Shown: positions 1 to 64,000 of the stretch, in pieces
How the letters are laid out: each line of letters begins with the position of its first letter
Position numbering within the stretch: the first letter of the stretch is position 1
Assembly (NCBI GenBank): GCA_963774265.1
Contig: CAVZDU010000001.1
Span: 928,001-992,000 of the forward strand
Direction of reading: 5' to 3'
Length of the DNA: 64,000 nt
Origin: an uncultured Chloroflexia bacterium
GTDB taxonomy: Bacteria; Chloroflexota; Anaerolineae; CG2-30-64-16
Program-made: the position numbers and the translations under genes
The notes under the pieces: model-generated
The model's database searches: none
What the model was told of the DNA's origin: nothing
What the model saw: the letters and a program-made list of their open reading frames with translations, nothing else

Positions 1-2058
1 TTCTGTGAACTTGACCGCGTTGCCCAGCAGATTGACCATGATCTGGCGGACCCGGGTGACATCCCCGATGATCGCACCTGGGACCTCGGGCGCGACCTCG
101 TAGGCCAGCTCCAATCCCTTCTCGGCTGCCTTCACCCGCAAAAGATCCATGGCCGATTCCACGCATTCACGCGGGTCAAAGGGCTGCTCCTCCAGCGCCA
201 TCTTGCCGGCCTCGATCTTGGAAAAGTCGAGGATGTCGTTGATGATCGTCAGGAGGTTATCGCTGCTGATCCGGATGGTCTCTGCGAAATCGCGCTGTTC
301 AGTGTCCAGCTCCGTGTTCATTAATAGCCCGCTCATGCCGATGATGGCGTTCATCGGCGTGCGGATCTCATGGCTCATCATAGCCAGAAAGGCGCTCTTG
401 GCCTGGGTCGCCGCCTCCGCCGCCTCCTTGGCCTGATGCAGCTCGGCGAACAAACGCGCGTTCTCGACCGCCACCGCGGCTTGCCGCGCCAGCCCGACCA
501 GGAAGTCCAGATCCACCTTGGTGAACAACCCTTTTCGCCGATCCCGGTAGACCGAGAGCAAACCGACGGTCCGTCCCTGAGCGATCAGGGGCGCGATCAT
601 CAGGGTCTCCGGCGACTCTTCCACTTCCGGCGTGCCTTCGACGTGAACGCCGCGCGGATCAGCATCCGGGTTGTCGATCACCTCGGCGAGGCCGGTCTGG
701 GCGATGCTGCCGTGGATGCCGCGGTTCAACTCGATCACGTCGGACTTGAACTGCTCCGCATACAGGCCTAACGCCACGGTCGTGTGAAAGGTCTGACCAT
801 CGGGCGCGGCCAGCCGCAAGATGGTATCCTGTGCGTCGAAGAGTCGGTACACGTGGGCGGCGATGTTGCCGAGCACGGTCTCCAACTGCAACGTCGCCGA
901 CACCTCGCGGCCCACTTCGGCAATGGCTGCCATCTGGCTGGCACGACGCTGGGTTTCCTGGTAGAGCCGGGCATTCTGGATAGCCGTGCCCACATTGGCC
1001 GCGATGGTGTTCAGCAAGCGAGCGTCCTGGTCGCCGAAGCGGTCCTCATGCTGGGTGCTCTGCACGCTGATGACGCCCAGGGCAAGTTTGCCGACGGTGA
1101 TAGGCACGCCCAGATATGACTTGACTGGCAGACCAACCACAGGTGCACCCAACTCGGCAGAGCGGATCGCCACGTCCCGATTAATGAGCACTGGCTCTCT
1201 TGTACGGATGATGCGCGAGGTGAGCCCCAGCCCGAATGGAATCGGAGCCATCTCTTCGCCGAACGCATAGGGGAAGCGGACGAGGTCTACCTGGGGGTCG
1301 TGGAGTGCGACGTAGACGATGTCCGCCGCGAAGGTTTGGCGCACCTGTTCCCCCACCAGGCGAATCAGGGTGTCCAGCTCCAGCTCGGACGTGAGCGCCT
1401 GGCTGATGCGGTTAACTGTGGACAGCTCCGCGGTGCGCCGCTCACTCTCGGCCAGCAGCCGCCTCGTCTCCTCAAAGAGTCGCGCGTTTTCGATGGCCAC
1501 GCCCATATTTGATGCGAGCGTCGAGAGCAGCCGAACGCTGACCTTGTCGTAGGCGTTTTGGCGGTAGCTCTGCACGCTCGCCACGCCGATGACGTGGGCG
1601 CCGACCACGATCGGCACGCCAAGATAGGATTGGACGATCTCCTCGTCTGGCGCATCCACAAAGTATAGAGCGCCCGCGTCGCGTTGCTCTTTCAACGTAG
1701 CGAGGAGCAGCGGCTCGCGCGTGCGGATAACGATGGAAGTTAGACCCTGGCCCAGCGGGAACGGCGGGCCAATTGGCACATACTCCCGATCGTACTCGTA
1801 CACGACCCGAAGCAGTGCGCACTCAGCGTCATACAGGATGATGTTCGCGACCTCTGTCTGGAAGATATCGCGAACTTTATCCCCGACGATGCGAACGATG
1901 GTGTCCACGTCGAGTTGGCTCGCCATGGCCTCGCCCACGCTGTTGATGATCGCCAGCTCGGCGCTCCGCCGCGCCAGGTCGTCGTTGGCGGCCTGAAGCT
2001 CGGCTGTGCACTGCTCGATACGGCGTTCCAGCGCCGCGACAACTGCGACGTATTCCAA
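1..2058 (-). CDS. Multi-GAF sensor histidine kinase (probably hybrid), 3' end outside window
   Basis: Manual translation of the minus strand: [30 protein letters not shown] (GAF start), H-box [30 protein letters not shown] and N-box [15 protein letters not shown] all fall in the same frame. The TTG start at 2058 is tentative. Confidence 0.9.
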
Positions 2059-2097
2059 TGCTTCTAGGTCGCGAAGGAGTCCTTCATCGCATGTCTT

Positions 2098-3361
2098 TCA
2101 GGATGCCCGTATCGCCACTAGTGCCACGTCGTCTGCCTGCACCGCTGTGCCCCGGTGGGCTGCCAGCTCTCGCCAGATTTCGTCACACAGGCGCTGCGCC
2201 GTGCAGCGATGCCCTGCCGCACATGCTGCTGCCTGTAGGCGCTCTATTCCAAACAGGTCTTCGGTAGAATCGGTCATATCCGTCGCGCCGTCTGTGTATA
2301 ACAGGAGGGCGTTGCCTGGCGACAGCGAAACAGTCTGTTCATCCAGGGTGATGTTGTCGAACAGTCCCAACGGTACGCCTTGTCCATGCGCCGCAAGACG
2401 TGCGCTGCCGTCCGCTTCCAGTAGTAGGGGTAGTTCGTGTCCGGCGCGTGCGTAGGCAAAGGTGTGCTGTTGTGAGTCGAGGACACCATAGAGCAGTGTG
2501 ACAAACATCCCCTCATCGTTCATGTCCAGGAGCAAGCGATTAACACGCTCCAGAACCTGGCGCGGCGATGCGGCGCGCGGCCATGCGGCGCGTGTCGCTT
2601 CCGCGCGCAACAGGCTGCGCGTCAATGCCATAAAGATCGCGGCCGGCACACCTTTGTCCGAGACATCCCCGACCGCAACGCCCAGCTTGCCTTTGCCCAG
2701 CGAAATGAAGTCGTACAGGTCACCCCCGACCGCCCGGGCAGGGATGAAGCACGCCCCAAAGTCGTATCCGGGTAGGCGTGGGAGCTCGGTAGGGAGGATG
2801 CTCTGCTGAATGCGCTGGGCCGTGCGCAGTTCCTGCTCCAGCCGCTCTTTTACGATCAGCTGCGCTTGTGCAGCTTTCAAGTCTGAATACGCCTGACTCA
2901 GCTCTTGATTCTTGGCGCGGCAGATCAACAATCGTGGCGTTTAGGGAATCGCGGAGGCGAAGGCTGAGCACTCGCATCATCTCCAGCGCGAGCGTGGGGC
3001 GCTTTTGGAGGAGGCGGTCGAAGTCAGCCCGGCTGAGGGAGAGGAGCCGTACCGGCGATCTGGTGCGTACGGTGGCGGTCCGCAGGCCATCAGGGTCGAG
3101 CAAGCCCATTTCGCCGAAAAACTCCCCCGGCCCCCGCACTGCGATAAGGAAATCTCGCCCGCTCTCGAGCGCTTTACCAACTTCTACCTGACCTTCTACA
3201 ACCACGTAGAAGCGGTCACCTGCCTCGCCCTCCGAAAAGAGTGTATGCCCGGCCGGAAAAACGTTGTCCTCCAGCACTTCCGCGAGGTAGCTTGCCTCAG
3301 CAACCCCAATCTCGGTGAAGATCGGGATGCTTTCGAGGTGAGTCAAGGTGTCGGCGTGCAT
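2098..3361 (-). CDS. Cyclic-nucleotide-binding domain fused to SpoIIE/RsbU-type PP2C phosphatase (frameshift near 2930)
   Basis: ORF 2720..3361 has cNMP motifs GEFFGEMGLL and RTATVR. ORF 2098..2931 has VGGDLYD, GDVSDKG, YTDG and DDVAL. Confidence 0.88.
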
Positions 3362-3456
3362 TGCCGTGCCCCCTGCACTGATCCGGGTAGCCCGATGCGG
3401 ACCACCCGATGCGGGTATAGCGATCGGTGATATGAAGTTGACGTACGCTGCGAGAA

Positions 3457-3789
3457 CTAGAAGCTCCCGACGGCTTCAGTGTCGGAAGGATAGATCTTGA
3501 AGTGGATATTCAGGCTGGTTAGTTCAAGCACCCGTTGAACAGCCTCGGAGAGTTCTGAGAGGCGCAAATCTCCCCGGCTCTTCCGGCAGGTGCTCAGTGT
3601 CGCGATCAGGACGCGCAGGGCGCCGCTGCTGATGAAGGTCACGTCGGCCATGTTGATGATCAACCGGTGGTGGCCGGCGCTCGTGAGGGCTTCCAGTTTC
3701 TGCTGGAGTTCAGGGGCCACGCTGCTATCGATGCGGCCGCCCAGGTCGACCAAACTGGAGCGTTTGAATTCGGTCACGATGAAATCCAT
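3457..3789 (-). CDS. STAS-domain anti-sigma factor antagonist (RsbV/SpoIIAA-like)
   Basis: GRID..A and INMADVTFISSGALRVL motifs; AGGAGG RBS before ATG 3789. Confidence 0.92.
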   Translation of the reverse strand: MDFIVTEFKRSSLVDLGGRIDSSVAPELQQKLEALTSAGHHRLIINMADVTFISSGALRVLIATLSTCRKSRGDLRLSELSEAVQRVLELTSLNIHFKIYPSDTEAVGSF

Positions 3790-3858
3790 GAGCACCTCCT
3801 TCTGCGGCGCAGACGCCGGCGACTTCGGCCGGATTTGGGTGGTGTGTGCAGGTGACTG

Positions 3859-3948
3859 ATTCTAGCATCCCGGTATGGGAACGTCAATAGTTTACGCGAT
3901 TGCGCCACTTCTGGCGCCGTTGACCCTCGATTTCTCGTGTGCTATAGT
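3859..3948. promoter_or_regulatory. Divergent sigma70-type promoters for the STAS operon and the fumarate hydratase genes
   Basis: Minus strand TTGACG-17-TAGAAT (3887-3859). Plus strand TTGACC-17-TATAGT (3920-3948) with extended -10 TG. Confidence 0.65.
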
Positions 3949-3989
3949 TGGCACGGTGAAAGCAATGATTCTCGTTGGAAGGAGTGGCC

Positions 3990-4859
3990 ATGGAAAATCT
4001 CGTTCCGCACTTTCTGGAGCTGATCCGCCGGGCGGCCACTGATCTGCCGGCCGACATCGAGGCCGCTCTGCGCCGGGCGCGCGAGGTGGAAGACGCCGGC
4101 TCTGCGGCCCAAACCACCTTCGACGCCATCCTCGAAAACGTGCGGATGTCCCGCGCCGGCTCGACGCCGATCTGCCAGGACACCGGCACGCCGATCTTCT
4201 ACGTCTATTACCCGACCGGCTGGTCGACCCTGGCGCTCAAGAAGCAGATTCGCGAGGCGGTCGCCGAGGCGACGGCGAAGTCGTACCTGCGGCCCAACTC
4301 GGTCGACACCCTGACCGGCAAGAACACCGGCAACAACCTGGGCGACGATTTCCCCTACTTCCATTTCGAGGAGTGGGAGGAGCCATATCTCAAGGTCGAT
4401 CTGATGCTCAAGGGCGGCGGCTGCGAGAACGTTGGCGCGCAGTACAGCCTGCCCGACACCCGGCTTGAGCGCCAATCGCGACCTGGAGGGCGTGCGCCGC
4501 GCGGTGCTCGATGCGGTGCAGCAGGCCCAGGGTATGGGGTGTGCGCCCGCGGTCATCGGCGTCGCGGTCGGCGGCGACCGGGGTTCGAGCTATATCAAGT
4601 CCAAGGAGCAGTTCTATCGCCCGCTGGACGACGAGAACCCGATCCGAGGCTCGCGGCGCTGGAGAAGCGCCTGACGCGCGAGGCCAACACGCTCGGCATC
4701 GGCCCGATGGGCTTCGGCGGCAAGACGACGGTGCTGTCGGTGAAGATCGACTCGCTGGAACGTCTCCCCGCCAGCTATTTCGTTACGGCTTCCTATATGT
4801 GCTGGGCTGACCGCCGCCGGACGTTGATGTATCGCGACGGCCAGGTGACGATTGAGTGA
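3990..4859 (+). CDS. Class I fumarate hydratase/tartrate dehydratase alpha subunit (internal compensating frameshifts)
   Basis: PICQDTG, KGGGCEN, GCAP, GIGPMGFGGKTT and C-terminal MCWADRR motifs spread over frames. Confidence 0.9.
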   Translation: MENLVPHFLELIRRAATDLPADIEAALRRAREVEDAGSAAQTTFDAILENVRMSRAGSTPICQDTGTPIFYVYYPTGWSTLALKKQIREAVAEATAKSYLRPNSVDTLTGKNTGNNLGDDFPYFHFEEWEEPYLKVDLMLKGGGCENVGAQYSLPDTRLERQSRPGGRAPRGARCGAAGPGYGVCARGHRRRGRRRPGFELYQVQGAVLSPAGRREPDPRLAALEKRLTREANTLGIGPMGFGGKTTVLSVKIDSLERLPASYFVTASYMCWADRRRTLMYRDGQVTIE

Positions 4860-4867
4860 GGTGGCTG

Positions 4868-5490
4868 ATGGCTGTCTATGATCTGCAAATCCCGATCAGC
4901 GAAGAAGCGATTCGCACGCTGCACGTCGGCGACCAGGTGCGGCTGTACGGTCTGATGGTGACCGCGCGCGACGCGGCGCATAAGTATCATGAAGGACACC
5001 TTCTTTCAGGGGCCCGAAATCCCGGAAAGCGACCGCGTGACCCACGATGAACTTGCGCGCCTCTGGCGCGGTGGGGTCATGTACCACTGCGGCCCAGTGG
5101 TGAGCCGGAGTGAGGATGGTCGTTGGCATTTCGTCTCCGCCGGCCCCACGACCAGCATTCGTGAGGAGCCCTACGAGGCGGATGTGATCGCGACACTTCG
5201 GCCTGCGGGCCGTTATCGGCAAGGGTGGTATGGGGCCCAAGACGCTTGCTGCGTGCCAGCAGTACGGTGCTGTGTACCTGCACGCAGTTGGCGGCGCCGC
5301 TACGCTCATCGCCAGCCATGTCAAGGAAGTTGTCGATGTGTTCAAGAAGGACGAACTCGGTGTGCCGGAGGCGTTCTGGGTGGTGCGCGTCGAAGGTTTT
5401 CCGGTCGTGGTGACGATGGACTCGCACGGCGTGAGCCTGCATGAGAAGCTGCTGGAGGAATCGCGCGAGAAGCTGAACGCTCTCCTCTAG
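4868..5490 (+). CDS. Class I fumarate hydratase/tartrate dehydratase beta subunit (frameshifted)
   Basis: TARDAAH, YHCGP, AGPTTS, GKGGMG and MDSHG motifs across three ORF fragments. Confidence 0.9.
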
Positions 5491-5678
5491 ATCATGCCCG
5501 GCAGTTTGTCCGGGTCGCCACAGTGACGGCGCTCGATTTCCAGGACCTTACGGCGCAACCGTCGGATGAAGTCGAGCGCCGCCGCCTCATCTTCGTCCTG
5601 CGCGATCATTTTCAACTCGACCACCTCTTCTGCGCTCAGCGAAATCCCCAACCCGAATTGCTTGCCACTGCTTGCCAT
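5487..5678 (-). CDS. Small hypothetical protein
   Basis: 63-aa ORF with ATG and protein-like composition, converging on the fumarase beta stop. Confidence 0.55.
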   Translation of the reverse strand: MASSGKQFGLGISLSAEEVVELKMIAQDEDEAAALDFIRRLRRKVLEIERRHCGDPDKLPGMI

Positions 5679-5823
5679 AGAAATTCCGCTCCGTCATTTG
5701 ATTCTTGTGTGCCCCATAGTATACTATGCTGACTCCTTACAAGACCAGCTGATGCTGATGTTACGGAAGCGGGAGGAAGATATCCCTGGCACACCGCAGA
5801 ATAATGGGAAGAGGAGAGGCACG

Positions 5824-6216
5824 ATGGGTTTGTTCAAGCGTCTAATGGGTGGCGACAAGGAAGAAGTGTCTGTGGAAGGCGGCGAGCCGACCGCTGCGCC
5901 GCGCCATTTGACCGGTGACGAGTTTGACCAGGTGATCTCACAGAGCGAGACGCCGGTCATGGTCGATTTTTGGGCGGAGTGGTGCGGACCATGCCATGCC
6001 ATCGCGCCGTCGGTCGCCAAGATTGCTGTAGAATTCGACGGCCGAGCCGTGGTGGCGAAGCTTAACGCGGACGATTATCCTGACATCCTTGGCCGATATG
6101 GTATCATGGGGATCCCAACCTTGATTTACTTCAAGGGTGGCGAGGAGGTCGACCGGGTGGTGGGTGTGACCCCCTACGGTGCGCTCAAGGGCAAGTTGGA
6201 GCGGCTGCTCGCGTAG
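5824..6216 (+). CDS. trxA: Thioredoxin
   Basis: VDFWAEWCGPC and GIPT motifs; GAGGAG RBS before ATG 5824. Confidence 0.93.
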   Translation: MGLFKRLMGGDKEEVSVEGGEPTAAPRHLTGDEFDQVISQSETPVMVDFWAEWCGPCHAIAPSVAKIAVEFDGRAVVAKLNADDYPDILGRYGIMGIPTLIYFKGGEEVDRVVGVTPYGALKGKLERLLA

Positions 6217-6242
6217 GCTGAGCAAAACACAGTCGGCGGTCG

Positions 6243-6278
6243 GACCCGGGAGGCCCCTGAGCCTTTCGGGTCTTTTTT
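6243..6278 (+). terminator. Intrinsic terminator after trxA
   Basis: GACCCGGGAGGC..GCCTTTCGGGTC hairpin followed by T6. Confidence 0.75.
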
Positions 6279-6349
6279 CGTAACGTGAGGCGCATCTTCT
6301 GCATCGAAAGGAGCAGCATACGGCTACCGTATACAGCACCGAAGCGGAT

Positions 6350-6916
6350 TTGATCGCAGCTGCGCAGGCCGGCCAGCAGGAAGCGTACACCGAGATCGTG
6401 GAGCGGCACTCTGCGACGGTTTACAACCTGGCGCTGCGGCTGATGAAGGACCCGCACGATGCCGAAGAAGTCTTGCAGGAGACGTTCATCAGCGCGTTTC
6501 GGGCGTTGCCCAAATTCGAGGGCCGGAGCCAGTTGGGCACGTGGCTCTACCGCATCGGCTACAACGCGGCGCTCATGCGGCTGCGCAAACGGCAGCCGCC
6601 GACCGAGTCGCTTGACGAGCCGGTTACGACCGAAGATGGCGATCAGATGCCGCGGCAACTCGTCGATTGGGGATCGGTGCCGGATGACTTGTTGCTCAAC
6701 CGGGAGCTGCGGACGGTGCTCAACGCAGCTCTGGAGACGCTGCCGGCGAAGTTGAAGACGGTCTTTGTGCTGCGGGACATCGAGGGCCTGTCGACGGCCG
6801 AAACAGCCGAGGTCCTCGGTCTGACAGAGACCAACGTGAAGGTGCGCCTGCATCGAGCGCGGGTGGCCCTGCGCGAGCGCCTCACCGGATACTTCGCGAC
6901 GCCGCAGGCAGCGTGA
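6350..6916 (+). CDS. ECF RNA polymerase sigma factor
   Basis: DAEEVLQETF, TWLYRI, region 4 EIAEVL-like TAEVLG and VKVRLHRAR. Start uncertain. Confidence 0.93.
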   Translation: MIAAAQAGQQEAYTEIVERHSATVYNLALRLMKDPHDAEEVLQETFISAFRALPKFEGRSQLGTWLYRIGYNAALMRLRKRQPPTESLDEPVTTEDGDQMPRQLVDWGSVPDDLLLNRELRTVLNAALETLPAKLKTVFVLRDIEGLSTAETAEVLGLTETNVKVRLHRARVALRERLTGYFATPQAA

Positions 6917-6938
6917 TTGAGATTGGAGGAGACGGACG

Positions 6939-7178
6939 TTGTTGTGCAAAGAGATGTTGGGGAAGCTTTCTGACTACATCGACGGCGAGCTGGAAGCAGA
7001 GCTGTGTGCAAAGATCGAGCATCACGTTGCTGAGTGCACCAACTGCAACATCGTTGTCGACACGCTGCGCAGAACCGTAACCCTGTATCATGACCACGGT
7101 CACGAGGCGTTGCCAGAAGATGTGAAACAGCGGCTCCTTGCCGCGCTTGACCTGGGACCGAACGTCGATTTGCGTTAA
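6939..7178 (+). CDS. Soluble zinc-finger (ZAS/zf-HC2) anti-sigma factor
   Basis: C...LSDYIDGEL...HVAECTNC (HxxxCxxC) directly after the ECF gene. Confidence 0.88.
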   Translation: MLCKEMLGKLSDYIDGELEAELCAKIEHHVAECTNCNIVVDTLRRTVTLYHDHGHEALPEDVKQRLLAALDLGPNVDLR

Positions 7179-7209
7179 CCGTCTGCCCTGCATATAATGA
7201 CGAACGTTC

Positions 7210-7283
7210 GGGCGGTTAGCTCAGTTGGCTAGAGCGCAGCGTTGACATCGCTGAGGTCAGAGGTTCAAGCCCTCTACCGCCCA
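7210..7283 (+). tRNA. tRNA-Val(GAC)
   Basis: Acceptor GGGCGGT/ACCGCCC, anticodon arm CAGCG-TTGACAT-CGCTG, GGTTCAA T-loop; CCA not encoded. Confidence 0.95.
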
Positions 7284-7294
7284 CTCAAATAGCC

Positions 7295-7531
7295 AAAGCG
7301 ACGATCGGGACGAGTAGGTGACGCGCGACGTCAGAGAGGGCGGGACGATGGCTGGAAGCCTGCCTCGCACAGCATCACCGAAGACCCCCCGGGAGCGGAG
7401 CCCAGAATGGTGAGTAAGGGTTCCCGGATGGCACCGTTACAGGCCCGTTGAGATGGCGCACGACTACTGTGGGTGCGCTAACTTGGGTGGAACCGCGAGG
7501 CCCCTCGCCCCAACGGCGAAGGGGCTTTTCA
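7295..7531 (+). promoter_or_regulatory. T-box riboswitch, threonine specifier
   Basis: AGTA, AGAGA and GGCTGGAA stem I motifs, specifier ACC at 7384-7386, T-box AACTTGGGTGGAACCGCG at 7480-7497, then a terminator hairpin with T tract. Confidence 0.88.
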
Positions 7532-7551
7532 TTTAATCCGTTTGGTGCGGC

Positions 7552-8031
7552 TCAGAGCCAGTCGATCAGTCGCCCTACTGCGTCTCGACGTTCGCCAGAT
7601 TGATCGGCCCAGGCAGGGGGACGGTCACCTGGGGCGTATCGTTGGGCATAACGAGCGTTGTCAGGGTTGTACAGGGATCCGTCGAGGCACATGCCGCGAC
7701 GCATAATCAGGTATTCGGCCCAATTGGCCTGTCGTTCCTTAACAGATAGGATGAAATGTTCACCCGTGACGCGCCGGCCCCAGGCGACGATGCCATAGTG
7801 ACGCAGAAGTGCCTCCACGTCTGCGCCAGACCACCCCGCGTCCCGGCGAATGCGGAACGTCCAACTGCCCGCACCGACTGCGGTGCGGGCGGCTTCGGCA
7901 ACCAGCCCGACCCCCGCGGGACCTTTTGCGGCGCCTTTCCAGTTCGCGTGAATGAACGACGAGAAGACGCCTTCCAGGCGATCGATCCAGTTGAAAGTAT
8001 CGAGAAAATCGTCTAAACTCATGGTGGTCAT
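7552..8031 (-). CDS. Hypothetical protein
   Basis: ORF with AAAGGAG RBS before ATG 8031; no family recognised. Confidence 0.7.
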   Translation of the reverse strand: MTTMSLDDFLDTFNWIDRLEGVFSSFIHANWKGAAKGPAGVGLVAEAARTAVGAGSWTFRIRRDAGWSGADVEALLRHYGIVAWGRRVTGEHFILSVKERQANWAEYLIMRRGMCLDGSLYNPDNARYAQRYAPGDRPPAWADQSGERRDAVGRLIDWL

Positions 8032-8162
8032 CTCCTTTCGCACCCACGTAAGGGTGCGAAACCTAGAATAGCACAAGCGTGCACGCTCGTCAAGTGGCAC
8101 CGAACGAGCGTTCACTTTTCTCCGTGATGTAGCCAGCTTTCAGTCTCGCGAGGAGGCGCGCT

Positions 8163-8510
8163 ATGGAGGAACTCCGCTGGTTCTTGGGTGGGCTGTTGGA
8201 GTTGGTGCGGGCATACGTTCTAGGGTGGGCGCGCGCCGGGGAGGTAGTAGGCGAGGAGTTCGGATGGGCCCTTCCGCCGGTTGTTGCCCAGCTTATTGGA
8301 GTTCTTTTTGGAGTGGCCATTCTGGTTGCATTCATGAATCGGGTTTTCAAGTGGGCCCCGAAAGGTAATCAACCTCAGGCGTTTCCACTTAAGACGGCGG
8401 AGACGCCAGCGCAGATCATGTCCAAGGATCGCGACGGTTTCTTGGGGTTGTTGGTGAAGATCGTTTTCTTGGGAGTGGTATTGGCACTCATCATCTCGGT
8501 GCGTCAATAG
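8163..8510 (+). CDS. Small hypothetical membrane protein
   Basis: GAGGAGG RBS and two hydrophobic segments. Confidence 0.7.
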   Translation: MEELRWFLGGLLELVRAYVLGWARAGEVVGEEFGWALPPVVAQLIGVLFGVAILVAFMNRVFKWAPKGNQPQAFPLKTAETPAQIMSKDRDGFLGLLVKIVFLGVVLALIISVRQ

Positions 8511-8544
8511 GGGCGTCGAGATTAGTTACAGTAAGGAGGCCAAC

Positions 8545-10377
8545 ATGGCCGTAAAAGACAAACAATCTGGTGACGAAGAGATGCTGCGTAAATTGCGCCA
8601 CTCCGCCTCGCACGTCATGGCGGAGGCGGTGTTGCAGTTGTACCCGCACGCGAAGATCGCGATCGGCCCGGCCATCGACACGGGCTTTTACTATGATTTC
8701 GACCTGGGCAAGGATGAGCAGGGGAAGCCGCGCACTTTTTCCCCCGAGGATTTGGCGGAGATCGAAAAGCGCATGCGGCAGTCCATCGCTGCCAGGCGGC
8801 CCTTTGAAAGCCGCCAGGTGTCTGCCGAAGAGGCGCGCTCGCTCTTCGGCGATCAGCCCTACAAGCTGGAGCTGATCGATGGTCTCGCCCAGGGCGGCCT
8901 TGATGAGGATGGCAACGAGATTCAGGGTCCGGTCCCGATGAGCACGTACAGGCACGGGGGCTTCGAGGATCTGTGCCGCGGCCCGCATCTCGATAACACC
9001 GGCCAGATTCCGCCCGATGCTTTCAAGCTGATGACGGTCGCAGGTGCGTACTGGCGCGGGGACGAACACAACCCCATGCTTCAGCGTATCTACGGCACCG
9101 CGTGGCGCAATAAGAACGAGCTTCAGCAGTATCTCACCATGCTGGAAGAGGCCAGGAAGCGGGACCACCGCGTCCTGGGGCAGCAACTCGGCATCTTTGT
9201 CTTCGATCAGGAGGTCGGCCCTGGCTTGCCGCTGTGGCTGCCGAATGGCGCCATCATGATCGAGGAGCTCGAAGCCCTGGCCAAGGAGGTTGAGCTGAAG
9301 GCGGGTTACAAGCGCGTGCGCACGCCGCACTTGGCCAAGGAAGACCTGTTCCTGCACAGCGGCCATCTGCCGTATTACGCGGAGAGCATGTATCCGCCCA
9401 TGGAGCTGGAGGGCGTCCGTTATTACGTCAAGCCGATGAACTGCCCCATGCATCACAAGCTCTTTGCCGCGCAACCGCACTCGTACCGCGATCTGCCCCT
9501 GCGGTATGCCGAGTATGGCACGTGCTACCGTTACGAGAAGAGCGGTGAGCTGTTCGGGCTGATGCGGGTGCGCTCCATGCAGATGAACGATGCGCACATT
9601 TACTGCTCCGAGGAGCAGTTCGAGCAGGAGTTCATGGCGGTCATCGACCTGTATCTGCTCTACTTCAAGCAGTTCGACATCGAGAAATACGTGATGCGTT
9701 TCAGCACGCACCACAAGAAGGGCCTGGGCAAGAAGTACATCGATAACGAACGGCTGTGGCTGAAGACCGAGGACATGGTGCGCCGCGCCATGACGAACGG
9801 CGGTATTCCGTTTGTGGAGCAGGCCGACGAGGCCGCCTTCTATGGACCCAAAATCGATGTGCAGGTGTGGAGCGCCATCGGAAAGGAGTTCACGCTGGGA
9901 ACGAACCAGGTGGACTTCGCGCAGCCTGCCCGGTTCGACCTGACGTTCATCAGCCAGGGCGGCGAGGAACAGACGCCACTGTGCATCCACCGCGCGCCGC
10001 TCGGCACGCATGAGCGGTTCGTCGGCTTCCTGATCGAGCATTACGCGGGCAATTTCCCCGTGTGGATCGCACCGGAGCAGGTGCGGGTGATTCCGATCAC
10101 CGATGCGCATGTGGCGTACGCAGAAGGCATCAATGCCCGGCTGGTGGAGCTGGGCGTGCGCTCTAGGGTGGACGCGGCCTCGGAGCGGATGAACGCCAAG
10201 ATTCGCAGCGCGCAGTTGATGAAGGTGCCCTACATGCTTGTCGTTGGCGATCAGGAAGCCTCGGCCAATACCGTGTCACTGCGCAAGCGGGATGGCAGCC
10301 GGCAGGACGGCATGCCGGTGGACGCGTTTGCCGCTCTAGTCACCGAGCGAATCAAGACGCGCGCCGGCGCCCTTTAG
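8545..10377 (+). CDS. thrS: Threonine--tRNA ligase
   Basis: RHSASH, DLCRGPH, KPMNCP, AAFYGPKID and CIHRA motifs; lacks the N-terminal TGS domain. Confidence 0.98.
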   Translation: MAVKDKQSGDEEMLRKLRHSASHVMAEAVLQLYPHAKIAIGPAIDTGFYYDFDLGKDEQGKPRTFSPEDLAEIEKRMRQSIAARRPFESRQVSAEEARSLFGDQPYKLELIDGLAQGGLDEDGNEIQGPVPMSTYRHGGFEDLCRGPHLDNTGQIPPDAFKLMTVAGAYWRGDEHNPMLQRIYGTAWRNKNELQQYLTMLEEARKRDHRVLGQQLGIFVFDQEVGPGLPLWLPNGAIMIEELEALAKEVELKAGYKRVRTPHLAKEDLFLHSGHLPYYAESMYPPMELEGVRYYVKPMNCPMHHKLFAAQPHSYRDLPLRYAEYGTCYRYEKSGELFGLMRVRSMQMNDAHIYCSEEQFEQEFMAVIDLYLLYFKQFDIEKYVMRFSTHHKKGLGKKYIDNERLWLKTEDMVRRAMTNGGIPFVEQADEAAFYGPKIDVQVWSAIGKEFTLGTNQVDFAQPARFDLTFISQGGEEQTPLCIHRAPLGTHERFVGFLIEHYAGNFPVWIAPEQVRVIPITDAHVAYAEGINARLVELGVRSRVDAASERMNAKIRSAQLMKVPYMLVVGDQEASANTVSLRKRDGSRQDGMPVDAFAALVTERIKTRAGAL

Positions 10378-10468
10378 GCACAAGACCTCCGAGATCTCGC
10401 CGTTTGGGAGCCATCCCGCGGGGATCTCGGGGGTCTTGACGGAGGGGCCTCGAAAGTGCGGCCCGTTT

Positions 10469-10497
10469 TTGACACCCTCCTCTCGTTATGTTATAGT
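10469..10497 (+). promoter_or_regulatory. sigma70 promoter of infC-rpmI-rplT
   Basis: TTGACA-17-TATAGT with extended -10 TG. Confidence 0.8.
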
Positions 10498-10580
10498 TTC
10501 ATTTCGTCACCGCGCTACGCGGTGACGGCGCGTATTAGCCTTGGCCGGTTTTCCGGCCCCAGTTTTCGAGGTGTGTTCGT

Positions 10581-11114
10581 ATTACTACCGTAACGACAAA
10601 ATCCACTCGCGTCAATCAGCAAATTCGGGTCCGCGAAGTGCGGGTCGTCGACGAGGAGGGTAACCAACTCGGGATTTACGCGATTCAGGACGCACTCCGG
10701 TTGGCGTTCGACAAGGGCCTGGACCTGGTCGAGGTTGCGCCCAACGCTGTGCCGCCCGTCTGCCGTTTGCTGGACTTCGGTAAGTTCCAGTTTGACAAGC
10801 AGAAGAAGGACCGCGAGGCGCGCAAGGCGCAGAAGATCATCGAGATGAAAGAGATCCGTCTGCGACCGCGGACGGGTGAGCACGATCTCGACACCAAGGT
10901 GCGCCAAGCGCTGTCTTTTCTCGACGAAGGCAGTAAGGTGAAGGTCACCGTTCGCTTCCGCGGACGTGAGATCACGCATCCTGAGATTGCGCGCGAGCAG
11001 TTGGATGAGTTTGCCACGAAAGTGGGGGCGGCCGCGATCATCGAGGCGCAACCGCTGCTGGAAGGCAAGAATTTGTTTATGATGCTTGGGCCGAACCCTG
11101 CTAATAAGAAGTAG
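10581..11114 (+). CDS. infC: Translation initiation factor IF-3, ATT start
   Basis: GAGGTG RBS then in-frame ATT at 10581 giving ...RVNQQIRVREVRV; LDLVEVAP and FRGRE motifs. Confidence 0.95.
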   Translation: MTTVTTKSTRVNQQIRVREVRVVDEEGNQLGIYAIQDALRLAFDKGLDLVEVAPNAVPPVCRLLDFGKFQFDKQKKDREARKAQKIIEMKEIRLRPRTGEHDLDTKVRQALSFLDEGSKVKVTVRFRGREITHPEIAREQLDEFATKVGAAAIIEAQPLLEGKNLFMMLGPNPANKK

Positions 11115-11134
11115 CCCGGGCACGTTTTTGGAGG

Positions 11135-11344
11135 ATGGCTGTGCCGAAGATCAAGACCCATAAGTCCACCGCGAAGCGGTTTCGCCGCACTGGAACCGGC
11201 AAGCTGGTTGCTATGCACCAGGGCCGCGGCCACCTGCGACGCCACAAGTCCCCACGCACGCTGCGCAAGTACCGCGTGACCAAGGTCGTGGAAGCGAACT
11301 CGGCCGACGCGCGCGTCACCAAGCTGGCGCCGTACATCGACTGA
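11135..11344 (+). CDS. rpmI: 50S ribosomal protein L35
   Basis: PKIKTHKSTAKRFRRTGTGK; lies between infC and rplT. Confidence 0.96.
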   Translation: MAVPKIKTHKSTAKRFRRTGTGKLVAMHQGRGHLRRHKSPRTLRKYRVTKVVEANSADARVTKLAPYID

Positions 11345-11437
11345 GTCATCATCAGCGCGTCCCATTCGTTACGAGGGACGCCGATGGCCATTACAAAGTG
11401 CCGGTAAAGCCCGGCCGCCATTAAGAGGGAGAAATAA

Positions 11438-11794
11438 ATGCCTCGAGCCAGGGGTGGAGTTGTTCTCCGCCGACGTCACAACAAAATTCTGAAGATGACC
11501 AAGGGACAGCGCATGTCGCGCCACCTGCTCTGGCATCGCGCAAACGAAGCCATGCTCAAGTCCCTGTTCTACGCCACCCGCGACCGCCGCGCCAAGAAGC
11601 GTGATATCCGCCGGCTGTGGATCGCACGCATTAACGCCGCGGCCCGGCTGAACGGCATCACTTACAGCCGGCTGCAGCATGCGCTCAAGGTGGCTAACAT
11701 CGAACTGGATCGCAAGATCCTGGCTGAGCTGGCCGTGCGGGATCCTCAGGCTTTTGCCCGAGTGGTCGAGGTCGCCAAGTCCGCCGTGGCTTGA
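11438..11794 (+). CDS. rplT: 50S ribosomal protein L20
   Basis: [13 protein letters not shown] and [10 protein letters not shown] motifs. Confidence 0.97.
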
Positions 11795-11819
11795 TGCCAT
11801 CACACCACTGGAGCCGTGC

Positions 11820-12611
11820 ATGATCACGAGCCCAGATAACCCCAAAGTCAAGCAGGCCCGGGCGCTTCTAGAGCCGAAGGGCCGCCGTGAACAGGGGCGC
11901 TGCCTGATAGAGGGCGTGCGGCTGATCGAAGAAGCCATGAGAGCGGGGCATTCCCCCGCTCTCGTTTTTTTTACCGGTCAGGCGCGACAAAACCTGCGCG
12001 CAGCGGAGTTGCTGCGCGCAGTTGAATTGGCGGGCGCGCCGCTTGACGAGTTGAGCCCACCAGTTTTTGGAACTCTCAGCGACACCGTTGTGTCCCAGGG
12101 GGTGATCGCGGTCCTGCCCATGCCGCAGGTGATGACACCTGGGGCGATGGGGCTTGTTTTGGTGCTGGATCAAATCCGCGATCCGGGGAACCTGGGAACG
12201 ATCTTGCGCGGGAGCGAAGCCGCCGGCGTCTCTCAGGTTGTCCTCACGCCCGGATGCGTCGATCCCTGGAACCCAAAGGTGGTTCGGAGCGGCATGGGCG
12301 CCCATTTCCGGCTGCCGCTCATCGCCGCAGATAGTTGGGCGGCAGTAGCCGACCTGGTTAAAGGGCGGTCCGTCTGGCTGGCCGATGCGCGCGGCGCGAT
12401 GCCGTATGACGAGGTGGACTGGACCACCCCGTGCGCGCTGGTGATCGGCGGCGAGGCTGCGGGACTGAGCGTCGAGGCACAGCAATTGGGCACAGGCAGC
12501 GTGATGATTCCCATGGCCGGGCCCGTCGAGTCACTGAATGCAGCGATGGCCGCTACCATCCTGGTTTTTGAGGCTGCGCGCCAGCGTCGCCACGCACGAA
12601 ACCTCCGCTGA
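11820..12611 (+). CDS. TrmH/SpoU family RNA methyltransferase
   Basis: ITSPDNPKVK, DPGNLGTILR, GGEAAG and ESLNAAMA motifs. Confidence 0.93.
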   Translation: MITSPDNPKVKQARALLEPKGRREQGRCLIEGVRLIEEAMRAGHSPALVFFTGQARQNLRAAELLRAVELAGAPLDELSPPVFGTLSDTVVSQGVIAVLPMPQVMTPGAMGLVLVLDQIRDPGNLGTILRGSEAAGVSQVVLTPGCVDPWNPKVVRSGMGAHFRLPLIAADSWAAVADLVKGRSVWLADARGAMPYDEVDWTTPCALVIGGEAAGLSVEAQQLGTGSVMIPMAGPVESLNAAMAATILVFEAARQRRHARNLR

Positions 12612-12613
12612 GG

Positions 12614-14153
12614 CTTGCGGTACCCCACTTTGTAATGCCAGCTAGTTGAATAGATCGACAGCTTCGGGCATCTTGTGTTATTCCACAAACCCAAGTATCC
12701 GGAGCTGTCGATGACCTTAACATATGCTGATGTATTGACATTTGTCCAGCATCTCACACCCACGTGGGTCAAGCCGCAGCAGAGCATGCTGGCGCAGATC
12801 GTGAGTGCGTTGACGGAACGTCCGAGCTTCTGTGCGACCGAGGTGGCGCGTGCGCTGCCCGACGGACCGCGTGCGCAGGGCCGCCAGTCGTTGCATGGTC
12901 GGCTCAAACGGCTGAACCGCTTTCTGAGCAATCCACGCCTGGATGAGCCCGAGATCTTCTATCGGTGGTACCGCTTAGCCGTCCACTTTAGCACCGCGGT
13001 GCCGACGGACCCGCAACTATTGCCCGTCTTACTCGACACGACGTATTTCGAGCCCTTTGCGGCCCTGATTGCCAGCGTGCCCTGTGGCGGCCGCGCCTTG
13101 CCCATCGTGTTCACCACCTATCATCGCCGCCAACTCCGGGCCTGTTTCCCCCCGGCCGCCCGCTGGCCCACGCCCGATACGACCAGCATCCGGCCCGCAC
13201 GACAGCAGCACCAACCGCTGCAAGCGGCGAGCGCCGAGGTGCACCACTGGACCAGTCAAAACCACATCGAGGAACAACTGCTCCATTACCTGTGGTCCTT
13301 GACCACCCCCAGCCAGCAAATCGTGATCGTGGCGGATCGCGGGTTTGCGCGCGCCAGTCTTTTCCGCTGGTTTCTGACCCACCAGCGCCAGTTTGTGATT
13401 CGGTTCGACGGCGAAACCTGGCTGCACCTGCCCGACGGGACGGCCGGCGCGGCCAAGGACGTGTTGGCCCTGCAACCCGGCCAACGGCGCTGGCTGCCGC
13501 AGGCCCAGTACGGCAAAGACGACCAAGTGCCCGTGGCGGTCCTGGCGCTCTGGGAAGTCGGTCACAAGGAACCCTGGTATCTGGCTACCAATCTACCGTC
13601 TGAACCCGCCACCGAAACCTGTTATCGCTGGCGTATGCGCATTGAAGCCGGTAACCGCGACGACAAATCCGGCGTCATGCTCCGCGAAAGCGGCGATGAA
13701 CACCGCCTTAAGTCACCCTTACACGTGCACCGCTTGCTCCTGGCCAACCTGTGCCTGCACTGGCTCGCCGCACTCACGGGCCTCCAGGCCCATCATGACT
13801 TGGCGCAACCGCACGCGATCGCCCCCGCCCTCGAAGCGGCACCCCCGGATACACCGGATGCCGACTTGCTGGCCCATGGCCCCGCCCAGCCGCCCCCAGT
13901 CATCCCCCATCGCGGCCCACAACCCCACCTCCCCCACTGGATGCGCCGCTTTGCCGCACGCGGCTGGCTCAGCTATGTGCGCCTCGGCCTCGAAATCCTG
14001 CGCGCCCCCGCCTGGTCGACACTCGTCCGCCGCGCCGTCCACTGGCTCGGCGTCTATCTCTGGACCACAACCCCGCTCTGGCGCCCATGGCAGCGTCGCT
14101 ACCGCCTCAAACACTGGTGGCCCCTACCAAGCTAGAAAGTGGGGTACCGCAAG
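12614..14153 (+). mobile_element. Complete IS4-family insertion sequence (1540 bp)
   Basis: Perfect 18-bp terminal inverted repeats CTTGCGGTACCCCACTTT (12614-12631 and 14136-14153); 9-bp direct repeat CCGCTGAGG at 12605-12613 and 14154-14162. Confidence 0.95.
12675..14135 (+). CDS. IS4-family DDE transposase
   Basis: LLDTT, VADRGF, EPWYLATN and YRWRMRIEAGNRDDK, which matches the Y-2-R-3-E-6-K signature. Alternative start ATG 12711. Confidence 0.92.
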   Translation: MLFHKPKYPELSMTLTYADVLTFVQHLTPTWVKPQQSMLAQIVSALTERPSFCATEVARALPDGPRAQGRQSLHGRLKRLNRFLSNPRLDEPEIFYRWYRLAVHFSTAVPTDPQLLPVLLDTTYFEPFAALIASVPCGGRALPIVFTTYHRRQLRACFPPAARWPTPDTTSIRPARQQHQPLQAASAEVHHWTSQNHIEEQLLHYLWSLTTPSQQIVIVADRGFARASLFRWFLTHQRQFVIRFDGETWLHLPDGTAGAAKDVLALQPGQRRWLPQAQYGKDDQVPVAVLALWEVGHKEPWYLATNLPSEPATETCYRWRMRIEAGNRDDKSGVMLRESGDEHRLKSPLHVHRLLLANLCLHWLAALTGLQAHHDLAQPHAIAPALEAAPPDTPDADLLAHGPAQPPPVIPHRGPQPHLPHWMRRFAARGWLSYVRLGLEILRAPAWSTLVRRAVHWLGVYLWTTTPLWRPWQRRYRLKHWWPLPS

Positions 14154-14294
14154 CCGCTGAGGCTATTGCAAATAGCGTGAAATCCGTGTATGATCATGTG
14201 GCAGACCGCACAACTGCTGGAAGGAGGGAGGAACACACGCGTCGGATCTGACTTGTGATGATGAGCGTTCAACTTAATAGAAAGGTTTGCCCAG

Positions 14295-15356
14295 ATGACT
14301 GCCGAGATTATCTTTCGTGTGCTCGGACTGATTCTTTTTGGAATTATCGGTTGGCTGGCAGGTACAGTGTGGGCAGGAACATCAACCCTTAATATCATCT
14401 CGGTGCGATATATCCTGCCTCTCTCCGTCGCCGGTGCAGTGATCGGCGCCATTATCGCCCCTTGGCTGACGACGCGGCCTGCAGCGTGGGCACGGCGCGT
14501 CATCAACGAATTGACCGCTGCGCAATTGCTATCAGGTGGCATCGGCCTGGTGATCGGGCTGGTAATTGCTGCGCTGTTAGCCATCCCTCTTTCGTATCTC
14601 CCGCCGCCGTTTAGCGCCATCTTGCCTACAGTGGTCGCCATTATCTTCGGATATCTTGGCATCACGGTGATGGTACTGCGGCAGCGCGAGATTTTCGCGC
14701 TCTTTCGACGCAAGAATGCTGGCGAAGCAGAGGTTGCCGCTGAGGGTGACCACGGCGTAAAGGAAGAAACGCTTCTGCTGGATACGAGCGTTATCATCGA
14801 TGGCCGGATCGCCGACGTGGCCCACACGGGGTTCATCCGTTCGACGCTGCTCGTGCCACGTTTTGTTCTTGCCGAGCTGCAGTATATTGCTGATTCACCC
14901 GACTCGTTGCGAAGGAACCGGGGCCGACGCGGGCTGGAGATGCTCAACCGGATGCAGAAGGATTCGCCGGTGCCGATCCGTATCGTCGACCTGGATGTGG
15001 ACGGGGTGCGCCAGGTGGACGCTAAACTGGTGCAGCTTGGCCGGCAGCTCAATGCACCGATTGTCACGAACGACTACAACCTGAATCGCGTGGCAGCCTT
15101 GCAAGGCGTGCAAGTGCTCAATATTAACGAGCTGAGTAATGCGGTTAAGTCGATCGTGCTTCCGGGTGAGAATATGACCGTTCGCGTCATCCAGGAAGGC
15201 AAGGAAGTCGGCCAGGGGATCGCCTATCTTGACGATGGCACGATGGTGGTGATCGAGAACGGCCGGCGCTACATGGACGCCGATCTTGACGTCACGGTCA
15301 CGAAGGTGCTCCAGACCAATGCCGGACGCATGATTTTTGCCGCGCCGAACCGTTGA
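14295..15356 (+). CDS. Membrane-anchored PIN/TRAM domain protein (YacL-like)
   Basis: Four TM helices, LLDTSVIIDGRI, TNDYNLNRVA and YLDDGTMVVIE motifs. Confidence 0.93.
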   Translation: MTAEIIFRVLGLILFGIIGWLAGTVWAGTSTLNIISVRYILPLSVAGAVIGAIIAPWLTTRPAAWARRVINELTAAQLLSGGIGLVIGLVIAALLAIPLSYLPPPFSAILPTVVAIIFGYLGITVMVLRQREIFALFRRKNAGEAEVAAEGDHGVKEETLLLDTSVIIDGRIADVAHTGFIRSTLLVPRFVLAELQYIADSPDSLRRNRGRRGLEMLNRMQKDSPVPIRIVDLDVDGVRQVDAKLVQLGRQLNAPIVTNDYNLNRVAALQGVQVLNINELSNAVKSIVLPGENMTVRVIQEGKEVGQGIAYLDDGTMVVIENGRRYMDADLDVTVTKVLQTNAGRMIFAAPNR

Positions 15357-15363
15357 GGCGATC

Positions 15364-16026
15364 GTGATCGTAACGTTGTCACGCCAGCTTGGGAGCGAGG
15401 GAGAGGCGATTGCCGCGCGCGTCGCCACGGCACTGGGGCTGGAACTGATCGATCGGGACTTTGTCCACACCGCGGCCCTGGCGGTGGGCATCAGCGACGA
15501 TTTGTTGCGCCGCCTGATGTACGAGGGGCAGCGCACGGTGGCAAGCGAGATCCTGCAGTCGCTGGGCACCCCGCGCGCACCGACCGCATCTGCGGTCTCA
15601 GCCTCCAGCCCCTTGCTCGGCGTGTTTGCGCCCATGGCATCCGAGGCAGCCACCAACTTGGAGGATGCCGCAAAGGCCGTGGGCCAGGTCATCAAGAAGA
15701 TCGCAGCCCGGGACGGTGTGCTCATCCTGGGCCAAGGGGGGCGGTCCTTGCTTCAGGCGGAGCGGCACGTCTGCCACGTGCTCGTTCTGGCGCCAGTCGA
15801 GGTGAGAGTGGCGCGTGTTGCTCAAAGCGAAGGCCTCACGCTCGTCGCGGCGCGGCGCAGAGTGCGGATGAGCGACGCAGCCCGGAGCGATTATCTGGCC
15901 CGGTACCATAACAGCCGCTGGATAGACCCGCTACTATATCATCTGGTCGTCAATACGGGCGTTACGCCTCCCGAAGGCGCGGCGTCTTTGATCGTTAAGG
16001 CCGCGAAGATCATGGCGTCAGCCTGA
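15364..16026 (+). CDS. Cytidylate kinase-like family protein
   Basis: VTLSRQLGSEG, VLILGQGG and YHLVVNT motifs. Confidence 0.85.
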   Translation: MIVTLSRQLGSEGEAIAARVATALGLELIDRDFVHTAALAVGISDDLLRRLMYEGQRTVASEILQSLGTPRAPTASAVSASSPLLGVFAPMASEAATNLEDAAKAVGQVIKKIAARDGVLILGQGGRSLLQAERHVCHVLVLAPVEVRVARVAQSEGLTLVAARRRVRMSDAARSDYLARYHNSRWIDPLLYHLVVNTGVTPPEGAASLIVKAAKIMASA

Positions 16027-16055
16027 TCGGCTTTCACCTTGTGGAGTGAGAAGGC

Positions 16056-17464
16056 ATGTCACTCGTTGTATACAACACCCTGACACGCACGACAGAGCCG
16101 TTTGAAACGCTTGAACCGGGAAGGTCCGCATGTACGTCTGCGGGCCAACCGTCTACGCCGACGCGCACGTCGGCCACGCCATGTCGTCCATCGTGTTCGA
16201 CTTCATCCGCCGCTACCTGGCAGTACAAGGGCTATGATGTGCGCCACGTCATGAACTTCACCGATGTGGACGACAAGATCATCGCCCGCGCGGCCAAGAG
16301 CGGCGAAGACCCGGCAGTGATCGCCAGCCGCTACGCCGAGAAGTACCAGGAGCAGTTGGAGCAGCTGAACGTGCTTGCGGCCGACCGTCTTCCCGCGTGT
16401 CTCGCAGACGATCCCGGAGATCATCCAGATGTGATCCAGGGCCTGATCGAGAAGGGCATGCCTATGTCGACGCCGGGCGGCGATGTCTATTTCCGCGTGC
16501 GTTCCGATCCCGGACTACGGCAAGCTCTCGCGACGGCGGCTGGAGGAGGCGGTTTCAGGCACGCGGGTGACGGCCAGCGGAGGAAAAGCGAGACGAAGGC
16601 GACTTCGCCCTGTGGAAGGCGGCCAAGCCGGGCGAGCCGAGCTGGGACAGCCCGTGGGGCAAGGGCCGGCCGGGCTGGCACATCGAATGCTCGGCCATGA
16701 ACCTGCGCCTACCTGGGCGAGCAGATCGACATCCACGGCGGCGGCAACGACCTGATCTTCCCGCACCACGAGAACGAGATCGCCCAGACCGAGATCTTCA
16801 CCGGCAAGCCGTTTGCCCGCTACTGGATGCACAACGGCATGCTGCAGCTCAAGGGCGAGAAGATGTCCAAGAGCCTGGGCAACCTGGTCACGATCGACGA
16901 TTTCCTGGCCGAGCACGACGCCGACGTGTTGCGGCTGGTCATCGCCGGCAGCGGCTATCGCAAGCCGCTCGTCTTCAACGACGACGTGATCGCCGACGGC
17001 GAGCGCGCGCTGGAGCGGCTGCGTTCGGCGCTGCGCCCGCCGACCGGCCAGGTGACGCGACGGACCGGCGGTCGATGCGCTGGCTGAACAGGTGCGCAGG
17101 GCGCCGCGCGGCCTTCGAAGCCGCGATGGACGACGACTTCAACACCGCCGGCGGCCTGGCGGCGCTCTTCGACCTGGTGCGCGCCATCAACGCGGCGCGC
17201 GATGCCGGGGTCGGCGGCGAGCCGTTTGCCGATGCCCAGGCGACCTTCCGCGCGCTGATCGATGTGCTGGGGCTGCGCCTGGAGACGCCGAGGTCGGACG
17301 GCCAGTCGATCGCACCGTTCGTCGAGTTGCTGTTGACCGTGCGCCAGGATCTGCGCAAGGCCAAGCAGTGGGCGCTGTCCGACAAGATCCGCGACGAGCT
17401 GAAGGCGTTGGGCGTGGTCGTGGAGGATTCAGCGCAGGGCAGCACCTGGCGGCTGGTTAGGTGA
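16056..17464 (+). CDS. cysS: Cysteine--tRNA ligase (multiple frameshifts)
   Basis: [39 protein letters not shown] and AMDDDFNT motifs in successive frames. Confidence 0.95.
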
Positions 17465-17476
17465 AGGTGTGACCGC

Positions 17477-18400
17477 GTGGCACTGAGAAGCGAACGACTC
17501 CCAGAACTCGGATCGTCCGCGGCGTGAGCCTGCACGACTCGACCGGGGCGGTGCACCGGCCGCAAGCCGGTCGAGCAGCCCTCGACCGGTCGCCCAGCGC
17601 CGACCGAGAACGCCGCGAGCCGGCGCGGCCGATCGCCGAAGGACGCCTGATCGTCGGCCACGGCGAGGTCGATCGGCCGCCATGCTGTCCTCGAAGCCTG
17701 CGGCGGGCCGGCGCCATCGGCGCATTGTCTGGCCGAAGGCACCGAACGGTCGCCCATCCTCGCCGAGATCATGGCCGCAGCGCGTCGGTGGGCTGTGCGC
17801 TGGTCGAGGCGCCGCGGCAGCGGCTGGACGATGCAGTCCGGCGAACCACCAGGGCGTGATCGCCGAGGCCGGGCATATCCGTACGCCGATCTGGACTCTG
17901 CTGCTGACTGCGACCGGTGACAGCGCTTTACCTGGTGCTGGATCACCTGCAGGACGTGCAGAACCTGGGCACGCTGCTTGCGCACGGCTGAGGCGATGGC
18001 GGTGACCGGGGTGCTTCTGCCCGACCGCCGGTCGGCGGCGGTCACGCCGGCCGTCGTGAACGCGTCGGCGGGCGCGGTCGAGCACCTGCGCGATCGCGCT
18101 GGTCGGCAATCTGGTGCAGGCGCTGGAACGTGCTGAAGGAAGCCGGCGTCTGGGTGGTGGGCCTGGACGCCGCGCCCGAGGCCGTGCCGCTGGCCAAGGC
18201 CGATCTGACGGGTCCGCTGGCGCTGGTGGTCGGCGCCGAGGGCGCGGGTCTGACCCGGCTGGTGCGCGAGCATTGCGACTGGCTGCTGGCGATCCCGATG
18301 TACGGCAAGGTCGCGTCGCTCAACGCCGCGGTGGCGGGCTCGGTCGTGCTGGTGGCCGCTCGGCAGGCGCGGTCAGGCGCCGCGTCAGGCGCCGACGTGA
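17477..18400 (+). CDS. rlmB: 23S rRNA Gm2251 methyltransferase (frameshifted, boundaries approximate)
   Basis: [32 protein letters not shown] and [11 protein letters not shown] motifs; canonical position after cysS. Confidence 0.88.
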
Positions 18401-18534
18401 AGCGCTCGACAGGTTTGCGCGCGAATGGGGCTGCATATTTGACTTTTGACGCCTGCGCGGCATATACTGGCACTTCGCAGCGCCGGATGCAGAGCTTTGT
18501 CTGGCGACAGCGTTGCTGTCTGATGCGAGCCTGT

Positions 18535-18607
18535 GCCGACGTAGCTCAATCGGCAGAGCATCGACCTTGTAAGTCGAGGGTTGCCGGTTCGATTCCGGCC
18601 GTCGGCT
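18535..18607 (+). tRNA. tRNA-Thr(TGT)
   Basis: Acceptor GCCGACG/CGTCGGC, anticodon loop CTTGTAA. Confidence 0.95.
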
Positions 18608-18642
18608 TGCGGGACGACACTCCGGGTGCTTGACATTCGATC

Positions 18643-18724
18643 GGGCAGGTACCCAAGTGGCCAAAGGGGGCTGACTGTAAATCAGCTGGCAACGCCTTCG
18701 GAGGTTCGAATCCTTCTCTGCCCA
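18643..18724 (+). tRNA. tRNA-Tyr(GTA)
   Basis: CTGAC-CTGTAAA-like anticodon arm, long variable arm, GGTTCGAATCC. Confidence 0.95.
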
Positions 18725-18764
18725 CTGAGCGATTGCAGACGTTCGATCTGTAATTCAATCGGCT

Positions 18765-18840
18765 GCCCACGTAGCTCAGTCGGTAGAGCACGTTCTTGGT
18801 AAGAACGGGGTCATCGGTTCAAATCCGATCGTGGGCTCCA
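18765..18840 (+). tRNA. tRNA-Thr(GGT)
   Basis: Acceptor GCCCACG/CGTGGGC, anticodon loop TTGGTAA, encoded TCCA end. Confidence 0.96.
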
Positions 18841-18946
18841 TCGAGTTGTCATCACTGTATCGCCGCCGCTTCCTTCGCCATGAGCTCGAGGGATCGGGCG
18901 GCGACTTAACGCCCAAAGGCTACGTGCAAGCAGGAGGTTACCATCC

Positions 18947-20151
<1,205 letters not shown>

Positions 20152-20222
20152 TTGAAGGTCACAGGTTGAAGGCTGGAGGTCGCGACCTTCGACCTTCAAC
20201 TTGCACCTGTAACGAGGTAAAC

Positions 20223-20394
20223 ATGGCTACTGCAAAGAAAGCAAATCGGACTGGTCGTGACGCTGGCCTGCACCGAGTGCAAGGAGCGCACCTACACGAC
20301 CGAGAAGAATCGCAAGAACACCCAGGGCCGCCTGGAACTGAAGAAGTACTGCCCACGTTGCCACAAGCACATGAAGCATCGCGAGACGAAGTAA
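20223..20394 (+). CDS. rpmG: 50S ribosomal protein L33, Zn-binding type (frameshift)
   Basis: LACTECKER...[29 protein letters not shown]. Confidence 0.95.
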
Positions 20395-20450
20395 GACGAT
20401 GACGATAGACGACGGACGCTGGTCATCGTCGTCATCGTCCTCGTCTGCAT

Positions 20451-20523
20451 AGGCGTGTAGCTCAATTGGCAGAGCACCGCTCTCCAAAAGCGGGGGTTGC
20501 GGGTTCAAGTCCTGCCACGCCTG
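20451..20523 (+). tRNA. tRNA-Trp(CCA)
   Basis: Acceptor AGGCGTG/CACGCCT, anticodon loop CTCCAAA; canonical position before secE. Confidence 0.95.
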
Positions 20524-20676
20524 TCTCGAATAGCGGTTGTTCTACGACAAGACACCGTCTCGGCACGGCTCTCTGCTGAATGGCGGTTGAGTCAGACAGC
20601 CGACTGGGTACGGTGTCTTGAATCGTAAACGACCTGTGACATGCCGTCGGAAGCTACGGCATCGCGGAGGGATCGC

Positions 20677-20899
20677 GTGAGCAAAGAAACTGACGCAGGC
20701 AAAGCCGAAGATAATCGACAGGCTCAAGTGCGTACTTCAAGGACACGCGCGGTGAACTCCGCAAGGTGACTTGGCCGACGCGCAAGCAGGCGACCAACCT
20801 GACTCTGATCGTGCTGGCCGTGACCGTCGCGATGGCGATCTTTCTGGGTGCGGTCGACTTTGTTGTTCGCTGCAGCTGATCCGGCTGATCGTTAGCTGA
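20677..20899 (+). CDS. secE: Preprotein translocase subunit SecE (frameshifted)
   Basis: ELRKVTWPTRKQA followed by a TM helix ending GAVDF. Confidence 0.9.
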
Positions 20900-20945
20900 A
20901 GAGCTGCAGGCACGGCATTTGACGGCAACGTGGATGGCGGTGAGC

Positions 20946-21637
20946 ATGGACGACTGGCAAGACATCGAGCCTGCAAGACGACCTGGATACCTCAGACCGT
21001 GCCAGGACGACGGTTCGGCGTCGCCGGCGGTGGTCCTGCGGCCGTGGAGCCGAGCGGCAGCGGAGCCGTCGAAGATCAGACGCCAGAGGACGAGCCGATG
21101 GCCGATGAGGCCAAGCCGCAGTGGTACGTCGTCCACTGCTACTCGGGTTACGAGAACAAGGTCAAGAAGAACCTGGAACATCGCACCGAGTCCATGGGGA
21201 TGACAGACTCACATCCTCGAGGTGATCGTGCCCACCGAGGAACAGGTCGAGCTGCGCGATGGTCAACGTCGCGTCGTCGAGCGCCGCATCTATCCCGGCT
21301 ATGTGCTGGTCCAGATGATCCTGGACGAAGAATCCTGGTATGTGGTGCGCAATACGCCCGGCGTGACTGGCTTCGTGGGCATCGGCAACAAGCCGACGCC
21401 GCTGCGCCAGGAAGAAGTCGACCGGATCATGCGGCGCATGGAGGCCGAGGAGCCGGTGGCCGCAGGTCAAGGTCAAGGCCGGCGACAAGGTGCGCATCGT
21501 CGAAGGCTCCTTCGTCGACTTTCAACGGCACTGTCGACGAAGTCTATCCCGACAAAGGCAAGGCCCGGGTGCTGGTTTCTTTCTTCAACCGGGAGACGCC
21601 GATCGAGGTCGATCTGCTGCAGATCGAGCGGCTGTAG
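20946..21637 (+). CDS. nusG: Transcription factor NusG (frameshifted)
   Basis: WYVVHCYSGYENKVK, YPGYVLV, VRNTPGVTGFVG and FNRETPIE motifs. Confidence 0.95.
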
Positions 21638-21695
21638 ACCGCAAGTATTTTCGATAACGCTTGAATCAGTCTAGTTGGCATAGGAGTAATTGTTC

Positions 21696-22122
21696 ATGGC
21701 GAAGAAAGTCAAGGCAATCGTCAAGTTGCAGATCATGGCCGGCAAGGCGAATCCGGCGCCGCCGGTTGGCCCGGCCTTGGGCCAGCACGGCGTCAACATC
21801 ATGGCCTTCTGCAAGGAGTACAATGCCCGGACGGCGACTCAGGCCGGCACGGTGATTCCGGTCGAGATCACCATCTTCACCGACCAGTCTTTCACGTTCG
21901 TGACCAAGACGCCGCCGGCCGCCGACCTGATCAAGCAGGCCGCCGGCGTGCAGAAGGGCTCAGCCAAGCCGAATCAGGACAAGGTCGGCAAGCTCACCCG
22001 CAAGCAGGTGCGCGAGATCGCCGAGCTCAAGCTGAAGGATCTGAACGCGTACGACGTCGACAATGGCGATGCGGATGATCGAAGGCTCCGCCCGCAGCAT
22101 GGGCATCACCGTCGTCGACTGA
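21696..22122 (+). CDS. rplK: 50S ribosomal protein L11 (frameshift near 3' end)
   Basis: [26 protein letters not shown] motif. Confidence 0.97.
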
Positions 22123-22139
22123 ACGCTACGCGCGTGCCC

Positions 22140-22200
22140 GCATGGGAGGGCGCTGGCGCTGACAGGCCGCGTGCCCGCTATCACCACGCCCGGCCACAGT
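22140..22200 (+). promoter_or_regulatory. Probable L1-binding autoregulatory RNA element before rplA
   Basis: TGGGAGG...CCGCTATCACCAC resembles the L1 operator found between rplK and rplA in several phyla. Confidence 0.5.
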
Positions 22201-22222
22201 GTCGGGTAGAGGAGAGCATAAG

Positions 22223-22945
22223 ATGGCAAAGCACGGTAAGAAGTACATCGGACGCCGCCAAGCTGGTCGACCGCGATGAAGTACTACGCGCCGGCCGAGG
22301 CGGTGGATCTGCTCAAGAAGGTCTCCTACTCCGAAGTTCGACGGCACCATCGAGGTGCATGTTCGCCTGGGCGTTGATCCCCGCCACGCCGACCAGCAGG
22401 TGCGCAGCACGGTGCTGCTGCCGGCCGGTCTGGGCAAGCCGGTGCGCATCCTGGTCTTCGCCGAAGGCGATGGCGCGCGGCTGGCCGAGCAGGCCGGCGC
22501 CGATTACGTCGGCCTGGATGACATGATCGCCAAGATCCAGGGCGGCTGGCTCGAGTTCGACATGGCCATCGCCACGCCGCAGGTCATGGGCAAGGTCGGC
22601 CGCCTGGGCCGTATCCTGGGCACCCGCGGCCTGATGCCGAACCCGAAGGCCGGCACCATCGTGCAGCCCGACGACCTGCCGCGTGCGATCAAGGAGGCGC
22701 GCCAGGGCCGTGTCGAGTTCAAGGTCGACAAGACCGGCAACCTGCACGTGCCCATCGGCAAGATGAGCTTCACGCCCGAGCAGATGCTGGACAACCTGAC
22801 TGCGCTGATGGACGCGGTGAACCGGGCCAAGCCCACCGGCGCCAAGGGCATCTACATCCGGCGGGTGACTTTGACATCGACCATGGCGCCCGGCATCCGT
22901 CTGGATACGCTGCAGGCATCGGCCTTGAAGTCGACTGCGGCCTGA
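22223..22945 (+). CDS. rplA: 50S ribosomal protein L1 (frameshifted)
   Basis: [24 protein letters not shown] and STMAPGI motifs. Confidence 0.97.
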
Positions 22946-22974
22946 GTTCGATCGCTTCACAACCGAATACGCTC

Positions 22975-23110
22975 AACCGCTGAAGACAGCAGGTGTCCGA
23001 ATCAGACCTAATCCACGGATGTGGACCTGCCGAGGCGAGGTTAGCGAAGCTTCTGAATGTGTTTTCAAGCCTCTGCGCCTGTCTGTCCTCGGCACAGAGG
23101 CTTTTTTGTT
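22975..23110 (+). promoter_or_regulatory. Ribosomal protein L10 leader
   Basis: GAAGACAGCAGG...TAA...CCTGCCGAGG core, then attenuator hairpin AAGCCTCTG...CAGAGGCTTTTTT before rplJ. Confidence 0.85.
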
Positions 23111-23139
23111 TCGGCATCTGAGGAAGGGAGGTACGTCGC

Positions 23140-23674
23140 TTGGCTATCACACGTGAGAAGAAAGAGACGCTCGTTAACGAGTATGTCGAGAAGCTGCGGC
23201 GCAGCCAGGCGGTGATCGTCACCGAGTATCGTGGGCTGACCGCGAAGCAGCTCGAGGCGTTGCGCCGCGAGCTGCGGAACGCTCAGAGTGAGCTGACGGT
23301 ATCGAAGAACACGCTGATGGCCCGGGCGCTCACGGAGGTCGGCTTGCCGGCGCCCGAGATCGCTGCTGACCGGTCCGACCGCCGTCACTTTCTGCTACGA
23401 CGAGGTGGCTGCTCCGGCCAAGGTGCTGACCAAGTGCGCCAAGGACAGCAAGATCCTGGTCCTGCGCGGCGGCATGATCGGCCAGTCGGTCTTCGATGAA
23501 GCGGGCGTGCAGGCCCTGACCGAGCTGCCCAGCAAGGATCAGCTGCGTGGCCAGGTCGTCGGCACGCTGCAGGCGCCGATCAGCGGGTTGGTCAACGTGT
23601 TGGCCGGCACACTGCGCGGCTTCATGAACGTGCTCAATGCCCGGGTCGGGCAGTTGGAGCAGCAGTCCGCGTAA
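23140..23674 (+). CDS. rplJ: 50S ribosomal protein L10 (TTG start, frameshift)
   Basis: [12 protein letters not shown] and LPSKDQL motifs. Confidence 0.95.
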
Positions 23675-23748
23675 GGCGGCTTGGTTCGAGCGGGCGATCC
23701 GCTCAAAAATACGAATCAGAACTTACTTACCCTTCAGGAGGAAATACC

Positions 23749-24136
23749 ATGACTCAGGATGAGTTGATTGCCGCAATCGAGAAGATGAGCGTGCTCGAGC
23801 TGTCCCAGCTCGTCAAGGCCCTGGAAACGAAGTTCGGCGTCAGCGCGGCTGCGCCGATGATGATGGGCGCGCATGCCCATGGGTGGCGCTGCCCCGGCGG
23901 CCGAGGTCGCCCCGGTGGAAGAGCAGACCGAGTTCGACGTGATCCTGAAGAGCTTCGGCGAGAAGAAGATCAACGTCATCAAGGTCGTCCGCGCGCTGAC
24001 CAACCTGGGCCTGAAGGAAGCCAAGGACCTGGTCGAGAGCGCTCCCGCGCCTGTGCTGACCGCCGTCTCCAAGGACGCCGCTGCCGACGCCAAGGCCAAG
24101 CTCGAGGCCGAAGGCGCCAAGGTCGAGGTCAAGTAA
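23749..24136 (+). CDS. rplL: 50S ribosomal protein L7/L12 (frameshift)
   Basis: [18 protein letters not shown] and [11 protein letters not shown] motifs. Confidence 0.97.
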
Positions 24137-24163
24137 TTTCTCGCCCCAAGAAATCTGGGCAAT

Positions 24164-24210
24164 CAGCATGCCCCGACGTCCACCCTCGCGGATGTCGGGG
24201 CTGCTTTTTT
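24164..24210 (+). terminator. Intrinsic terminator after rplL
   Basis: GCCCCGACGTCC...GGATGTCGGGGC hairpin plus T6. Confidence 0.8.
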
Positions 24211-24315
24211 CTCAAAGCTTGTCAAATAATCCTCGCTCTGCTACAATTAAGCTGAAAAGAGTGTAAGCCAGGCACTCTGCAACGTTTCCTCCAGGTGAAA
24301 CGTCAAGAGAAGGTT

Positions 24316-26226
24316 ATGACACAAGCACCGATTCACCACACGCAGCGTGCGAGTCGCCCGTCCCGGTTTGGTTTTCTGTTCTTTTTGGTCATCATCCTCG
24401 GCCTGTTCCTCCTGGCCGGGGTGAGCCTCATTGCCTGGCACCAGTGGCGCTACAATGACAAGATCTATCCGGGAATCAGCGTTGCCGGCATGCCGGTGGG
24501 CGGCTTGACCGTGGAGGAAGCCACCTCCGCGATTGACGACGCGTTGACGCCTTATCCCGGCCCGGACATCACGGTCCGTTTCGGTGACCGGAGTTGGGTG
24601 CTGTCATCGGAGTCCCTGGGTGTCTCCGTTGATGCCAGCGCCACCGCAGCGCTGGCCTTCAGGATCGGCCGGGAAGGCTTGGCGGCGACTGCCAGTGGCT
24701 CGGTCACTGACCTGCTGGCAGGCCTCAAGGAAGACACGCTGGCGCAATGGGAGGCCTTCTGGAACGGGGAGGCGCTACAGCCGGTCTTGCAGCGCGATGA
24801 GGAGCTCCTGGATATCACCTTGCAGCGTATTGCCGGGGAAGTGAACCTTACTCCAGCGGAAGGTGTCCTATCCATCGTTGGGTTGGAGGTCAGCGGCACA
24901 CCAGGCAGCGTCGGGCGATCGGTCGATGTGGCGGCGACACACAGCGCGCTGGTGACGGCGGTGCGTCGCGGGTTGGGTGGCAGCATCGACCTGGTGGTCC
25001 AGGAACATCGGCCGTCGGTCATGGCCGTTGATGTCGCGGTCACGAAGGCGAAGGCGGTGCTTGGGCGCTCGTTCATCATCGTCGCAGAAACGGTCGATGG
25101 GCTGCAGCGTTTTTCCGCCGATGCGGCGATGGTCCGCCAGTGGCTGACGCTCGCCCCCGTCTCGACGCCTGACGGTTCGGTGGATTTGGACGTGAAGCTG
25201 GACCACGAACAGGTGCAAGACTTCGTCGCTGGCATGGCGAAGCAACTGGATCGCACCCCGTATAACGCCACGCTGGATTGGGATTCGACCGCCGGCAAGG
25301 TGATCGTGCTGGAGGCCAGCCAGGTCGGGCAGAAGGTCGATGTCGAAGCGGGGGTTGCAGCGATAGAGGCGGCACTCGCCGCGCCCGTGTCCGTCGATAC
25401 CAAGGGATCACCTGCTCCGCAAGAGATCAACTTGCCCATAACGACTGTGTCCCCGACAATCGACAGCAACCGGGTGGCCGAGATGGGCATCGTTGAGCTG
25501 GTCAGCGAGGGGACGAGCTCGTTCAAAGGCTCGCCAGCTGAACGGGTGCACAATATCGCCAATGCGGCCGACAAGTTCCAGCACGTGGTCGTGCCGCCCG
25601 ACGAGCAGTTCTCGTTCAACCAAAACGTGGGCGACGTGACTGCGGCGAATGGCTTCGAGGATGCGCTGGTGATCGCGGGCGACCGCACTGCGGTGGGCAT
25701 CGGCGGTGGTGTGTGCCAGGTGTCGACCACTGCGTTTCGCGCGGCTTTCTGGGGAGGTTTCCCGATCACCGAGCGCTGGGCGCATGGCTACGTCGTGAGC
25801 TGGTACGGTCAGCCGGGAATGGACGCGAGTATTTACACGCCCAACGTCGATTTTCGGTTCAGGAATGATACGGGGCACTTCATCTTGATCAAGGCCGCGG
25901 TCAACAAAACAAAGGGGACGATCACCTTTTCCATTTACGGTACGAAGCCGGACCGGACCGTGGAAATGACCGGCCCGGTGGTGAGCAATGTTAAGGCGCC
26001 GCCGTCCCCGCTGTACCAGGAAGATCCAACCCTGAAGACGGGACAGATCAAGCAGATTGACTGGGCGAAAGAGGGGATGGACGCGGTGGTCACCCGCATC
26101 ATCCACTACGGTGACGGTAAGGTGCGCGAGGAGAAGATCGTCAGCAAGTACCGGCCGTGGCAGGCCGTGTATCTGTATGGACCGGGGACCTCCGTGCCGG
26201 GGCGGGCCGGCGACGCCAATCCATAG
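24316..26226 (+). CDS. VanW family protein with PG-binding repeats and G5-like C-terminus
   Basis: N-terminal TM, IYPGISVAG, FSFNQNVG, GGGVCQVSTT and DFRFRNDT motifs. Confidence 0.9.
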   Translation: MTQAPIHHTQRASRPSRFGFLFFLVIILGLFLLAGVSLIAWHQWRYNDKIYPGISVAGMPVGGLTVEEATSAIDDALTPYPGPDITVRFGDRSWVLSSESLGVSVDASATAALAFRIGREGLAATASGSVTDLLAGLKEDTLAQWEAFWNGEALQPVLQRDEELLDITLQRIAGEVNLTPAEGVLSIVGLEVSGTPGSVGRSVDVAATHSALVTAVRRGLGGSIDLVVQEHRPSVMAVDVAVTKAKAVLGRSFIIVAETVDGLQRFSADAAMVRQWLTLAPVSTPDGSVDLDVKLDHEQVQDFVAGMAKQLDRTPYNATLDWDSTAGKVIVLEASQVGQKVDVEAGVAAIEAALAAPVSVDTKGSPAPQEINLPITTVSPTIDSNRVAEMGIVELVSEGTSSFKGSPAERVHNIANAADKFQHVVVPPDEQFSFNQNVGDVTAANGFEDALVIAGDRTAVGIGGGVCQVSTTAFRAAFWGGFPITERWAHGYVVSWYGQPGMDASIYTPNVDFRFRNDTGHFILIKAAVNKTKGTITFSIYGTKPDRTVEMTGPVVSNVKAPPSPLYQEDPTLKTGQIKQIDWAKEGMDAVVTRIIHYGDGKVREEKIVSKYRPWQAVYLYGPGTSVPGRAGDANP

Positions 26227-26232
26227 CGCAGT

Positions 26233-26601
26233 TCAGTATGCGCCAATCTCATGGAGCCGGTCGTCATCGATCCCGAAATAGTGAGCCAGCTCGTGCAGGA
26301 CCACCCGGTGCACCAACTGGCGGAGTTCTTGGGGCGTGCTGCACTGCGCCTCGATCGGTTTTTGATAGATGCTGATCTTGTCCGGTGACACCAGGCTGTA
26401 GTTCGTCGTACGCTCTGTCAGGGGCACGCCGTGATAGAAACCCAGTAAGTTGAACCTGGAGCGCACGCGAGCCATTCGCATGGTGTTCCACGATGGCCAT
26501 TGTTCGATTACAATCTCGACATTGTCGAGCGCCTCGTGGAACATTTCAGGCATCGATTCCAGCGCTTCGAGCACGAGTGCTTCAAATTGATCGCTATCCA
26601 T
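26233..26601 (-). CDS. Minimal zincin-like metallopeptidase family protein
   Basis: LLGFYHGVPL and HELAHYFG motifs. Confidence 0.88.
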   Translation of the reverse strand: MDSDQFEALVLEALESMPEMFHEALDNVEIVIEQWPSWNTMRMARVRSRFNLLGFYHGVPLTERTTNYSLVSPDKISIYQKPIEAQCSTPQELRQLVHRVVLHELAHYFGIDDDRLHEIGAY

Positions 26602-26621
26602 GTTGAGGTAACCCTTCCCAC

Positions 26622-27530
26622 ATGACGTTAACTGATTATCGCGATCGCGCGAGCGTGATGATTTGGGCCGTCCTGATGGGCTTGGCCGCGCAGCATTTTC
26701 TTTTCTTGCCTGAACGTTCCTTCACAACCGAGGTGTTTGGCTCTCCCATCACATTGACGATCACGGCCAACACGATCCTTGCCGCCCTGCTGGCTGGACT
26801 GGTGGCCACCGGCATCGAAGCGATCGTGCGCTCCCATCCGAAGAGCGAGAGCGAGCTGGCCACCGATCGACGCCAGGAATCACTCGCCAGCAGCGCCACC
26901 CCAGGCCCCGCATCGATCCTGACCGCACAGGAACGGGCGGAGCTGGTGATGCGCAGCCACTGGGTGTATTGGGGCACCCCGATCGCCCTGATTCTGGTGG
27001 CGGTTTTTCTGTTGCCCGTGGCGCCGTCGTCCGTTTACTGGGTGTTGGGCCTCATCGGTACGGGGATCGCTTTAGGCCTGGCAGTGGCCGGCATATACTA
27101 CACGATTGACCCGTTCCAGACCGGATACCGGCGCGCGCGCCTGGGCATGAATGCTCTCACCTATGCGCTGGCGCTCGTGCTCTTTCTTGTCGTTTATCGA
27201 ACCCGTGTGCGCAGCATTGTCTCTGCGACCGAAGTGTTGCTCGTCAGCAGCCTGCTGGCGCTTGAACTTCTGCGAGGCAGCGCGCGACCCACCGTGATGG
27301 TGGCCATCTACGCGGCCATCACCGGGCTCGTGCTGGGTCAAGCCACCTGGGCGCTCAACTACTGGCGGCTGGACAGCCTGACCGGCGGTCTCGTCCTGCT
27401 CGTCCTCTTCTACGACGTCGTTGGCCTCTCGCAGCACGCGCTGCAAGGAAGGATCAGGCGGCGCATCGTCCTGGAGTACGCGCTCATTACGATCACTGCA
27501 ATTGCGTTCATCTGGGAATTCGCCCCCTGA
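26622..27530 (+). CDS. Polytopic membrane protein of unknown function
   Basis: 302 aa with about 9 hydrophobic segments. Confidence 0.75.
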   Translation: MTLTDYRDRASVMIWAVLMGLAAQHFLFLPERSFTTEVFGSPITLTITANTILAALLAGLVATGIEAIVRSHPKSESELATDRRQESLASSATPGPASILTAQERAELVMRSHWVYWGTPIALILVAVFLLPVAPSSVYWVLGLIGTGIALGLAVAGIYYTIDPFQTGYRRARLGMNALTYALALVLFLVVYRTRVRSIVSATEVLLVSSLLALELLRGSARPTVMVAIYAAITGLVLGQATWALNYWRLDSLTGGLVLLVLFYDVVGLSQHALQGRIRRRIVLEYALITITAIAFIWEFAP

Positions 27531-27595
27531 CAATGCAAAGGCGGCAAGCCGCTCATGCCTGCCGCCTTAAATGATCACTCCGTCCGCTCCAGGGC

Positions 27596-28240
27596 CTAAG
27601 TCTCACGTACGTCCAGAATCTCCAGGACCAGGGGTTTCACTGCCTTGAGCAGTTCTTCCTGGGAGATGTCTGCCACCTTCAAATGCGCGCCCCAGTTGCT
27701 TGGATCTTCCCCTTCGAAGACGTTGAAAGCCACGATCAGCCCACCGGCTTCCGCGATGGCGGTGCTGATCCGTGCCAGGGAACCCTTGAAATAGGGGGCC
27801 AGGACGCTCAGGCGAATGCCTTTGTGGAAGCCTCCCAGGACTTCCGTGAAGACCCGGAAGATGTCCGATTCAGTGATGATGCCAACCACAGCATCCCCGC
27901 GCATTACCGGCAGACCGCCGATCTTGTTATCCAGCATCAACTTCGCCGCTTCCTCCAACGGCGTATCTTCGGTCACCGTAAGGACCTTCTTTGTCATTAC
28001 ATCCTTGACCTTGACCTGGGAGAGCAGGTAGGATATTTCCCACACGTTCAGGGACGTCACGCCGGAGGGCCCTGCGCGCAACAGGTCATCCAGGCTGACG
28101 ATGCCGACAAGCTTGCCCGCAGGGTTGAGGACCGGATAGCGGCGCACCCGCTCGCGCTGCATCCGTTCGGTGGCTTCGGCTACGCTGCAATCCTGGAGAA
28201 CGGTCTTGGGATCATGGGACATTCGACGGCCGACTAGCAT
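27596..28240 (-). CDS. CBS-pair + ACT domain protein (AcuB-like)
   Basis: Two CBS repeats (GKLVGIVS; KIGGLPV..VGIITESDIF). Confidence 0.88.
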   Translation of the reverse strand: MLVGRRMSHDPKTVLQDCSVAEATERMQRERVRRYPVLNPAGKLVGIVSLDDLLRAGPSGVTSLNVWEISYLLSQVKVKDVMTKKVLTVTEDTPLEEAAKLMLDNKIGGLPVMRGDAVVGIITESDIFRVFTEVLGGFHKGIRLSVLAPYFKGSLARISTAIAEAGGLIVAFNVFEGEDPSNWGAHLKVADISQEELLKAVKPLVLEILDVRET

Positions 28241-28373
28241 GGCTGGACACCCTTTCATCGTGGATTGACAAGCTCGTAAGAATGAATTTTACTCTAGCAT
28301 GGCCTGTCCCCACTGTCAAAGCGACATCACTCGTTTCCATACGGATGTGATTGAAATCACTAACAGAAAGCGC

Positions 28374-28413
28374 TTGACAAGCCGTATCCGGCACGATATA
28401 CTGAGAGTATATC
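28374..28413 (+). promoter_or_regulatory. sigma70 promoter with overlapping palindromic operator
   Basis: TTGACA(28374)-17-TATACT(28397); palindrome GATATACT-GAG-AGTATATC at 28395-28413. Confidence 0.8.
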
Positions 28414-28515
28414 TGCAGCTTATCTTACCATAGCCTCTTTAGAGTCAGCAACCGTTTAGTAAGCAGAGTCTCGTGCCAAAGCCCTTGCCCATATCAGCCC
28501 CTGAGGAGGGACATT

Positions 28516-29458
28516 GTGGTCACTCTGTACTTCGCCACAGACGTACACGGGTCAGACGTATGCTGGAAGAAATTCATCAACGCCGGCAAGTTCTATCAAG
28601 CCCAGGTGATTGTCCTGGGCGGGGACATGACTGGCAAGGCTATCGTGCCCATTATTCACCAGGGCGGCGACACCTACAAAGCCGTTTTGTTGCAGCAGGA
28701 GTCTATGCTGCATGGTGAGGCTGAAGTGGAGGACATGGCTCAGAAGATCACTAGCCGCGGCTACTACCCCTATCGCACTACCCCCGATGAAATCACCGAA
28801 CTGACCGGGTCGCCAGAAAGTGTCGATCGTATTTTCCGCCAAGAAGTCATGAAGCGAGCAGAGAGCTGGCTGGCATACGCCGAACAGAGGCTGGCGGGCT
28901 CCGGCATGGCCTGTTATGTCGCGCCCGGCAACGACGACATGTTTGAGCTGGACGAGCTCATTCGCGTCACGAAACATATCCGGCTGGCGGAAGGCGATGT
29001 GGTCCAGATCGACGATAACCATGAGATGATCAGCTCGGGATGGAGTAACATCACGCCGTGGCACACCTTCCGCGAAGAAGAAGAGCCGGATTTGCGGCGC
29101 CGCTATGATGCCATGCTGAAGAAATTGAAAGACCCGCGACGCAGCATTTTCAACCTGCACGTGCCACCCTATGGCTCCACCCTGGATGAAGCGCCCGAGT
29201 TAACCCCGGACATGAAGCCGAAGGACGCTGGGCGCTCGCTCATTCCGGTTGGCAGCCATGCGGTGCGCGACATCGTCAACGAGTACCAGCCGGTGCTGGG
29301 GCTATTCGGGCACGTTCACGAGGCCAAGGGCGCGATCCGGATGGGTCGGACTTTGTGCATCAACCCCGGCAGCATGTACGAGCAGGGCCGGCTGCTGGGA
29401 GCTGTGATCGTCCCTGGATCGCGACAAGGTCAAGAACTACATCCTGACGACCGGTTGA
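28516..29458 (+). CDS. Icc-related metallophosphoesterase (frameshift near 3' end)
   Basis: TDVHG, GGDMTGK, PGNDD, HVPPY, GHVHE and INPGS motifs. Confidence 0.88.
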
Positions 29459-29689
29459 TGTGCTCGAACATCTGCCGGGGAAGTAGTCTCATGCGCCGCC
29501 GGCAGGTCCGGCAGTGTGCTGAAGGGAGGTGGTTCGCCGCGAAGGGTTGACATTCTGACGGGAATCCTGCGAACAGGGTGACCGTCGCAGTCACAGATCG
29601 AGAGGATCTCTCGTTCTGTGCAGTCGTATCGTCGTTCGCCTCTTCTGGGGCAAGCTGCCTGGCATCCTTCGGACAAGGAGGTCCTCCAA

Positions 29690-31341
29690 ATGGCACAAGT
29701 CAAGTCTGCAGATTCCAGCCTGTTTCTGCGCAAAGCAACCGGGTCTGGTGCGATCATGGTCCGTCTTCGACGCCTTCGTCTACGCGTTCTTCTCGATCAA
29801 CCTGGTCACCCTGGGGCTCTACAGCTTCAGCCAGATGTACTACTTCGAGGGCGGGTTGCTGCCGACGCTGCTTCGTCAGCGCCGTGTTCATGATCTTCGA
29901 GATCATCGTCTACGCCAGCCTGATCTCAGTCATGCCGCGTGCCGGCGGCGACTACGTCTGGCAGAGCCGTATCCTGGGCGGCGGGATCGGCTTCGTGCTG
30001 GCCGTCACCGGCTGGTGGTTCATCCTGTGGCTGTGGGTGCCGCTCTACACCGATATGCTTCGCCAGCTTTTCTTCACTCCGCTGCTCGGCATCTTGGGCT
30101 GCGAGGGGCCGCCCTGTGGTTCTCTCAGACAACCGATCGCGGACTTCGTCACGGTGCTCATCATGTGTGCGCTGCGTCACCTTCTTCATCGCCATGGGCA
30201 TGAAGTGGTACTCGCGGTTCCAGAAGTTCTGCTTCTGGATCAGCATGGCGGGATTGCTGGTCGTGCTCGGCTTCCTGCTCTTCGGAAACAACGCAAGCTT
30301 CCAGAGCGGGCTCGAGCGAGAAGCGGTGGCGATGTTCGGTGCACAGCCGGGCGTGTACGAGGCGACTCTCAAGGCGGGCGAAGAAGCCGGCGCCATTGCG
30401 CCTCTGATGGGTGGCGGCATGGCTGCGATCTTCCTCGCCATGGGCTACATCACCTTCTTCAACCTGTGGCCCAACTGGGGCGCTACGCTCTACGGCGAAG
30501 TCCGCGGCGCGACCGACTTCAAGCGCAACTTCTGGGGCATGGCCTCGGCCCTGATCGCCACCACCGATCTTGGGGGCCGTCTTCTTTCTTGCTCATCGAG
30601 AAGACGATGACGTGGAAGTGGTTCATGGCGGCCAATGGCGCCTGGTGGAACTACGCTGGGGTTACACGGACGTAGTGCCGCCACTCCCGGTCTGGCCCTA
30701 TCCGGCGATGCTTGCCGGTTTCATGATGAACAGCCGCGTGCTCCAGTTCATCGTCGTGCTGGCGATGAGCGCGTGGTGGTTCGGCTGGTCCGGCACGGTG
30801 TTCCTCAGCTCAACCCGCGTCATCTTCGCAGCAGCCTTCGACCGCTTGCTGCCTGAGAAGGTGGCCGAGGTGGAACCGCGCACGCGCACGCCGATCTACG
30901 CGCTGATGCTGATGGTGATCCCTTCGATCGTCATCGGCGCGCTGTTTGCCTGGAACATATTCAACTTCCAAATCCTTGACCCTCTGCTCGACCCTGGTGA
31001 TCGCCGTGACGTACCTCGGCTCGACCGTCGCCGCGATCCTGCTGCCCTTCATCAAGCGCGACCTGTACGAGGCCTCGCCGATCGCCAAGTACAAGGTCTT
31101 CGGCATCCCGTTGATCAGCGTCGCCGGCGTGATCTTCGGCGCCTTCCTGTTCTTCCTGCTCTACCAGTGGCTCATCGACCCGAACGAACTCTACGGCATC
31201 GGCTACCGCAACACGAGCTCGATGATCTACATGGGCGCGATGTACCTGCTGGCCTTGGTGATCTACGTCGGCTTCAAGGCGTACCGGCGCCGCCAGGGCA
31301 TCGACATCAACAAGATCTACGACGAGATTCCGGTCGAGTAA
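29690..31341 (+). CDS. APC-family amino acid/amine permease (multiple frameshifts)
   Basis: LFLRKATG, MPRAGGDYVWQSR, GEVR, RVIFAAAFDRLLP and C-terminal IPVE. Confidence 0.88.
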
Positions 31342-31437
31342 GATTGAAGATCGAAGCTTGAAGATTGAGGGTTCAAGAGTCTTTGGTGGAAACCCATTCG
31401 ACTCTCGAACCTTCAGTTACGAAGGGTCGGACGCCGC

Positions 31438-32220
31438 ATGACTACTGAGAATCATCCAGCTGCGACACTGCCGCTTCTTGAAGATGAGATGCACCGTCTG
31501 GTCGGTGAGGCGCAGAACAGACGGCATCTTTCTCCGCCTCGTCGGCGGCCTGGCCGTTAAGGTGCACTGCGAGCGTGCCGTGCACCGCGCGCTGAGGCGC
31601 GACTATCCGGACATCGATTTCGTGACCGACAAGAGCGGCGCTCTCCGCTTGGAGGCGTTCCTCAAGGGCATGGGCTACACGCCCAACAAGACGTTCAACA
31701 CGCTCAGCGGCGACCGGCGCCAGCTCTACTACGATGACGGCGCGGAACCGGCAGATCGATATCTTTATCGGCGACTTCCAGCATGTGCCACAAATTGCCC
31801 CTGTCAGACCGGCTGCATGTCGAGCCGCTGACGATGCCCCTGGCAGAGCTGTTCCTGACGAAGGCCCAGATCGTGGAGCTGAACCGGAAGGACGTGCTCG
31901 ATCTGCTGGCGTTGCTGCTCGATCACGAGGTGGGACCTGGCGAAACGGAGACGATCAACAGCCAGGTCATCTCGTCCCTCTGCGCCAAGGACTGGGGCCT
32001 TTACACCACGGTGAATATGACCATCGGGAAAATCCGTGACTTTATAGACCGTGGGGAGGCCGAGTTATTGAGCGAGCCGCTCAAGGAGGAGATCACTGAA
32101 AAGTTGACCGCATTGCAGGCCGCCATGGACGCGGCGCCCAAGCCCCTCGCCTGGAAAATGCGAGCGAAGCTGGGCACCCGCGTTCCCTGGTATGAAGAAG
32201 TTGAAGAAGTGCATCGCTGA
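31438..32220 (+). CDS. Nucleotidyltransferase-fold protein of unknown function (frameshifted)
   Basis: Reconstructed LRLVGGLAV..H, DYPDIDFV, IDIF and LTK...KDVLD fit the pol-beta-like GG/DxD/D pattern. Confidence 0.7.
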
Positions 32221-32229
32221 CGCAGAGAC

Positions 32230-32273
32230 GTAGAGACGTAGAGACGTAGCATGCTACGTCTCTACGTCTCTAC
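32230..32273. repeat. GTAG-type REP-like perfect 44-bp palindrome
   Basis: GTAGAGAC GTAGAGAC GTAGCATGCTAC GTCTCTAC GTCTCTAC. Confidence 0.85.
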
Positions 32274-32331
32274 AATTCGAAATCGGTTCGAACCTCGCGC
32301 CCCACAAGGACGCGCACGCGGAGTATCATCT

Positions 32332-34155
32332 ATGCCCACCAGTTATCTCAATCATTACCTCCACATCGATCTCAGCACCGGCAAGTGGACACCGTTTAGC
32401 CTGCCGCAGGAGGTGCTCACACAATACGTCGGTGGCAAGGGTGTCGGCGCTTATCTCCTGGCGCAGCATCAGGACCCCCTGGCGGAACCGTTCGATCCGT
32501 CGAATCCGTTGATCTTCATCATGGGACCGCTCACGGGCACCCAGGCGCCGTCGATGCGCTCTGGTGTCGTCTTTCAGTCGCCCGTCACCCGGTTGTTCAC
32601 TGATTCGTACTACGGCGGCTTTTTTGGACAGGAGTTACGCTCGGCCGGATATGACGGCCTGCTGATCACGGGGCGTGCGCCTGAGCTGAGCCTTCTGGAG
32701 ATCGACAACGATCGCCTGACCCTCAAGCCGGCTGCAGACCTGCAGGGGCTTGACACTTACGAGGTATACGATCGGCTGCGCCCCGCTTACCCTCAGAAGG
32801 ATTGGCGCATCGCCTGTATCGGGCCCGCCGGGGAAAACCTGGTTAAGTTCGCGGTGATCGACTGCGACCCGCACCGGCAGGCCGGTCGCGGCGGCGGGGG
32901 TGCAGTGATGGGGGCCAAGAACCTCAAAGCAATCGTCGTGCGGGGCACCCATCGCATTCCGCTCGCTGATCCCGACGCATTCAAAGTGACCTTGCGCGCA
33001 ACCCTGGCCACTATGAAGGATAACGCCTCGCTGCAAGGCTTCCGCTCCGGCGGCACCGCTGCCTCGATTCCCTGGGCTGATGTCGAGGGGCTTCTGCCGA
33101 CCCGGAACTTCCAGCGCGGCAGCTTTGCTGGCGCCGCAGCCCTGGGCGATGAGGCCCAGCGCGCCAAGTTCTGGGACAAAGACACGGCCTGCGCCGTGTG
33201 CCCGATCGCCTGCAGCAAGGATGGCAGCATCAAGGAGGGCGAGCACGCAGGACTGAAGGGTGATACGCTGGAATATGAGAGCGCAGCCATGCTGGGCAGC
33301 AACATCGAGGTGGGTGACACAATCGATGCCGTCTGTCTCGGCTTGCTGTGCGACAAGCTCGGGTTGGACACCATCTCGGCCGGCGCAGTGCTCAGCTTTG
33401 CGTGCGAGGCCGTCGAGAAGGGCTTGCTCGACGCGGATGTGCGGTTCGGCGATGCAAAGAGCCTTTCCAGCATGCTGCTTGACATTACACATCGCTACGA
33501 GGCGGGGGATCTGCTGGCCGAGGGCGTGGCCGCGGCCGCATCCAAACTGGGCGGCGATGCCCCGAACTTCGCTATCCACGTTAAGGGCCTGGAACTGCCG
33601 GCGTGGGGACCGCGCGGTGCACCCGGCATGGGGCTGGCCTACATGACCGGCGACCGGGGCGGCTGTCACCAACGCGCATTCCCCATCCTTTATGAGGTCG
33701 GCGGCGAGACCTGGAAAGGGCAGACGTACGAACGCCTGGCGCTTGACGGGAAGGCGCAGTTGCTGGCCGAGCTGCAAAACAAGCTGGCCGGGCTGGATAC
33801 CATGACCACGTGCGATTTTGCGCGCTACGGCGTCACTGAGGAACAATATCTCGACCTGTTTGCTGCCGCCACAGGCCGGCGCATCGGGCAAGACGAACTC
33901 TATCAGCTCGGCGAGCGCATCTGGAACCTGACGCGGCTCTTCAATTTGAAGGCTGGCATGACCGCGGCACAGGAGGACTTGCCGGGTCGCTTTAAGAGCG
34001 AACCCCTGGCAGACGGCCCCGCGGCCGGACACTACTTCGCCCAGGCCGATATCGAGTCGCTGCGCTCTGACTACTATGTCGTGCGCGGCTGGGATCAGAA
34101 CGGCGCGCCCACGCCAGAAAAACTCGCCGCCCTTGGGGTGGTGTATCCGCAATAA
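32332..34155 (+). CDS. aor: Aldehyde:ferredoxin oxidoreductase (W/Mo AOR family)
   Basis: GGKG, CIGPAGEN, AGRGGGGAVMGAKNLKAI, CAVCPIAC, EYES and LGLDTIS motifs. Confidence 0.93.
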   Translation: MPTSYLNHYLHIDLSTGKWTPFSLPQEVLTQYVGGKGVGAYLLAQHQDPLAEPFDPSNPLIFIMGPLTGTQAPSMRSGVVFQSPVTRLFTDSYYGGFFGQELRSAGYDGLLITGRAPELSLLEIDNDRLTLKPAADLQGLDTYEVYDRLRPAYPQKDWRIACIGPAGENLVKFAVIDCDPHRQAGRGGGGAVMGAKNLKAIVVRGTHRIPLADPDAFKVTLRATLATMKDNASLQGFRSGGTAASIPWADVEGLLPTRNFQRGSFAGAAALGDEAQRAKFWDKDTACAVCPIACSKDGSIKEGEHAGLKGDTLEYESAAMLGSNIEVGDTIDAVCLGLLCDKLGLDTISAGAVLSFACEAVEKGLLDADVRFGDAKSLSSMLLDITHRYEAGDLLAEGVAAAASKLGGDAPNFAIHVKGLELPAWGPRGAPGMGLAYMTGDRGGCHQRAFPILYEVGGETWKGQTYERLALDGKAQLLAELQNKLAGLDTMTTCDFARYGVTEEQYLDLFAAATGRRIGQDELYQLGERIWNLTRLFNLKAGMTAAQEDLPGRFKSEPLADGPAAGHYFAQADIESLRSDYYVVRGWDQNGAPTPEKLAALGVVYPQ

Positions 34156-34198
34156 TAGCAGCGCCTATTGCAATTCAATTTGGTCAAAGGAGACACCT

Positions 34199-35365
34199 AT
34201 GGTTAATCTGCGGTCCTTCGAAGTCCCTACTGTCGTCAAGCATGCTCCCGGTGCAGTCGAGTGCCTGGCGGATCAAGTCAAGGCCTTGGGCATTGTTCGC
34301 CCAATGATCGTCACGGACCAGGGCCTGGTCAAAGCCGGCATCGTGGATCGAGTGACGGAAGTTTTGCGCGGGGGCAACGTCGACTATCTTCTGTTCGACC
34401 GTGTGGTGGCAAACCCGCCGATCAAGCTGGTGGATGACGCCGCGGTGCTCTATAAGACAGAGAAATGCGACGGTCTGATTGGCGTTGGCGGCGGCAGCCC
34501 GATGGACACGGCCAAGGCAATTGGCGTGGTGGCCGAAAATGGCGGCTCGATCCTGCAATACGAGTGGGCAGATCCACAGCCCATCGTGCGGCCCATCCCC
34601 CCGCTGATCACCGTCCCGACCACGGCCGGCACCGGCAGTGAGGTGACCCTCTGGTCCGTAATCACTGACCCGAATCGGCACATTAAGTACAACGTGGGTG
34701 GAACCCCGTTTATCGCGGCCAAGATGGCGTTGATCGACCCGCTACTGATGCTGGACATGCCCGCGCACATCACCGCCAGCACGGGCCTGGATGCACTGAC
34801 GCATGCCATCGAGTGCTACACATGCGCATACGCTCAGCCGTGGCCGGATGCTGTGGCTCTCTGGGCGATGGAGACGCTGGCGCAATGGCTGCCTATTGCG
34901 TTCGCCCAGGGCCATAACGTCGAGGCCCGGTACAAGGTCGCTATGGCCGCCATGCTCGCCGGCATGTCCTACGGCACGGAAAGCGCCGGCGCCGTGCATG
35001 CCATGAGCCAGACGGCTGGTGGTTACTACGATCTGCCCCACGGCGTCCTGACCGCGGCCATGCTGCCCCCTGTCATGGCCTACAATTACCTGGGTGAGCC
35101 GCAGAAGTATGCGCGCATCGCGCAGGCGATGGGCGTCAACACCTGGGGTATGACCCAGCTCGAGGCGGCCGAGTCTGCGGTCGACGCGGTGCGGGACTTC
35201 GTCAAGCTCCTCGAAATCCCGACGGTGACCGAGTTGGGGGTGAAGAAGGAAGACATGCAGATGTTGGTCGACATGGCGTACAACGATCCACAAACGATCG
35301 GGAACCCCCGCGACCTGATCCGGAAGAGCTATGAGCAGATCTACGGAATGTGCCTTGCGGCTTGA
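34199..35365 (+). CDS. Iron-containing alcohol dehydrogenase
   Basis: GGGSPMD, PTTAGTGSE, DALTHAIE, HAMS and PHG motifs. Confidence 0.93.
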   Translation: MVNLRSFEVPTVVKHAPGAVECLADQVKALGIVRPMIVTDQGLVKAGIVDRVTEVLRGGNVDYLLFDRVVANPPIKLVDDAAVLYKTEKCDGLIGVGGGSPMDTAKAIGVVAENGGSILQYEWADPQPIVRPIPPLITVPTTAGTGSEVTLWSVITDPNRHIKYNVGGTPFIAAKMALIDPLLMLDMPAHITASTGLDALTHAIECYTCAYAQPWPDAVALWAMETLAQWLPIAFAQGHNVEARYKVAMAAMLAGMSYGTESAGAVHAMSQTAGGYYDLPHGVLTAAMLPPVMAYNYLGEPQKYARIAQAMGVNTWGMTQLEAAESAVDAVRDFVKLLEIPTVTELGVKKEDMQMLVDMAYNDPQTIGNPRDLIRKSYEQIYGMCLAA

Positions 35366-35394
35366 TTAGTGCGGTGAAGTGCGCGAGGAGGTTC

Positions 35395-35435
35395 TTGACA
35401 GCAGGGTGATCCTGTGATATACTAGAAATATATCA
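35395..35435 (+). promoter_or_regulatory. sigma70 promoter with second copy of the operator
   Basis: TTGACA(35395)-17-TATACT(35418); TGATATACTAGAAATATATCA at 35415-35435. Confidence 0.8.
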
Positions 35436-35620
35436 GGGTGAAGTCCGGTGACTCGTGCAATGACGACAGGCCGGCGCTGTCCCGCAACTGTGAGGCGTGG
35501 CTTAGTTGTCTGCGCCAAGCCAGACCGCCCCTTGCCGACCATGCACATCGTGCGGTCGTGAGCGCGAAGGATTCCCGCGGAGGGGTCTCGCTGTCAAACA
35601 GCGAGACCCCTTTTCTATTC
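35435..35620 (+). ncRNA. Cobalamin riboswitch with expression-platform terminator
   Basis: GAAGTCCGGTG...CCGGCGCTGTCCCGCAACTGTGA...AAGCCAGACC core motifs; 14-bp terminator stem at 35581-35611 plus TTTCTATT. Confidence 0.82.
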
Positions 35621-35757
35621 CTTCCCATTGTCCATCGGTTGGGAGGTGACCGACAGCCCCTACAAAGCATAACGCACCGCCATAAGGGGCAGATTCCAAG
35701 ATCGATTCAACTCTGTTAGTACACAAACACCCCAGATGTCTTTCAAGGAGGACGTAA

Positions 35758-37152
35758 ATGTCTAGTCGAAACCGTGGCTCTCGGACCGGGAGCCTTTTGG
35801 CCCTCTTAATGGTTCTTACGATAGCCCTGTCGCTCGCCGGCTGTGCACAACCAGCCGCACCGACTGCTGCCCCCCAGGCAGCCGCACCGACTGCTGCCCC
35901 CCAGGCAGCCGCACCGACTGCTGCCCCCCAGGCAGCTGCACCGACTGCTGCCCCTCAGGCGGCCGCACCGAGCAAAGTCTTCAAATTGGGCGTGGACGGC
36001 CCCTTCAGCGGGCCGGGCGCGAAGACCGGCGAAGAGTTCAGGCGCTCGTTCCAGATGGCCATGGAGGCGATCAATTACACAATTGGTGATTACAAGATCG
36101 AGCCTGTCTGGATCGACGACCAGTCCGACCCGGCCAAGGGCGCCGCGGCCTACGAGCAGGCCGTCGTGCAGGATAAGATCCAGGCGGGGATTCTGCAACT
36201 GGAACAGCTCGGTGGCGGTTGCGCTCATGGAATTCACCGCCAAGTACAAGATCCCTCACTTCTTCGGTTTCGGCGCCACCGAGGTGGTCAATGAGACCTT
36301 TGCGTCTGATCCCGAGAAATACGGCTACTGGATGAATCAAGGGTTGGGCGTCGCCGAGCAAGCTAACGATATCTTACGTCGATGCGTTGGAAGATGCGAT
36401 TGCCAAGGGCACCTATCAAGCCGGAAGCCAAGACGGTCGCTCTCGCCGGCGAGGACACCGACTGGGGACGCAGCTTCCTGCGGAGCCATCAAGGGCCAGT
36501 TCGAAGCGAAGGGTTGGAAGATCGTCTGCTGAAGAGTACTTCCCGATCGATCAGAGCGAGTTCACGCCCCTGATGACCAAGCTGAAGGAGAGCGATCCGG
36601 CCGTGTTGGTGGTGTCCAGCGTTGTGACCCCGGTGTCGTCGGCTGCAATCAAGCAGGCGGAACAGGTGGGACTGAAGAGTCTGATCATTGCCGACGGCCT
36701 GGGGTGGGCTGGCAACTGGTACGAGCTGACGGGCAAGTCCTCCGAATTATGTGCTGGACCAGATCCCACAGCTGGCGACGGATAAGGCGAAGGCGTTCGC
36801 CAAGGCGTACGAGACCAAGTACGGCGACAAGCCGAGCCCGTCGGCAGCCGGGTTGGCGTATGATGGCACGAACTACTTTATCGCCATGGCCAACGAGGTC
36901 ATCAAGGTGAACAACGGTGAGTTGACCGGCGAGGCCATCTACAAATTCGTGAAGGAAAAAATCTGGACGGGCGAGTGGATCTATAAGGACGGGATCATCA
37001 TGCCGGCGTACAAGTATATGCCGGACACGATTCCGGATCCAGTGGTCGGCGCCGGCTATTACATGTTCCCGGTGCTGCAATACTTTGATGGCGAAAGCAA
37101 GATCGTGTTCCCCAACGACGTTGCTACGCAGCCTCTACAAGCCAAGCCGTAG
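35758..37152 (+). CDS. Liv-type ABC transporter substrate-binding lipoprotein (frameshifted)
   Basis: Lipobox LAGC, Ala/Pro linker, KLGVDGPFSG and EDTDWG motifs. Confidence 0.88.
35854..35970 (+). repeat. 27-bp coding tandem repeat, about 4.3 copies (AAPTAAPQA)
   Basis: GCCGCACCGACTGCTGCCCCCCAGGCA repeated. Confidence 0.92.
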
Positions 37153-37261
37153 CACCAGGCGCCCGGGACCCGGCCACGCAGGCAGGGTCCCGGGTTTGGT
37201 CTCCTCGGGGCAGGGCGGCCCTGTTCTACCGCTGCTTTCGGCACGTCTCAGGCGGTGACAG

Positions 37262-37995
37262 ATGATCCTTGAGGCCAGCAATGTCGTGAAGAATTTTGGC
37301 GGCTTGACTGCCGTCAATCGCGTGTCGCTCCAGGTGGACGAGGGAGAAATCATCGGGCTGATAGGGCCCAACGGTGCTGGTAAGACGACTTTCCTCAACT
37401 GTTTGGCCGGCACCTTCAGGCCCAGCTGCAGGCACGGTGCACTTCCGGGGGGAGAACACAACTGGAGCTTCGGCAGACGTCATGTGCCACCGGGGTATGT
37501 CGCGTACTTTCCAGATTCCGCTTCCCTTTCCTAAGATGACGGTTCTGGAGAACGTCATGGTGGGAGCGCAATTTGGTGGTGGGAGCCGCCATCATGCGGC
37601 GCCTGCCAGGCAGCGGGCGGAGGAAGCGCTGGCTTTCGTGCAGTTTTCCTTGCCGCTCGATACACCGGCTCAGCTGGTGCAACGCGGTGCAGCTCAAACG
37701 CCTCGACCTGGCCCGTGCCTGGGCATGCAGCCCGAAGCTGCTGTTGCTTGACGAGCTGGCATCTGGGCTGACGCCTACCGAGTTGGACGAGATGATCACG
37801 TTGATCAGAAGCATCCGCGATCGCGGCGTGGCCATCATCGCCGTCGAGCACATTATGCGGGTGATCATGGGCATCTGCGATCGCATCCTGGTGATTCAGT
37901 ACGGCACGCCGATCGCCGAAGGCCTGCCCAACGATGTTTTGCGCGATCCGAAAGTGATTGAGGCCTATCTTGGTGACGAGAAGGTCGCACACTAG
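37262..37995 (+). CDS. ABC transporter ATPase, LivG-like (frameshifted)
   Basis: [22 protein letters not shown] and VIEAYLG motifs. Confidence 0.9.
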
Positions 37996-38025
37996 CGCCG
38001 GCGCCACGGTACGAGGCGCTTACAC

Positions 38026-38756
38026 TTGTGCGCCCGGGAGGCACCCTTGCTCGAAATAAGAAACATCGACACCAGCTATGATTTCCTCCAGGTACTCTGG
38101 GATGTATCCTTGTCGGTCCAGAAGGGCGAGTTCGTGGCCTTGATCGGCCCGAACGGAGCGGGCAAGACCACGACGCTTGCGCACCATTGCTGGGTTGCTG
38201 CGACCCAGGGCGGGTCAAGTCATCTTTGACGGCAGATCCATCAGCGGTCTGACGGCCGCACGAGATCAGCCGCATGGGCCTGGCCTACGTTTCGGAGAGT
38301 CTCAACCTCTTCACTAACATGTCGGTGCACGAGAATCTGCTGCTGGGCGCATACTCCATACAGGACAAAGCAACAGCGCGAAGAGACGTTGCAGTTCGTA
38401 TTCGAATTGTTTCCCCGGTTGGAAGAACGCGCCAGACAGTTGGCCGGCACGATGAGCGGCGGCGAGCGCAAGATGCTGGCCATCGGCCGGGGCATCATGT
38501 CCAGCCCGCGGGCTATGCTGATCGACGAGCCGTCTCTCGGTCTGGCGCCTCACCTGGCTCACGAGGTCTTTCAGGGATTGCGTTACGCTTAACCAGCGTG
38601 GGGTCACGATTCTTCTGGTCGAGCAGAACGTGCACATGACTCTGGAAATCATCCAGCCGGGCCTACGTGATGGAGCATGGCCGCGTGGTCATGGAGGGCC
38701 CGAGCCGGGAGCTGAAACAGAACGAGCACGTCCGCAAGGCCTATCTCGGGATTTGA
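38026..38756 (+). CDS. ABC transporter ATPase, LivF-like (frameshifted)
   Basis: [22 protein letters not shown] and DEPSLGLAP motifs. Confidence 0.9.
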
Positions 38757-38767
38757 TGAGGAGAGCC

Positions 38768-39821
38768 ATGAGTACCAGCAAAGATCCTCCTGCCGCGAGT
38801 ACGGCAAGACTTCAACCCGTCGCCGCGCAGGAATATACCCGCCCTGGCGGTTGGCGTGCTGTCGTTGGTGATCGCGGTATTGATTGGGGTCAACGGCGGG
38901 CCGGCGCAGCTGTTCACCACCCTGGTCACAGGCGGCATGTGGGCACTGATGTCGGTTGGGCTGGCGCTTATCTTCGGTGTGATGAACATCCCGCATTTCG
39001 CCCACGGCGAATCGTTCATGATCGGGGCCTACGTCGCCTGGTTCGTGTTCACCCCCTTCAAATCGCACGCTGCAGCAGCACCCCAATGCATTTCCTGCGC
39101 GCGGTGGCGCCTTTCGTCGGCATGCTTGCGGCCGCCGTCGTCGGCGCAGTTATGGGTGTAGTGATCGAGCGTCTGATCTTTGCACCCTGCGTCACCGGAC
39201 TAAGGAAGGCTGGGTTATGAACGCCTTTCTGTTGACGGTGGGCCTGTCCTTCGTTCTGACCAACGGCACTACCTTGGCGCTTGGCCCCGACTATCGAGGC
39301 GTGCCGCAATACTGGGACGTGCCGTCACTGCAGTTCCTGGGCATGCGCGTCACCGTGGACCGGTTGGTGGCTTTCGCCGTTGCGTTGCTCGTGATCGGCG
39401 CCCTGTGGCTTTTTCTGCAGCGCACCAGTACCGGCCGGGCGATCCGTGCCGTCTCGCAGGATGAGACGGGCGCGCAGATGGTGGGCATCAATCTCGATGG
39501 CATCCAGACGCTGACCTTTTCCCTGGCCACCGCGACTGCCGCGCTGGCGGGCGCCTCCCTGCTTTTCATGTTCCCGGCCTATCCCCTCGTGGGCCTCAAC
39601 CCGCTCTACTTTTCCTGGTACGTGGTGATGCTCGTCGGACTTGGCAATGTCCCCGGCGCTATCATCGGCGGCTTTATCGTGGCTCTGTTGCAGACGGCAA
39701 CACAACAGTTTTTCGGCATCTCCTGGGAAACGTTATCCCGACAGCAATCATGGTCATCGTGCTGCTGGTGGCGCCTTCGGGCATCTTCGGCAGCGAGGTC
39801 AAGGGCGTTCAAGAACAGTGA
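38768..39821 (+). CDS. ABC permease, LivH-like (frameshifted)
   Basis: GLALIFGVMNIPHFAHG and GRAIRAVSQD motifs. Confidence 0.88.
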
Positions 39822-39837
39822 GGCGTGAGTGATAGCG

Positions 39838-40902
39838 ATGAAGAGTAACCTCGAGGACAAACAGCAACATGCCGCGGTGAGAGGTGGCCTGTGGCAGACC
39901 CTGGTGGGCGGCTGGATCGCATCGGCATTCACGCCGCTCGGATTGGCCCTGTTGGTGATCATCGCCATCTTGCCGAACGTGCCGCCCTTCAACCAGGAGC
40001 ATATGCTGCGCTGGCTGATCGCCGGCGCGTTCCTCGGACGCCCAGGCAGTGGCCTTCGATTTCACGGCCGGGTTCATCAATGTGGTTAATTTCGGCTTTG
40101 CCGCCATGGTCGGATTGGGAGCCTACACCTCAGCCCTCTTGGCCAACACCGCTCCGTACCTGGTGCTCAGGCCGGGGATATCGCCCTGGATCGGCATTTG
40201 GGTTGGCGCACTGGTGGCAGGCCTGCTGGGCTTGGTGCTCGGCATGCTTACTTTGCGTCTGCGTGGCATCTATGCAGCGGTGATGGCCTGGTTTGTGGGC
40301 ATTGCCCTGCTGGGTTTGGCCAACAATCTGACCAGGCTGACGCGCGGTTCGATGGGTTTGCATCCGCGGGCTCTGTTCACCACGACTGATAATCTGCCGT
40401 ACTTCTACGTCATCCTGGGCATGCTGCTGCTCATCTACGTCACCTTGCACCTGGTCACCAAGTCGTCGTACGGCCTGGCCTTCAAGGCCATCGGGCAGAA
40501 CATCGATGCCGCGCGGGCTTCAGGGATCGATCCGACGAAGTACCGGGTGTTCAACTTCGCGCTGTCGTGCTTCTTCGCGGGCCTGCTCGGTGGATTCTAT
40601 GCACACTACTACGGCTCGCTGACCCCTAAGAACGTGATGCACACCTCAAAGACAGTGGAAGTGCTCGCCAGTTGCCTATATCGGCGGTCGCGGCAGCCTG
40701 TGGGGCGGCATCGCGTTCGCGTTCCCCTTCATCTTCTTCATCGAGTACTTGCGCTCCAGTCTGACCGATCTTGCCCGGGCTGCACCTGGTGATTTACGGC
40801 ATCGTGATGATGCTGGTGATGATCTACTATCCCGCCGGGTTCGCCGGGGCCTACTACTGGCTGACCTCGAAACTGCGCCGGGGCAGCCGCCCAAAGAGGT
40901 AG
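39838..40902 (+). CDS. ABC permease, LivM-like (frameshifted)
   Basis: LRLRGIY, GLAFKAIGQN and GGRGSLWG motifs. Confidence 0.88.
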
Positions 40903-40922
40903 ATCAAAGGGGAAGATAAGGC

Positions 40923-41210
40923 GTGACCCGATCTGATCATTATCCCGCCGAGTTTGAGCAATTCACCATCCAGGTGGACGGTGAATCGCTGCCGGCCCGG
41001 CGCGGGCAGACGGTGGCGGCGGTATTGACCGGCGCAGGCCGGCTGGTCCTGCGCCGGACCGCCAGCGGCGCGCCGCGCGGTGTCTTCTGTGGCATGGGCG
41101 TCTGCTATGACTGTGTCGTGACGATCGATGGCGTTCCCGATCAGCGCGCGTGCATGACGCCCGCGCGCCCGGGCATGTGGGTGCAAACGCACTCCCGCCA
41201 GGAACCTTGA
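40923..41210 (+). CDS. [2Fe-2S] small subunit (HcnA/sarcosine oxidase alpha N-term-like)
   Basis: RGVFCGMGVCYDC...RAC motif. Confidence 0.9.
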   Translation: MTRSDHYPAEFEQFTIQVDGESLPARRGQTVAAVLTGAGRLVLRRTASGAPRGVFCGMGVCYDCVVTIDGVPDQRACMTPARPGMWVQTHSRQEP

Positions 41211-42751
41211 TGGGGCAACTCCTGGTGTCGACGCATTCTGATCCCTGTATCCTCGTCATCGGCGCCGGTCCTGCAGGTCTGGCAGCGGCCGTCACGGCTG
41301 CTGAACTCGGCCTACGCGTGGTGTTGATGGATGAGGCGGCCACTCCAGGTGGGCAGTATCTCTCTGGGGGTGACTCAGCCAGCGACGATCGTGCAGCCGC
41401 AGGGCACGGCTCTCAGGCAAAAGCGGAACGCGACGGAGCAGCGTTGATGGCCCGTGCAAACGTACTCAGCCGCGCGGCGGGATCCCGCCTCGGGCTTCGG
41501 TGTGGCGCGACCGTGTGGAGCCTCACTCCCAGTCCCGACGGGACGGCTCCCGGCCTCATCGCCATGGTCCATCACGGTGGCAGATACGGCACCCGGGCCG
41601 GCTCCGAGCGCGTCGAGGCGGATGCCGTCATCCTGGCCACGGGCGCGCGGGAGACGGTCGCTCCGTTTCCCGGCTGGACCTTGCCGGGGGTGATGACGGT
41701 GGGGGCGGCCCAATTGCTGGTCAAGCGCCACGGGGTCAGTCCCGCTGGGCCGGGGCAGCGAGTCTTGCTCGCGGGATCAGGACTGCTCTTGCTGCCGGCG
41801 GCGGCACGGTTAGTCGAGGCCGGCGCATACGTCGTGGGAGTTCTGGAAGCCGCGCACCTGGATGCATCCACCATTCGCCAAGCCGCCTTGTCCGGGATTT
41901 CGGAATGGGCGCCGGCATTGTGGGATCGGTCAGGCGAAGGCTGGCACTATCTGTCCGCTTTGCGCAAGGGCCGCGTCCCATATCGGTTTGGCCGGGCGGT
42001 GGTCCGGGCAAGGGGAGTCGAGCGTGTGGAAGCGGTGGATATCGCACGACTGGACCGCACAGGCGCACCGCTCCCGGGGCTTACGGAGACGTGGCCGGTC
42101 GATCTCTTGTGTGTCGGCTACGGTTTAGTCCCGAATATCGAATTGGCCCAACTGGCAGGGGCCAGGGTCCGCTACAGTGCGGAATTGGGTGGATGGGCCG
42201 TTGAAGTGGATGAACTATCGGGGGTGCAGACGACCGTGCCGGGTCTGTTTGTGGCAGGAGAGACCTCCGGCATCAGAGGTGCGGGCAGCGCATTGTTGAG
42301 CGGGCGGCTTGCGACAATGAGCGCCGCGGCATGGCTGGGTCGGCTGCCCCAGGCCGCACTGCAGGCCGAATTGGCCGGCGCCGCGCGGCGCCGGCGGCAG
42401 GATGCGCGTTTCGGCGCCCTGATCAATCTGCTGTTTGGCGCTCCGGACGGGCTAACGCGGGCCATCCCCGACGACACACCCATGTGCCGGTGCGAGGAAG
42501 TGACCGCCGGACAGGTGCGGGCAGCCATTGCAGCGGGTTCACGGTCGTTGGATGCGTTGAAACCGGCCTTGCGTGTCGGGCAGGGCCTTTGTCAGGGGCG
42601 CACATGTGGTCCGGCGTTGGCGGGCATGATCGCCATCGAAACAGGTAGATCTGTTGAGGCATCCGGACTGTTTCAAACGCGCCCGCCGGTCAAGCCTGTG
42701 CCGCTCGCCGCAATCGCCGGACCGGCTGCAGTGGGGGATGGTTCACTGTGA
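41210..42751 (+). CDS. FAD/NAD(P) oxidoreductase with BFD-like [2Fe-2S] domain (HcnB/OoxA-like)
   Basis: GAGPAG, ATGARE..FPGWTLPGV, CRCEEV, GLCQGRTC and RPP motifs. Confidence 0.9.
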   Translation: MGQLLVSTHSDPCILVIGAGPAGLAAAVTAAELGLRVVLMDEAATPGGQYLSGGDSASDDRAAAGHGSQAKAERDGAALMARANVLSRAAGSRLGLRCGATVWSLTPSPDGTAPGLIAMVHHGGRYGTRAGSERVEADAVILATGARETVAPFPGWTLPGVMTVGAAQLLVKRHGVSPAGPGQRVLLAGSGLLLLPAAARLVEAGAYVVGVLEAAHLDASTIRQAALSGISEWAPALWDRSGEGWHYLSALRKGRVPYRFGRAVVRARGVERVEAVDIARLDRTGAPLPGLTETWPVDLLCVGYGLVPNIELAQLAGARVRYSAELGGWAVEVDELSGVQTTVPGLFVAGETSGIRGAGSALLSGRLATMSAAAWLGRLPQAALQAELAGAARRRRQDARFGALINLLFGAPDGLTRAIPDDTPMCRCEEVTAGQVRAAIAAGSRSLDALKPALRVGQGLCQGRTCGPALAGMIAIETGRSVEASGLFQTRPPVKPVPLAAIAGPAAVGDGSL

Positions 42752-43959
42752 AGGCCCACGCGGATGTGATCGTTGTCGGTGGCGGCATTGTGGGCGCAGC
42801 GTGCGCTTACTACCTGGCGCAGTCCGGCATCGGCGTCCAGGTCCTGGAGCGCCAGTTCTTTGCCAGCGGCACATCTCGTGCATGTGACGGATTGATCCTT
42901 TCCTGGGATAAGCAGTCGCCGGCCGAGCTTGAACTGGGACAGGCCAGCGCCGCACTATGGGCCAGTTTGGCTGATGAGCTGCCTTTCGATTTCGAGTACC
43001 GGCGCCAGGGCTCGATTGTCCTTGCCGAAACAGGGGATACCCTGGCTGACCTGCACAAGAAAGCGGTCGACCTGGGGGAGGCCGGCATCCGCGCAGAGAT
43101 GTTGGATGCAGCGGGGCTACTGGTGCTCGAACCCAACCTGGCGCCGGATCTGGCCGGGGGCGTCTTCTACCCTGACGATGCACAGCTCGACGCCCGCCTG
43201 GCGACGCTGGCATTGCTTGAAGAGGCTGCCCGCCTCGGTGCTGACCTGAGGCAAGGTGTCGAAGTACGCGGCTTACAGCGGCAGCACGATGGCCGCGTGA
43301 CGGGCGTCCTCACCGCTGATGGCGCGATCGAAGCGGATGACGTGGTGATCGCCGGTGGGGTGTGGAGCAGCGAGATGCTGCGCGAAGCCGGGCTGGACCT
43401 GCCGATCCGACCGCGCAAGGGGCACATCGTCGTCGCGTCGGTGCGCCACATGCCCGACCTGATTGCCCATCCGCTGGCGGAGGGAAGCTATGCGGCCTCC
43501 GTGAAATCGTCAGCCGAAGATGTGCAGGTGGCGCTCATCGCAGAAAAGACGGCCAGCGACACGCTGCTTCTGGGCAGCAGTCGTGAGTTCTGCGGCTTCG
43601 ATCGGTCGGTTCGAGTGGAGGTCATCCAGGCGATTGCGGCGCGCGCGATCCGATTCCTGCCTGCACTGGCTACGGCAAGTGCAATGCGGAGTTATGCAGG
43701 CCTCCGGCCGTGGAGCCCGGATCATCTCCCATTGATCGGACCGGTGGACACCCATCCGGGGTTGTTTTTGGCTGCAGGGCATGAAGGAGCCGGCATCGGC
43801 CTCGCGCCGATCACGGGCCGCATGATCGCTGACTGGATCAGGTGCTACCCTGACGGGCCTACCGTCGACGCAGAACCGCGGCGCGCTGGCGTCGCACCAG
43901 ATCCCCACGGGGGACTTCCCATGGGGTGGACCGCAACTCGGCCGGGACGTTTTCTCTAG
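42748..43959 (+). CDS. DAO-family FAD-dependent amino acid dehydrogenase subunit (HcnC/OoxB-like)
   Basis: GGGIVG, GLRPWSPDHLPLIG and GHEGAGI motifs. Confidence 0.9.
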   Translation: MKAHADVIVVGGGIVGAACAYYLAQSGIGVQVLERQFFASGTSRACDGLILSWDKQSPAELELGQASAALWASLADELPFDFEYRRQGSIVLAETGDTLADLHKKAVDLGEAGIRAEMLDAAGLLVLEPNLAPDLAGGVFYPDDAQLDARLATLALLEEAARLGADLRQGVEVRGLQRQHDGRVTGVLTADGAIEADDVVIAGGVWSSEMLREAGLDLPIRPRKGHIVVASVRHMPDLIAHPLAEGSYAASVKSSAEDVQVALIAEKTASDTLLLGSSREFCGFDRSVRVEVIQAIAARAIRFLPALATASAMRSYAGLRPWSPDHLPLIGPVDTHPGLFLAAGHEGAGIGLAPITGRMIADWIRCYPDGPTVDAEPRRAGVAPDPHGGLPMGWTATRPGRFL

Positions 43960-44006
43960 GTGTCTGGAAACGATCCGGTCCAAATAACTGATGTGAGGTG
44001 GAGAAT

Positions 44007-44876
44007 ATGGCACAAGCTCTAACAACGGTCGTCTCTTCGTCCAAGAAAAGGGTTGAGATCAATCGGGAGAAGCCCACAGTGATCGTCGGAGAGCGCATCA
44101 ATCCGACTGGGCGAAAGCAGGTGCTTGCGGCGTTCGCTGCCGGCGATTTCGGCATTGCCCGCAGTGATGCAATTGCACAGGTCGAGGCGGGTGCGCACAT
44201 GTTGGATGTGAATGCAGGCGTGCCCGGCGCGGATGAACCGGAGTTGCTGGTCCAGGTGTTGAAGAGCGTCATGGAAGTCACTGACGTTCCTTTGTGCATC
44301 GACACGGCTGATCCCCTGGCGCTCGCCGCCGCACTAAAGCTGTATCAAGGCAAGGCGCTGATCAACTCCTGTAACGGTGAGGAGCGCTCCCTCGATGCGG
44401 TGCTGCCGATTGTCAAGGAGCACGGCGCTGCCGTGATCGCCCTTTGCATGGATGATGATGGCATCCCTGATACCGCCCAGGGCCGGTTGAAGGTGGCGGG
44501 AAAGATCATCGAGCGCGCAGGCAAGATGGGCATCCCCATCGAAGACATTGTAGTCGATCCGCTCGCCCTGACAATGGGGGCGGACAGTACCGCTGGTCGC
44601 GTGGCACTGGATGCTATTGAGTTGATCGTGGCCGAATTCGGTGTCAACATCACCATGGGCGCCAGCAATATCTCGTTTGGCATGCCCGACCGTCCGTACA
44701 TCAACTCGGCATTCATCGCGATGGCGATCCACGCGGGCCTGACCTGCCCGATCACCAATCCGTTGGTCACTCCCGTGATCACAGCCATTCTTGCCGCGGA
44801 TCTGGCCATGGGCCACGATTCGTACGGCTCGCGGTGGATCAAGGCCTATCGCAAGCGCCAGAGCACCGGCGCCTGA
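44007..44876 (+). CDS. Methylcorrinoid:tetrahydrofolate methyltransferase (pterin-binding, AcsE/MetH-like)
   Basis: IVGERINPTG, LDVNAG, LCIDT, INS, VDP and GASNISFG motifs. Confidence 0.9.
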   Translation: MAQALTTVVSSSKKRVEINREKPTVIVGERINPTGRKQVLAAFAAGDFGIARSDAIAQVEAGAHMLDVNAGVPGADEPELLVQVLKSVMEVTDVPLCIDTADPLALAAALKLYQGKALINSCNGEERSLDAVLPIVKEHGAAVIALCMDDDGIPDTAQGRLKVAGKIIERAGKMGIPIEDIVVDPLALTMGADSTAGRVALDAIELIVAEFGVNITMGASNISFGMPDRPYINSAFIAMAIHAGLTCPITNPLVTPVITAILAADLAMGHDSYGSRWIKAYRKRQSTGA

Positions 44877-44917
44877 CAGTTACGCAGGCGATCGCCTGCA
44901 CCCAGGGTGAGGCGCAT

Positions 44918-45565
44918 ATGGTTGGGGAGACATTCACGCTGACCGATGCCCAACGGGCATACCAGCAGATCAAGGATCGGATTATCACAACGGCGATGCA
45001 GCCGGGCGCGGTCATCCAGGAAGCTGACTTGATGAGCGAGCTGGGGTTGGGCCGCACTCCTGTGCGTGAAGCGCTGAAGCTCCTGGAGGCGGAAAACCTT
45101 GTCGTGGTCTCCCCCCGGCGCGGCATTTTTGTCACCGATGTCACCTTGACGGATCTGCTGCACGTGCAGGAAATCCGTCTTGAACTGGATTCGCTGTCCG
45201 CGCGGCTGGCTGTGCAACGCGCGATGCCTGTAGAGGTTGCTGAGTTGCGCAGACTGATCGCCGAAGCCAGGAAGTGCGAGGGCCACGGTGACCCGCAGGC
45301 GCTGCTAGCCATTGACCGTGAGCTCCATGCCGTACTGCGGGAAGCGTCCCACAATCGACTGTTGGCGAACGAATGCGAAATGCTGTTCAACCTGTCCCTG
45401 CGCATCTGGTACCTGTTCGTTCGCCGTCTCGAACCTCAGCATCTCGCGGAGGATGCCTTCGATGAGATCCTGGAGGCCATCAATACCGGGAATATCGCCC
45501 AGGCGGATCGTGCCATGCGGCGCCACATCATGTCTTTCGGCGATTCGATCAAACTGATTCTCTGA
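44918..45565 (+). CDS. GntR/FCD transcriptional regulator
   Basis: LGLGRTPVREAL HTH plus FCD domain. Confidence 0.92.
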   Translation: MVGETFTLTDAQRAYQQIKDRIITTAMQPGAVIQEADLMSELGLGRTPVREALKLLEAENLVVVSPRRGIFVTDVTLTDLLHVQEIRLELDSLSARLAVQRAMPVEVAELRRLIAEARKCEGHGDPQALLAIDRELHAVLREASHNRLLANECEMLFNLSLRIWYLFVRRLEPQHLAEDAFDEILEAINTGNIAQADRAMRRHIMSFGDSIKLIL

Positions 45566-45592
45566 TCCAATCATAGCAAGGGAGGCTAAGCT

Positions 45593-46232
45593 GTGAGTGA
45601 AGTTCTGATGAAAATATCTGAAGCGATCATCGAAGGCAACGTCGATGACATTGTCGATCTGACGGAGGAGGCCCTGGACGAGGGCTCCACTGCCGAGGAA
45701 GTCTTGAACCTGGGGCTAATGGCGGGCATGGACTACGTCGGCGTCGAGTTCAAGGCCGGCAATATGTTCGTCCCGGAGGTGCTGCGCTCGGCTAAGGCGA
45801 TGCAGTCCGCTATGGAGCTGCTGCGGCCACTGCTGGCGAAGGCGGGCATCAAGCACACCGGCAAGTTGCTGCTCGGCACCGTCAAGGGCGACTTGCATGA
45901 CATCGGCAAAAATCTGGTCGGCATGATGTGTGAGGGCGCCGGGTTCGAGGTCACGGACCTCGGCAAGGATATCGACGCCCGAACAGTTCGTGGCTGCGAT
46001 CAAAGAGCGGCAGCCCGATGTGTTGGGCATGTCCGCGCTTTTGACCACGACCATGCGCGCGATGGGACATACCATCAAGGCCCTGGAAGAAGCGGGTCTG
46101 CGCGATCAGGTTAAGGTGATGGTCGGCGGCGCACCTGTGACGCAGGCATTTGCGGATCAAATCAACGCCGACGGTTATGCGCCGAACGCGGCAGCCGCAG
46201 CGGAGCTGGCTCGCAAGCTGGTTGCTGCATAG
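45593..46232 (+). CDS. Corrinoid (B12-binding) protein 1 (frameshift)
   Basis: MFVPEVL, GDLHDIGKN, SALLTTT and MVGGAP motifs. Confidence 0.94.
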
Positions 46233-46278
46233 ACTTCAGCGCATCCCGCGAGGGGATGGTTCCCAAAGGAGAACCTAC

Positions 46279-47743
46279 ATGAGGACAAACTACGTAGCCA
46301 ATGCTGGCGTGCGCTTCAATGTGTTCTCGCAGGACCAGTTGGAGGAGCTGTTCAACGGCGTGTTGCACCTCTTGCAGTACACGGGTCTGGACGTAAAACA
46401 CGAGGAAGCACGTGACATTCTGGCGAAAGCCGGTGCATGGGTTGACGGCGAGCGTGTGCGGCTGCCCTCACACATGGTGAAGGATGCGTTGCGCAAGGCG
46501 CCGCGCAGCTTCACCCTCTGGGCTCGCGACGGCAATCCGAAGCATAACATCCACATCGGCCCTGGCCGCGCGCACTTCGGCCCCGGCCCCACGTGCACGC
46601 ACTTCATCGACGCGGAGACGTTGGAGCGCCGGCCGTACACAAAGGCAGACGTGCCGTTGGTGGCGCGGCTGGTGGATGCCCTGCCCAACATCGACTTCTG
46701 CGAGTCATTGGGCACGGTGGATGATGTGCACTTCGACTTGGGCGCGCTGTACGAGTTTGCGGGCATGTTCCCCAACACCAGCAAGCCCATTGTCGCCTGG
46801 TCATACGACAAGTTCGACTCGGCCGGCATTCACGAGATCGCCGTGGCCGAGGCCGGCGGGCAGCGGGCGTTCGAGCAGCGGCCCACCTACGTCCACTACT
46901 GCGAGCCGCTGTCGCCGCTGGTCAGCACGTTCGAGGCGCTCGACAAGCTGATCTTCGCCGCCACGCACCGCGTGCCCGCTGGTCTTCACGCCCTGCCCCA
47001 TTGCAGGCGGCACCGCGCCGATCACCGGCGCGGGCATCATCACCATGGGCGCGGCCGAGTCGTGGATGGGCCTGACGCTGGCACAAATCCTCCAGCCGGG
47101 CCTGCCCTTCTTCATGGGCGGCGTGTTCTCGGCGATGGACATGAACACGATGATCCTGGCCTACGGCGCGCCGGAACTGCCGCTGTACATGGCCGGCCTG
47201 ACCGAGCTGGCGCACTATGCCGGACTGCCGCTGTGGCAGACGGGCGGCTGCACCGACTCAAAGAGCTTCGACGGCCAGGCCATGATCGAAGGCTCGATGT
47301 CGGTGTTCTTCTCGGCGCTCACCAGCGGCGACCTGTGTCACGATGTGGGCTACACCGAAAGCGCCATGACCGGCTCGCTCTTCCAGCTTTGCGCCATGGA
47401 CGAGGCCATCGGCTACTCGCGGCGCATCACGCGCGGCATCGAGGTCAACGATGACACGCTGGCCGTGGAGGTCATCAACAAGGTCGGTCCCAACAACCAC
47501 TACCTGCGCCAGCCGCATACCCGCAAGTATTACAAGAGCGAGTACTTCTATCCCAAGCTGCTCGACCGGCAGGACTTCGAGAACTGGGAGTCCAGCGGCA
47601 GCATGACGATGAAGGATCGCACCATCGCCCGCGTGCGCGACATCCTGGCGACGCACAAGGCCTCGCCGGTCAAGCCGGAGACCCAGAAGGTCATCGAGAA
47701 GGTTCTGGCGGAGGCGGAGGATCGGGTCAAGGACAAGGTTTAG
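46279..47743 (+). CDS. MttB-superfamily (trimethylamine methyltransferase-like) substrate:corrinoid methyltransferase 1, no pyrrolysine (frameshift near 46980)
   Basis: APRSFTL, DALPNIDF, PLSPL, YGAPE, GGCTDSK and VGPNNHYL motifs. Confidence 0.9.
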
Positions 47744-47763
47744 TTCACGCAAGAGAGGACACC

Positions 47764-48406
47764 ATGAGCAGACTACTCGAAAAAATGTCCACCGCCATCC
47801 TGGAAGGGGATGCGGAAAAGATCCCCAAGCTGGTGAAGAAGGCGCTGGGCGAGGGCGTATCGGCCAAAGACATCCTGGACAACGGCCTGTTGGTCGGCAT
47901 GAACGAGGTCGGTGTACGTTTCAAGGCCGGCGATATGTTCGTGCCCGAGGTGCTGATGTCGGCCGAGGCGATGCAGTCGGCCATGGTTGTGCTGCGGCCG
48001 CAACTGGCCAAGAGCGGCGCACAAGCAGATCGGCAAGGTGATGCTGGGCACGGTCAAGGGCGACCTGCACGACATCGGCAAGAACCTGGTGGGCATGATG
48101 TGCGAGGGCGCGGGCTTCGAGGTCATCGACATCGGCTTCAATGTCGATCCGGAGAAGTTCGTCGAGCAGATCAAGAAGCATCAGCCGCAGGTCGTCGGCA
48201 TGTCGGCCATGTTGACGACCACGATGCGCGCGATGGGCCACACGATCAAGGCGATCGAGGAAGCCGGCCTGCGCGACACCGTGAAGATCATGGTCGGCGG
48301 CGCGCCGGTGGACGCCGAGTTCGCCAAGCGCATCGGCGCGGACGGCTACGGCTCGAATGCGCCTGCCGGCGCCGATCTGGCCAAGAAATTCGTCGGCGCG
48401 GCCTGA
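47764..48406 (+). CDS. Corrinoid protein 2 (frameshift)
   Basis: MFVPEVL, GDLHDIGKN and SAMLTTT motifs. Confidence 0.94.
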
Positions 48407-48409
48407 GCC

Positions 48410-49141
48410 ATGGGGCACGTTGAGCGCAACGCAGTGAAACCGCCCGTCGTCATCCTGACGTGCCGAGTGCTGATGAGCGCGTTGGAGCGCTTGGTGCCAC
48501 CCGATCTGGCCTCCGAGGTTCGGTTCCTGGACTACGGCCTGCATCGCGTGCCGGTTAAGCTCACTGCGGCGGTGCAGGAAAGCCTGGAGTCGATCGAGCA
48601 AGCCAGCCTGGTCGTGCTCGGTTACGGCCTGTGCGGGAATGGGTTGCGCGGGATTCAGTCAGGACAGCACACCTTGCTGATCCCACGCACTGATGACTGC
48701 ATCGCCATCTTGCTGGGTTCGTACAAGGCATACATGCAGCAGTTCCAGGCAGTGCCAGGCACTTACTACCTGACCAAGGGATGGCTCGAATCGGGCAGCG
48801 ATCCGCTGAGGGAATACGAGGAGTATTCGGCTAAGTGGGGCGAAGAAACCGCCATGTGGCTGATGGATCAGCAATACCAGAACTACAAGCGCCTGGTGCT
48901 GGTGGCCCCCAATGCCGAAGAGATGACCCAATATCGCCCGCAGGCGCTCGAAGTCGCCAACTTCTGCAAGCGCTGGGGAATGGTCTACGAGGAGATGTTC
49001 GGGTCCGACGACTATGTGCGCCGGCTGATCGAAACGGCTATTCGAGTGAGGGATTCTGGAACGGATACCGGCCCTATCGGCCCCGACTTTCTTGTGATTC
49101 GGCCCGGCGGGGAGATCGAACAGGCGATGTTCATGCGCTAA
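48410..49141 (+). CDS. DUF1638-like protein
   Basis: C..., GLH..P, GYGLCGNG, DDCIAILLG and YYLTKGW motifs; typical neighbour of corrinoid methyltransferases. Confidence 0.8.
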   Translation: MGHVERNAVKPPVVILTCRVLMSALERLVPPDLASEVRFLDYGLHRVPVKLTAAVQESLESIEQASLVVLGYGLCGNGLRGIQSGQHTLLIPRTDDCIAILLGSYKAYMQQFQAVPGTYYLTKGWLESGSDPLREYEEYSAKWGEETAMWLMDQQYQNYKRLVLVAPNAEEMTQYRPQALEVANFCKRWGMVYEEMFGSDDYVRRLIETAIRVRDSGTDTGPIGPDFLVIRPGGEIEQAMFMR

Positions 49142-49196
49142 CGTGCTTACTACGCACTCGAAAGCGTGCAGACGCACGAAGAGGAGATCAACGACC

Positions 49197-50711
49197 ATGC
49201 AGAGAATAAGAATAACTACACGGTCAACGCCACGCCCACGATTCAGGTGCTGACCGAGCAGCAGATCGAAGCGATCTACTACGCCGCGCTCGGCGTCCTC
49301 TCAGAGACCGGCGTGCACGTTTACGACAAGGAAGGTTGGGATCTGGCCTACCAGGGCGGCGCCGTCGTCGAAGACGTGCAGGCCGACAACGCGCTGGTCA
49401 AGATGCCTTCCTGGATGGTGGACAAGGCCCGCGCCACGCTGCCGCAACGCATCCGCGTCATCGGCCCCGCTGGCGCCGACGGCGTGCGCAAGTACAAGAT
49501 GGATCTGTACAAGAACACGATGTACTTCGGCACCGGCTCGGATACGCCGTTCACCCTCGATCCTTACACCCAGGCGCCGCCGCGCGGTGTACAAGGATGT
49601 GAAGAACCTGGCCAAGCTGGCGGAGGCGCTGCCGAACGTCGACTTCTTCATGTCGCTCGGCATCACGCAGGACACGGCCGTCGGCACGTACGACCGCTGG
49701 CAGTACCTGGCAATGCTCGAAGCCACGACCAAGCCGATCAACATCACCGCGGTGGACATCGAGGGCCTCAAGGATCAGCTCGAGATGGCCTACATCCGGC
49801 TGGGCGGCAAGGAAGAGTGGAAGAAGGCGCCCTGTTTCTCGCTTTACAACGAGCCGGTGTCGCCGCTGAGCCACTCCGAGGAAGTGATCCAGAAGCTGCT
49901 CTTCTGCGCGGACCACGATATCCCGATCGTCTACACGCCGTGCCCGTTGGCGGGCGCGACTTCGCCCGCCACGTTGGCCGGCACGATGGTGCAGGCGCTC
50001 ACCGAGAGCCTCTTCGGCATCGTCCTCAGCCAGTTGCGCAAGCCGGGCACGGAGGTCATCATCGGCGGCCTGATGTCTGCCATGGACATGCAGACGGCGG
50101 TCTACCCGTACGGCTCGCCCGAAATGGCGCTGCTGAGCGCGGGCTACACCGAGATCACCAAGTGGCTGCGGGTGCCCGAGTACGAAACCGCCGGCTGCTC
50201 CGACGCCAAATGCTTCGACGAGCAGGCGTGCATGGAGGCCGCGATCAACATCAGCACCGCGGCCCTGGTCGGCGGCAACATGATCCACGACATCGGCTAC
50301 ATCGAGCAGGGCCTGTGCAGCAGCCCGCACATGTTGGTCGCGTCGGATGAGATCATCAGCCGCGCCAAGCGCATCCTGCGCGGCATCCCGGTCGATGCGG
50401 ACACGCAGGCGCTCGACGTCCTGGATGAGATCGGTCCGGGCGGCCACTTCCTGGGGCACGATCACACCTTCAGCCGCTTCAAGACGGAGAACTGGCGATC
50501 CGCGCTGGCTGACCGGCAGGTCTACGCTGACTGGGAAACTTCCGGCAGCAAGAACTACCAGCAGCGTGTGCACGAGCGGATGATCGAGATTCTCGAAGCC
50601 GAGACCGAACCGCTGCTCGATCCGAAGATGTACCAGGAACTGCACCGCATCTGCGAGCTGGCGGACGCGCGGCACAAGGACGAAGAGCTCGACGTCCAGA
50701 TGTTTGTGTAA
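49197..50711 (+). CDS. MttB-superfamily methyltransferase 2, no pyrrolysine (frameshift near 49580)
   Basis: FGTGS, ALPNVDF, PVSPL, SPATLAG, YGSPE, AGCSDAK and GPGGHFL motifs. Confidence 0.9.
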
Positions 50712-50716
50712 CTTTC

Positions 50717-50758
50717 GGTGCCCGGCACTGACGCCAGGTCTAAGTGCCGGGCACCTAA
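50717..50758. repeat. Intergenic inverted repeat GGTGCCCGGCACT...AGTGCCGGGCACC (copy 1)
   Basis: Same arms recur at 58075-58122. Confidence 0.8.
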
Positions 50759-50781
50759 CGTCCCCAAAGGTCAGGTGACCC

Positions 50782-52807
50782 TTGACTACAGCTAGCGATA
50801 GTCTTGTTCTTGGCATCGACACCGGCGGCACCTATACCGACGCAGTCCTGCTGGAATACCATTCGCGGCGGGTGCTGGCCACACACAAGAGCCTGACCAC
50901 CAAGCGCGACTTTTCGATCGGGATCGAGCAGGTCATCGACGGCATCCACATCGATGATCCCTCGTCCGATCAAGATGGTCTCTATCTCCACAACCCTGGC
51001 GACAAACGCAATCGCCGAGGGCAAAGGGAAACGGGTCGCGCTTGCTTCTCATCGGCTACGATCCGGAACTGATCGCGAATTTTCAGCATGGAGCGGCCGG
51101 TTTGCCACGCCGCATTTCTTCTATTTTCGCGGGGGCCATGACCTCTACGGCCGCGAGAAGGCCGAGTTGGACTTGACCGGCATCCTGGCCCAGGTGAACA
51201 AGATCAAGGACCGTGTCGACGCGATCGCGGTCTCCAGCTATTTCAGCCCGCTCAATCCCGAGCACGAAAACCGCGTCTACAACGCCATCTCCAGCATTTG
51301 TGACCTGCCGATCGTCCTGGGCCATCAGCTTTCGACCAGGCTTGGTTCGGTCGAACGCGCCACGACCGCTGCGCTGAATGCATCGCTGCTGGCGGTCTTG
51401 CAGGACTTCATCATCGCCGTGCGCCGGGCGATGGAGCGACGGCATATCGACGCGCCGCTGATGGTCGTGCGCGGGGACGGCACGCTGATGAGCGACGAGT
51501 TTGCTGCTCGCACGCCGGTCGAGACGATTCACTCGGGCCCGGCTGCCAGCGCCATCGGCGGCCGGTTCCTGACTAACCTGGATGAAGCGTTGGTCGTCGA
51601 TGTGGGCGGCACGACAACGGACCTGGCCCTGATCGAGGGCGGACAGGTGCGCGTCAGCACCGAGGGCGCCACTGTCGGCGAGTACAAGACGTCAGTGCAG
51701 GCGGCCCACCTTCTTTCGATCGCCCTGGGCGGCGACAGCCACATTCGTACGGCGCGCGATGGCCAGATTACCGTCGGCCCGGAGCGTGTGCTGCCGCTGG
51801 CGCACCTGGCCCACCTGCACCCGGACGTGGCCAGGCGGCTCAGGGCGCTGTCACGGCGGCAGTGGTCCCAGGCAACGCCCGACTGGCTGGAATACTGGTG
51901 CCTGTTGCGCGAGCCGCCGCCAGGCCTGCTCGAGAGCAGCCAGGAAGAGGCGCTGGTCGCCTTGCTGCGCGACGGTCCCCAGCCCGTGCCGGAAATTCTC
52001 AAGCACTTGAACGCACTCCACGTGGGTCAAATCCATGTGGCTGAGTTGATGCGCCAGGAGATCATCGGCAAGGCTGGCCTGACGCCCACCGATCTGATGC
52101 ATGTGGAGGGCAGCTACGCGCTATGGGATGTCGAATCCGCGAACCTGGCGCTGCAGGTGTTCAGCCATCATGTGCACGCCGCTGACCCTGCGCAGCGAGA
52201 GCCCGCACAAGTCCGCCGTCGCATCTGGGAGCGTATCACGGAGATGGCGGTGCATGCGATCGTTGCTTTCCTGACGGGAAAGCAGCTTCCGCCACCCGGA
52301 GCCGTCGATCCTGAGCGCGAAGAGGGCATCGGGCCCTGGTTCCTGCATAACAGCTTGTATCGCGTTCACCCCCACCTCGCCACCGAGTTTCATCTCAATA
52401 TCCCGATCATCGGCATCGGCGCGGCGGCCAGGCTGTTCCTGAAGCCGGTTGCCGAGGCGTTCCACACTGAGCTTGTGCTGCCAACGCACCATGAGGTGGC
52501 CAATGCGGTGGGCGCGATCGCCGGCAGCGTGATGGTCAGCGAGGAGGTGCTGGTCTATCCGCGGTTCGACGGGGCGGGGCTCGAGGTGCTGGGCTATTAT
52601 GTGCAGACCGGCGATCAGCGCACCGAAATCGATGATGTCACTGAAGCGCTGGCGCAGGCCCGAGCGCTGGCCCATGAGCGGGCGCTCGGCGGCGCGCTCC
52701 GCTCCGGCGCGGACAATCCCCAGGTGATGGTCGAACAACTCACCGACGGGCTTGACACCTACCGCGTTCGCGCCAAGGCCGTGGGCAACCCCCGCCTGGC
52801 GCGGTGA
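50782..52807 (+). CDS. Hydantoinase A/oxoprolinase-family ATP-dependent protein (frameshifts near 5' end)
   Basis: GIDTGGTYTD, STTLATNA, SGPAAS, DVGGTTTD, TPTD and VANAVGA motifs. Confidence 0.88.
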
Positions 52808-52857
52808 CGATTGAAGATCCAAGATTGAAGGCTGAAGATCCTGCAGGGGAGGATGGC

Positions 52858-53511
52858 ATGGAATCAGGTGTGCGACCAGATACTCAAAGAGCTTACAACC
52901 TCATTTGCGATAAGATCATTACCTTAGAATTACCGCCCGGGCATCCGATCCACGAGCAACAGCTCGCCGAGACGCTGGGCATGGCATTGAGCCCCGTGCA
53001 GGAGGCGCTGAAACTATTGGCGGACGATCACCTGGTGCGCGTCACGGCGCGCCACGGCTTCTACGTGGCCGATGTGAATGTGCCGGACCTGGATCAACTC
53101 AGCGAGCTCCGCCTGACCCTGGAGTGCCTGGCTGCGAGCCTGGCTGCCCGGCGTGCCACGCCCGACGATATCGTTGTGTTGCAGGCCCTCAGAGAAGAGC
53201 AGACCACGGCAGACCCGGCTGAGACGCGGCGGTTGTTCGACATCGATCACAAGTTCCACCAGGCGATCGCGAGGATTGCGGGAAACAAATACCTCGCCCA
53301 GACACTGGATCACTTCTTCGGGCTTTCCTTGCGCCTGTGGTATCTCGTGATGCCGCACCTGGATTTTCTGCCAGGGTCGGTTGGTAAGCACCTGGACATC
53401 GTGGATGCGATCGCCCGGCATGAACCCGATGCGGCGGAGCAGATGATGCGCGAGCACGTGGCAGAGTTCTACGTGAACGTGCGGGCTTATCTGATGACCC
53501 GCGGCGACTGA
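52858..53511 (+). CDS. GntR/FCD transcriptional regulator 2
   Basis: AYNLI...LPPG...PVQEAL HTH and DHKFH...GN FCD motif. Confidence 0.9.
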   Translation: MESGVRPDTQRAYNLICDKIITLELPPGHPIHEQQLAETLGMALSPVQEALKLLADDHLVRVTARHGFYVADVNVPDLDQLSELRLTLECLAASLAARRATPDDIVVLQALREEQTTADPAETRRLFDIDHKFHQAIARIAGNKYLAQTLDHFFGLSLRLWYLVMPHLDFLPGSVGKHLDIVDAIARHEPDAAEQMMREHVAEFYVNVRAYLMTRGD

Positions 53512-53573
53512 CGATTGACGATTGAAGATTGAAGATTGAAGATGGCATCGGATACCAGTTGGGCGGACTTGGG

Positions 53574-55319
53574 ATGACTCCGGCTGATCTCAATGAGGAC
53601 GCGGCCGGCGAGGTTAGCGTTCACGTCAGCTACGGCGCCAGGTCTGAAACGGTTTCTGTGGCCAGGGGCAGCGTGCTCAGCGAAGCGATCATCGCGACCG
53701 GCCTGCCGTTCGAGCAGCCGTGCGCTGGACGGGGCACGTGCCTCAAGTGCAAGGTGATGGTTGCGGGGGTGAGCCCGGAGGGCCTCAGCCCGTTGGACGA
53801 CCACGAGCGTCGCGGGTTGACGGTTGCGGAGCGCGCCGCCCGATATCGGCTTGCCTGCCGGGCCCGGGTTGCCGGCGACACGGACGTCACCCTGGCGCCG
53901 ATCGTCGTCTACTCCAACAAGATTTTCCGGGCGTGCAACGACTACAAGCGGCCCGACGCGCCCCTGGGCCTGGCGATCGACCTCGGCAGCACGACCGTGG
54001 CAGCCTTTGTTGTCACGCTCGACCGCAAGCAGGTTTGCGCGGGCGGCGCAGGTCTGAACCAGCAGACCGCTTTTGGCGCGGACGTGATCTCGCGCCTGGC
54101 TGCGGCGCAGATTGGGCCGGAGGTGGCGGAGCGCGTGTCCGTCCTGGCCCTATCCTCCATCGTTCAGGCCGTCGATGCGCTTCATCTGAGCGCCAACGCG
54201 CGGAAACGCATCCGCAAAGCAGTCATCGTCGGCAACTGCGCCATGCATCACCTGCTTCTGCGTGCGTCGGTCGATACGCTCGCCGAGCTGCCCTTCCAAC
54301 CCTCCGAACGGGACACGCGGCGGTACCAGTCGGGCCCGGGCGAGGCCGAAGGGGCCGCCAACCCATTCGCCGACATCTTCCCCCCTGGCGTCGAGGTCTT
54401 GCTGCCCCCGTTGATCGGCGGGTTTGTCGGCTCCGACGCGTTGGCCTGCCTGCTGGTCTACGGGTTTGACCGCGCGCCTGGGCCGATGGCCGCCATCGAC
54501 CTGGGGACCAACGGTGAGGTGATGGTCACCGACGGGCGCCGCATCCTGGTCGCGTCGACCGCGGCCGGGCCGGCCTTTGAGGGCGTGAACATCTCCTGCG
54601 GCTCCCGCGCGGTGGATGGCGCCATCACCGGCGTCGATTTACCGGTAGCGACGTTGCCGGTAGAGACGTTGCATGCAACGTCTCTACACCTGCGCACTGT
54701 GGCAGATCAGCCGCCGGTGGGTCTGACGGGATCGGGCCTGCTGGAGTTGGTCTACAAGTTGCGCCAGGCGGGTGTCATCGAGCCGAGCGGCCGGCTGGTC
54801 TCCGAGCACGATCTCTTTGGCGACCGGCTGAGCATGTCGGCAGATCTTCGAGGTCCCGCCGACGCCGAAGATGCGGACGCGCCGGTTCCCGTGCGCCAGT
54901 TCCTGATCACGGAGACCGGCGCGACTGTAGAGACGTTGCATGCAACGTCTCTACACTTGACGCAGCACGACATCCGTGAGCTTCAGAAGGCAAAGGGCGC
55001 GATCCGCGCTGCCATCGACACGTTGATGGCGCAGCTGGGCCTGGCTCCTGGCGATCTGACCCGGGTCATCCTGACTGGCTCGTTTGGCAGCCAGCTCTCC
55101 ATCGATGCCGTCGTCGGCCTCGGCATGCTGCCGCCGGTCGCGCCAAACATCATCGAGATGTCGCCCAATGGCGCGGGGTTCGGTGCGGCCATGATGCTCG
55201 ATGCGGGTGAGTTCGCCCGCGCCGAACGAATTGCGGCGGCCGCCGAGCAGGTCGACCTGGATCTGGACCCGGAGTTCGACCGGCGGTTTGTGCGATCGCT
55301 CAAGTTAATTGCAGATTGA
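53574..55319 (+). CDS. ATP-dependent corrinoid reductive activator (RACo/RamA-like: 2Fe-2S + ASKHA)
   Basis: CAGRGTCLKC..RLAC, DLGSTT, FGADVISR, GFVGSD, DLGTNGE, AGPAFEG and DIRELQKAK motifs. Confidence 0.9.
   Translation: MTPADLNEDAAGEVSVHVSYGARSETVSVARGSVLSEAIIATGLPFEQPCAGRGTCLKCKVMVAGVSPEGLSPLDDHERRGLTVAERAARYRLACRARVAGDTDVTLAPIVVYSNKIFRACNDYKRPDAPLGLAIDLGSTTVAAFVVTLDRKQVCAGGAGLNQQTAFGADVISRLAAAQIGPEVAERVSVLALSSIVQAVDALHLSANARKRIRKAVIVGNCAMHHLLLRASVDTLAELPFQPSERDTRRYQSGPGEAEGAANPFADIFPPGVEVLLPPLIGGFVGSDALACLLVYGFDRAPGPMAAIDLGTNGEVMVTDGRRILVASTAAGPAFEGVNISCGSRAVDGAITGVDLPVATLPVETLHATSLHLRTVADQPPVGLTGSGLLELVYKLRQAGVIEPSGRLVSEHDLFGDRLSMSADLRGPADAEDADAPVPVRQFLITETGATVETLHATSLHLTQHDIRELQKAKGAIRAAIDTLMAQLGLAPGDLTRVILTGSFGSQLSIDAVVGLGMLPPVAPNIIEMSPNGAGFGAAMMLDAGEFARAERIAAAAEQVDLDLDPEFDRRFVRSLKLIAD
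54660..54687. repeat. Intragenic in-frame REP palindrome, copy 1
   Basis: GTAGAGACGTTGCATGCAACGTCTCTAC, translated as VETLHATSL. Confidence 0.9.
54927..54954. repeat. Intragenic in-frame REP palindrome, copy 2
   Basis: Identical 28-mer giving the same peptide. Confidence 0.9.
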
Positions 55320-55402
55320 AAATTGAAAATTGAAGATTGGCGACAGATCACCGATCTTCCATCTTCCATCTGTCATCTTCAATCTTCAGTCGGAGGTAGT
55401 CT

Positions 55403-56362
55403 TTGGCCGGGAACCGCGTGCTTCGTATCCTGCTGGTGGTGGTCGCCACGTTGTGCTGGTCGACCGCGGGCATTCTGATTTCGTGGAGTCTGCAGGGCAG
55501 CAACTTGACGCCGCTGGGGCTGGCGTTTTGGCGCGTGCTGACGGCCTGCATCTGCCTGGCGGCTATCCTCTTCTTCGTTCCCGGCGGGCGTGACCTGTTG
55601 CGGGTTCCTCGGCGGTCGCTCCCCTGGCTCGCTGGCCTGGGCATACTGGCTGTCGGGGTTTTCCAGGTTCTGTGGATTTTGGGTATCATCACCAACGGCG
55701 CATCGCTGGCGACGGTGATCCAGTGCAATGCGCCGATCATCGTGACGGTGATGGCGCGCATCCTTTGGCGCGAGCCGCTGACCTGGCGCAAATGGGCTGC
55801 GATCGGCCTGGCGTTTCTGGGCACGGTTCTGGTTGCGCAGTTGGGCGGCGCGGGAGGCAACCTGCAACTCACACCCGTAGGCTTGCTCATTTCGCTCGCC
55901 TCCGCGTTCACTTATGCAGGCATCACGCTGTTCACCAAGAAGTTGACGGCTGACGGCGTCAACCCGTGGACCATCCTGGTGTATTCGTTCGGGTTTGCGG
56001 CGCTTAGCCTGCTGCCTTTTCAGTTCAGCCAGCCTGCGATCCGGATCACCGCCTCGACTTCGGTGGCGGCCTTCGCCGGGCTGGTGCTCATCACGACCAT
56101 CGCGGGGTACGGCGCGTATACCTCGGCCTTGCGTCACCTGCAAGCCAGCGTCGCGTCTATCGTGGCGTTGACGGAGGTGCCGTTTGCGGCAGGATTTGCG
56201 TTTGTCTTTCTCGGTGAGCGGATGAATGGGCTGCAGATCCTGGGTGCGCTTGCCATCGTAGGCGGCGTCTTGTTGCTCGCCGCCGCGCGGGCGCCCAACG
56301 AAGCGCAGGTTCGCAGCGGGCCCTACGCGCCATTAGTCATCGCAAAGGAGGATCAGGAATGA
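55403..56362 (+). CDS. EamA/DMT family transporter
   Basis: About 10 TM helices, two EamA repeats, FLGERM motif. Confidence 0.9.
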   Translation: MAGNRVLRILLVVVATLCWSTAGILISWSLQGSNLTPLGLAFWRVLTACICLAAILFFVPGGRDLLRVPRRSLPWLAGLGILAVGVFQVLWILGIITNGASLATVIQCNAPIIVTVMARILWREPLTWRKWAAIGLAFLGTVLVAQLGGAGGNLQLTPVGLLISLASAFTYAGITLFTKKLTADGVNPWTILVYSFGFAALSLLPFQFSQPAIRITASTSVAAFAGLVLITTIAGYGAYTSALRHLQASVASIVALTEVPFAAGFAFVFLGERMNGLQILGALAIVGGVLLLAAARAPNEAQVRSGPYAPLVIAKEDQE

Positions 56363-57336
56363 AGTCACTGGATCGAGTACTCTATCTGTCACGAGCCGAC
56401 GTTGAGAAAACCAACGTTTCGATGAGCGAAGTTATCGATGCGCTTGCGGTGGCCTTCCGCGAGCATGGGCTGGGCCATACGGAGATGCCTCCCAAGCCAG
56501 GCATCCACACTCAGCCCGACGCCTTCATCCATGCGATGCCGGCCTACATCCCCGCCCTGCATTCTGCGGGCATCAAGTGGGTGGGCGGCTATCCCACCAA
56601 CCAGGCGAAGGGGTTGCCTTACATCTCCGGGCTGCTCATTCTCAACGATGATGAGACAGGCATCCCGCTCGCGGTCATGGATTGCTCGTGGATCACCGCC
56701 ATGCGCACGGGCGCGGCGAGCGCCTTATCCGCGCGCTACCTGGCGCGGCCCGAGTCGGAGACCGTCGGCATATTGGGCTGCGGCGTGCAGGGGCGCACCA
56801 ACCTCGAAGCGTTGAAGTGTCTCTTCCCGGTGAAGCGCGTCTTCGCCTACGATCGGGTCCCGGAGGTCAGCAAACGCTACGCACAGGAGATGGGCGAGCG
56901 GTTTGGCCTGGAGGTGACCGCGGTCAATAACCCGCGGGAGGCTGTGACCGGCTGCGATATGGTGGTGACCGCGGGCCCGATCCTCCATACGCCCCACGCC
57001 ACGATCAAGGCGGGGTGGTTGGACGCCGGCGCGTTCGCATCCCTGGTGGACTACGATTCCTTCTGGGATGGGGCTGCGTTGCAGCAAGTAGACAAATTCT
57101 GCACCGACGATGTGCCGCAGCTGGAGTATTATCGCAGCATCGGCTACTTCCAGTCGATCCCGCCCATTCACGCCAGCCTGGGCGAGTTGGTCACGGGCCG
57201 TAAACCGGGCCGCCAGTCGCCCGAGGAACGCACCATCGGCTGCAACCTCGGCCTGGCGCTGGATGACATGGCGACCGCGCCGATCGTGTTCCGCCGCGCG
57301 ATGGAAAAGGGCATGGGGACCTGGCTGCCGTTGTAA
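56359..57336 (+). CDS. Ornithine cyclodeaminase/mu-crystallin family enzyme
   Basis: HAMPA, GIKWV, ITAMRTGA, GCGVQG and GLALDD motifs. Confidence 0.92.
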   Translation: MKSLDRVLYLSRADVEKTNVSMSEVIDALAVAFREHGLGHTEMPPKPGIHTQPDAFIHAMPAYIPALHSAGIKWVGGYPTNQAKGLPYISGLLILNDDETGIPLAVMDCSWITAMRTGAASALSARYLARPESETVGILGCGVQGRTNLEALKCLFPVKRVFAYDRVPEVSKRYAQEMGERFGLEVTAVNNPREAVTGCDMVVTAGPILHTPHATIKAGWLDAGAFASLVDYDSFWDGAALQQVDKFCTDDVPQLEYYRSIGYFQSIPPIHASLGELVTGRKPGRQSPEERTIGCNLGLALDDMATAPIVFRRAMEKGMGTWLPL

Positions 57337-57403
57337 AGGATACAAGGAAGAAGGAAAAAGGAAGATCGAGTGGATGATCTTCCTTCTTCCTTTTTCCTTC
57401 CGT

Positions 57404-57760
57404 CTACTCCACCTCACGCGGCTCCAGGAGCAGCTGGATGCCGTCCAGTACCTGCCGCACCCGCTTGGGTGAAAGTGTGCCGATGTATTCGCCCAACTGC
57501 GATTTATCCACTGTCAGGAGTTGCGAGACATTGGCCACGCTGGGCTTGGGAAGATGGGCTTCGCCTTGAGCGAGGAGAAGGTTGCCGGGTGCGCTGGCCC
57601 GTTTGAGATTCGAGGTCAGGGTGCAAACCAGGACCGTACGAATCTGGCTGCGATTGAACAGGTTGTTCTGCACGACCAGGTGGGGGTGTCTGTATCCTGG
57701 CTCCGAGCCCGATGGCTCACGGAGGTAGAGCCAGTACACGTCGCCCTGGTTGATCACCAT
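57404..57760 (-). CDS. MazF/PemK family toxin
   Basis: QGDVYW, GSEPGYRHP.LVVQ, LTSN and SVANVSQLLTVDK motifs. Confidence 0.92.
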   Translation of the reverse strand: MVINQGDVYWLYLREPSGSEPGYRHPHLVVQNNLFNRSQIRTVLVCTLTSNLKRASAPGNLLLAQGEAHLPKPSVANVSQLLTVDKSQLGEYIGTLSPKRVRQVLDGIQLLLEPREVE

Positions 57761-58008
57761 TCGTCCTCCAGGTGGCGCGCATAGCTTTCCCTCGACTCGC
57801 GCAGAACGACCAGCTCTGCAGGGGTGGGTTCCTCAGCATAGGCCGCGTTGAGACTGGCGAGCAGTTCCTGATTCTTCTGCCGGCGAATGTAGTCTTCCAA
57901 CGCCAGCGTGAATAGCCCGCTGCGCGAGACCCTCATCTGACGCGCCAAATCTTCGGCCTGTTCAAAAAGTGACTTACGAATCGAGATTGCGGTCTTGACG
58001 TTCTCCAT
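57754..58008 (-). CDS. RHH-type antitoxin
   Basis: KTAISI...SRS.L...AL; overlaps the toxin start. Confidence 0.88.
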   Translation of the reverse strand: MENVKTAISIRKSLFEQAEDLARQMRVSRSGLFTLALEDYIRRQKNQELLASLNAAYAEEPTPAELVVLRESRESYARHLEDEW

Positions 58009-58011
58009 CCT

Positions 58012-58063
58012 GTTATACTATCCTTTCTACTGGTAGTATAACCGGAGGAAAAGAGGAAGTCAA
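58012..58063 (-). promoter_or_regulatory. TA promoter with autorepression palindrome
   Basis: TTGACT-17-TATACT on the minus strand; GTTATACTA-N13-TAGTATAAC at 58012-58042. Confidence 0.75.
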
Positions 58064-58074
58064 GGGCGAGATCC

Positions 58075-58122
58075 AGGTGCCCGGCACTTCAGCGATCCAA
58101 GGATCGCAAGTGCCGGGCACCT
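58075..58122. repeat. Intergenic inverted repeat (copy 2)
   Basis: AGGTGCCCGGCACTT...AAGTGCCGGGCACCT. Confidence 0.8.
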
Positions 58123-58132
58123 ACTTGGGCGC

Positions 58133-58843
<711 letters not shown>

Positions 58844-58858
58844 GGAGTGAGAGGATCG

Positions 58859-58882
58859 GTAGGGGCGACCCGCCGGTCGCCC
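58859..58882. repeat. GTAG-type REP-like hairpin
   Basis: GTAG-GGGCGACC-CGCC-GGTCGCCC in the livG-livF spacer. Confidence 0.7.
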
Positions 58883-58903
58883 GCGCTGGGTCAGTTGGAT
58901 CTT

Positions 58904-59671
58904 TCATTCGCTATCCTCGCGGCCCAGGTAGGCCTCGATCACGCGCGGGTTCGCCTGCACTCCGCGGGCGTGCCTTCGGCGATCTTCTGTCCGTTGTCCA
59001 GCACCATCACCCGATCCGAGACGCCCATCACCACCTTCATGTCGTGCTCGATCAGGAAGACGGTGACGCCGGTGTCGCGAATCTTGCGGATCAGCGCCAT
59101 CAGCTCGGCGCTTTCTTGTTCGTTCAGCCCGGCGGCCGGCTCGTCCAGGACAAGCAGCTTGGGATCGGTGGCCAGCGCGCGCGCGATCTCCACCCGCCGC
59201 TGGTCGCCGTAGGGCAGGTTCTTGGCCAGCTCATTGCGATACTGCCAGACGTTCATGAAGCGCATGTGGCGCTTCGGCCTTAGGGCGGATGTCCTGCTCT
59301 TCGCGTGCTGCGACGGCAGACGGAAGATCGCGCCGGCAACGCCCGGCATTGCTCCGGCAATCCCGGCCCGACATGACGTTCTCCATCACGGTCAGATGCG
59401 GGGAAGAGCCGGATGGTCTGGAAGGTGCGGGCGATGCCCGCCCGGCGATGGCGTGCGGCCGCTTGCCGACCAGGCTGTTGCCCTCGAAGACGATCGTGCC
59501 TTGGTCGGGCTGGTAGATGCCGGTGATCAGGTTGAACACCGTGGTCTTGCCCGCGCCGTTCGGGCCGATCATGCCCAGGATCTCGCCCGTCTCGATGTAC
59601 AGGTCGACATTGGACACGGCCATCAGGCCGCCGAACGACCGGGATAGGGACTGAACTTCCAGGAGCGACAT
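58904..59671 (-). CDS. livG: Branched-chain amino acid ABC ATPase (frameshifted)
   Basis: [31 protein letters not shown] and DEPAAG motifs. Confidence 0.9.
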
Positions 59672-59679
59672 AGACTCTC

Positions 59680-60674
59680 CTACACAGCCTGGGCAACTGG
59701 CGCGTCTTCTTCCTCGCCCATCTCTATCGCCACGCGCCGGCTCGGCCACAGGCCCATCGGGCGGAAGATCATCATCAGCACCATGGCCAGGCCGACGAAC
59801 CCATCGCGCCAGTCCTTGACGAAGCGGAACAGCTCCGGCAGGATCACCATGCCGACCGTGCCGACGAACACGCCGGGGATCGAGCCGGTGCCGCCCAGCA
59901 CGACGATGCAGAAGATGATGACCGATTCCAGGAAGCGTGCTCATGTCGGGCGAGATCACGGTGATGCGGCTGGCGTAGAGCGCGCCGGCCAGGCCCGCCC
60001 AGGCCGAACCCAGCAAGAACGCGATCGCCTTGACGCGCACGGTGTCCACGCCCATCGCCTCGGCCGCCACCTCATCCTCGCGCACGTACGTCCAGGCGCG
60101 CCCCAGCCGCGAGTTCTCCAGCCGGCGCATGGCGATGATGGTGATGACGACGAAGAACAGGACCAGGTAGTAGTGGCTGAGGGTCGTGTGGAACGTGAAG
60201 CCGAAGATGCTCGGCTGGTCGATGCCGAAGAGGCCGTTCGCGCCGCCGGTGATGCCGCCGACGTTGTTGACCAGCAGCATGCGCACGATCTCGCCGAAGG
60301 CGATGGTGACGATCGCCAGGTAGTCGCCGCGCAGGTGCAGGATCGGCCGGGTGAGCACGAAGCCAGCCACGCCGGCCACCACGATCGCCGCGATCATCCC
60401 GAGGAAGATCGGGCACGCCGAGCTAGAGGTTCAGGATCGCGACCGTGTAGGCGCCGATGGCGTAGAAGGCGGCATGACCGAGCTGGAACAGGCCCGCATA
60501 GCCGACGATGATGTTCAGGCTGAGGCCGAGCGAGGACATAGATGCCCGCCTGCCACAGCACCGCGCGCAGGTAGTTGTCCAGCGGCAGCGGCAGCAGGAT
60601 CGCGATGACCAGCAGCACAATCAGACCAGGCAGTCGTGGGTATGCGCCGGAGGCGGAGTCAGGAGGCCGTTCAT
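59680..60674 (-). CDS. livM: Branched-chain amino acid ABC permease (frameshifted)
   Basis: [25 protein letters not shown] and SRLGRAW motifs. Confidence 0.9.
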
Positions 60675-60682
60675 GGTCTTCC

Positions 60683-61595
60683 TCACAGCTTCTCCGCCAC
60701 CCGCTCGCCCAGCAGGCCGGTCGGGCGCACGATCAGGATCAGCGCCAGCAGCACGTAGGCGATGACGTCCTTCCACTGGGGCGAAATGTAGCCGGCGCCC
60801 AGGCTCTCGACGATGCCCAGGATCATGCCGCCCAGCATGGCGCCCGGGATGTTGCCGATGCCGCCCAGGATGGCGGCGATGAACGCTTTCAGGCCGAACG
60901 TCAAGCCCAGCGTGAAGTCGAACGAGCCGTAGTACAGGGCCACCATGATGCCGGCCGCCGCGCCCAGCGCCGGGCCGATCAGGAAGACGATCGTGATGAT
61001 GCGGTTGACGTCGATGCCCATCAGGCGCGAGGTGTCATGGTCGAGCGAGACGGCCCGCATCGCGGTGCCGACGCGCGTGTAGTTCACGAAGAGCCAGAGG
61101 ACGCGCCATCAGCACGAAGGAGACCGCCAGCAGCGAGGATCTGCATGGTGCCGACGCGTCACGTCGCCGATCAGCGTGATGCCGCCGGTCGGCGCGACGC
61201 CGCTCGGGTAGGTGATGTAGCTGGCGCCGTAGATGTTGCGGGCCAGGCTCTCCAGGATGAAGGCCGCGCCCAGGGCCGAGATGATCGGCGGCAGGCGGCC
61301 CGCGTGGCGCAGCGGACGGTAGGCCGTGCGCTCCAGCAGCACGCCGACCAGCGCGACGATCAGCATCGCGCCGATGATCACCGGGACGATCATCCAGGGC
61401 CCGCCGCGCAGACCCAGCCCCAGCAGCAGGCGTCAAGCCGGTGTAGCCCAGGTACGCGCCCCACATGAAGAGGTCGCCGTGGGCGAAGTTGATCAGCTTG
61501 AGGACGCCGTAGACCATGGTGTAGCCCAGGGCCACCAGCGCGTAGAACGCGCCGATGGTCACGCCGTTGATGATGTTCTGGGCGAGTAATTCCAT
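60683..61595 (-). CDS. livH: Branched-chain amino acid ABC permease (frameshifted)
   Basis: LVALGYTMVYGVLKLINFAHG and KAFIAAILGGIG motifs. Confidence 0.92.
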
Positions 61596-61726
61596 GTGGG
61601 CCTCGACAACGTTGAAGATGGAAGATGCGAAGGATGGAAGATGCGAAGAGGGAAGATTGAAGATCGGCGATCCGTTTCGTCGCCAATCTTCAATCCATAA
61701 TCCTCAATCTTCCATCCGAGTTACGG

Positions 61727-62881
61727 CTACTTCGCGTACGGCACGAACTCGCCCTCGTCGTCGATGACGTAGGCCTTGTGGATCGTGCCCTGGCGGTCGC
61801 CCTTCTCGTCGAAGCCGAGGATCGGGCCGGTGATGCCCGGGTAGTTCTTGAAGCTCCTTGTGCAGGTACTCCGCCAGCACCTTCGGATCGGTGGACTTGG
61901 TCTGCTCGATGGCGTACTTGATGACGCGGAAGGCATCGGCAGCCATCACCGTCCACACGCTGGCTCGGCTCTGCGTTGTACTTGGCCTTGTAGTCGGCGA
62001 GGAACTTCTTGGCCTCGGGGTAGTCCAGGTCGCTCGGCAGCGGCTCGGTCGTGGTGATGACGCCCTTGGCGTTCTCGACGCCGGCGATCTTGATCAGATC
62101 CGTGTTGTTCATGGCGTTGCCGCCGGTCCACTGCAGACGTCATGCCCAGCGCCTGCGCCTGCTTCAGCAGCAGGCCACCCTGGGCGTAGTAGCCGGTGAA
62201 GTAGATGACGTCCGGGTTCAGCGCCTTGAGCTTGGTCAGGGTCGGGCTGAAGTCGTTGTCCTTCGGGTTGATGGCATCGTAGAAGACGGCCGTGACGCCA
62301 AGTGCTTCCAGGTACTTCTTGGTCGCCTCGGCCAGGCCCTGGGCGTAGGTCGAGTTGTCGTGCAGGATGGCGATGTTCTTGTAGCCCATCGTCCTTGACC
62401 ATGAAGTCGGCCGCGAAGAGGCCCTGGCGGTCGTCCAGGAAGCAGACGCGGAAGAACTGCGTTGTACCCTTGCTCGGTCAGCCGGGTGGCCGTGGCGACG
62501 GGCGTGATGTGCAGGATGCCCGCCTCGTTGTAGATGGCGGAGGCCGGCTCGGTGGCGGTGGAGTTGTAGCCGCCGATCACCGCGATGACCTTCTTGGAGA
62601 CCAGGCGGTCGGCGACCAGGGAGGCCTCTTTCGGATCGCCCTTGTCGTCCTCGACGAGCAGCTCAACCTTCTGGCCGTTGATGCCGCCCGCCGCATTGGT
62701 CTGATCGACCAGCAGCTGGACGGCTTTCTTGAAGCCCTGGCCTTCGTGGGCGTAGTCGCCGGTCATCGGCCCTTGCAGGCCGATCTTGATGGTGTCGCCA
62801 CCGGCTGGTGCCGGCCGGGGCGCAGCTTGTCAGCGCCAGGGTCAGGGTGACGACGAACAGGATAACAAACAGACGCTTCAT
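61727..62881 (-). CDS. livK: Branched-chain amino acid ABC substrate-binding lipoprotein (frameshifted)
   Basis: Lipobox LTSC, GPMTG, NAAGGING, EDDKGDP and HDNSTY motifs. Confidence 0.88.
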
Positions 62882-63122
62882 AGGGATTGCTCCTCCTTCA
62901 GGAATGGGACGGTTTGGTTGCGGTAAACGAAGTCGACCATGCCGAAGCATCGACCGGGGCATGTTGTGGGTTGGCGATGTCTTCACCCCCTTTCGCGGCG
63001 GAACGCTTTGGAAGATAGGGCGATTATACAGGTAAAGCCTGTCAACGTCAATGTGGCAAAAACTGAGGCTCTCCGCTGGCATGGGATTGTGATTAATGCT
63101 ATGATTGCTGACGAGGAGTGCT

Positions 63123-64000
63123 ATGTTGAGCCGGCTTTTTCTCCCTAACCTTCGTTCGCGGCTTGTGGCAGTCGTTTTTCTGGCGCTAATGCCTGCGTTC
63201 GTGCTGCTGATTGCGCTCTCGGCGCTCGAGCGCGATCGGGCGGAAGAGAGCGCGCGCCTCGAAAGCATGGCGCTGGCGCAGCTACTTAAGACCCAGTACG
63301 AGGGGATCATCACCGATACGCACCAGTCGTTGCGCTGGCTCTCGGACTATCCCGAGCTCACCGGCGGCGACCGCGCGGCCTGCAACGCGCGGCTGCAGCG
63401 TTTTCAGGAGGTCACGAACGATCTCCTGGTCTTGAGCGTGTCTGACCCCAGCGGCGCGGTCTTCTGCGATAGTTCCGATCGTGCGGCCCCCGGTGGCCGC
63501 ACCGTGGCAGATCAGCTCTTCTTCCGGCGGGCCGCGGAGACCAGGGCGTTTTCCATCGGCAATCTGCAGATCGATGAGGCGTCCGGCAGGCATCACCTGA
63601 CCGTCGGCTATCCCATCCTCGACCAGGCCGGTGACGTGCAGGCCGTCATCGGTGCAGGGCTGGACGTCGCGCAACTGGGCCTGCGCCTGACCAACACCCA
63701 GTTCTATCAGTACGCGTCGCTCCTGCTCATCGACCGCACCGGCGACGTCATCCTGCGCTATCCCGATCCGGAGCGATTCATCGGACAGAATGTGGCGGAC
63801 AGGGAGCTTTTCAAGCAGGTGCAGGCTCGCCGCGAAGGCTGGACGAAAGCACCCGGGCTAACCGCCGTGCGCCGGATTTTCGGATTCACCGCCATTGGCC
63901 CTGCCGATGCACCGGATCTGTATGCGCTCGCGGGGCTCAGCGAGGAGTACGTCTTCTCCGGCGCCCAGCGGATGCTGCGGCTCAGCCTGACCGGCCTGGC
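63123..64000 (+). CDS. Membrane sensor protein with extracytoplasmic Cache-like domain (partial)
   Basis: TM helix, then ...ADQLFFRRA..., LIDRTGDVILRYP, and a second TM beginning at the window edge. Confidence 0.75.
   Translation, partial: MLSRLFLPNLRSRLVAVVFLALMPAFVLLIALSALERDRAEESARLESMALAQLLKTQYEGIITDTHQSLRWLSDYPELTGGDRAACNARLQRFQEVTNDLLVLSVSDPSGAVFCDSSDRAAPGGRTVADQLFFRRAAETRAFSIGNLQIDEASGRHHLTVGYPILDQAGDVQAVIGAGLDVAQLGLRLTNTQFYQYASLLLIDRTGDVILRYPDPERFIGQNVADRELFKQVQARREGWTKAPGLTAVRRIFGFTAIGPADAPDLYALAGLSEEYVFSGAQRMLRLSLTGL

Follow-up and report, generated by a model that had tools for sequence, protein, structure and literature searches.

A compact cobalamin riboswitch of apparently activating architecture before transporter and corrinoid-dependent methyltransferase genes in a Chloroflexia bacterium

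Introduction

Can a cobalamin riboswitch turn on the genes that consume B12? This question is raised by a leader in the genome of an uncultured Chloroflexia bacterium (GCA_963774265.1), which was analysed here within a window of 64,000 nucleotides, that is, the whole stretch of DNA under study. Cobalamin riboswitches are the textbook OFF switches for B12 supply genes. A first-pass annotation of the window had proposed the opposite polarity for this leader: B12 binding would hold a hairpin, P13, break a terminator that shares a strand with it, and switch on the downstream ~21 kb.

There is one point of reference for such an architecture. Procknow et al. (2023; PMC10653944) reported the cobT riboswitch of Alkalihalobacillus halodurans as the first corrinoid riboswitch that activates expression. 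In their model, a ligand-stabilised kissing interaction between L5 and L13 holds P13, which has a strand in common with the terminator, and both disruptive and compensatory mutants support the mechanism. In the repressing type, represented there by P. megaterium metE, P13 forms alongside the terminator, and the 3' side of P13 pairs with the terminator's 5' side only in the unliganded state (PMC10653944).

Anatomy and Class Membership of the Aptamer

The features of the leader and of the genes behind it are collected in Table 1. The first-pass annotation had recognised cobalamin aptamer motifs with an L5 of TCCCGC at 35480-35485, and these were found at that location. The alignment of the Rfam model RF00174 covered J3/4, P4, L5, J5/6 and the B12 box with high posterior probability. 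The core sequences in the window were J3/4 GAA, P4 CCGGUG, L5 UCCCG, J5/6 AACUGU and a B12 box of the AGCCAG..ACC type, which is shortened (AGCCAGACC) relative to that pattern. The L5 is the same as the consensus quoted in PMC10653944.

The search with Rfam cobalamin models that had been proposed as a check gave a divided answer. None of these models reached its gathering score on the whole window, whereas RF00174, run with permissive filters on 35300-35800, gave a sub-threshold match (E = 2.2e-4) of 24.7 bits, the gathering score being 31.5. The 5' strand of P1/P2 in the model fell on promoter DNA with non-canonical pairs, and the short closing helix was absent from both the window and its closest ortholog, G002. 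At the position of the promoter, relatives carried a 5-bp helix that could be recognised by eye (GAUCA/UGAUC, CGAUC/GAUCG, UCGGA/UCCGA). Two unusual traits named by the annotation, a shortened 5' part beginning at the predicted transcription start and an insertion in the P4 loop, were borne out: the predicted start lies ~5 nt before P3, P1/P2 are absent, and the insert at 35453-35466 is a hairpin that covaries in relatives. The aptamer has no P6 extension, and the corrinoid that it would bind may therefore be one whose upper ligand is small.

Table 1. Location of the leader elements and downstream genes in the window.
Feature	Position	Strand	Basis
Sigma-70-type promoter, TTGACA-17 nt-TG-n-TATACT	35395..35423	+	11/12 consensus matches
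Dyad GATATA-N7-TATATC over -10 box and transcription start (candidate operator)	35416..35434	.	Read from sequence
Compact cobalamin-type aptamer, without P1/P2	35436..35530	+	RF00174 alignment, RNAalifold consensus, G002 comparison
P3	35436-40 with 35526-30	+	RNAalifold consensus
P4	35445-48 with 35471-74	+	RNAalifold consensus
L4 insert hairpin (UCGU/ACGA)	35453-35466	+	Covarying in relatives
L5, UCCCG	35480-84	+	TCCCGC at 35480-35485 in DNA
P6	35487-35523	+	Aptamer part
B12 box, AAGCCAGACC	35517-26	+	Aptamer part
Spacer hairpin from aptamer to P13, CGACC..GCAC-AUC-GUGC-GGUCG	35536..35558	+	-10.8 kcal/mol
P13 hairpin, proposed antiterminator; core GAUUCC[CGCGGA]GGGGUC at 35570-87	35564..35591	+	-9.6 kcal/mol
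P13 extension, with AG bulge	GCGA 35564-67 with UCGC 35588-91	+	Sequence
L13 loop	35576-81	+	CGCGGA
Intrinsic terminator, loop CAA, U tract UUUUCUAUU	35579..35619	+	16 pairs; -28.9 kcal/mol
Shine-Dalgarno AAGGAGG and ATG (35758) of first gene, a Liv-type lipoprotein substrate-binding protein	35745..35760	+	Peripla_BP_6
Liv-type ABC transporter: binding protein, two ATPases, two permeases	35758..40792	+	Pfam/ORFs
Co-directional methyltransferase cluster	40923..57336	+	Pfam

A consensus structure of 15 compact homologs was calculated with RNAalifold and comprised 26 pairs, 14 of which showed compensatory double changes. The consensus elements were P3, P4, the hairpin inserted in L4, P5, and the lower and distal parts of P6; P3, the P4 insert and P6 were the most variable. 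Covariation among these homologs thus supported the four-way junction P3-P4-P5-P6. The G002 leader was 83% identical to the window by BLAST, with 87% column identity. Its differences were located in distal P6, the loop of the L4 insert, the spacer hairpin and the terminator loop; the core, L5, L13 and P13 were free of substitutions, and the changes within hairpins were compensatory. The G002 spacer has another sequence and is likewise hairpin-forming (GCCGCA...UGCGGC). A close variant was also present on one low-depth metagenome DNA contig, where the bulged L13 base at 35578 is changed from C to T and the changes in P6 improve pairing; this lends weak support to a genuine aptamer.

By these comparisons we count the element as a true, though compact, member of the cobalamin class, because the covariation, the substitution pattern of G002 and the close-variant contig all support the assignment. 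It has in common with Rfam clan CL00101 (RF00174, RF01482 AdoCbl and AdoCbl-variant) the blocks GAAG-CCGGUG, GCUGUCCCGCAACUGU and AGCCAGACC as well as the four-way junction, and unlike the members of the clan it scores below the gathering threshold.

P13, the Kissing Loop and the Terminator

The annotation had described a hairpin GATTCC[CGCGGA]GGGGTC at 35570-35587, extendable by GCGA/TCGC, and both parts were located as described. Over 34 aligned homologous platforms the core helix was 89.4% paired. Its covariation score of 0.281 was reached by 0 of 500 column shuffles, and slid controls gave 0.10-0.20. The second pair, next to the closing pair, was U-A in 28 cases, C-G in 3 and G-U in 1, and the fifth pair was C-G in 7, G-C in 5, A-U in 3 and U-A in 3. 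Three bases of the P13 3' strand were fixed by the search pattern, so invariance at those positions is uninformative; their 5' partners were free to vary and follow them. The extension was paired in 46% over the same 34 platforms and is, on this comparison, specific to the window's family rather than general.

The loop had further been called complementary to L5. Complementarity of four Watson-Crick pairs was found in the best register, in which CCCG (35481-84) pairs with CG-GG (35576-77 and 35579-80); a straight complement of TCCCGC was not, since C35578 is bulged. Among 85 homologous sites the bulged position was occupied by A in 35, G in 29, C in 16 and U in 5.

The predicted 14-bp terminator at 35581-35611 was confirmed, with 14 Watson-Crick pairs between 35581-94 and 35598-611. 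Two G-U pairs (G-T in the DNA) extend the stem to 35579-35613, after which TTTTCTATT follows. It was the sole terminator-like site in 35000-36200, where 0.7 were expected from shuffles, and in G002 its stem differs at a single pair close to the loop, where G-U replaces A-U. The annotation's central structural statement, that P13 and the terminator exclude each other through a common strand, agrees with these positions: the P13 3' strand (35582-35591) lies in both, with 6-10 nt common to P13 and the 5' arm of the terminator.

Minimum-free-energy folds of the whole leader contained P13 when the RNA ended at 35591 or 35597, and the terminator won in the full-length fold. The calculated energies and folds would fit a kinetically controlled ON switch with termination by default. 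When folding was started at the B12 box, the closing pair of P13 was formed in 11 of 43 leaders. This is contrary to a simple thermodynamic reading, and is a caveat rather than a refutation because the 5' half of the aptamer was absent from those folds.

Promoter and Candidate Operator

The promoter was the sole site of its kind in 35000-36200 (0.3 expected from shuffles) and is kept in the G002 ortholog. Transcription is predicted to start at ~35429-35432, ~5 nt upstream of P3 and GGGUGAAG. The dyad that covers the -10 box and this start is a candidate operator at which GntR/FCD regulators from the cluster might act, and similar AT-rich promoter dyads were seen in homologous leaders (ATATAC-N5-GTATAT, CTGATATATCAG). 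A scan of the window for the operator motif TGATATATCA with at most 2 mismatches gave 7 sites against 8 expected, hence no enrichment. We regard the dyad as a lead only.

Downstream Genes

The transporter genes behind the leader are present in the window as many ORF pieces, broken by frameshifts, and such frameshifts are seen over 35758-50350. The cluster that follows begins with Fer2_4, HcnB-like and DAO oxidase subunits, a pterin-binding methyltransferase, a GntR regulator and a corrinoid protein. It continues with a split MttB-family methyltransferase, a second corrinoid protein, DUF1638 and an MttB fragment, and ends with a hydantoinase-like protein, another GntR regulator, RACo, EamA and OCD. 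In a simple scan, no strong + strand terminator was found inside the transcription unit before 57358-57385, and the same scan of the downstream genes found no internal + strand promoter with at least 10/12 matches. A single transcription unit of ~21.6 kb is therefore possible.

The annotation had assigned the downstream ~21 kb as a whole to corrinoid-requiring methyltransferases under the riboswitch. The co-directional corrinoid methyltransferase cluster and the lack of a strong internal terminator in the scan are in line with this, but one relative speaks for a more divided control. Three relatives, G027, G015 and G006, have the transporter followed by the same methyltransferase cluster as the window; G015 carries two riboswitch copies, one before the transporter and one directly before the oxidase/methyltransferase genes. 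G015 and G006 have MttB in a single frame, and the contig of a relative has one base fewer at 36196, the site of a frame break in the window.

Comparative Analysis of Homologous Leaders

Homologous leaders were collected by a DNA search of 61 relatives, whose loci showed two leader layouts, and by sequence patterns of decreasing stringency. In an even sample of the class, 401 genomes, 4 contained a match to a strict pattern (L5 core, B12 box and CCGNGGAGRGG). A looser one matched at 8 sites in 7 of the 37 genomes of the window's family, and a further relaxed pattern, applied to genome contigs, gave 80 loci among 88 matching stretches. The matched loci came from Anaerolineae, Chloroflexota, Dehalococcoidia, Caldilineae, Actinoplanes, Acidimicrobiia, Geobacter and others. 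After the removal of identical sequences, 85 distinct sites with the pattern L5...B12 box...CCGNGGAG were available. Overlap was scored when the 18 nt from the last two L13 bases paired with a segment abutting a U tract at -17 kcal/mol or lower.

By this measure 42 of the 85 sites had the terminator overlapping P13, and 41 were kept. The call for L082 was rejected, as the segment paired there is coding sequence for a secreted cyclase-like protein. Two further leaders, L097 with a weak U tract and L133 at -14.9 kcal/mol, were missed by the measure and are of the overlap type by eye. Of the first four P13 3' nucleotides, the terminator pairs all in 34 of the 41 leaders and three or more in 40; two or more of the four stood in G-C pairs in 33 of the 41. 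The set thus holds at least 41 distinct leaders with P13/terminator overlap, which we ascribe in summary to Chloroflexota. The covariation of the P13 core and the conservation of the overlap in these 41 leaders bear on the P13/terminator part of the comparative check that had been suggested for the model.

The genes behind the two groups are compared in Table 2, where B12 supply stands for BtuF-like Peripla_BP_2, CobU, CbiX-CbiC, a TonB receptor or a secreted squalene-cyclase-like protein. The last of these are probably B12-related, judging by their constant place behind ordinary riboswitches. No B12-supply gene followed any of the 41 overlap leaders that were kept.

Table 2. Genes identified by Pfam behind the 85 homologous sites, according to whether overlap of P13 and terminator was called.
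Gene type	Overlap called	Other
Liv-type binding protein as first recognisable gene	21/42	1/43 (L133)
MttB, MtmB, corrinoid protein, pterin methyltransferase or RACo	10/42	1/43 (L097)
Fer2_4 oxidase	1/42	0/43
SBP_bac_5	1/42	0/43
Metallophosphoesterase-like	2/42	0/43
PrpD (second gene)	1/42	0/43
B12-supply type	1/42 (L082, false call)	36/43
Nothing recognisable or contig too short	5/42	5/43

Overlap-type leaders of full size pass the Rfam threshold (L097 with 59.5 bits, L080 53.9, L093 42.7, L037 40.8 and L101 36.5), and a search of ten compact homologs with Rfam returned nothing at E <= 0.01. Compact copies numbered 8 in 7 genomes of the window's family and 26 overall; their core is kept and covaries.

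A small overlap is ambiguous in some homologs, because repressing riboswitches with 0 nt between P13 and terminator exist, as stated in PMC10653944.

Ordinary Riboswitches of the Window's Family

A survey independent of the P13 motif was carried out on the same family with RF00174 at E <= 0.01. It gave 58 matches in 35 of 37 genomes, 50 of which reached the gathering score. The eight that fell short included six compact overlap-type copies. The 51 non-compact matches and the ordinary copy of the window's own genome made 52 leaders, and 47 of these could be parsed. All 47 had a gap of 16-82 nt between P13 and terminator, the five unparsed leaders were of the ordinary type by eye, and the separate terminator was likewise present in 20 of 20 ordinary riboswitches of a smaller sample. 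The compact copies of the family had the overlap in 8 of 8.

The first gene behind the 47 parsed leaders was secreted cyclase-like in 31 cases, BtuF-like in 7 and unrecognised in 9, and none of the 47 was followed by a methyltransferase-system or Liv gene. The ordinary riboswitches precede presumed B12-uptake genes. They occur in two subtypes, one with a P13 of CCUU[CGAGGUA]AAGG and a terminator of CCCCUUGCC...GGCAAGGGG, the other with CACCCU[CGCGGAAA]GGGGUG and a terminator of ACCCCGUC...GACGGGGU. In both, the P13 3' strand (AAGGG or GGGGUG) is complementary to the terminator 5' arm (CCCUU or ACCCC), which is the metE-type OFF layout. The genome of the window itself holds one ordinary copy at 50 bits and a weak third match.

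Discussion

The element is probably a transcriptional cobalamin (corrinoid) riboswitch of ON polarity, the polarity being read from its architecture and gene context. This reading is the best supported because it has a validated precedent, because the overlap is conserved and covaries, and because architecture and gene function split cleanly. Without corrinoid, the weak P13 (-9.6 kcal/mol) would be displaced by the terminator (-28.9 kcal/mol) and transcription would stop at ~35613-19. With corrinoid bound, the L5-L13 kiss would lock P13 during the passage of the polymerase; the base of the terminator would then be unable to close, and read-through would enter the Liv-type transporter genes and probably continue into the corrinoid-dependent methyltransferase cluster. 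A B12-dependent pathway and the importer of its substrate would in this way be made only when the cofactor is available, and a protein repressor at the promoter dyad may add a substrate signal. The activating model of the first-pass annotation is accordingly upheld in its structural steps, each of which was found, with the conserved overlap, the split in gene context and the cobT precedent on its side, and its polarity is inferred.

Gene context by itself does not fix polarity. In public sequencing data, the share of sampled words present in a run was 0.17 at most, and 0.04 in one RNA run; RNA contigs from relatives 90-95% alike covered only parts of the binding-protein gene, and none covered the leader.

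The leader resembles cobT (PMC10653944) in its transcriptional layout, in a predicted kiss of four pairs with one bulged base, in the placement of the P13 3' strand in the terminator 5' arm and in termination as the presumed default. The cobT riboswitch, by the same account, precedes a B12-biosynthesis gene, responds best to cobinamide, has a full aptamer and has its bulge in L5. The window's leader differs in standing before a transporter and a corrinoid-consuming cluster, in being compact without P1/P2, and in a bulge that would be in L13. Where cobT is presented in that paper as a single first case, the set described here holds at least 41 natural leaders. The parts are the same as those of metE (aptamer core, L5, L13 and terminator), with an overlap instead of a gap.

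A different route to a comparable outcome is found in Listeria and Enterococcus, in which non-coding RNAs controlled by B12 riboswitches make eut/pdu expression B12-dependent. There, as in the present model, a B12-dependent catabolic pathway is on only when B12 is present; an OFF riboswitch truncates an inhibitory RNA that acts in trans or as antisense, whereas the window's leader would act in cis on its mRNA. For Listeria, PMC11575231 describes an antisense RNA under a B12 riboswitch that makes expression of a B12-dependent pathway dependent on B12.

Three other explanations were weighed. A conventional OFF switch is unlikely in our estimate: the 3' tail of the unliganded aptamer (AGACCGCCCCUU, 35522-33) would serve as an antiterminator by pairing with the 5' arm of the terminator (GGAGGGGUCU), and the ligand would sequester the tail in P3, let the terminator form and repress the operon. 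The energies allow it, since the tail-arm duplex reaches -12.0 kcal/mol in the window against -11.5 for the P13 5' strand (medians -9.1 and -8.8), and the duplex is part of the minimum-free-energy fold of the RNA ending at 35587. That only 11 of 43 homologs folded P13 when the aptamer 5' half was left out also favours it, as does the V. parvula mutA riboswitch, which stands before a gene whose enzyme depends on B12 and was examined together with the repressing metE switch. It is reported among the non-activators; repression is the presumed outcome, since PMC10653944 names cobT as the first activator known. However, the complementarity of tail and arm is at composition level (median z -0.19, with 1 of 43 below -2), in a test of low power: the presumed antiterminators of ordinary riboswitches, with a median z of -0.6 and 2 of 20 below -2, were not flagged either, which makes the test a weak one. 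The AGACC:GGUCU part of the duplex is lost in relatives, whose arm is GGCCUC. Repression by the tail would further leave without account why P13 lies inside the terminator in exactly the leaders before B12-using systems, and why B12-supply genes of the same genomes have a different platform. Moreover, ligand binding needs the L5-L13 kiss and hence a formed P13, which is incompatible with the terminator.

That the leader has decayed or become independent of ligand, with binding lost and hairpin and terminator left as a constitutive or protein-controlled attenuator before an operon that may itself be decaying, seems to us quite improbable. The score of 24.7 bits against 31.5 and the 5' truncation relative to kin would be expected of such a relic, and so would the many broken reading frames downstream if the frameshifts are real. 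They look like assembly indels, because G015 and G006 have an unbroken MttB frame and the relative's contig is one base shorter at 36196; the genome is 84% complete in 10 contigs. The truncated form is moreover common to G002, where no functional element is hit by substitutions and those in hairpins compensate each other, and the 8 compact copies in 7 family genomes, like the 26 overall, keep the core and covary. We give very little weight to another output, by which the terminated leader RNA would act in trans or the switch would tune mainly the transporter, with the methyltransferase cluster under its own control. The two copies in G015, before the transporter and before the oxidase/methyltransferase genes, and the GntR regulators inside the cluster could be understood in this way, but no second riboswitch was found at 40792-40923 or further on in the window, nor a strong terminator there, and nothing pointed to a target in trans.

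Conclusion

The ON wiring of P13 and terminator has been published for cobT and is no new principle (PMC10653944). What appears new is the regulon, comprising B12-consuming methyltransferase systems and a transporter, its breadth in Chloroflexota, and a compact subclass missed by Rfam thresholds. Literature searches of main texts on riboswitches with MttB, corrinoid protein or corrinoid-dependent methyltransferases, on Chloroflexota and on activating corrinoid riboswitches since 2023 returned no link to these operons.

With somewhat more confidence than doubt, we propose that Chloroflexota possess a widespread natural class of B12-ON riboswitches (at least 41 leaders) that gates corrinoid-dependent methyl-transfer catabolism (MttB, MtmB, corrinoid proteins, RACo) together with its importers, and includes a compact subclass without P1/P2 that is invisible to Rfam thresholds. 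Combined with a GntR operator, such a leader would form a cofactor-AND-substrate gate, and it would be the first direct activation in cis of B12-consuming genes by B12.

One natural activator, before a biosynthesis gene, had been described in 2023 (PMC10653944). If the proposal is true, B12-driven activation would be frequent across a major environmental phylum and would follow a new logic, in which the cofactor directly licenses the enzymes that consume it and the importer of their substrate. Biosensor design would gain dozens of ON platforms of natural origin, a part of them with very short aptamers. The compact subclass lies under the Rfam thresholds and is therefore missed by genome annotation, which constitutes a blind spot. 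For uncultured Anaerolineae, the availability of B12 would, if the proposal is true, be tied to the turnover of quaternary amines or methylamines.

Genes and terminators of the overlap-type leaders

The overlap-type riboswitches, in which the 3' strand of P13 is shared with the 5' arm of the terminator, are not tied to MttB alone, because at three loci in Anaerolineae MAGs (L097, L135 and L061) such a leader was followed by a non-pyrrolysine homologue of the monomethylamine methyltransferase (MtmB) family and a corrinoid protein. Two further overlap-type leaders (L117 and L126) preceded a protein of ∼300 aa with the N-terminus MTTL(Y/F)FATDVHGSDICWKKF, for which the metallophosphoesterase match was sub-threshold only (24–26 bits against a cut-off of 28.2). 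In one relative (L047, G015:C127), a single cluster contained two overlap-type riboswitches with a spacing of ∼10 kb: the Liv transporter follows one copy, and the other stands directly upstream of the genes for the Fer2_4/HcnB/DAO oxidase, pterin methyltransferase, corrinoid protein and MttB.

Several full-size overlap-type leaders (L088, L093, L102, L108, L131, L133, L075 and L080) carried a structured insertion of 40–90 nt in the loop of the terminator hairpin, and the 5' arms of these terminators had the GGGAGCAGAUCG motif in common. Pairing of a GAUC upstream of P13 with the GAUC of this motif could lengthen P13, and the insertion itself might provide a longer time window for ligand binding.

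Ordinary riboswitches and other leaders

Two further cobalamin riboswitches were identified in the window's genome, both with the ordinary layout of P13 and a separate terminator. In L003, P13 is CACCCU[CGCGGACA]GGGGUG and the terminator is formed by AACCCCGUCGA...UCGACGGGGUU. Secreted proteins of ∼340–360 aa, carrying squalene-hopene-cyclase or prenyltransferase-like repeats, were encoded behind 31 of the 47 ordinary cobalamin riboswitches of the window's family (for example L001, L016, L018 and L023). A possible role of these cyclase-like proteins in Chloroflexota is the capture of B12 at the cell surface. Two other RNA leaders in the window are listed with these features.

Location of the RNA elements and the promoter dyad
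Feature	Location	Score	Remarks
Ordinary riboswitch L001	G000:C1:471924-472064	50 bits	Upstream of secreted squalene-cyclase-like protein
Ordinary riboswitch L003	G000:C10:345347-345404	14.9 bits only	Compact aptamer
T-box leader	window 7210-7515 region	96 bits	Begins 9 nt past tRNA gene 7210-7283
L10 leader	window 22962-23116		
AT-rich dyad	window 35416-35434		GATATA-N7-TATATC; overlaps -10 box and transcription start

Frameshifts in the downstream cluster

Frameshifts break up most of the cluster genes (window 35758-50350). The binding protein gene lies in about four pieces. Splits also affect the two ATPases, the two permeases, the corrinoid proteins and the MttB gene (46150-47454 / 47045-47743), the two parts of which are joined in a single frame in the relatives G015 and G006. 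The frame break at 36196 falls where one base is absent from a relative's contig. The genome consists of 10 contigs only, with a completeness of 84%. The frameshifts look more like long-read assembly indels than pseudogenes.

AT-rich dyads at the promoters

Besides the window dyad GATATA-N7-TATATC, near-promoter AT-rich dyads were observed at L006, L008, L010, L012, L050, L058 and L101, with forms such as ATATAC-N5-GTATAT and CTGATATATCAG. In several genera, riboswitch-led operons thus have a dyad that overlaps either the -10 box or the start site of transcription, and these dyads are a candidate operator for the cluster-encoded GntR/FCD regulators. If the dyads serve as such an operator, a substrate signal would join the B12 signal.

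Follow-up and report, generated by a model that had tools for sequence, protein, structure and literature searches.

A corrinoid methyl-transfer cassette with two cysteine-type MttB enzymes in an Anaerolineae genome and its possible role in glycine betaine breakdown

Which methylated compound is consumed by a gene cassette that carries two MttB-family methyltransferases together with an importer, a flavoprotein dehydrogenase and a mu-crystallin-like enzyme? The cassette occupies positions 35758-57336 of the window (the whole stretch of 64,000 nucleotides that was analysed) in an Anaerolineae metagenome-assembled genome. The initial annotation read it as a proline-betaine-like pathway in which two demethylations are coupled to oxidation or stereo-inversion of the product. 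Our analysis upholds the corrinoid N-demethylation system in that reading but neither the substrate nor the coupling, and we conclude that the cassette is probably not a proline-betaine pathway. A Pfam search of stop-to-stop segments of the + strand recovered every family that had been named, in the same order and all on the + strand (Peripla_BP_6, two ABC_tran, two BPD_transp_2, Fer2_4, Pyr_redox_2/Fer2_BFD/SO_alpha_A3, DAO, Pterin_bind, two B12-binding_2/B12-binding, two MTTB, DUF1638, Hydant_A_N/Hydantoinase_A, Fer2/Raco_middle/RACo_C_ter, EamA and OCD_Mu_crystall), and added two GntR/FCD regulators that had gone unlisted.

The cassette opens with a Liv-type ABC importer composed of a substrate-binding protein (35758-37152), ATPase 1 (ABC_tran and BCA_ABC_TP_C, 37259-37995), ATPase 2 (38026-38756) and two BPD_transp_2 permeases (38775-39821 and 39838-40893). 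An HcnABC-like dehydrogenase follows, with a small 2Fe-2S subunit (Fer2_4, 90 bits, 40923-41210), a Pyr_redox_2/Fer2_BFD/SO_alpha_A3 subunit that is HcnB/SoxA-N-like without the folate domain (41150-42751), and a DAO-family flavoprotein subunit (268 bits, 42748-43959). Downstream are the methylcorrinoid:tetrahydrofolate methyltransferase (MT2; Pterin_bind, 93.7 bits, 43998-44876), the first GntR/FCD regulator (44834-45565, likely start near 44933), corrinoid protein 1 (B12-binding_2 and B12-binding, 45593-46229), MttB1 (46174-47743; motifs LPLWQTGGCTDSK and LCHDVGY), corrinoid protein 2 (47764-48406), the DUF1638 protein (48410-49141), MttB2 (49208-50711; motifs PEYETAGCSDAK and MIHDIGYIEQG), a HyuA-fold (hydantoinase A/acetone carboxylase beta-like) ATPase (50794-52807) and the second GntR/FCD regulator (52873-53511). 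A RACo-type reductive activator of corrinoid proteins (53529-55319), an EamA-family transporter (55403-56362) and an OCD/mu-crystallin enzyme of the archaeal alanine dehydrogenase/Pyr2C reductase subfamily (226 bits, 56359-57336) complete the run. By domain content and conservation, the two MttBs are paralogous substrate:corrinoid methyltransferases, each preceded by its own corrinoid protein, and both corrinoid proteins carry the DxHxxG motif (read as DLHDIG). The MT2 orthologue at related locus L005, 81% identical to that of the window, scores 298.5 bits on the NCBIfam model NF005719 and passes the cut-off of 259. Together with the RACo protein, these features are consistent with the annotated multi-step N-demethylation feeding methyl-THF, and the suggestion of a methylotrophic route in such a lineage agrees with the Wood-Ljungdahl genes AcsB/CdhC, FTHFS and MTHFR in the host.

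The arrangement is far beyond chance. Species-representative genomes yielded 161 related stretches, of which the 80 retained have the core order in common; these loci belong to Anaerolineae, Caldilineae, Ardenticatenales and Desulfobacterales. The core consists of the methyl-THF methyltransferase, GntR, corrinoid protein, MttB1, corrinoid protein, DUF1638, MttB2, the HyuA-like ATPase, GntR, RACo and EamA. When counting is restricted to loci with a long enough flank, MttB1 is present in 61/63, a corrinoid protein in 74/76, DUF1638 in 51/76, the HyuA-like ATPase in 61/64, the second GntR in 48/58, RACo in 33/47, EamA in 30/42 and MT2 in 32/46. The dehydrogenase subunits occur in 6 of the 38 loci with enough upstream flank and the OCD enzyme in 6 of the 42 with enough downstream flank. 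At about one locus in seven, they are not part of the conserved system and are lineage-specific extras; the proposed coupling to oxidation or inversion is not supported, since these genes are not conserved with the MttBs.

The sequences of MttB1 and MttB2 place them in an enzyme class that appears distinct from its characterised relatives, in agreement with the earlier view of them as uncharacterised. In a quick IQ-TREE phylogeny, they form separate clades (100 each) within a superclade (100) of enzymes with Cys at the pyrrolysine position, and a clade with the MtgB signature (100) stands apart. The Cys is found in 64 of 65 MttB1 and 78 of 78 MttB2 sequences, and the His is retained by all; further invariant residues specific to the Cys type are G336-C337, K341, D368, Y308 and K236. 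At the position of MtgB R312, an Arg reported to be conserved in MtgB, MtcB, MtyB, MtpB and MthB (PMC13080624), there is Trp in 65/65 MttB1 and Tyr in 78/78 MttB2. Neither enzyme has the glycine-betaine residues of MtgB, including this Arg kept by the characterised non-Pyl members: Y97/R312/F356 of MtgB become P/W/A in MttB1 and S/Y/G in MttB2, and the Cys replaces an MtgB Leu. Although they share the TIM-barrel family PF06253 with Desulfitobacterium hafniense MtgB, MttB1 and MttB2 match it at 202 and 182 bits. The closest solved match of MttB2 is the Pyl-type trimethylamine enzyme of Methanosarcina barkeri (7XCL, 212 bits), which resembles it in having an aromatic residue in place of R312 and Gly in place of F356 and shares the G-x-SD-x-K motif around the key residue. 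Unlike the M. barkeri MttB/MttC system, the window pair has Cys at the Pyl position and no UAG codon, and methyl groups would pass to THF, not CoM. On the trimethylamine model TIGR02369, the two enzymes score 366 and 369 bits, under the cut-off of 525.

The genomic context of the pair points to glycine betaine. The related loci hold 23 full-length paralogues with the MtgB signature Y97/R312/H348/(F|Y)356, and tblastn finds an MtgB-like gene in 21 of the 38 loci whose upstream flank is 9 kb or longer (25/80 overall). The host has a true orthologue on another contig, C7, which scores 469 bits against D. hafniense MtgB (9YCE). Of 251 genomes sampled from the class, 17 carry an MttB2 orthologue at 70% identity or more and 17 an MtgB-like gene at 55% or more; 13 carry both. 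An MttB2-like gene at 52-54% is present in three of the four genomes that have MtgB alone, and the MtgB query found no MtgB-like gene in four of the 17 MttB2-bearing genomes. DAO-family genes nearest to glycine/sarcosine oxidases are present as the trimer in 8/80 loci and as a single DAO in 9/80, and in seven of these nine the DAO is directly upstream of an MtgB-like gene. As MtgB is inactive on dimethylglycine and sarcosine (PMC13080624), those steps need another enzyme. Demethylation of glycine betaine in strain DCMF ('Ca. Formimonas warabiya') yields dimethylglycine and sarcosine, and glycine betaine induces a nine-gene cluster (Ga0180325_114734-42) with CoP (210 aa), MTI (485), CoP (210), MTI (488), a hydantoinase-A-like protein (668), MTII (265) and MtgB (471) (PMC9768040). 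This cluster, whose function is supported by proteomics only, equals the window cassette in gene order and sizes, the likeness being one of order and length only. Its first half is syntenic in Sporomusa ovata and 'Ca. Frackibacter', and separate MTI/CoP pairs were proposed for glycine betaine and dimethylglycine (PMC9768040). DCMF differs from the window in having BCCT transporters in place of a Liv-type ABC importer and in a cluster for which no DUF1638, GntR, RACo or EamA is reported. The MtgB/MtgC/MtgA system of D. hafniense (2QNE, 9YCE) also combines an MttB-family MT1, a DxHxxG corrinoid protein, a pterin-binding MT2 and a RamA/RACo activase, whereas the window cassette has two MT1 enzymes, two corrinoid proteins, DUF1638 and the HyuA-like ATPase.

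By domain content and conservation, the cassette holds all components of a corrinoid-dependent methyl-transfer system. We tentatively suggest, with slightly less than even confidence, that its enzyme pair demethylates dimethylglycine and sarcosine, finishing the anaerobic breakdown of glycine betaine. MttB1 and MttB2 would act downstream of MtgB, which is encoded on contig C7 in the host and within the cassette in many relatives, and would carry out the second and third demethylations, giving sarcosine and then glycine. The invariant Cys and the neighbouring His-Asp may replace the chemistry of pyrrolysine or of a permanent quaternary charge. The single pterin-binding methyltransferase hands the methyl groups to tetrahydrofolate, and methyl-THF would enter the Wood-Ljungdahl/C1 pathway of the host. 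RACo, DUF1638 and the HyuA-fold ATPase form an ATP-driven reactivation unit that maintains cobalt as Co(I), and the two GntR regulators, the importer and the EamA transporter round off the system. The dehydrogenase and OCD enzyme would be sub-lineage additions, probably oxidising the amino acid left after demethylation or else an N-alkyl or imino acid.

Gene fusions of the hydantoinase-like protein with DUF1638 and RACo tie it to corrinoid reactivation and not to a ring substrate. DUF1638 is fused to RACo in five clusters, to hydantoinase-A-like proteins in five and to a corrinoid protein in one, as well as to rhodanese domains, and a fusion of the hydantoinase-like protein with RACo was also found (P0001). 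An Atlas cluster of fusions between DUF1638 and the hydantoinase-like protein has 245 members. The model of the L005 orthologue of the HyuA-like ATPase (pLDDT 92.7) matches the folds of 9H03, 5SVC_B, 5M45_B, 5L9W and 6YRA; the cassette holds no B-type partner for it, and an N-terminal extension of about 270 residues is seen in 16 of the best 150 representatives. Four Cys and two His of DUF1638 are invariant across 39 orthologues. The aerobic MtgBCD system of Ruegeria pomeroyi and Phaeobacter inhibens also combines DUF1638 and a RamA/RACo-type protein with an MttB-family enzyme and a corrinoid protein, and in it DUF1638 is genetically required along with the RamA-like protein (PMC12478193, PMC5764234) and both are linked to B12 reactivation (PMC5764234). 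As described there, that system, which is shared with methionine synthesis, differs from the window in its single MtgB-type MT1 and in having neither the HyuA-like ATPase nor a Cys-type pair (PMC12478193, PMC5764234).

Several observations speak against dimethylglycine and sarcosine. Both MttBs lack the carboxylate-binding Arg kept by characterised members with carboxylate or phosphate substrates, which would be consistent with a substrate that has no acidic group, and they place S/P and G/A where MtgB has two aromatics, which suggests a larger, not smaller, pocket. MttB2 is closer to 7XCL than to MtgB, and the four MttB2-bearing genomes without a match to the MtgB query count on the same side. 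The four or five MttB paralogues of some loci exceed the methyl groups of glycine betaine, in DCMF three MTIs stand against two reported demethylations (PMC9768040), and the importer is Liv-type and not betaine-type (OpuAC/BCCT), with a binding protein whose best solved match, 4EY3, at 44 bits is uninformative. The Cys-type pair could instead use methylated amines that carry no acidic group, such as trimethylamine or dimethylamine in a pyrrolysine-free manner, or choline-derived dimethyl- or monomethyl-ethanolamine, with MtgB merely sharing the corrinoid proteins, MT2 and activase. The aromatic residue in place of the Arg (Tyr in both MttB2 and 7XCL), the Gly shared with 7XCL and the four genomes with the pair but no MtgB-like match are in line with such a substrate. 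Cys-type paralogues reach up to 437 bits on TIGR02369 (330-339 for MtgB-like genes), but every score is under the cut-off; aldehyde:ferredoxin oxidoreductase and Fe-ADH genes are directly upstream in the window and at one related locus (L043), but beyond the window this adjacency is seen at one or two loci only. An importer of the Liv-type amino-acid family and DAO companions that resemble glycine/sarcosine oxidases suit amino acids better, and the published induction of a same-order cassette by glycine betaine indicates N-methylglycines (PMC9768040). We regard amines without an acidic group as unlikely substrates.

Compared with intact orthologues (from L005, L007, L085 and L053), the reading frames of the window copy shift at least 17 times over 21.6 kb (0.79 per kb), which splits ten genes. 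These frame changes number three in the binding protein (four pieces in frames 1, 2, 3 and 1, by tblastn with the intact 442-residue orthologue L085:1489-2814), two in ATPase 1 (three pieces), at least two in ATPase 2, two in permease 1 and three in permease 2, and one each in corrinoid protein 1 (near 45975), MttB1 (near 46975), corrinoid protein 2 (near 48019), MttB2 (near 49570) and the hydantoinase-like gene (near 50968). The dehydrogenase subunits, the pterin methyltransferase, both GntR genes, DUF1638, RACo, EamA and OCD are unbroken. The breaks would also be expected if the cassette, or at least its importer, were a decaying pseudogene array that no longer works in this host, whatever its ancestral function. 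Their density exceeds that of a genome sample (19 changes in 48.5 kb, or 0.39 per kb), and at least 12 of them crowd into the 5.1 kb of the importer. Contigs of relatives differ by 1 nt at 46974/46975 in MttB1 and have 2 extra nt behind 49574 in MttB2, but at 88-95% likeness they do not show the true sequence of the strain. However, the breaks are probably assembly noise, because rpoB, rpoC and acsB of the host are split likewise, as are 8 of the 27 orthologues sampled from a same-family genome. Elsewhere in the genome, six changes occur within single genes. Between breaks, protein identity to the intact orthologues is 85-93%, the catalytic motifs are retained, and the one in-frame stop seen falls within the disturbed frames of ATPase 2; this 10-contig assembly has a marker completeness of 84%. 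Consensus errors are the most likely cause, and decay seems unlikely, though the importer keeps some chance of it.

Least probable is the earlier reading, in which the MttBs convert proline betaine to N-methylproline and proline, or act on a hydroxyproline or pipecolate analogue, with the dehydrogenase and OCD enzyme inverting or oxidising the imino acid: the Arg of MtpB is missing from both MttBs, their recurrent neighbour and genome partner bears the glycine-betaine signature, and the dehydrogenase and OCD enzyme are as rare as stated above. An imino acid keeps a small chance from PutA beside the cassette in one Desulfobacterales locus (L070, although 1/80 loci), YbaK/ProX-like genes of the tRNA-Pro editing type in 13/80 loci, and the likeness of the OCD enzyme to Pyr2C reductase. 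Eubacterium limosum MtpB/MtqC/MtqA also demethylates a betaine via a corrinoid, but MtpB takes one methyl group only and, according to PMC13080624, keeps the Arg. The aerobic Hpb pathway of Paracoccus denitrificans likewise makes two successive demethylations to the free imino acid but relies on a Rieske oxygenase and a flavoenzyme in place of corrinoids (PMC3950512). The dehydrogenase trio and OCD enzyme resemble HcnABC, LhpBEF and the archaeal proline dehydrogenase with TlLhpI (6T3E), and in Thermococcus litoralis an OCD-like Pyr2C reductase is reported to cluster with heterooligomeric proline dehydrogenase genes (PMC4141209). Unlike the (hydroxy)proline, opine and HCN dehydrogenases, the window DAO subunit is nearest to glycine oxidases among solved structures (7CYX, 145 bits, versus 95 for 1Y56_B, the Pyrococcus horikoshii proline dehydrogenase beta subunit), and it scores 182 bits on the NCBIfam ThiO model, under the cut-off of 250.8. 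The OCD enzyme is slightly nearer to archaeal alanine dehydrogenase (1OMO, 196 bits) than to the T. litoralis Pyr2C reductase (6T3E, 184 bits).

The co-oriented run on the plus strand (35758..57336) is real: Pfam searches of all stop-to-stop plus-strand segments between 35.7 and 57.4 kb recovered every family that the initial annotation had listed for it, namely a Liv-type ABC importer (binding protein, two ATPases, and two permeases), an HcnABC-like dehydrogenase trio (40923..43959), a pterin-binding methyltransferase (MT2), two corrinoid proteins, two MTTB proteins (MttB1, 46174..47743; MttB2, 49208..50711), DUF1638 (48410-49141), a Hydant_A_N/Hydantoinase_A protein (the HyuA-like ATPase, 50794..52807), a RACo-type activase, an EamA transporter, and an OCD/mu-crystallin enzyme (56359..57336). 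Two GntR/FCD regulators on the same strand (44834-45565 and 52873-53511) had been overlooked. The MTTB profile (PF06253) is matched over its full length, by MttB1 in two pieces (profile positions 18-246 and 248-492) and by MttB2 likewise (13-130 and 131-489), and the intact orthologues of both in L005, a related locus from another genome, match it end to end. The corrinoid proteins have the B12-binding_2 cap and a B12-binding domain with the DxHxxG motif (DLHDIG in both copies of the window and both of L005) and score below the MtgC-specific NCBIfam cut-off (228 against 370). The MT2 gene matches Pterin_bind with 93.7 bits, and its L005 orthologue exceeds the cut-off of NF005719 (298.5 against 259 bits). 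RACo has the 2Fe-2S ferredoxin domain, Raco_middle, and the ASKHA RACo_C_ter domain (Pfam) and falls below the AcsV and RamA equivalog cut-offs of NCBIfam. For the intact orthologue of the binding protein, no informative solved relative or NCBIfam model was found.

Judged against intact orthologues of related loci, the 21.6 kb of the cassette contain at least 17 changes of reading frame. There are three in the binding protein, two in the first ATPase, at least two in the second, two and three in the permeases, and one apiece in both corrinoid proteins, both MttBs, and the hydantoinase-like gene; the dehydrogenase, MT2, both GntR, DUF1638, RACo, EamA, and OCD genes are intact. Between the breaks, the proteins are 85-93% identical to the intact orthologues and the catalytic motifs are kept. 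Similar breaks occur in rpoB, rpoC, and acsB of the same genome, each of which is split across reading frames (contig C7, 822-8551, and contig C1, 21503-21963). Among 27 sampled genes with orthologues in a genome of the same family (reference frames of 350 aa or longer, identity of 60% or more, coverage of 80% or more), eight have frame changes, 19 in 48.5 kb with six each in two genes; at about 0.4 per kb of coding sequence in this sample, every gene call in the window's genome needs care. The assembly is in 10 contigs, yet its marker completeness is only 84%. We regard the breaks as probably assembly noise; the importer, with its at least 12 breaks in 5.1 kb, may really be decaying. Near 13 frame-change sites, neither GATC/CCWGG (6 of 13 against a background of 0.30, p = 0.17) nor homopolymers (11 of 13 against 0.63, p = 0.08) are significantly enriched. 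The 20 public sequencing runs with matches share at most 0.11 of the sampled words with the region, none of those listed being an RNA run, and contigs from four runs align to it mostly at 88-95% likeness, as relatives. These contigs differ by one or two nucleotides at 46974/5, 48019, 49574, and 50969/71, the inferred break points, and since they stem from relatives, they show the relatives' frames to be intact and do not separate error from real mutation in this strain.

Species-representative genomes were scanned with the C-terminal part of MttB2, which gave 161 relatives; the best 80 loci were kept, and each component was counted by tblastn only in loci whose flank could hold it. The gene order is fixed across loci. 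MttB1 is found in 61 of 63 testable loci, a corrinoid protein in 74 of 76, the HyuA-like gene in 61 of 64, and the second GntR regulator in 48 of 58, with RACo (33/47), EamA (30/42), MT2 (32/46), DUF1638 (51/76), and the Liv permeases (23/38) also recurring. Each dehydrogenase subunit is present in 6 of 38 testable loci and OCD in 6 of 42; where both flanks are long (27 loci), three have the dehydrogenase and OCD, three the dehydrogenase only, none OCD only, and 21 neither. We conclude from this rarity that the dehydrogenase and OCD are additions of the sub-lineage nearest to the window (loci L002, L005, L008, and L027). The initial annotation had proposed two demethylations coupled to oxidation or stereo-inversion of the backbone. 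By the annotation's own criterion, the coupling is not supported, as the genes for it are not conserved with the MttBs; the two MttBs, two corrinoid proteins, MT2, and RACo do support its broader proposal of an anaerobic, as yet uncharacterised route of N-demethylation in several steps.

The accessory trio has the architecture of HcnABC, LhpBEF, and the opine dehydrogenases, with Fer2_4, Pyr_redox_2/BFD, and DAO proteins encoded together (Pfam). Glycine oxidases are the nearest solved relatives of its DAO subunit (145 bits for 7CYX, whereas the beta subunit of Pyrococcus horikoshii proline dehydrogenase scores 95 bits), and its large subunit has no folate domain of the kind found in sarcosine oxidase alpha. 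The OCD protein matches PF02423 with 226 bits and lies below the cut-off of all NCBIfam equivalogs (the best, ala_DH_arch, 222 against 409); its solved relatives 1OMO (196 bits) and 6T3E (184 bits) suggest that it belongs to the archaeal AlaDH/TlLhpI subfamily. TlLhpI is described as reducing Pyr2C and as an alanine and N-methylalanine dehydrogenase, clustered with proline dehydrogenase genes (PMC4141209). The dehydrogenase and OCD could serve in the oxidation of glycine or sarcosine, or act on an imino acid. A second Liv-type importer on the minus strand (58133-63313; ATPase, permease/ATPase frames run together, and a truncated Peripla_BP_6) is likewise frame-broken; its ATPase and permease are 81-89% identical in the four loci of the dehydrogenase/OCD-bearing sub-lineage, and it may belong with the accessory genes.

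Neither MttB is near a solved member of the family: MttB1 scores 202 bits against MtgB (2QNE), and MttB2 212 bits against the Pyl-type enzyme 7XCL and 182 bits against MtgB. We rejected a Pyl-type identity for both, since they score 366.5 and 369.1 against a cut-off of 525 for TIGR02369 (Pyl-type trimethylamine methyltransferase) and the pyrrolysine position is a Cys codon, not an in-frame UAG, in 64 of 65 MttB1 and 78 of 78 MttB2 orthologues. The active-site residues of MtgB are Y97, R312, H348, and F356, and according to the text of the same paper, R312 is conserved in MtgB, MtcB, MtyB, MtpB, and MthB (PMC13080624). These positions were mapped by alignment onto the same 65 MttB1 and 78 MttB2 orthologues. 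At Y97, MttB1 has Pro (63) or Leu (2) and MttB2 invariably Ser; at R312, MttB1 has only Trp and MttB2 only Tyr, so that the Arg hallmark of MtpB, MtcB, MtyB, and MthB is absent throughout. The pyrrolysine position, Leu in MtgB, is Cys in all but one MttB1 (Gly), and F356 is replaced by Ala (45), Gly (19), or Pro (1) in MttB1 and by Gly in every MttB2. As only the His of H348 is kept, in all sequences of both sets, an identity as the MtgB glycine betaine methyltransferase is also rejected. The window's own copies keep these column residues. Positions that are invariant in the Cys-type enzymes and different in the MtgB type include G336-C337, K341, D368 (beside the invariant His), Y308, and K236. 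A quick IQ-TREE analysis of 72 sequences places the MtgB-signature genes in one clade (support 100) and the Cys-type enzymes in a superclade (100), in which MttB1 (100) and MttB2 (100) are sisters (90) and further Cys-type clades are found. Members of these further clades (motifs S/V/L ... F ... GCSD[SA]K) are encoded downstream of the core in L022, L030, L043, L047, L048, L049, L059, L060, L065, L070, and L080, which brings the MttB genes of some loci to four or five, beyond what one trimethylated substrate requires.

The 80 loci contain 46 further MttB paralogues, 43 of them of at least 440 aa, and 23 of these 43 have the full MtgB signature (PGYGAPF, LPSRSGGALTD, and VLHAGGILSSYLA). By tblastn, 25 of the 80 loci have an MtgB-like gene, among them 21 of the 38 whose upstream flank is 9 kb or longer; its usual place is between importer and MT2. 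In the window's genome, the MtgB orthologue is encoded on contig C7 (426627-428108; L084:9628-11109); it scores 469 bits against 9YCE, and its four signature positions read Y, R, H, and Y. This gene is an orphan, preceded by a LacI regulator and an ABC system of the sugar type and bordered by an IS200-like transposase, with no corrinoid protein or MT2 of its own alongside. In a sample of 251 genomes of the class, MttB2 orthologues (70% identity or more) occur in 17 and MtgB-like genes (55% identity or more) also in 17; 13 genomes combine the two, four have MttB2 only, and four MtgB only, three of the last carrying a 52-54% MttB2-like gene. Because the sampled genomes are related, this co-occurrence should be read as an association, not as the outcome of a statistical test. 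The cassette is also accompanied by DAO-family genes whose nearest relatives are glycine or sarcosine oxidases.

To our knowledge, the characterised B12-dependent enzymes take only the first methyl group off glycine betaine, and a full-text literature search found no paper characterising a corrinoid-dependent dimethylglycine or sarcosine methyltransferase. MtgB is reported not to use dimethylglycine or sarcosine (PMC13080624). Strain DCMF is described as demethylating glycine betaine to dimethylglycine and sarcosine, and as strongly inducing on this substrate a cluster that encodes a corrinoid protein (210 aa), a methyltransferase I (MTI, 485 aa), a second such pair (210 and 488 aa), and a hydantoinase-A-like protein (668 aa), and that continues with MTII (265 aa), MtgB (471 aa), and two BCCT transporters; Sporomusa ovata and 'Ca. 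Frackibacter' show synteny with its first half (PMC9768040). In the present cassette, the corresponding proteins have 213, about 490-519, 213, (DUF1638), about 505, and about 670 aa, and the two clusters, compared here by order and size, match in both. As possible relatives, we rejected the mec (dichloromethane) cassette and CdmB, an enzyme for chloromethane, which belong to the unrelated UroD/MtaA and MtrH families.

We tentatively suggest, with a little less than even confidence, that the likeliest function of the distinct Cys-type MttB pair is to complete the demethylation of glycine betaine via dimethylglycine and sarcosine. Amines without an acidic group are unlikely substrates, although Trp or Tyr in place of R312 would fit them. 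Imino-acid betaines are less probable still, for despite the TlLhpI-like relatives of OCD, the proline-betaine-like substrate first proposed is not supported, the Arg reported for MtpB being absent at the R312 column and the recurrent neighbour being an MtgB-signature gene. Wood-Ljungdahl genes were found in the window's genome, which encodes AcsB/CdhC, formate-THF ligase, and MTHFR, and methyl-THF thus has an outlet. The genome, which has about 13 MttB-family genes, also encodes the glycine-cleavage P protein and a monofunctional proline dehydrogenase; by gene content, either glycine or proline may be the end product. The nearest loci are from metagenome-assembled genomes of Anaerolineae and other Chloroflexota, with 70-76% identical copies in those of Desulfobacterales. 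The cassette core is also present on a 6.3-kb contig binned as an Asgard archaeon (Candidatus Thorarchaeota; L014). Its proteins are 75-82% identical to those of the Anaerolineae and fall within them in the tree; misbinning is the probable cause, not archaeal ownership. In a plasmid collection, MttB2 found only relatives of at most 31% identity, in 73 records, and no cultured plasmid-borne copy.

The model of the L005 orthologue of the HyuA-like protein (pLDDT 92.7) matches HyuA-type ATPase subunits over its whole length in Foldseek (N-methylhydantoinase 9H03, 5SVC_B, 5M45_B, and 5L9W at E ~1e-24; 6YRA_A at 1e-18; TM 0.5-0.62), the matched kinds being N-methylhydantoinase, acetone carboxylase beta, acetophenone carboxylase, and caprolactamase alpha. 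No Hydantoinase_B partner was matched by Pfam in any cassette segment or in the HyuA-like protein itself. Similarity to MutL, the B12 reactivase, was considered and rejected (14.6-25.2 bits against a Pfam cut-off of 27), the fold search giving HyuA-type enzymes. One 1278-aa protein fuses a HyuA-like part to RACo domains, and among protein clusters, DUF1638 is fused to RACo domains (5), hydantoinase-A-like proteins (5), a corrinoid protein (1), and rhodanese (10). An N-terminal extension of about 270 residues is present in 16 of the 150 best HyuA-like representatives, and a language-model look-up gave, as a lead only, a 245-member DUF1638-hydantoinase cluster (score 0.87). The DUF1638 protein of the window and its 38 orthologues share four invariant Cys (C10, C67, C89, and C178 of L002) and two invariant His, a pattern that suggests a metal or iron-sulfur site. 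In Phaeobacter, B12-dependent methionine synthesis is reported to need both DUF1638 and a RamA-like protein (PMC5764234). From the fusions, the Phaeobacter genetics, and the conservation of DUF1638, we infer that RACo, DUF1638, and the HyuA-like ATPase form one corrinoid-maintenance unit. By analogy with choline kinase, for which a substrate-activating role is described for MthB (PMC12155760), the HyuA-like ATPase may instead activate the substrate. The protein belongs to a large family (at least 7999 sequence clusters at E <= 1e-40), and the more distant homologues (37-43% identity) reached through its representatives, cluster members, and two genome scans lie only in Chloroflexia and Granulosicoccaceae loci, with no MttB or corrinoid-protein neighbours. 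An 885-aa protein, P0208, joins a HyuA-like protein (73% identical) to GntR/FCD domains; it represents a genuine fusion to the regulator encoded downstream, or else a gene call that read through.

Glycine betaine is among the most abundant osmolytes and, in anoxic habitats, a main source of the methylamines that feed methanogens. We propose that the invariant Cys at the pyrrolysine site, together with His-Asp, would let MttB1 and MttB2 demethylate secondary and tertiary amines, and that RACo, DUF1638, and the HyuA-fold ATPase would serve both as a corrinoid reactivation machine. Together with MtgB, glycine betaine would be converted to glycine and three methyl-THF without oxygen or release of methylamine, in Anaerolineae and Desulfobacterales. 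That all of this holds jointly, with the pair as the missing, pyrrolysine-free corrinoid-dependent dimethylglycine/sarcosine methyltransferases, a hitherto unrecognised three-part reactivation machine, and the full route to glycine, is possible and rather doubtful. If true, an important precursor of methanogenesis would be diverted in soils, wetlands, and sediments. The paired Cys-type MttBs are widespread and are found in 17 of the 251 sampled genomes of the class. A defined enzyme pair with named, mutable residues makes the proposal directly testable and bears on how nature treats non-quaternary amines without pyrrolysine. The labels 'hydantoinase' and 'trimethylamine methyltransferase' should not be taken literally in such clusters.

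The cassette is directly preceded, on its own strand, by genes for an aldehyde:ferredoxin oxidoreductase (AFOR_N/AFOR_C) and for an Fe-alcohol dehydrogenase (32251-35365, plus strand), which could hint at an amino-alcohol or aldehyde product. L043 likewise carries both genes, its alcohol dehydrogenase being 62% identical to that of the window. Genes with a YbaK/ProX-like aminoacyl-tRNA(Pro) editing domain (PF04073) adjoin the cassette in 13 of the 80 loci, in Chloroflexota and Desulfobacterales (L006, L011, L016, L023, L028, L029, L047, L048, L059, L065, L069, L070, and L071); one idea is that they protect tRNA-Pro against an amino acid with a secondary amine, for instance sarcosine. On the minus strand, the gap between the cassette and the following ABC system (57404-58008) holds a gene for a PemK/MazF-like toxin (118 aa, Pfam 89.5 bits) and, upstream of it, a small ORF (84 aa, no Pfam match), which together resemble a toxin-antitoxin pair of type II. 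Near the cassette, 17 of the 80 loci encode a protein with two CBS domains, of which the window has a 52% identical copy (27596-28258, minus strand; contig C1, 955602-956240).
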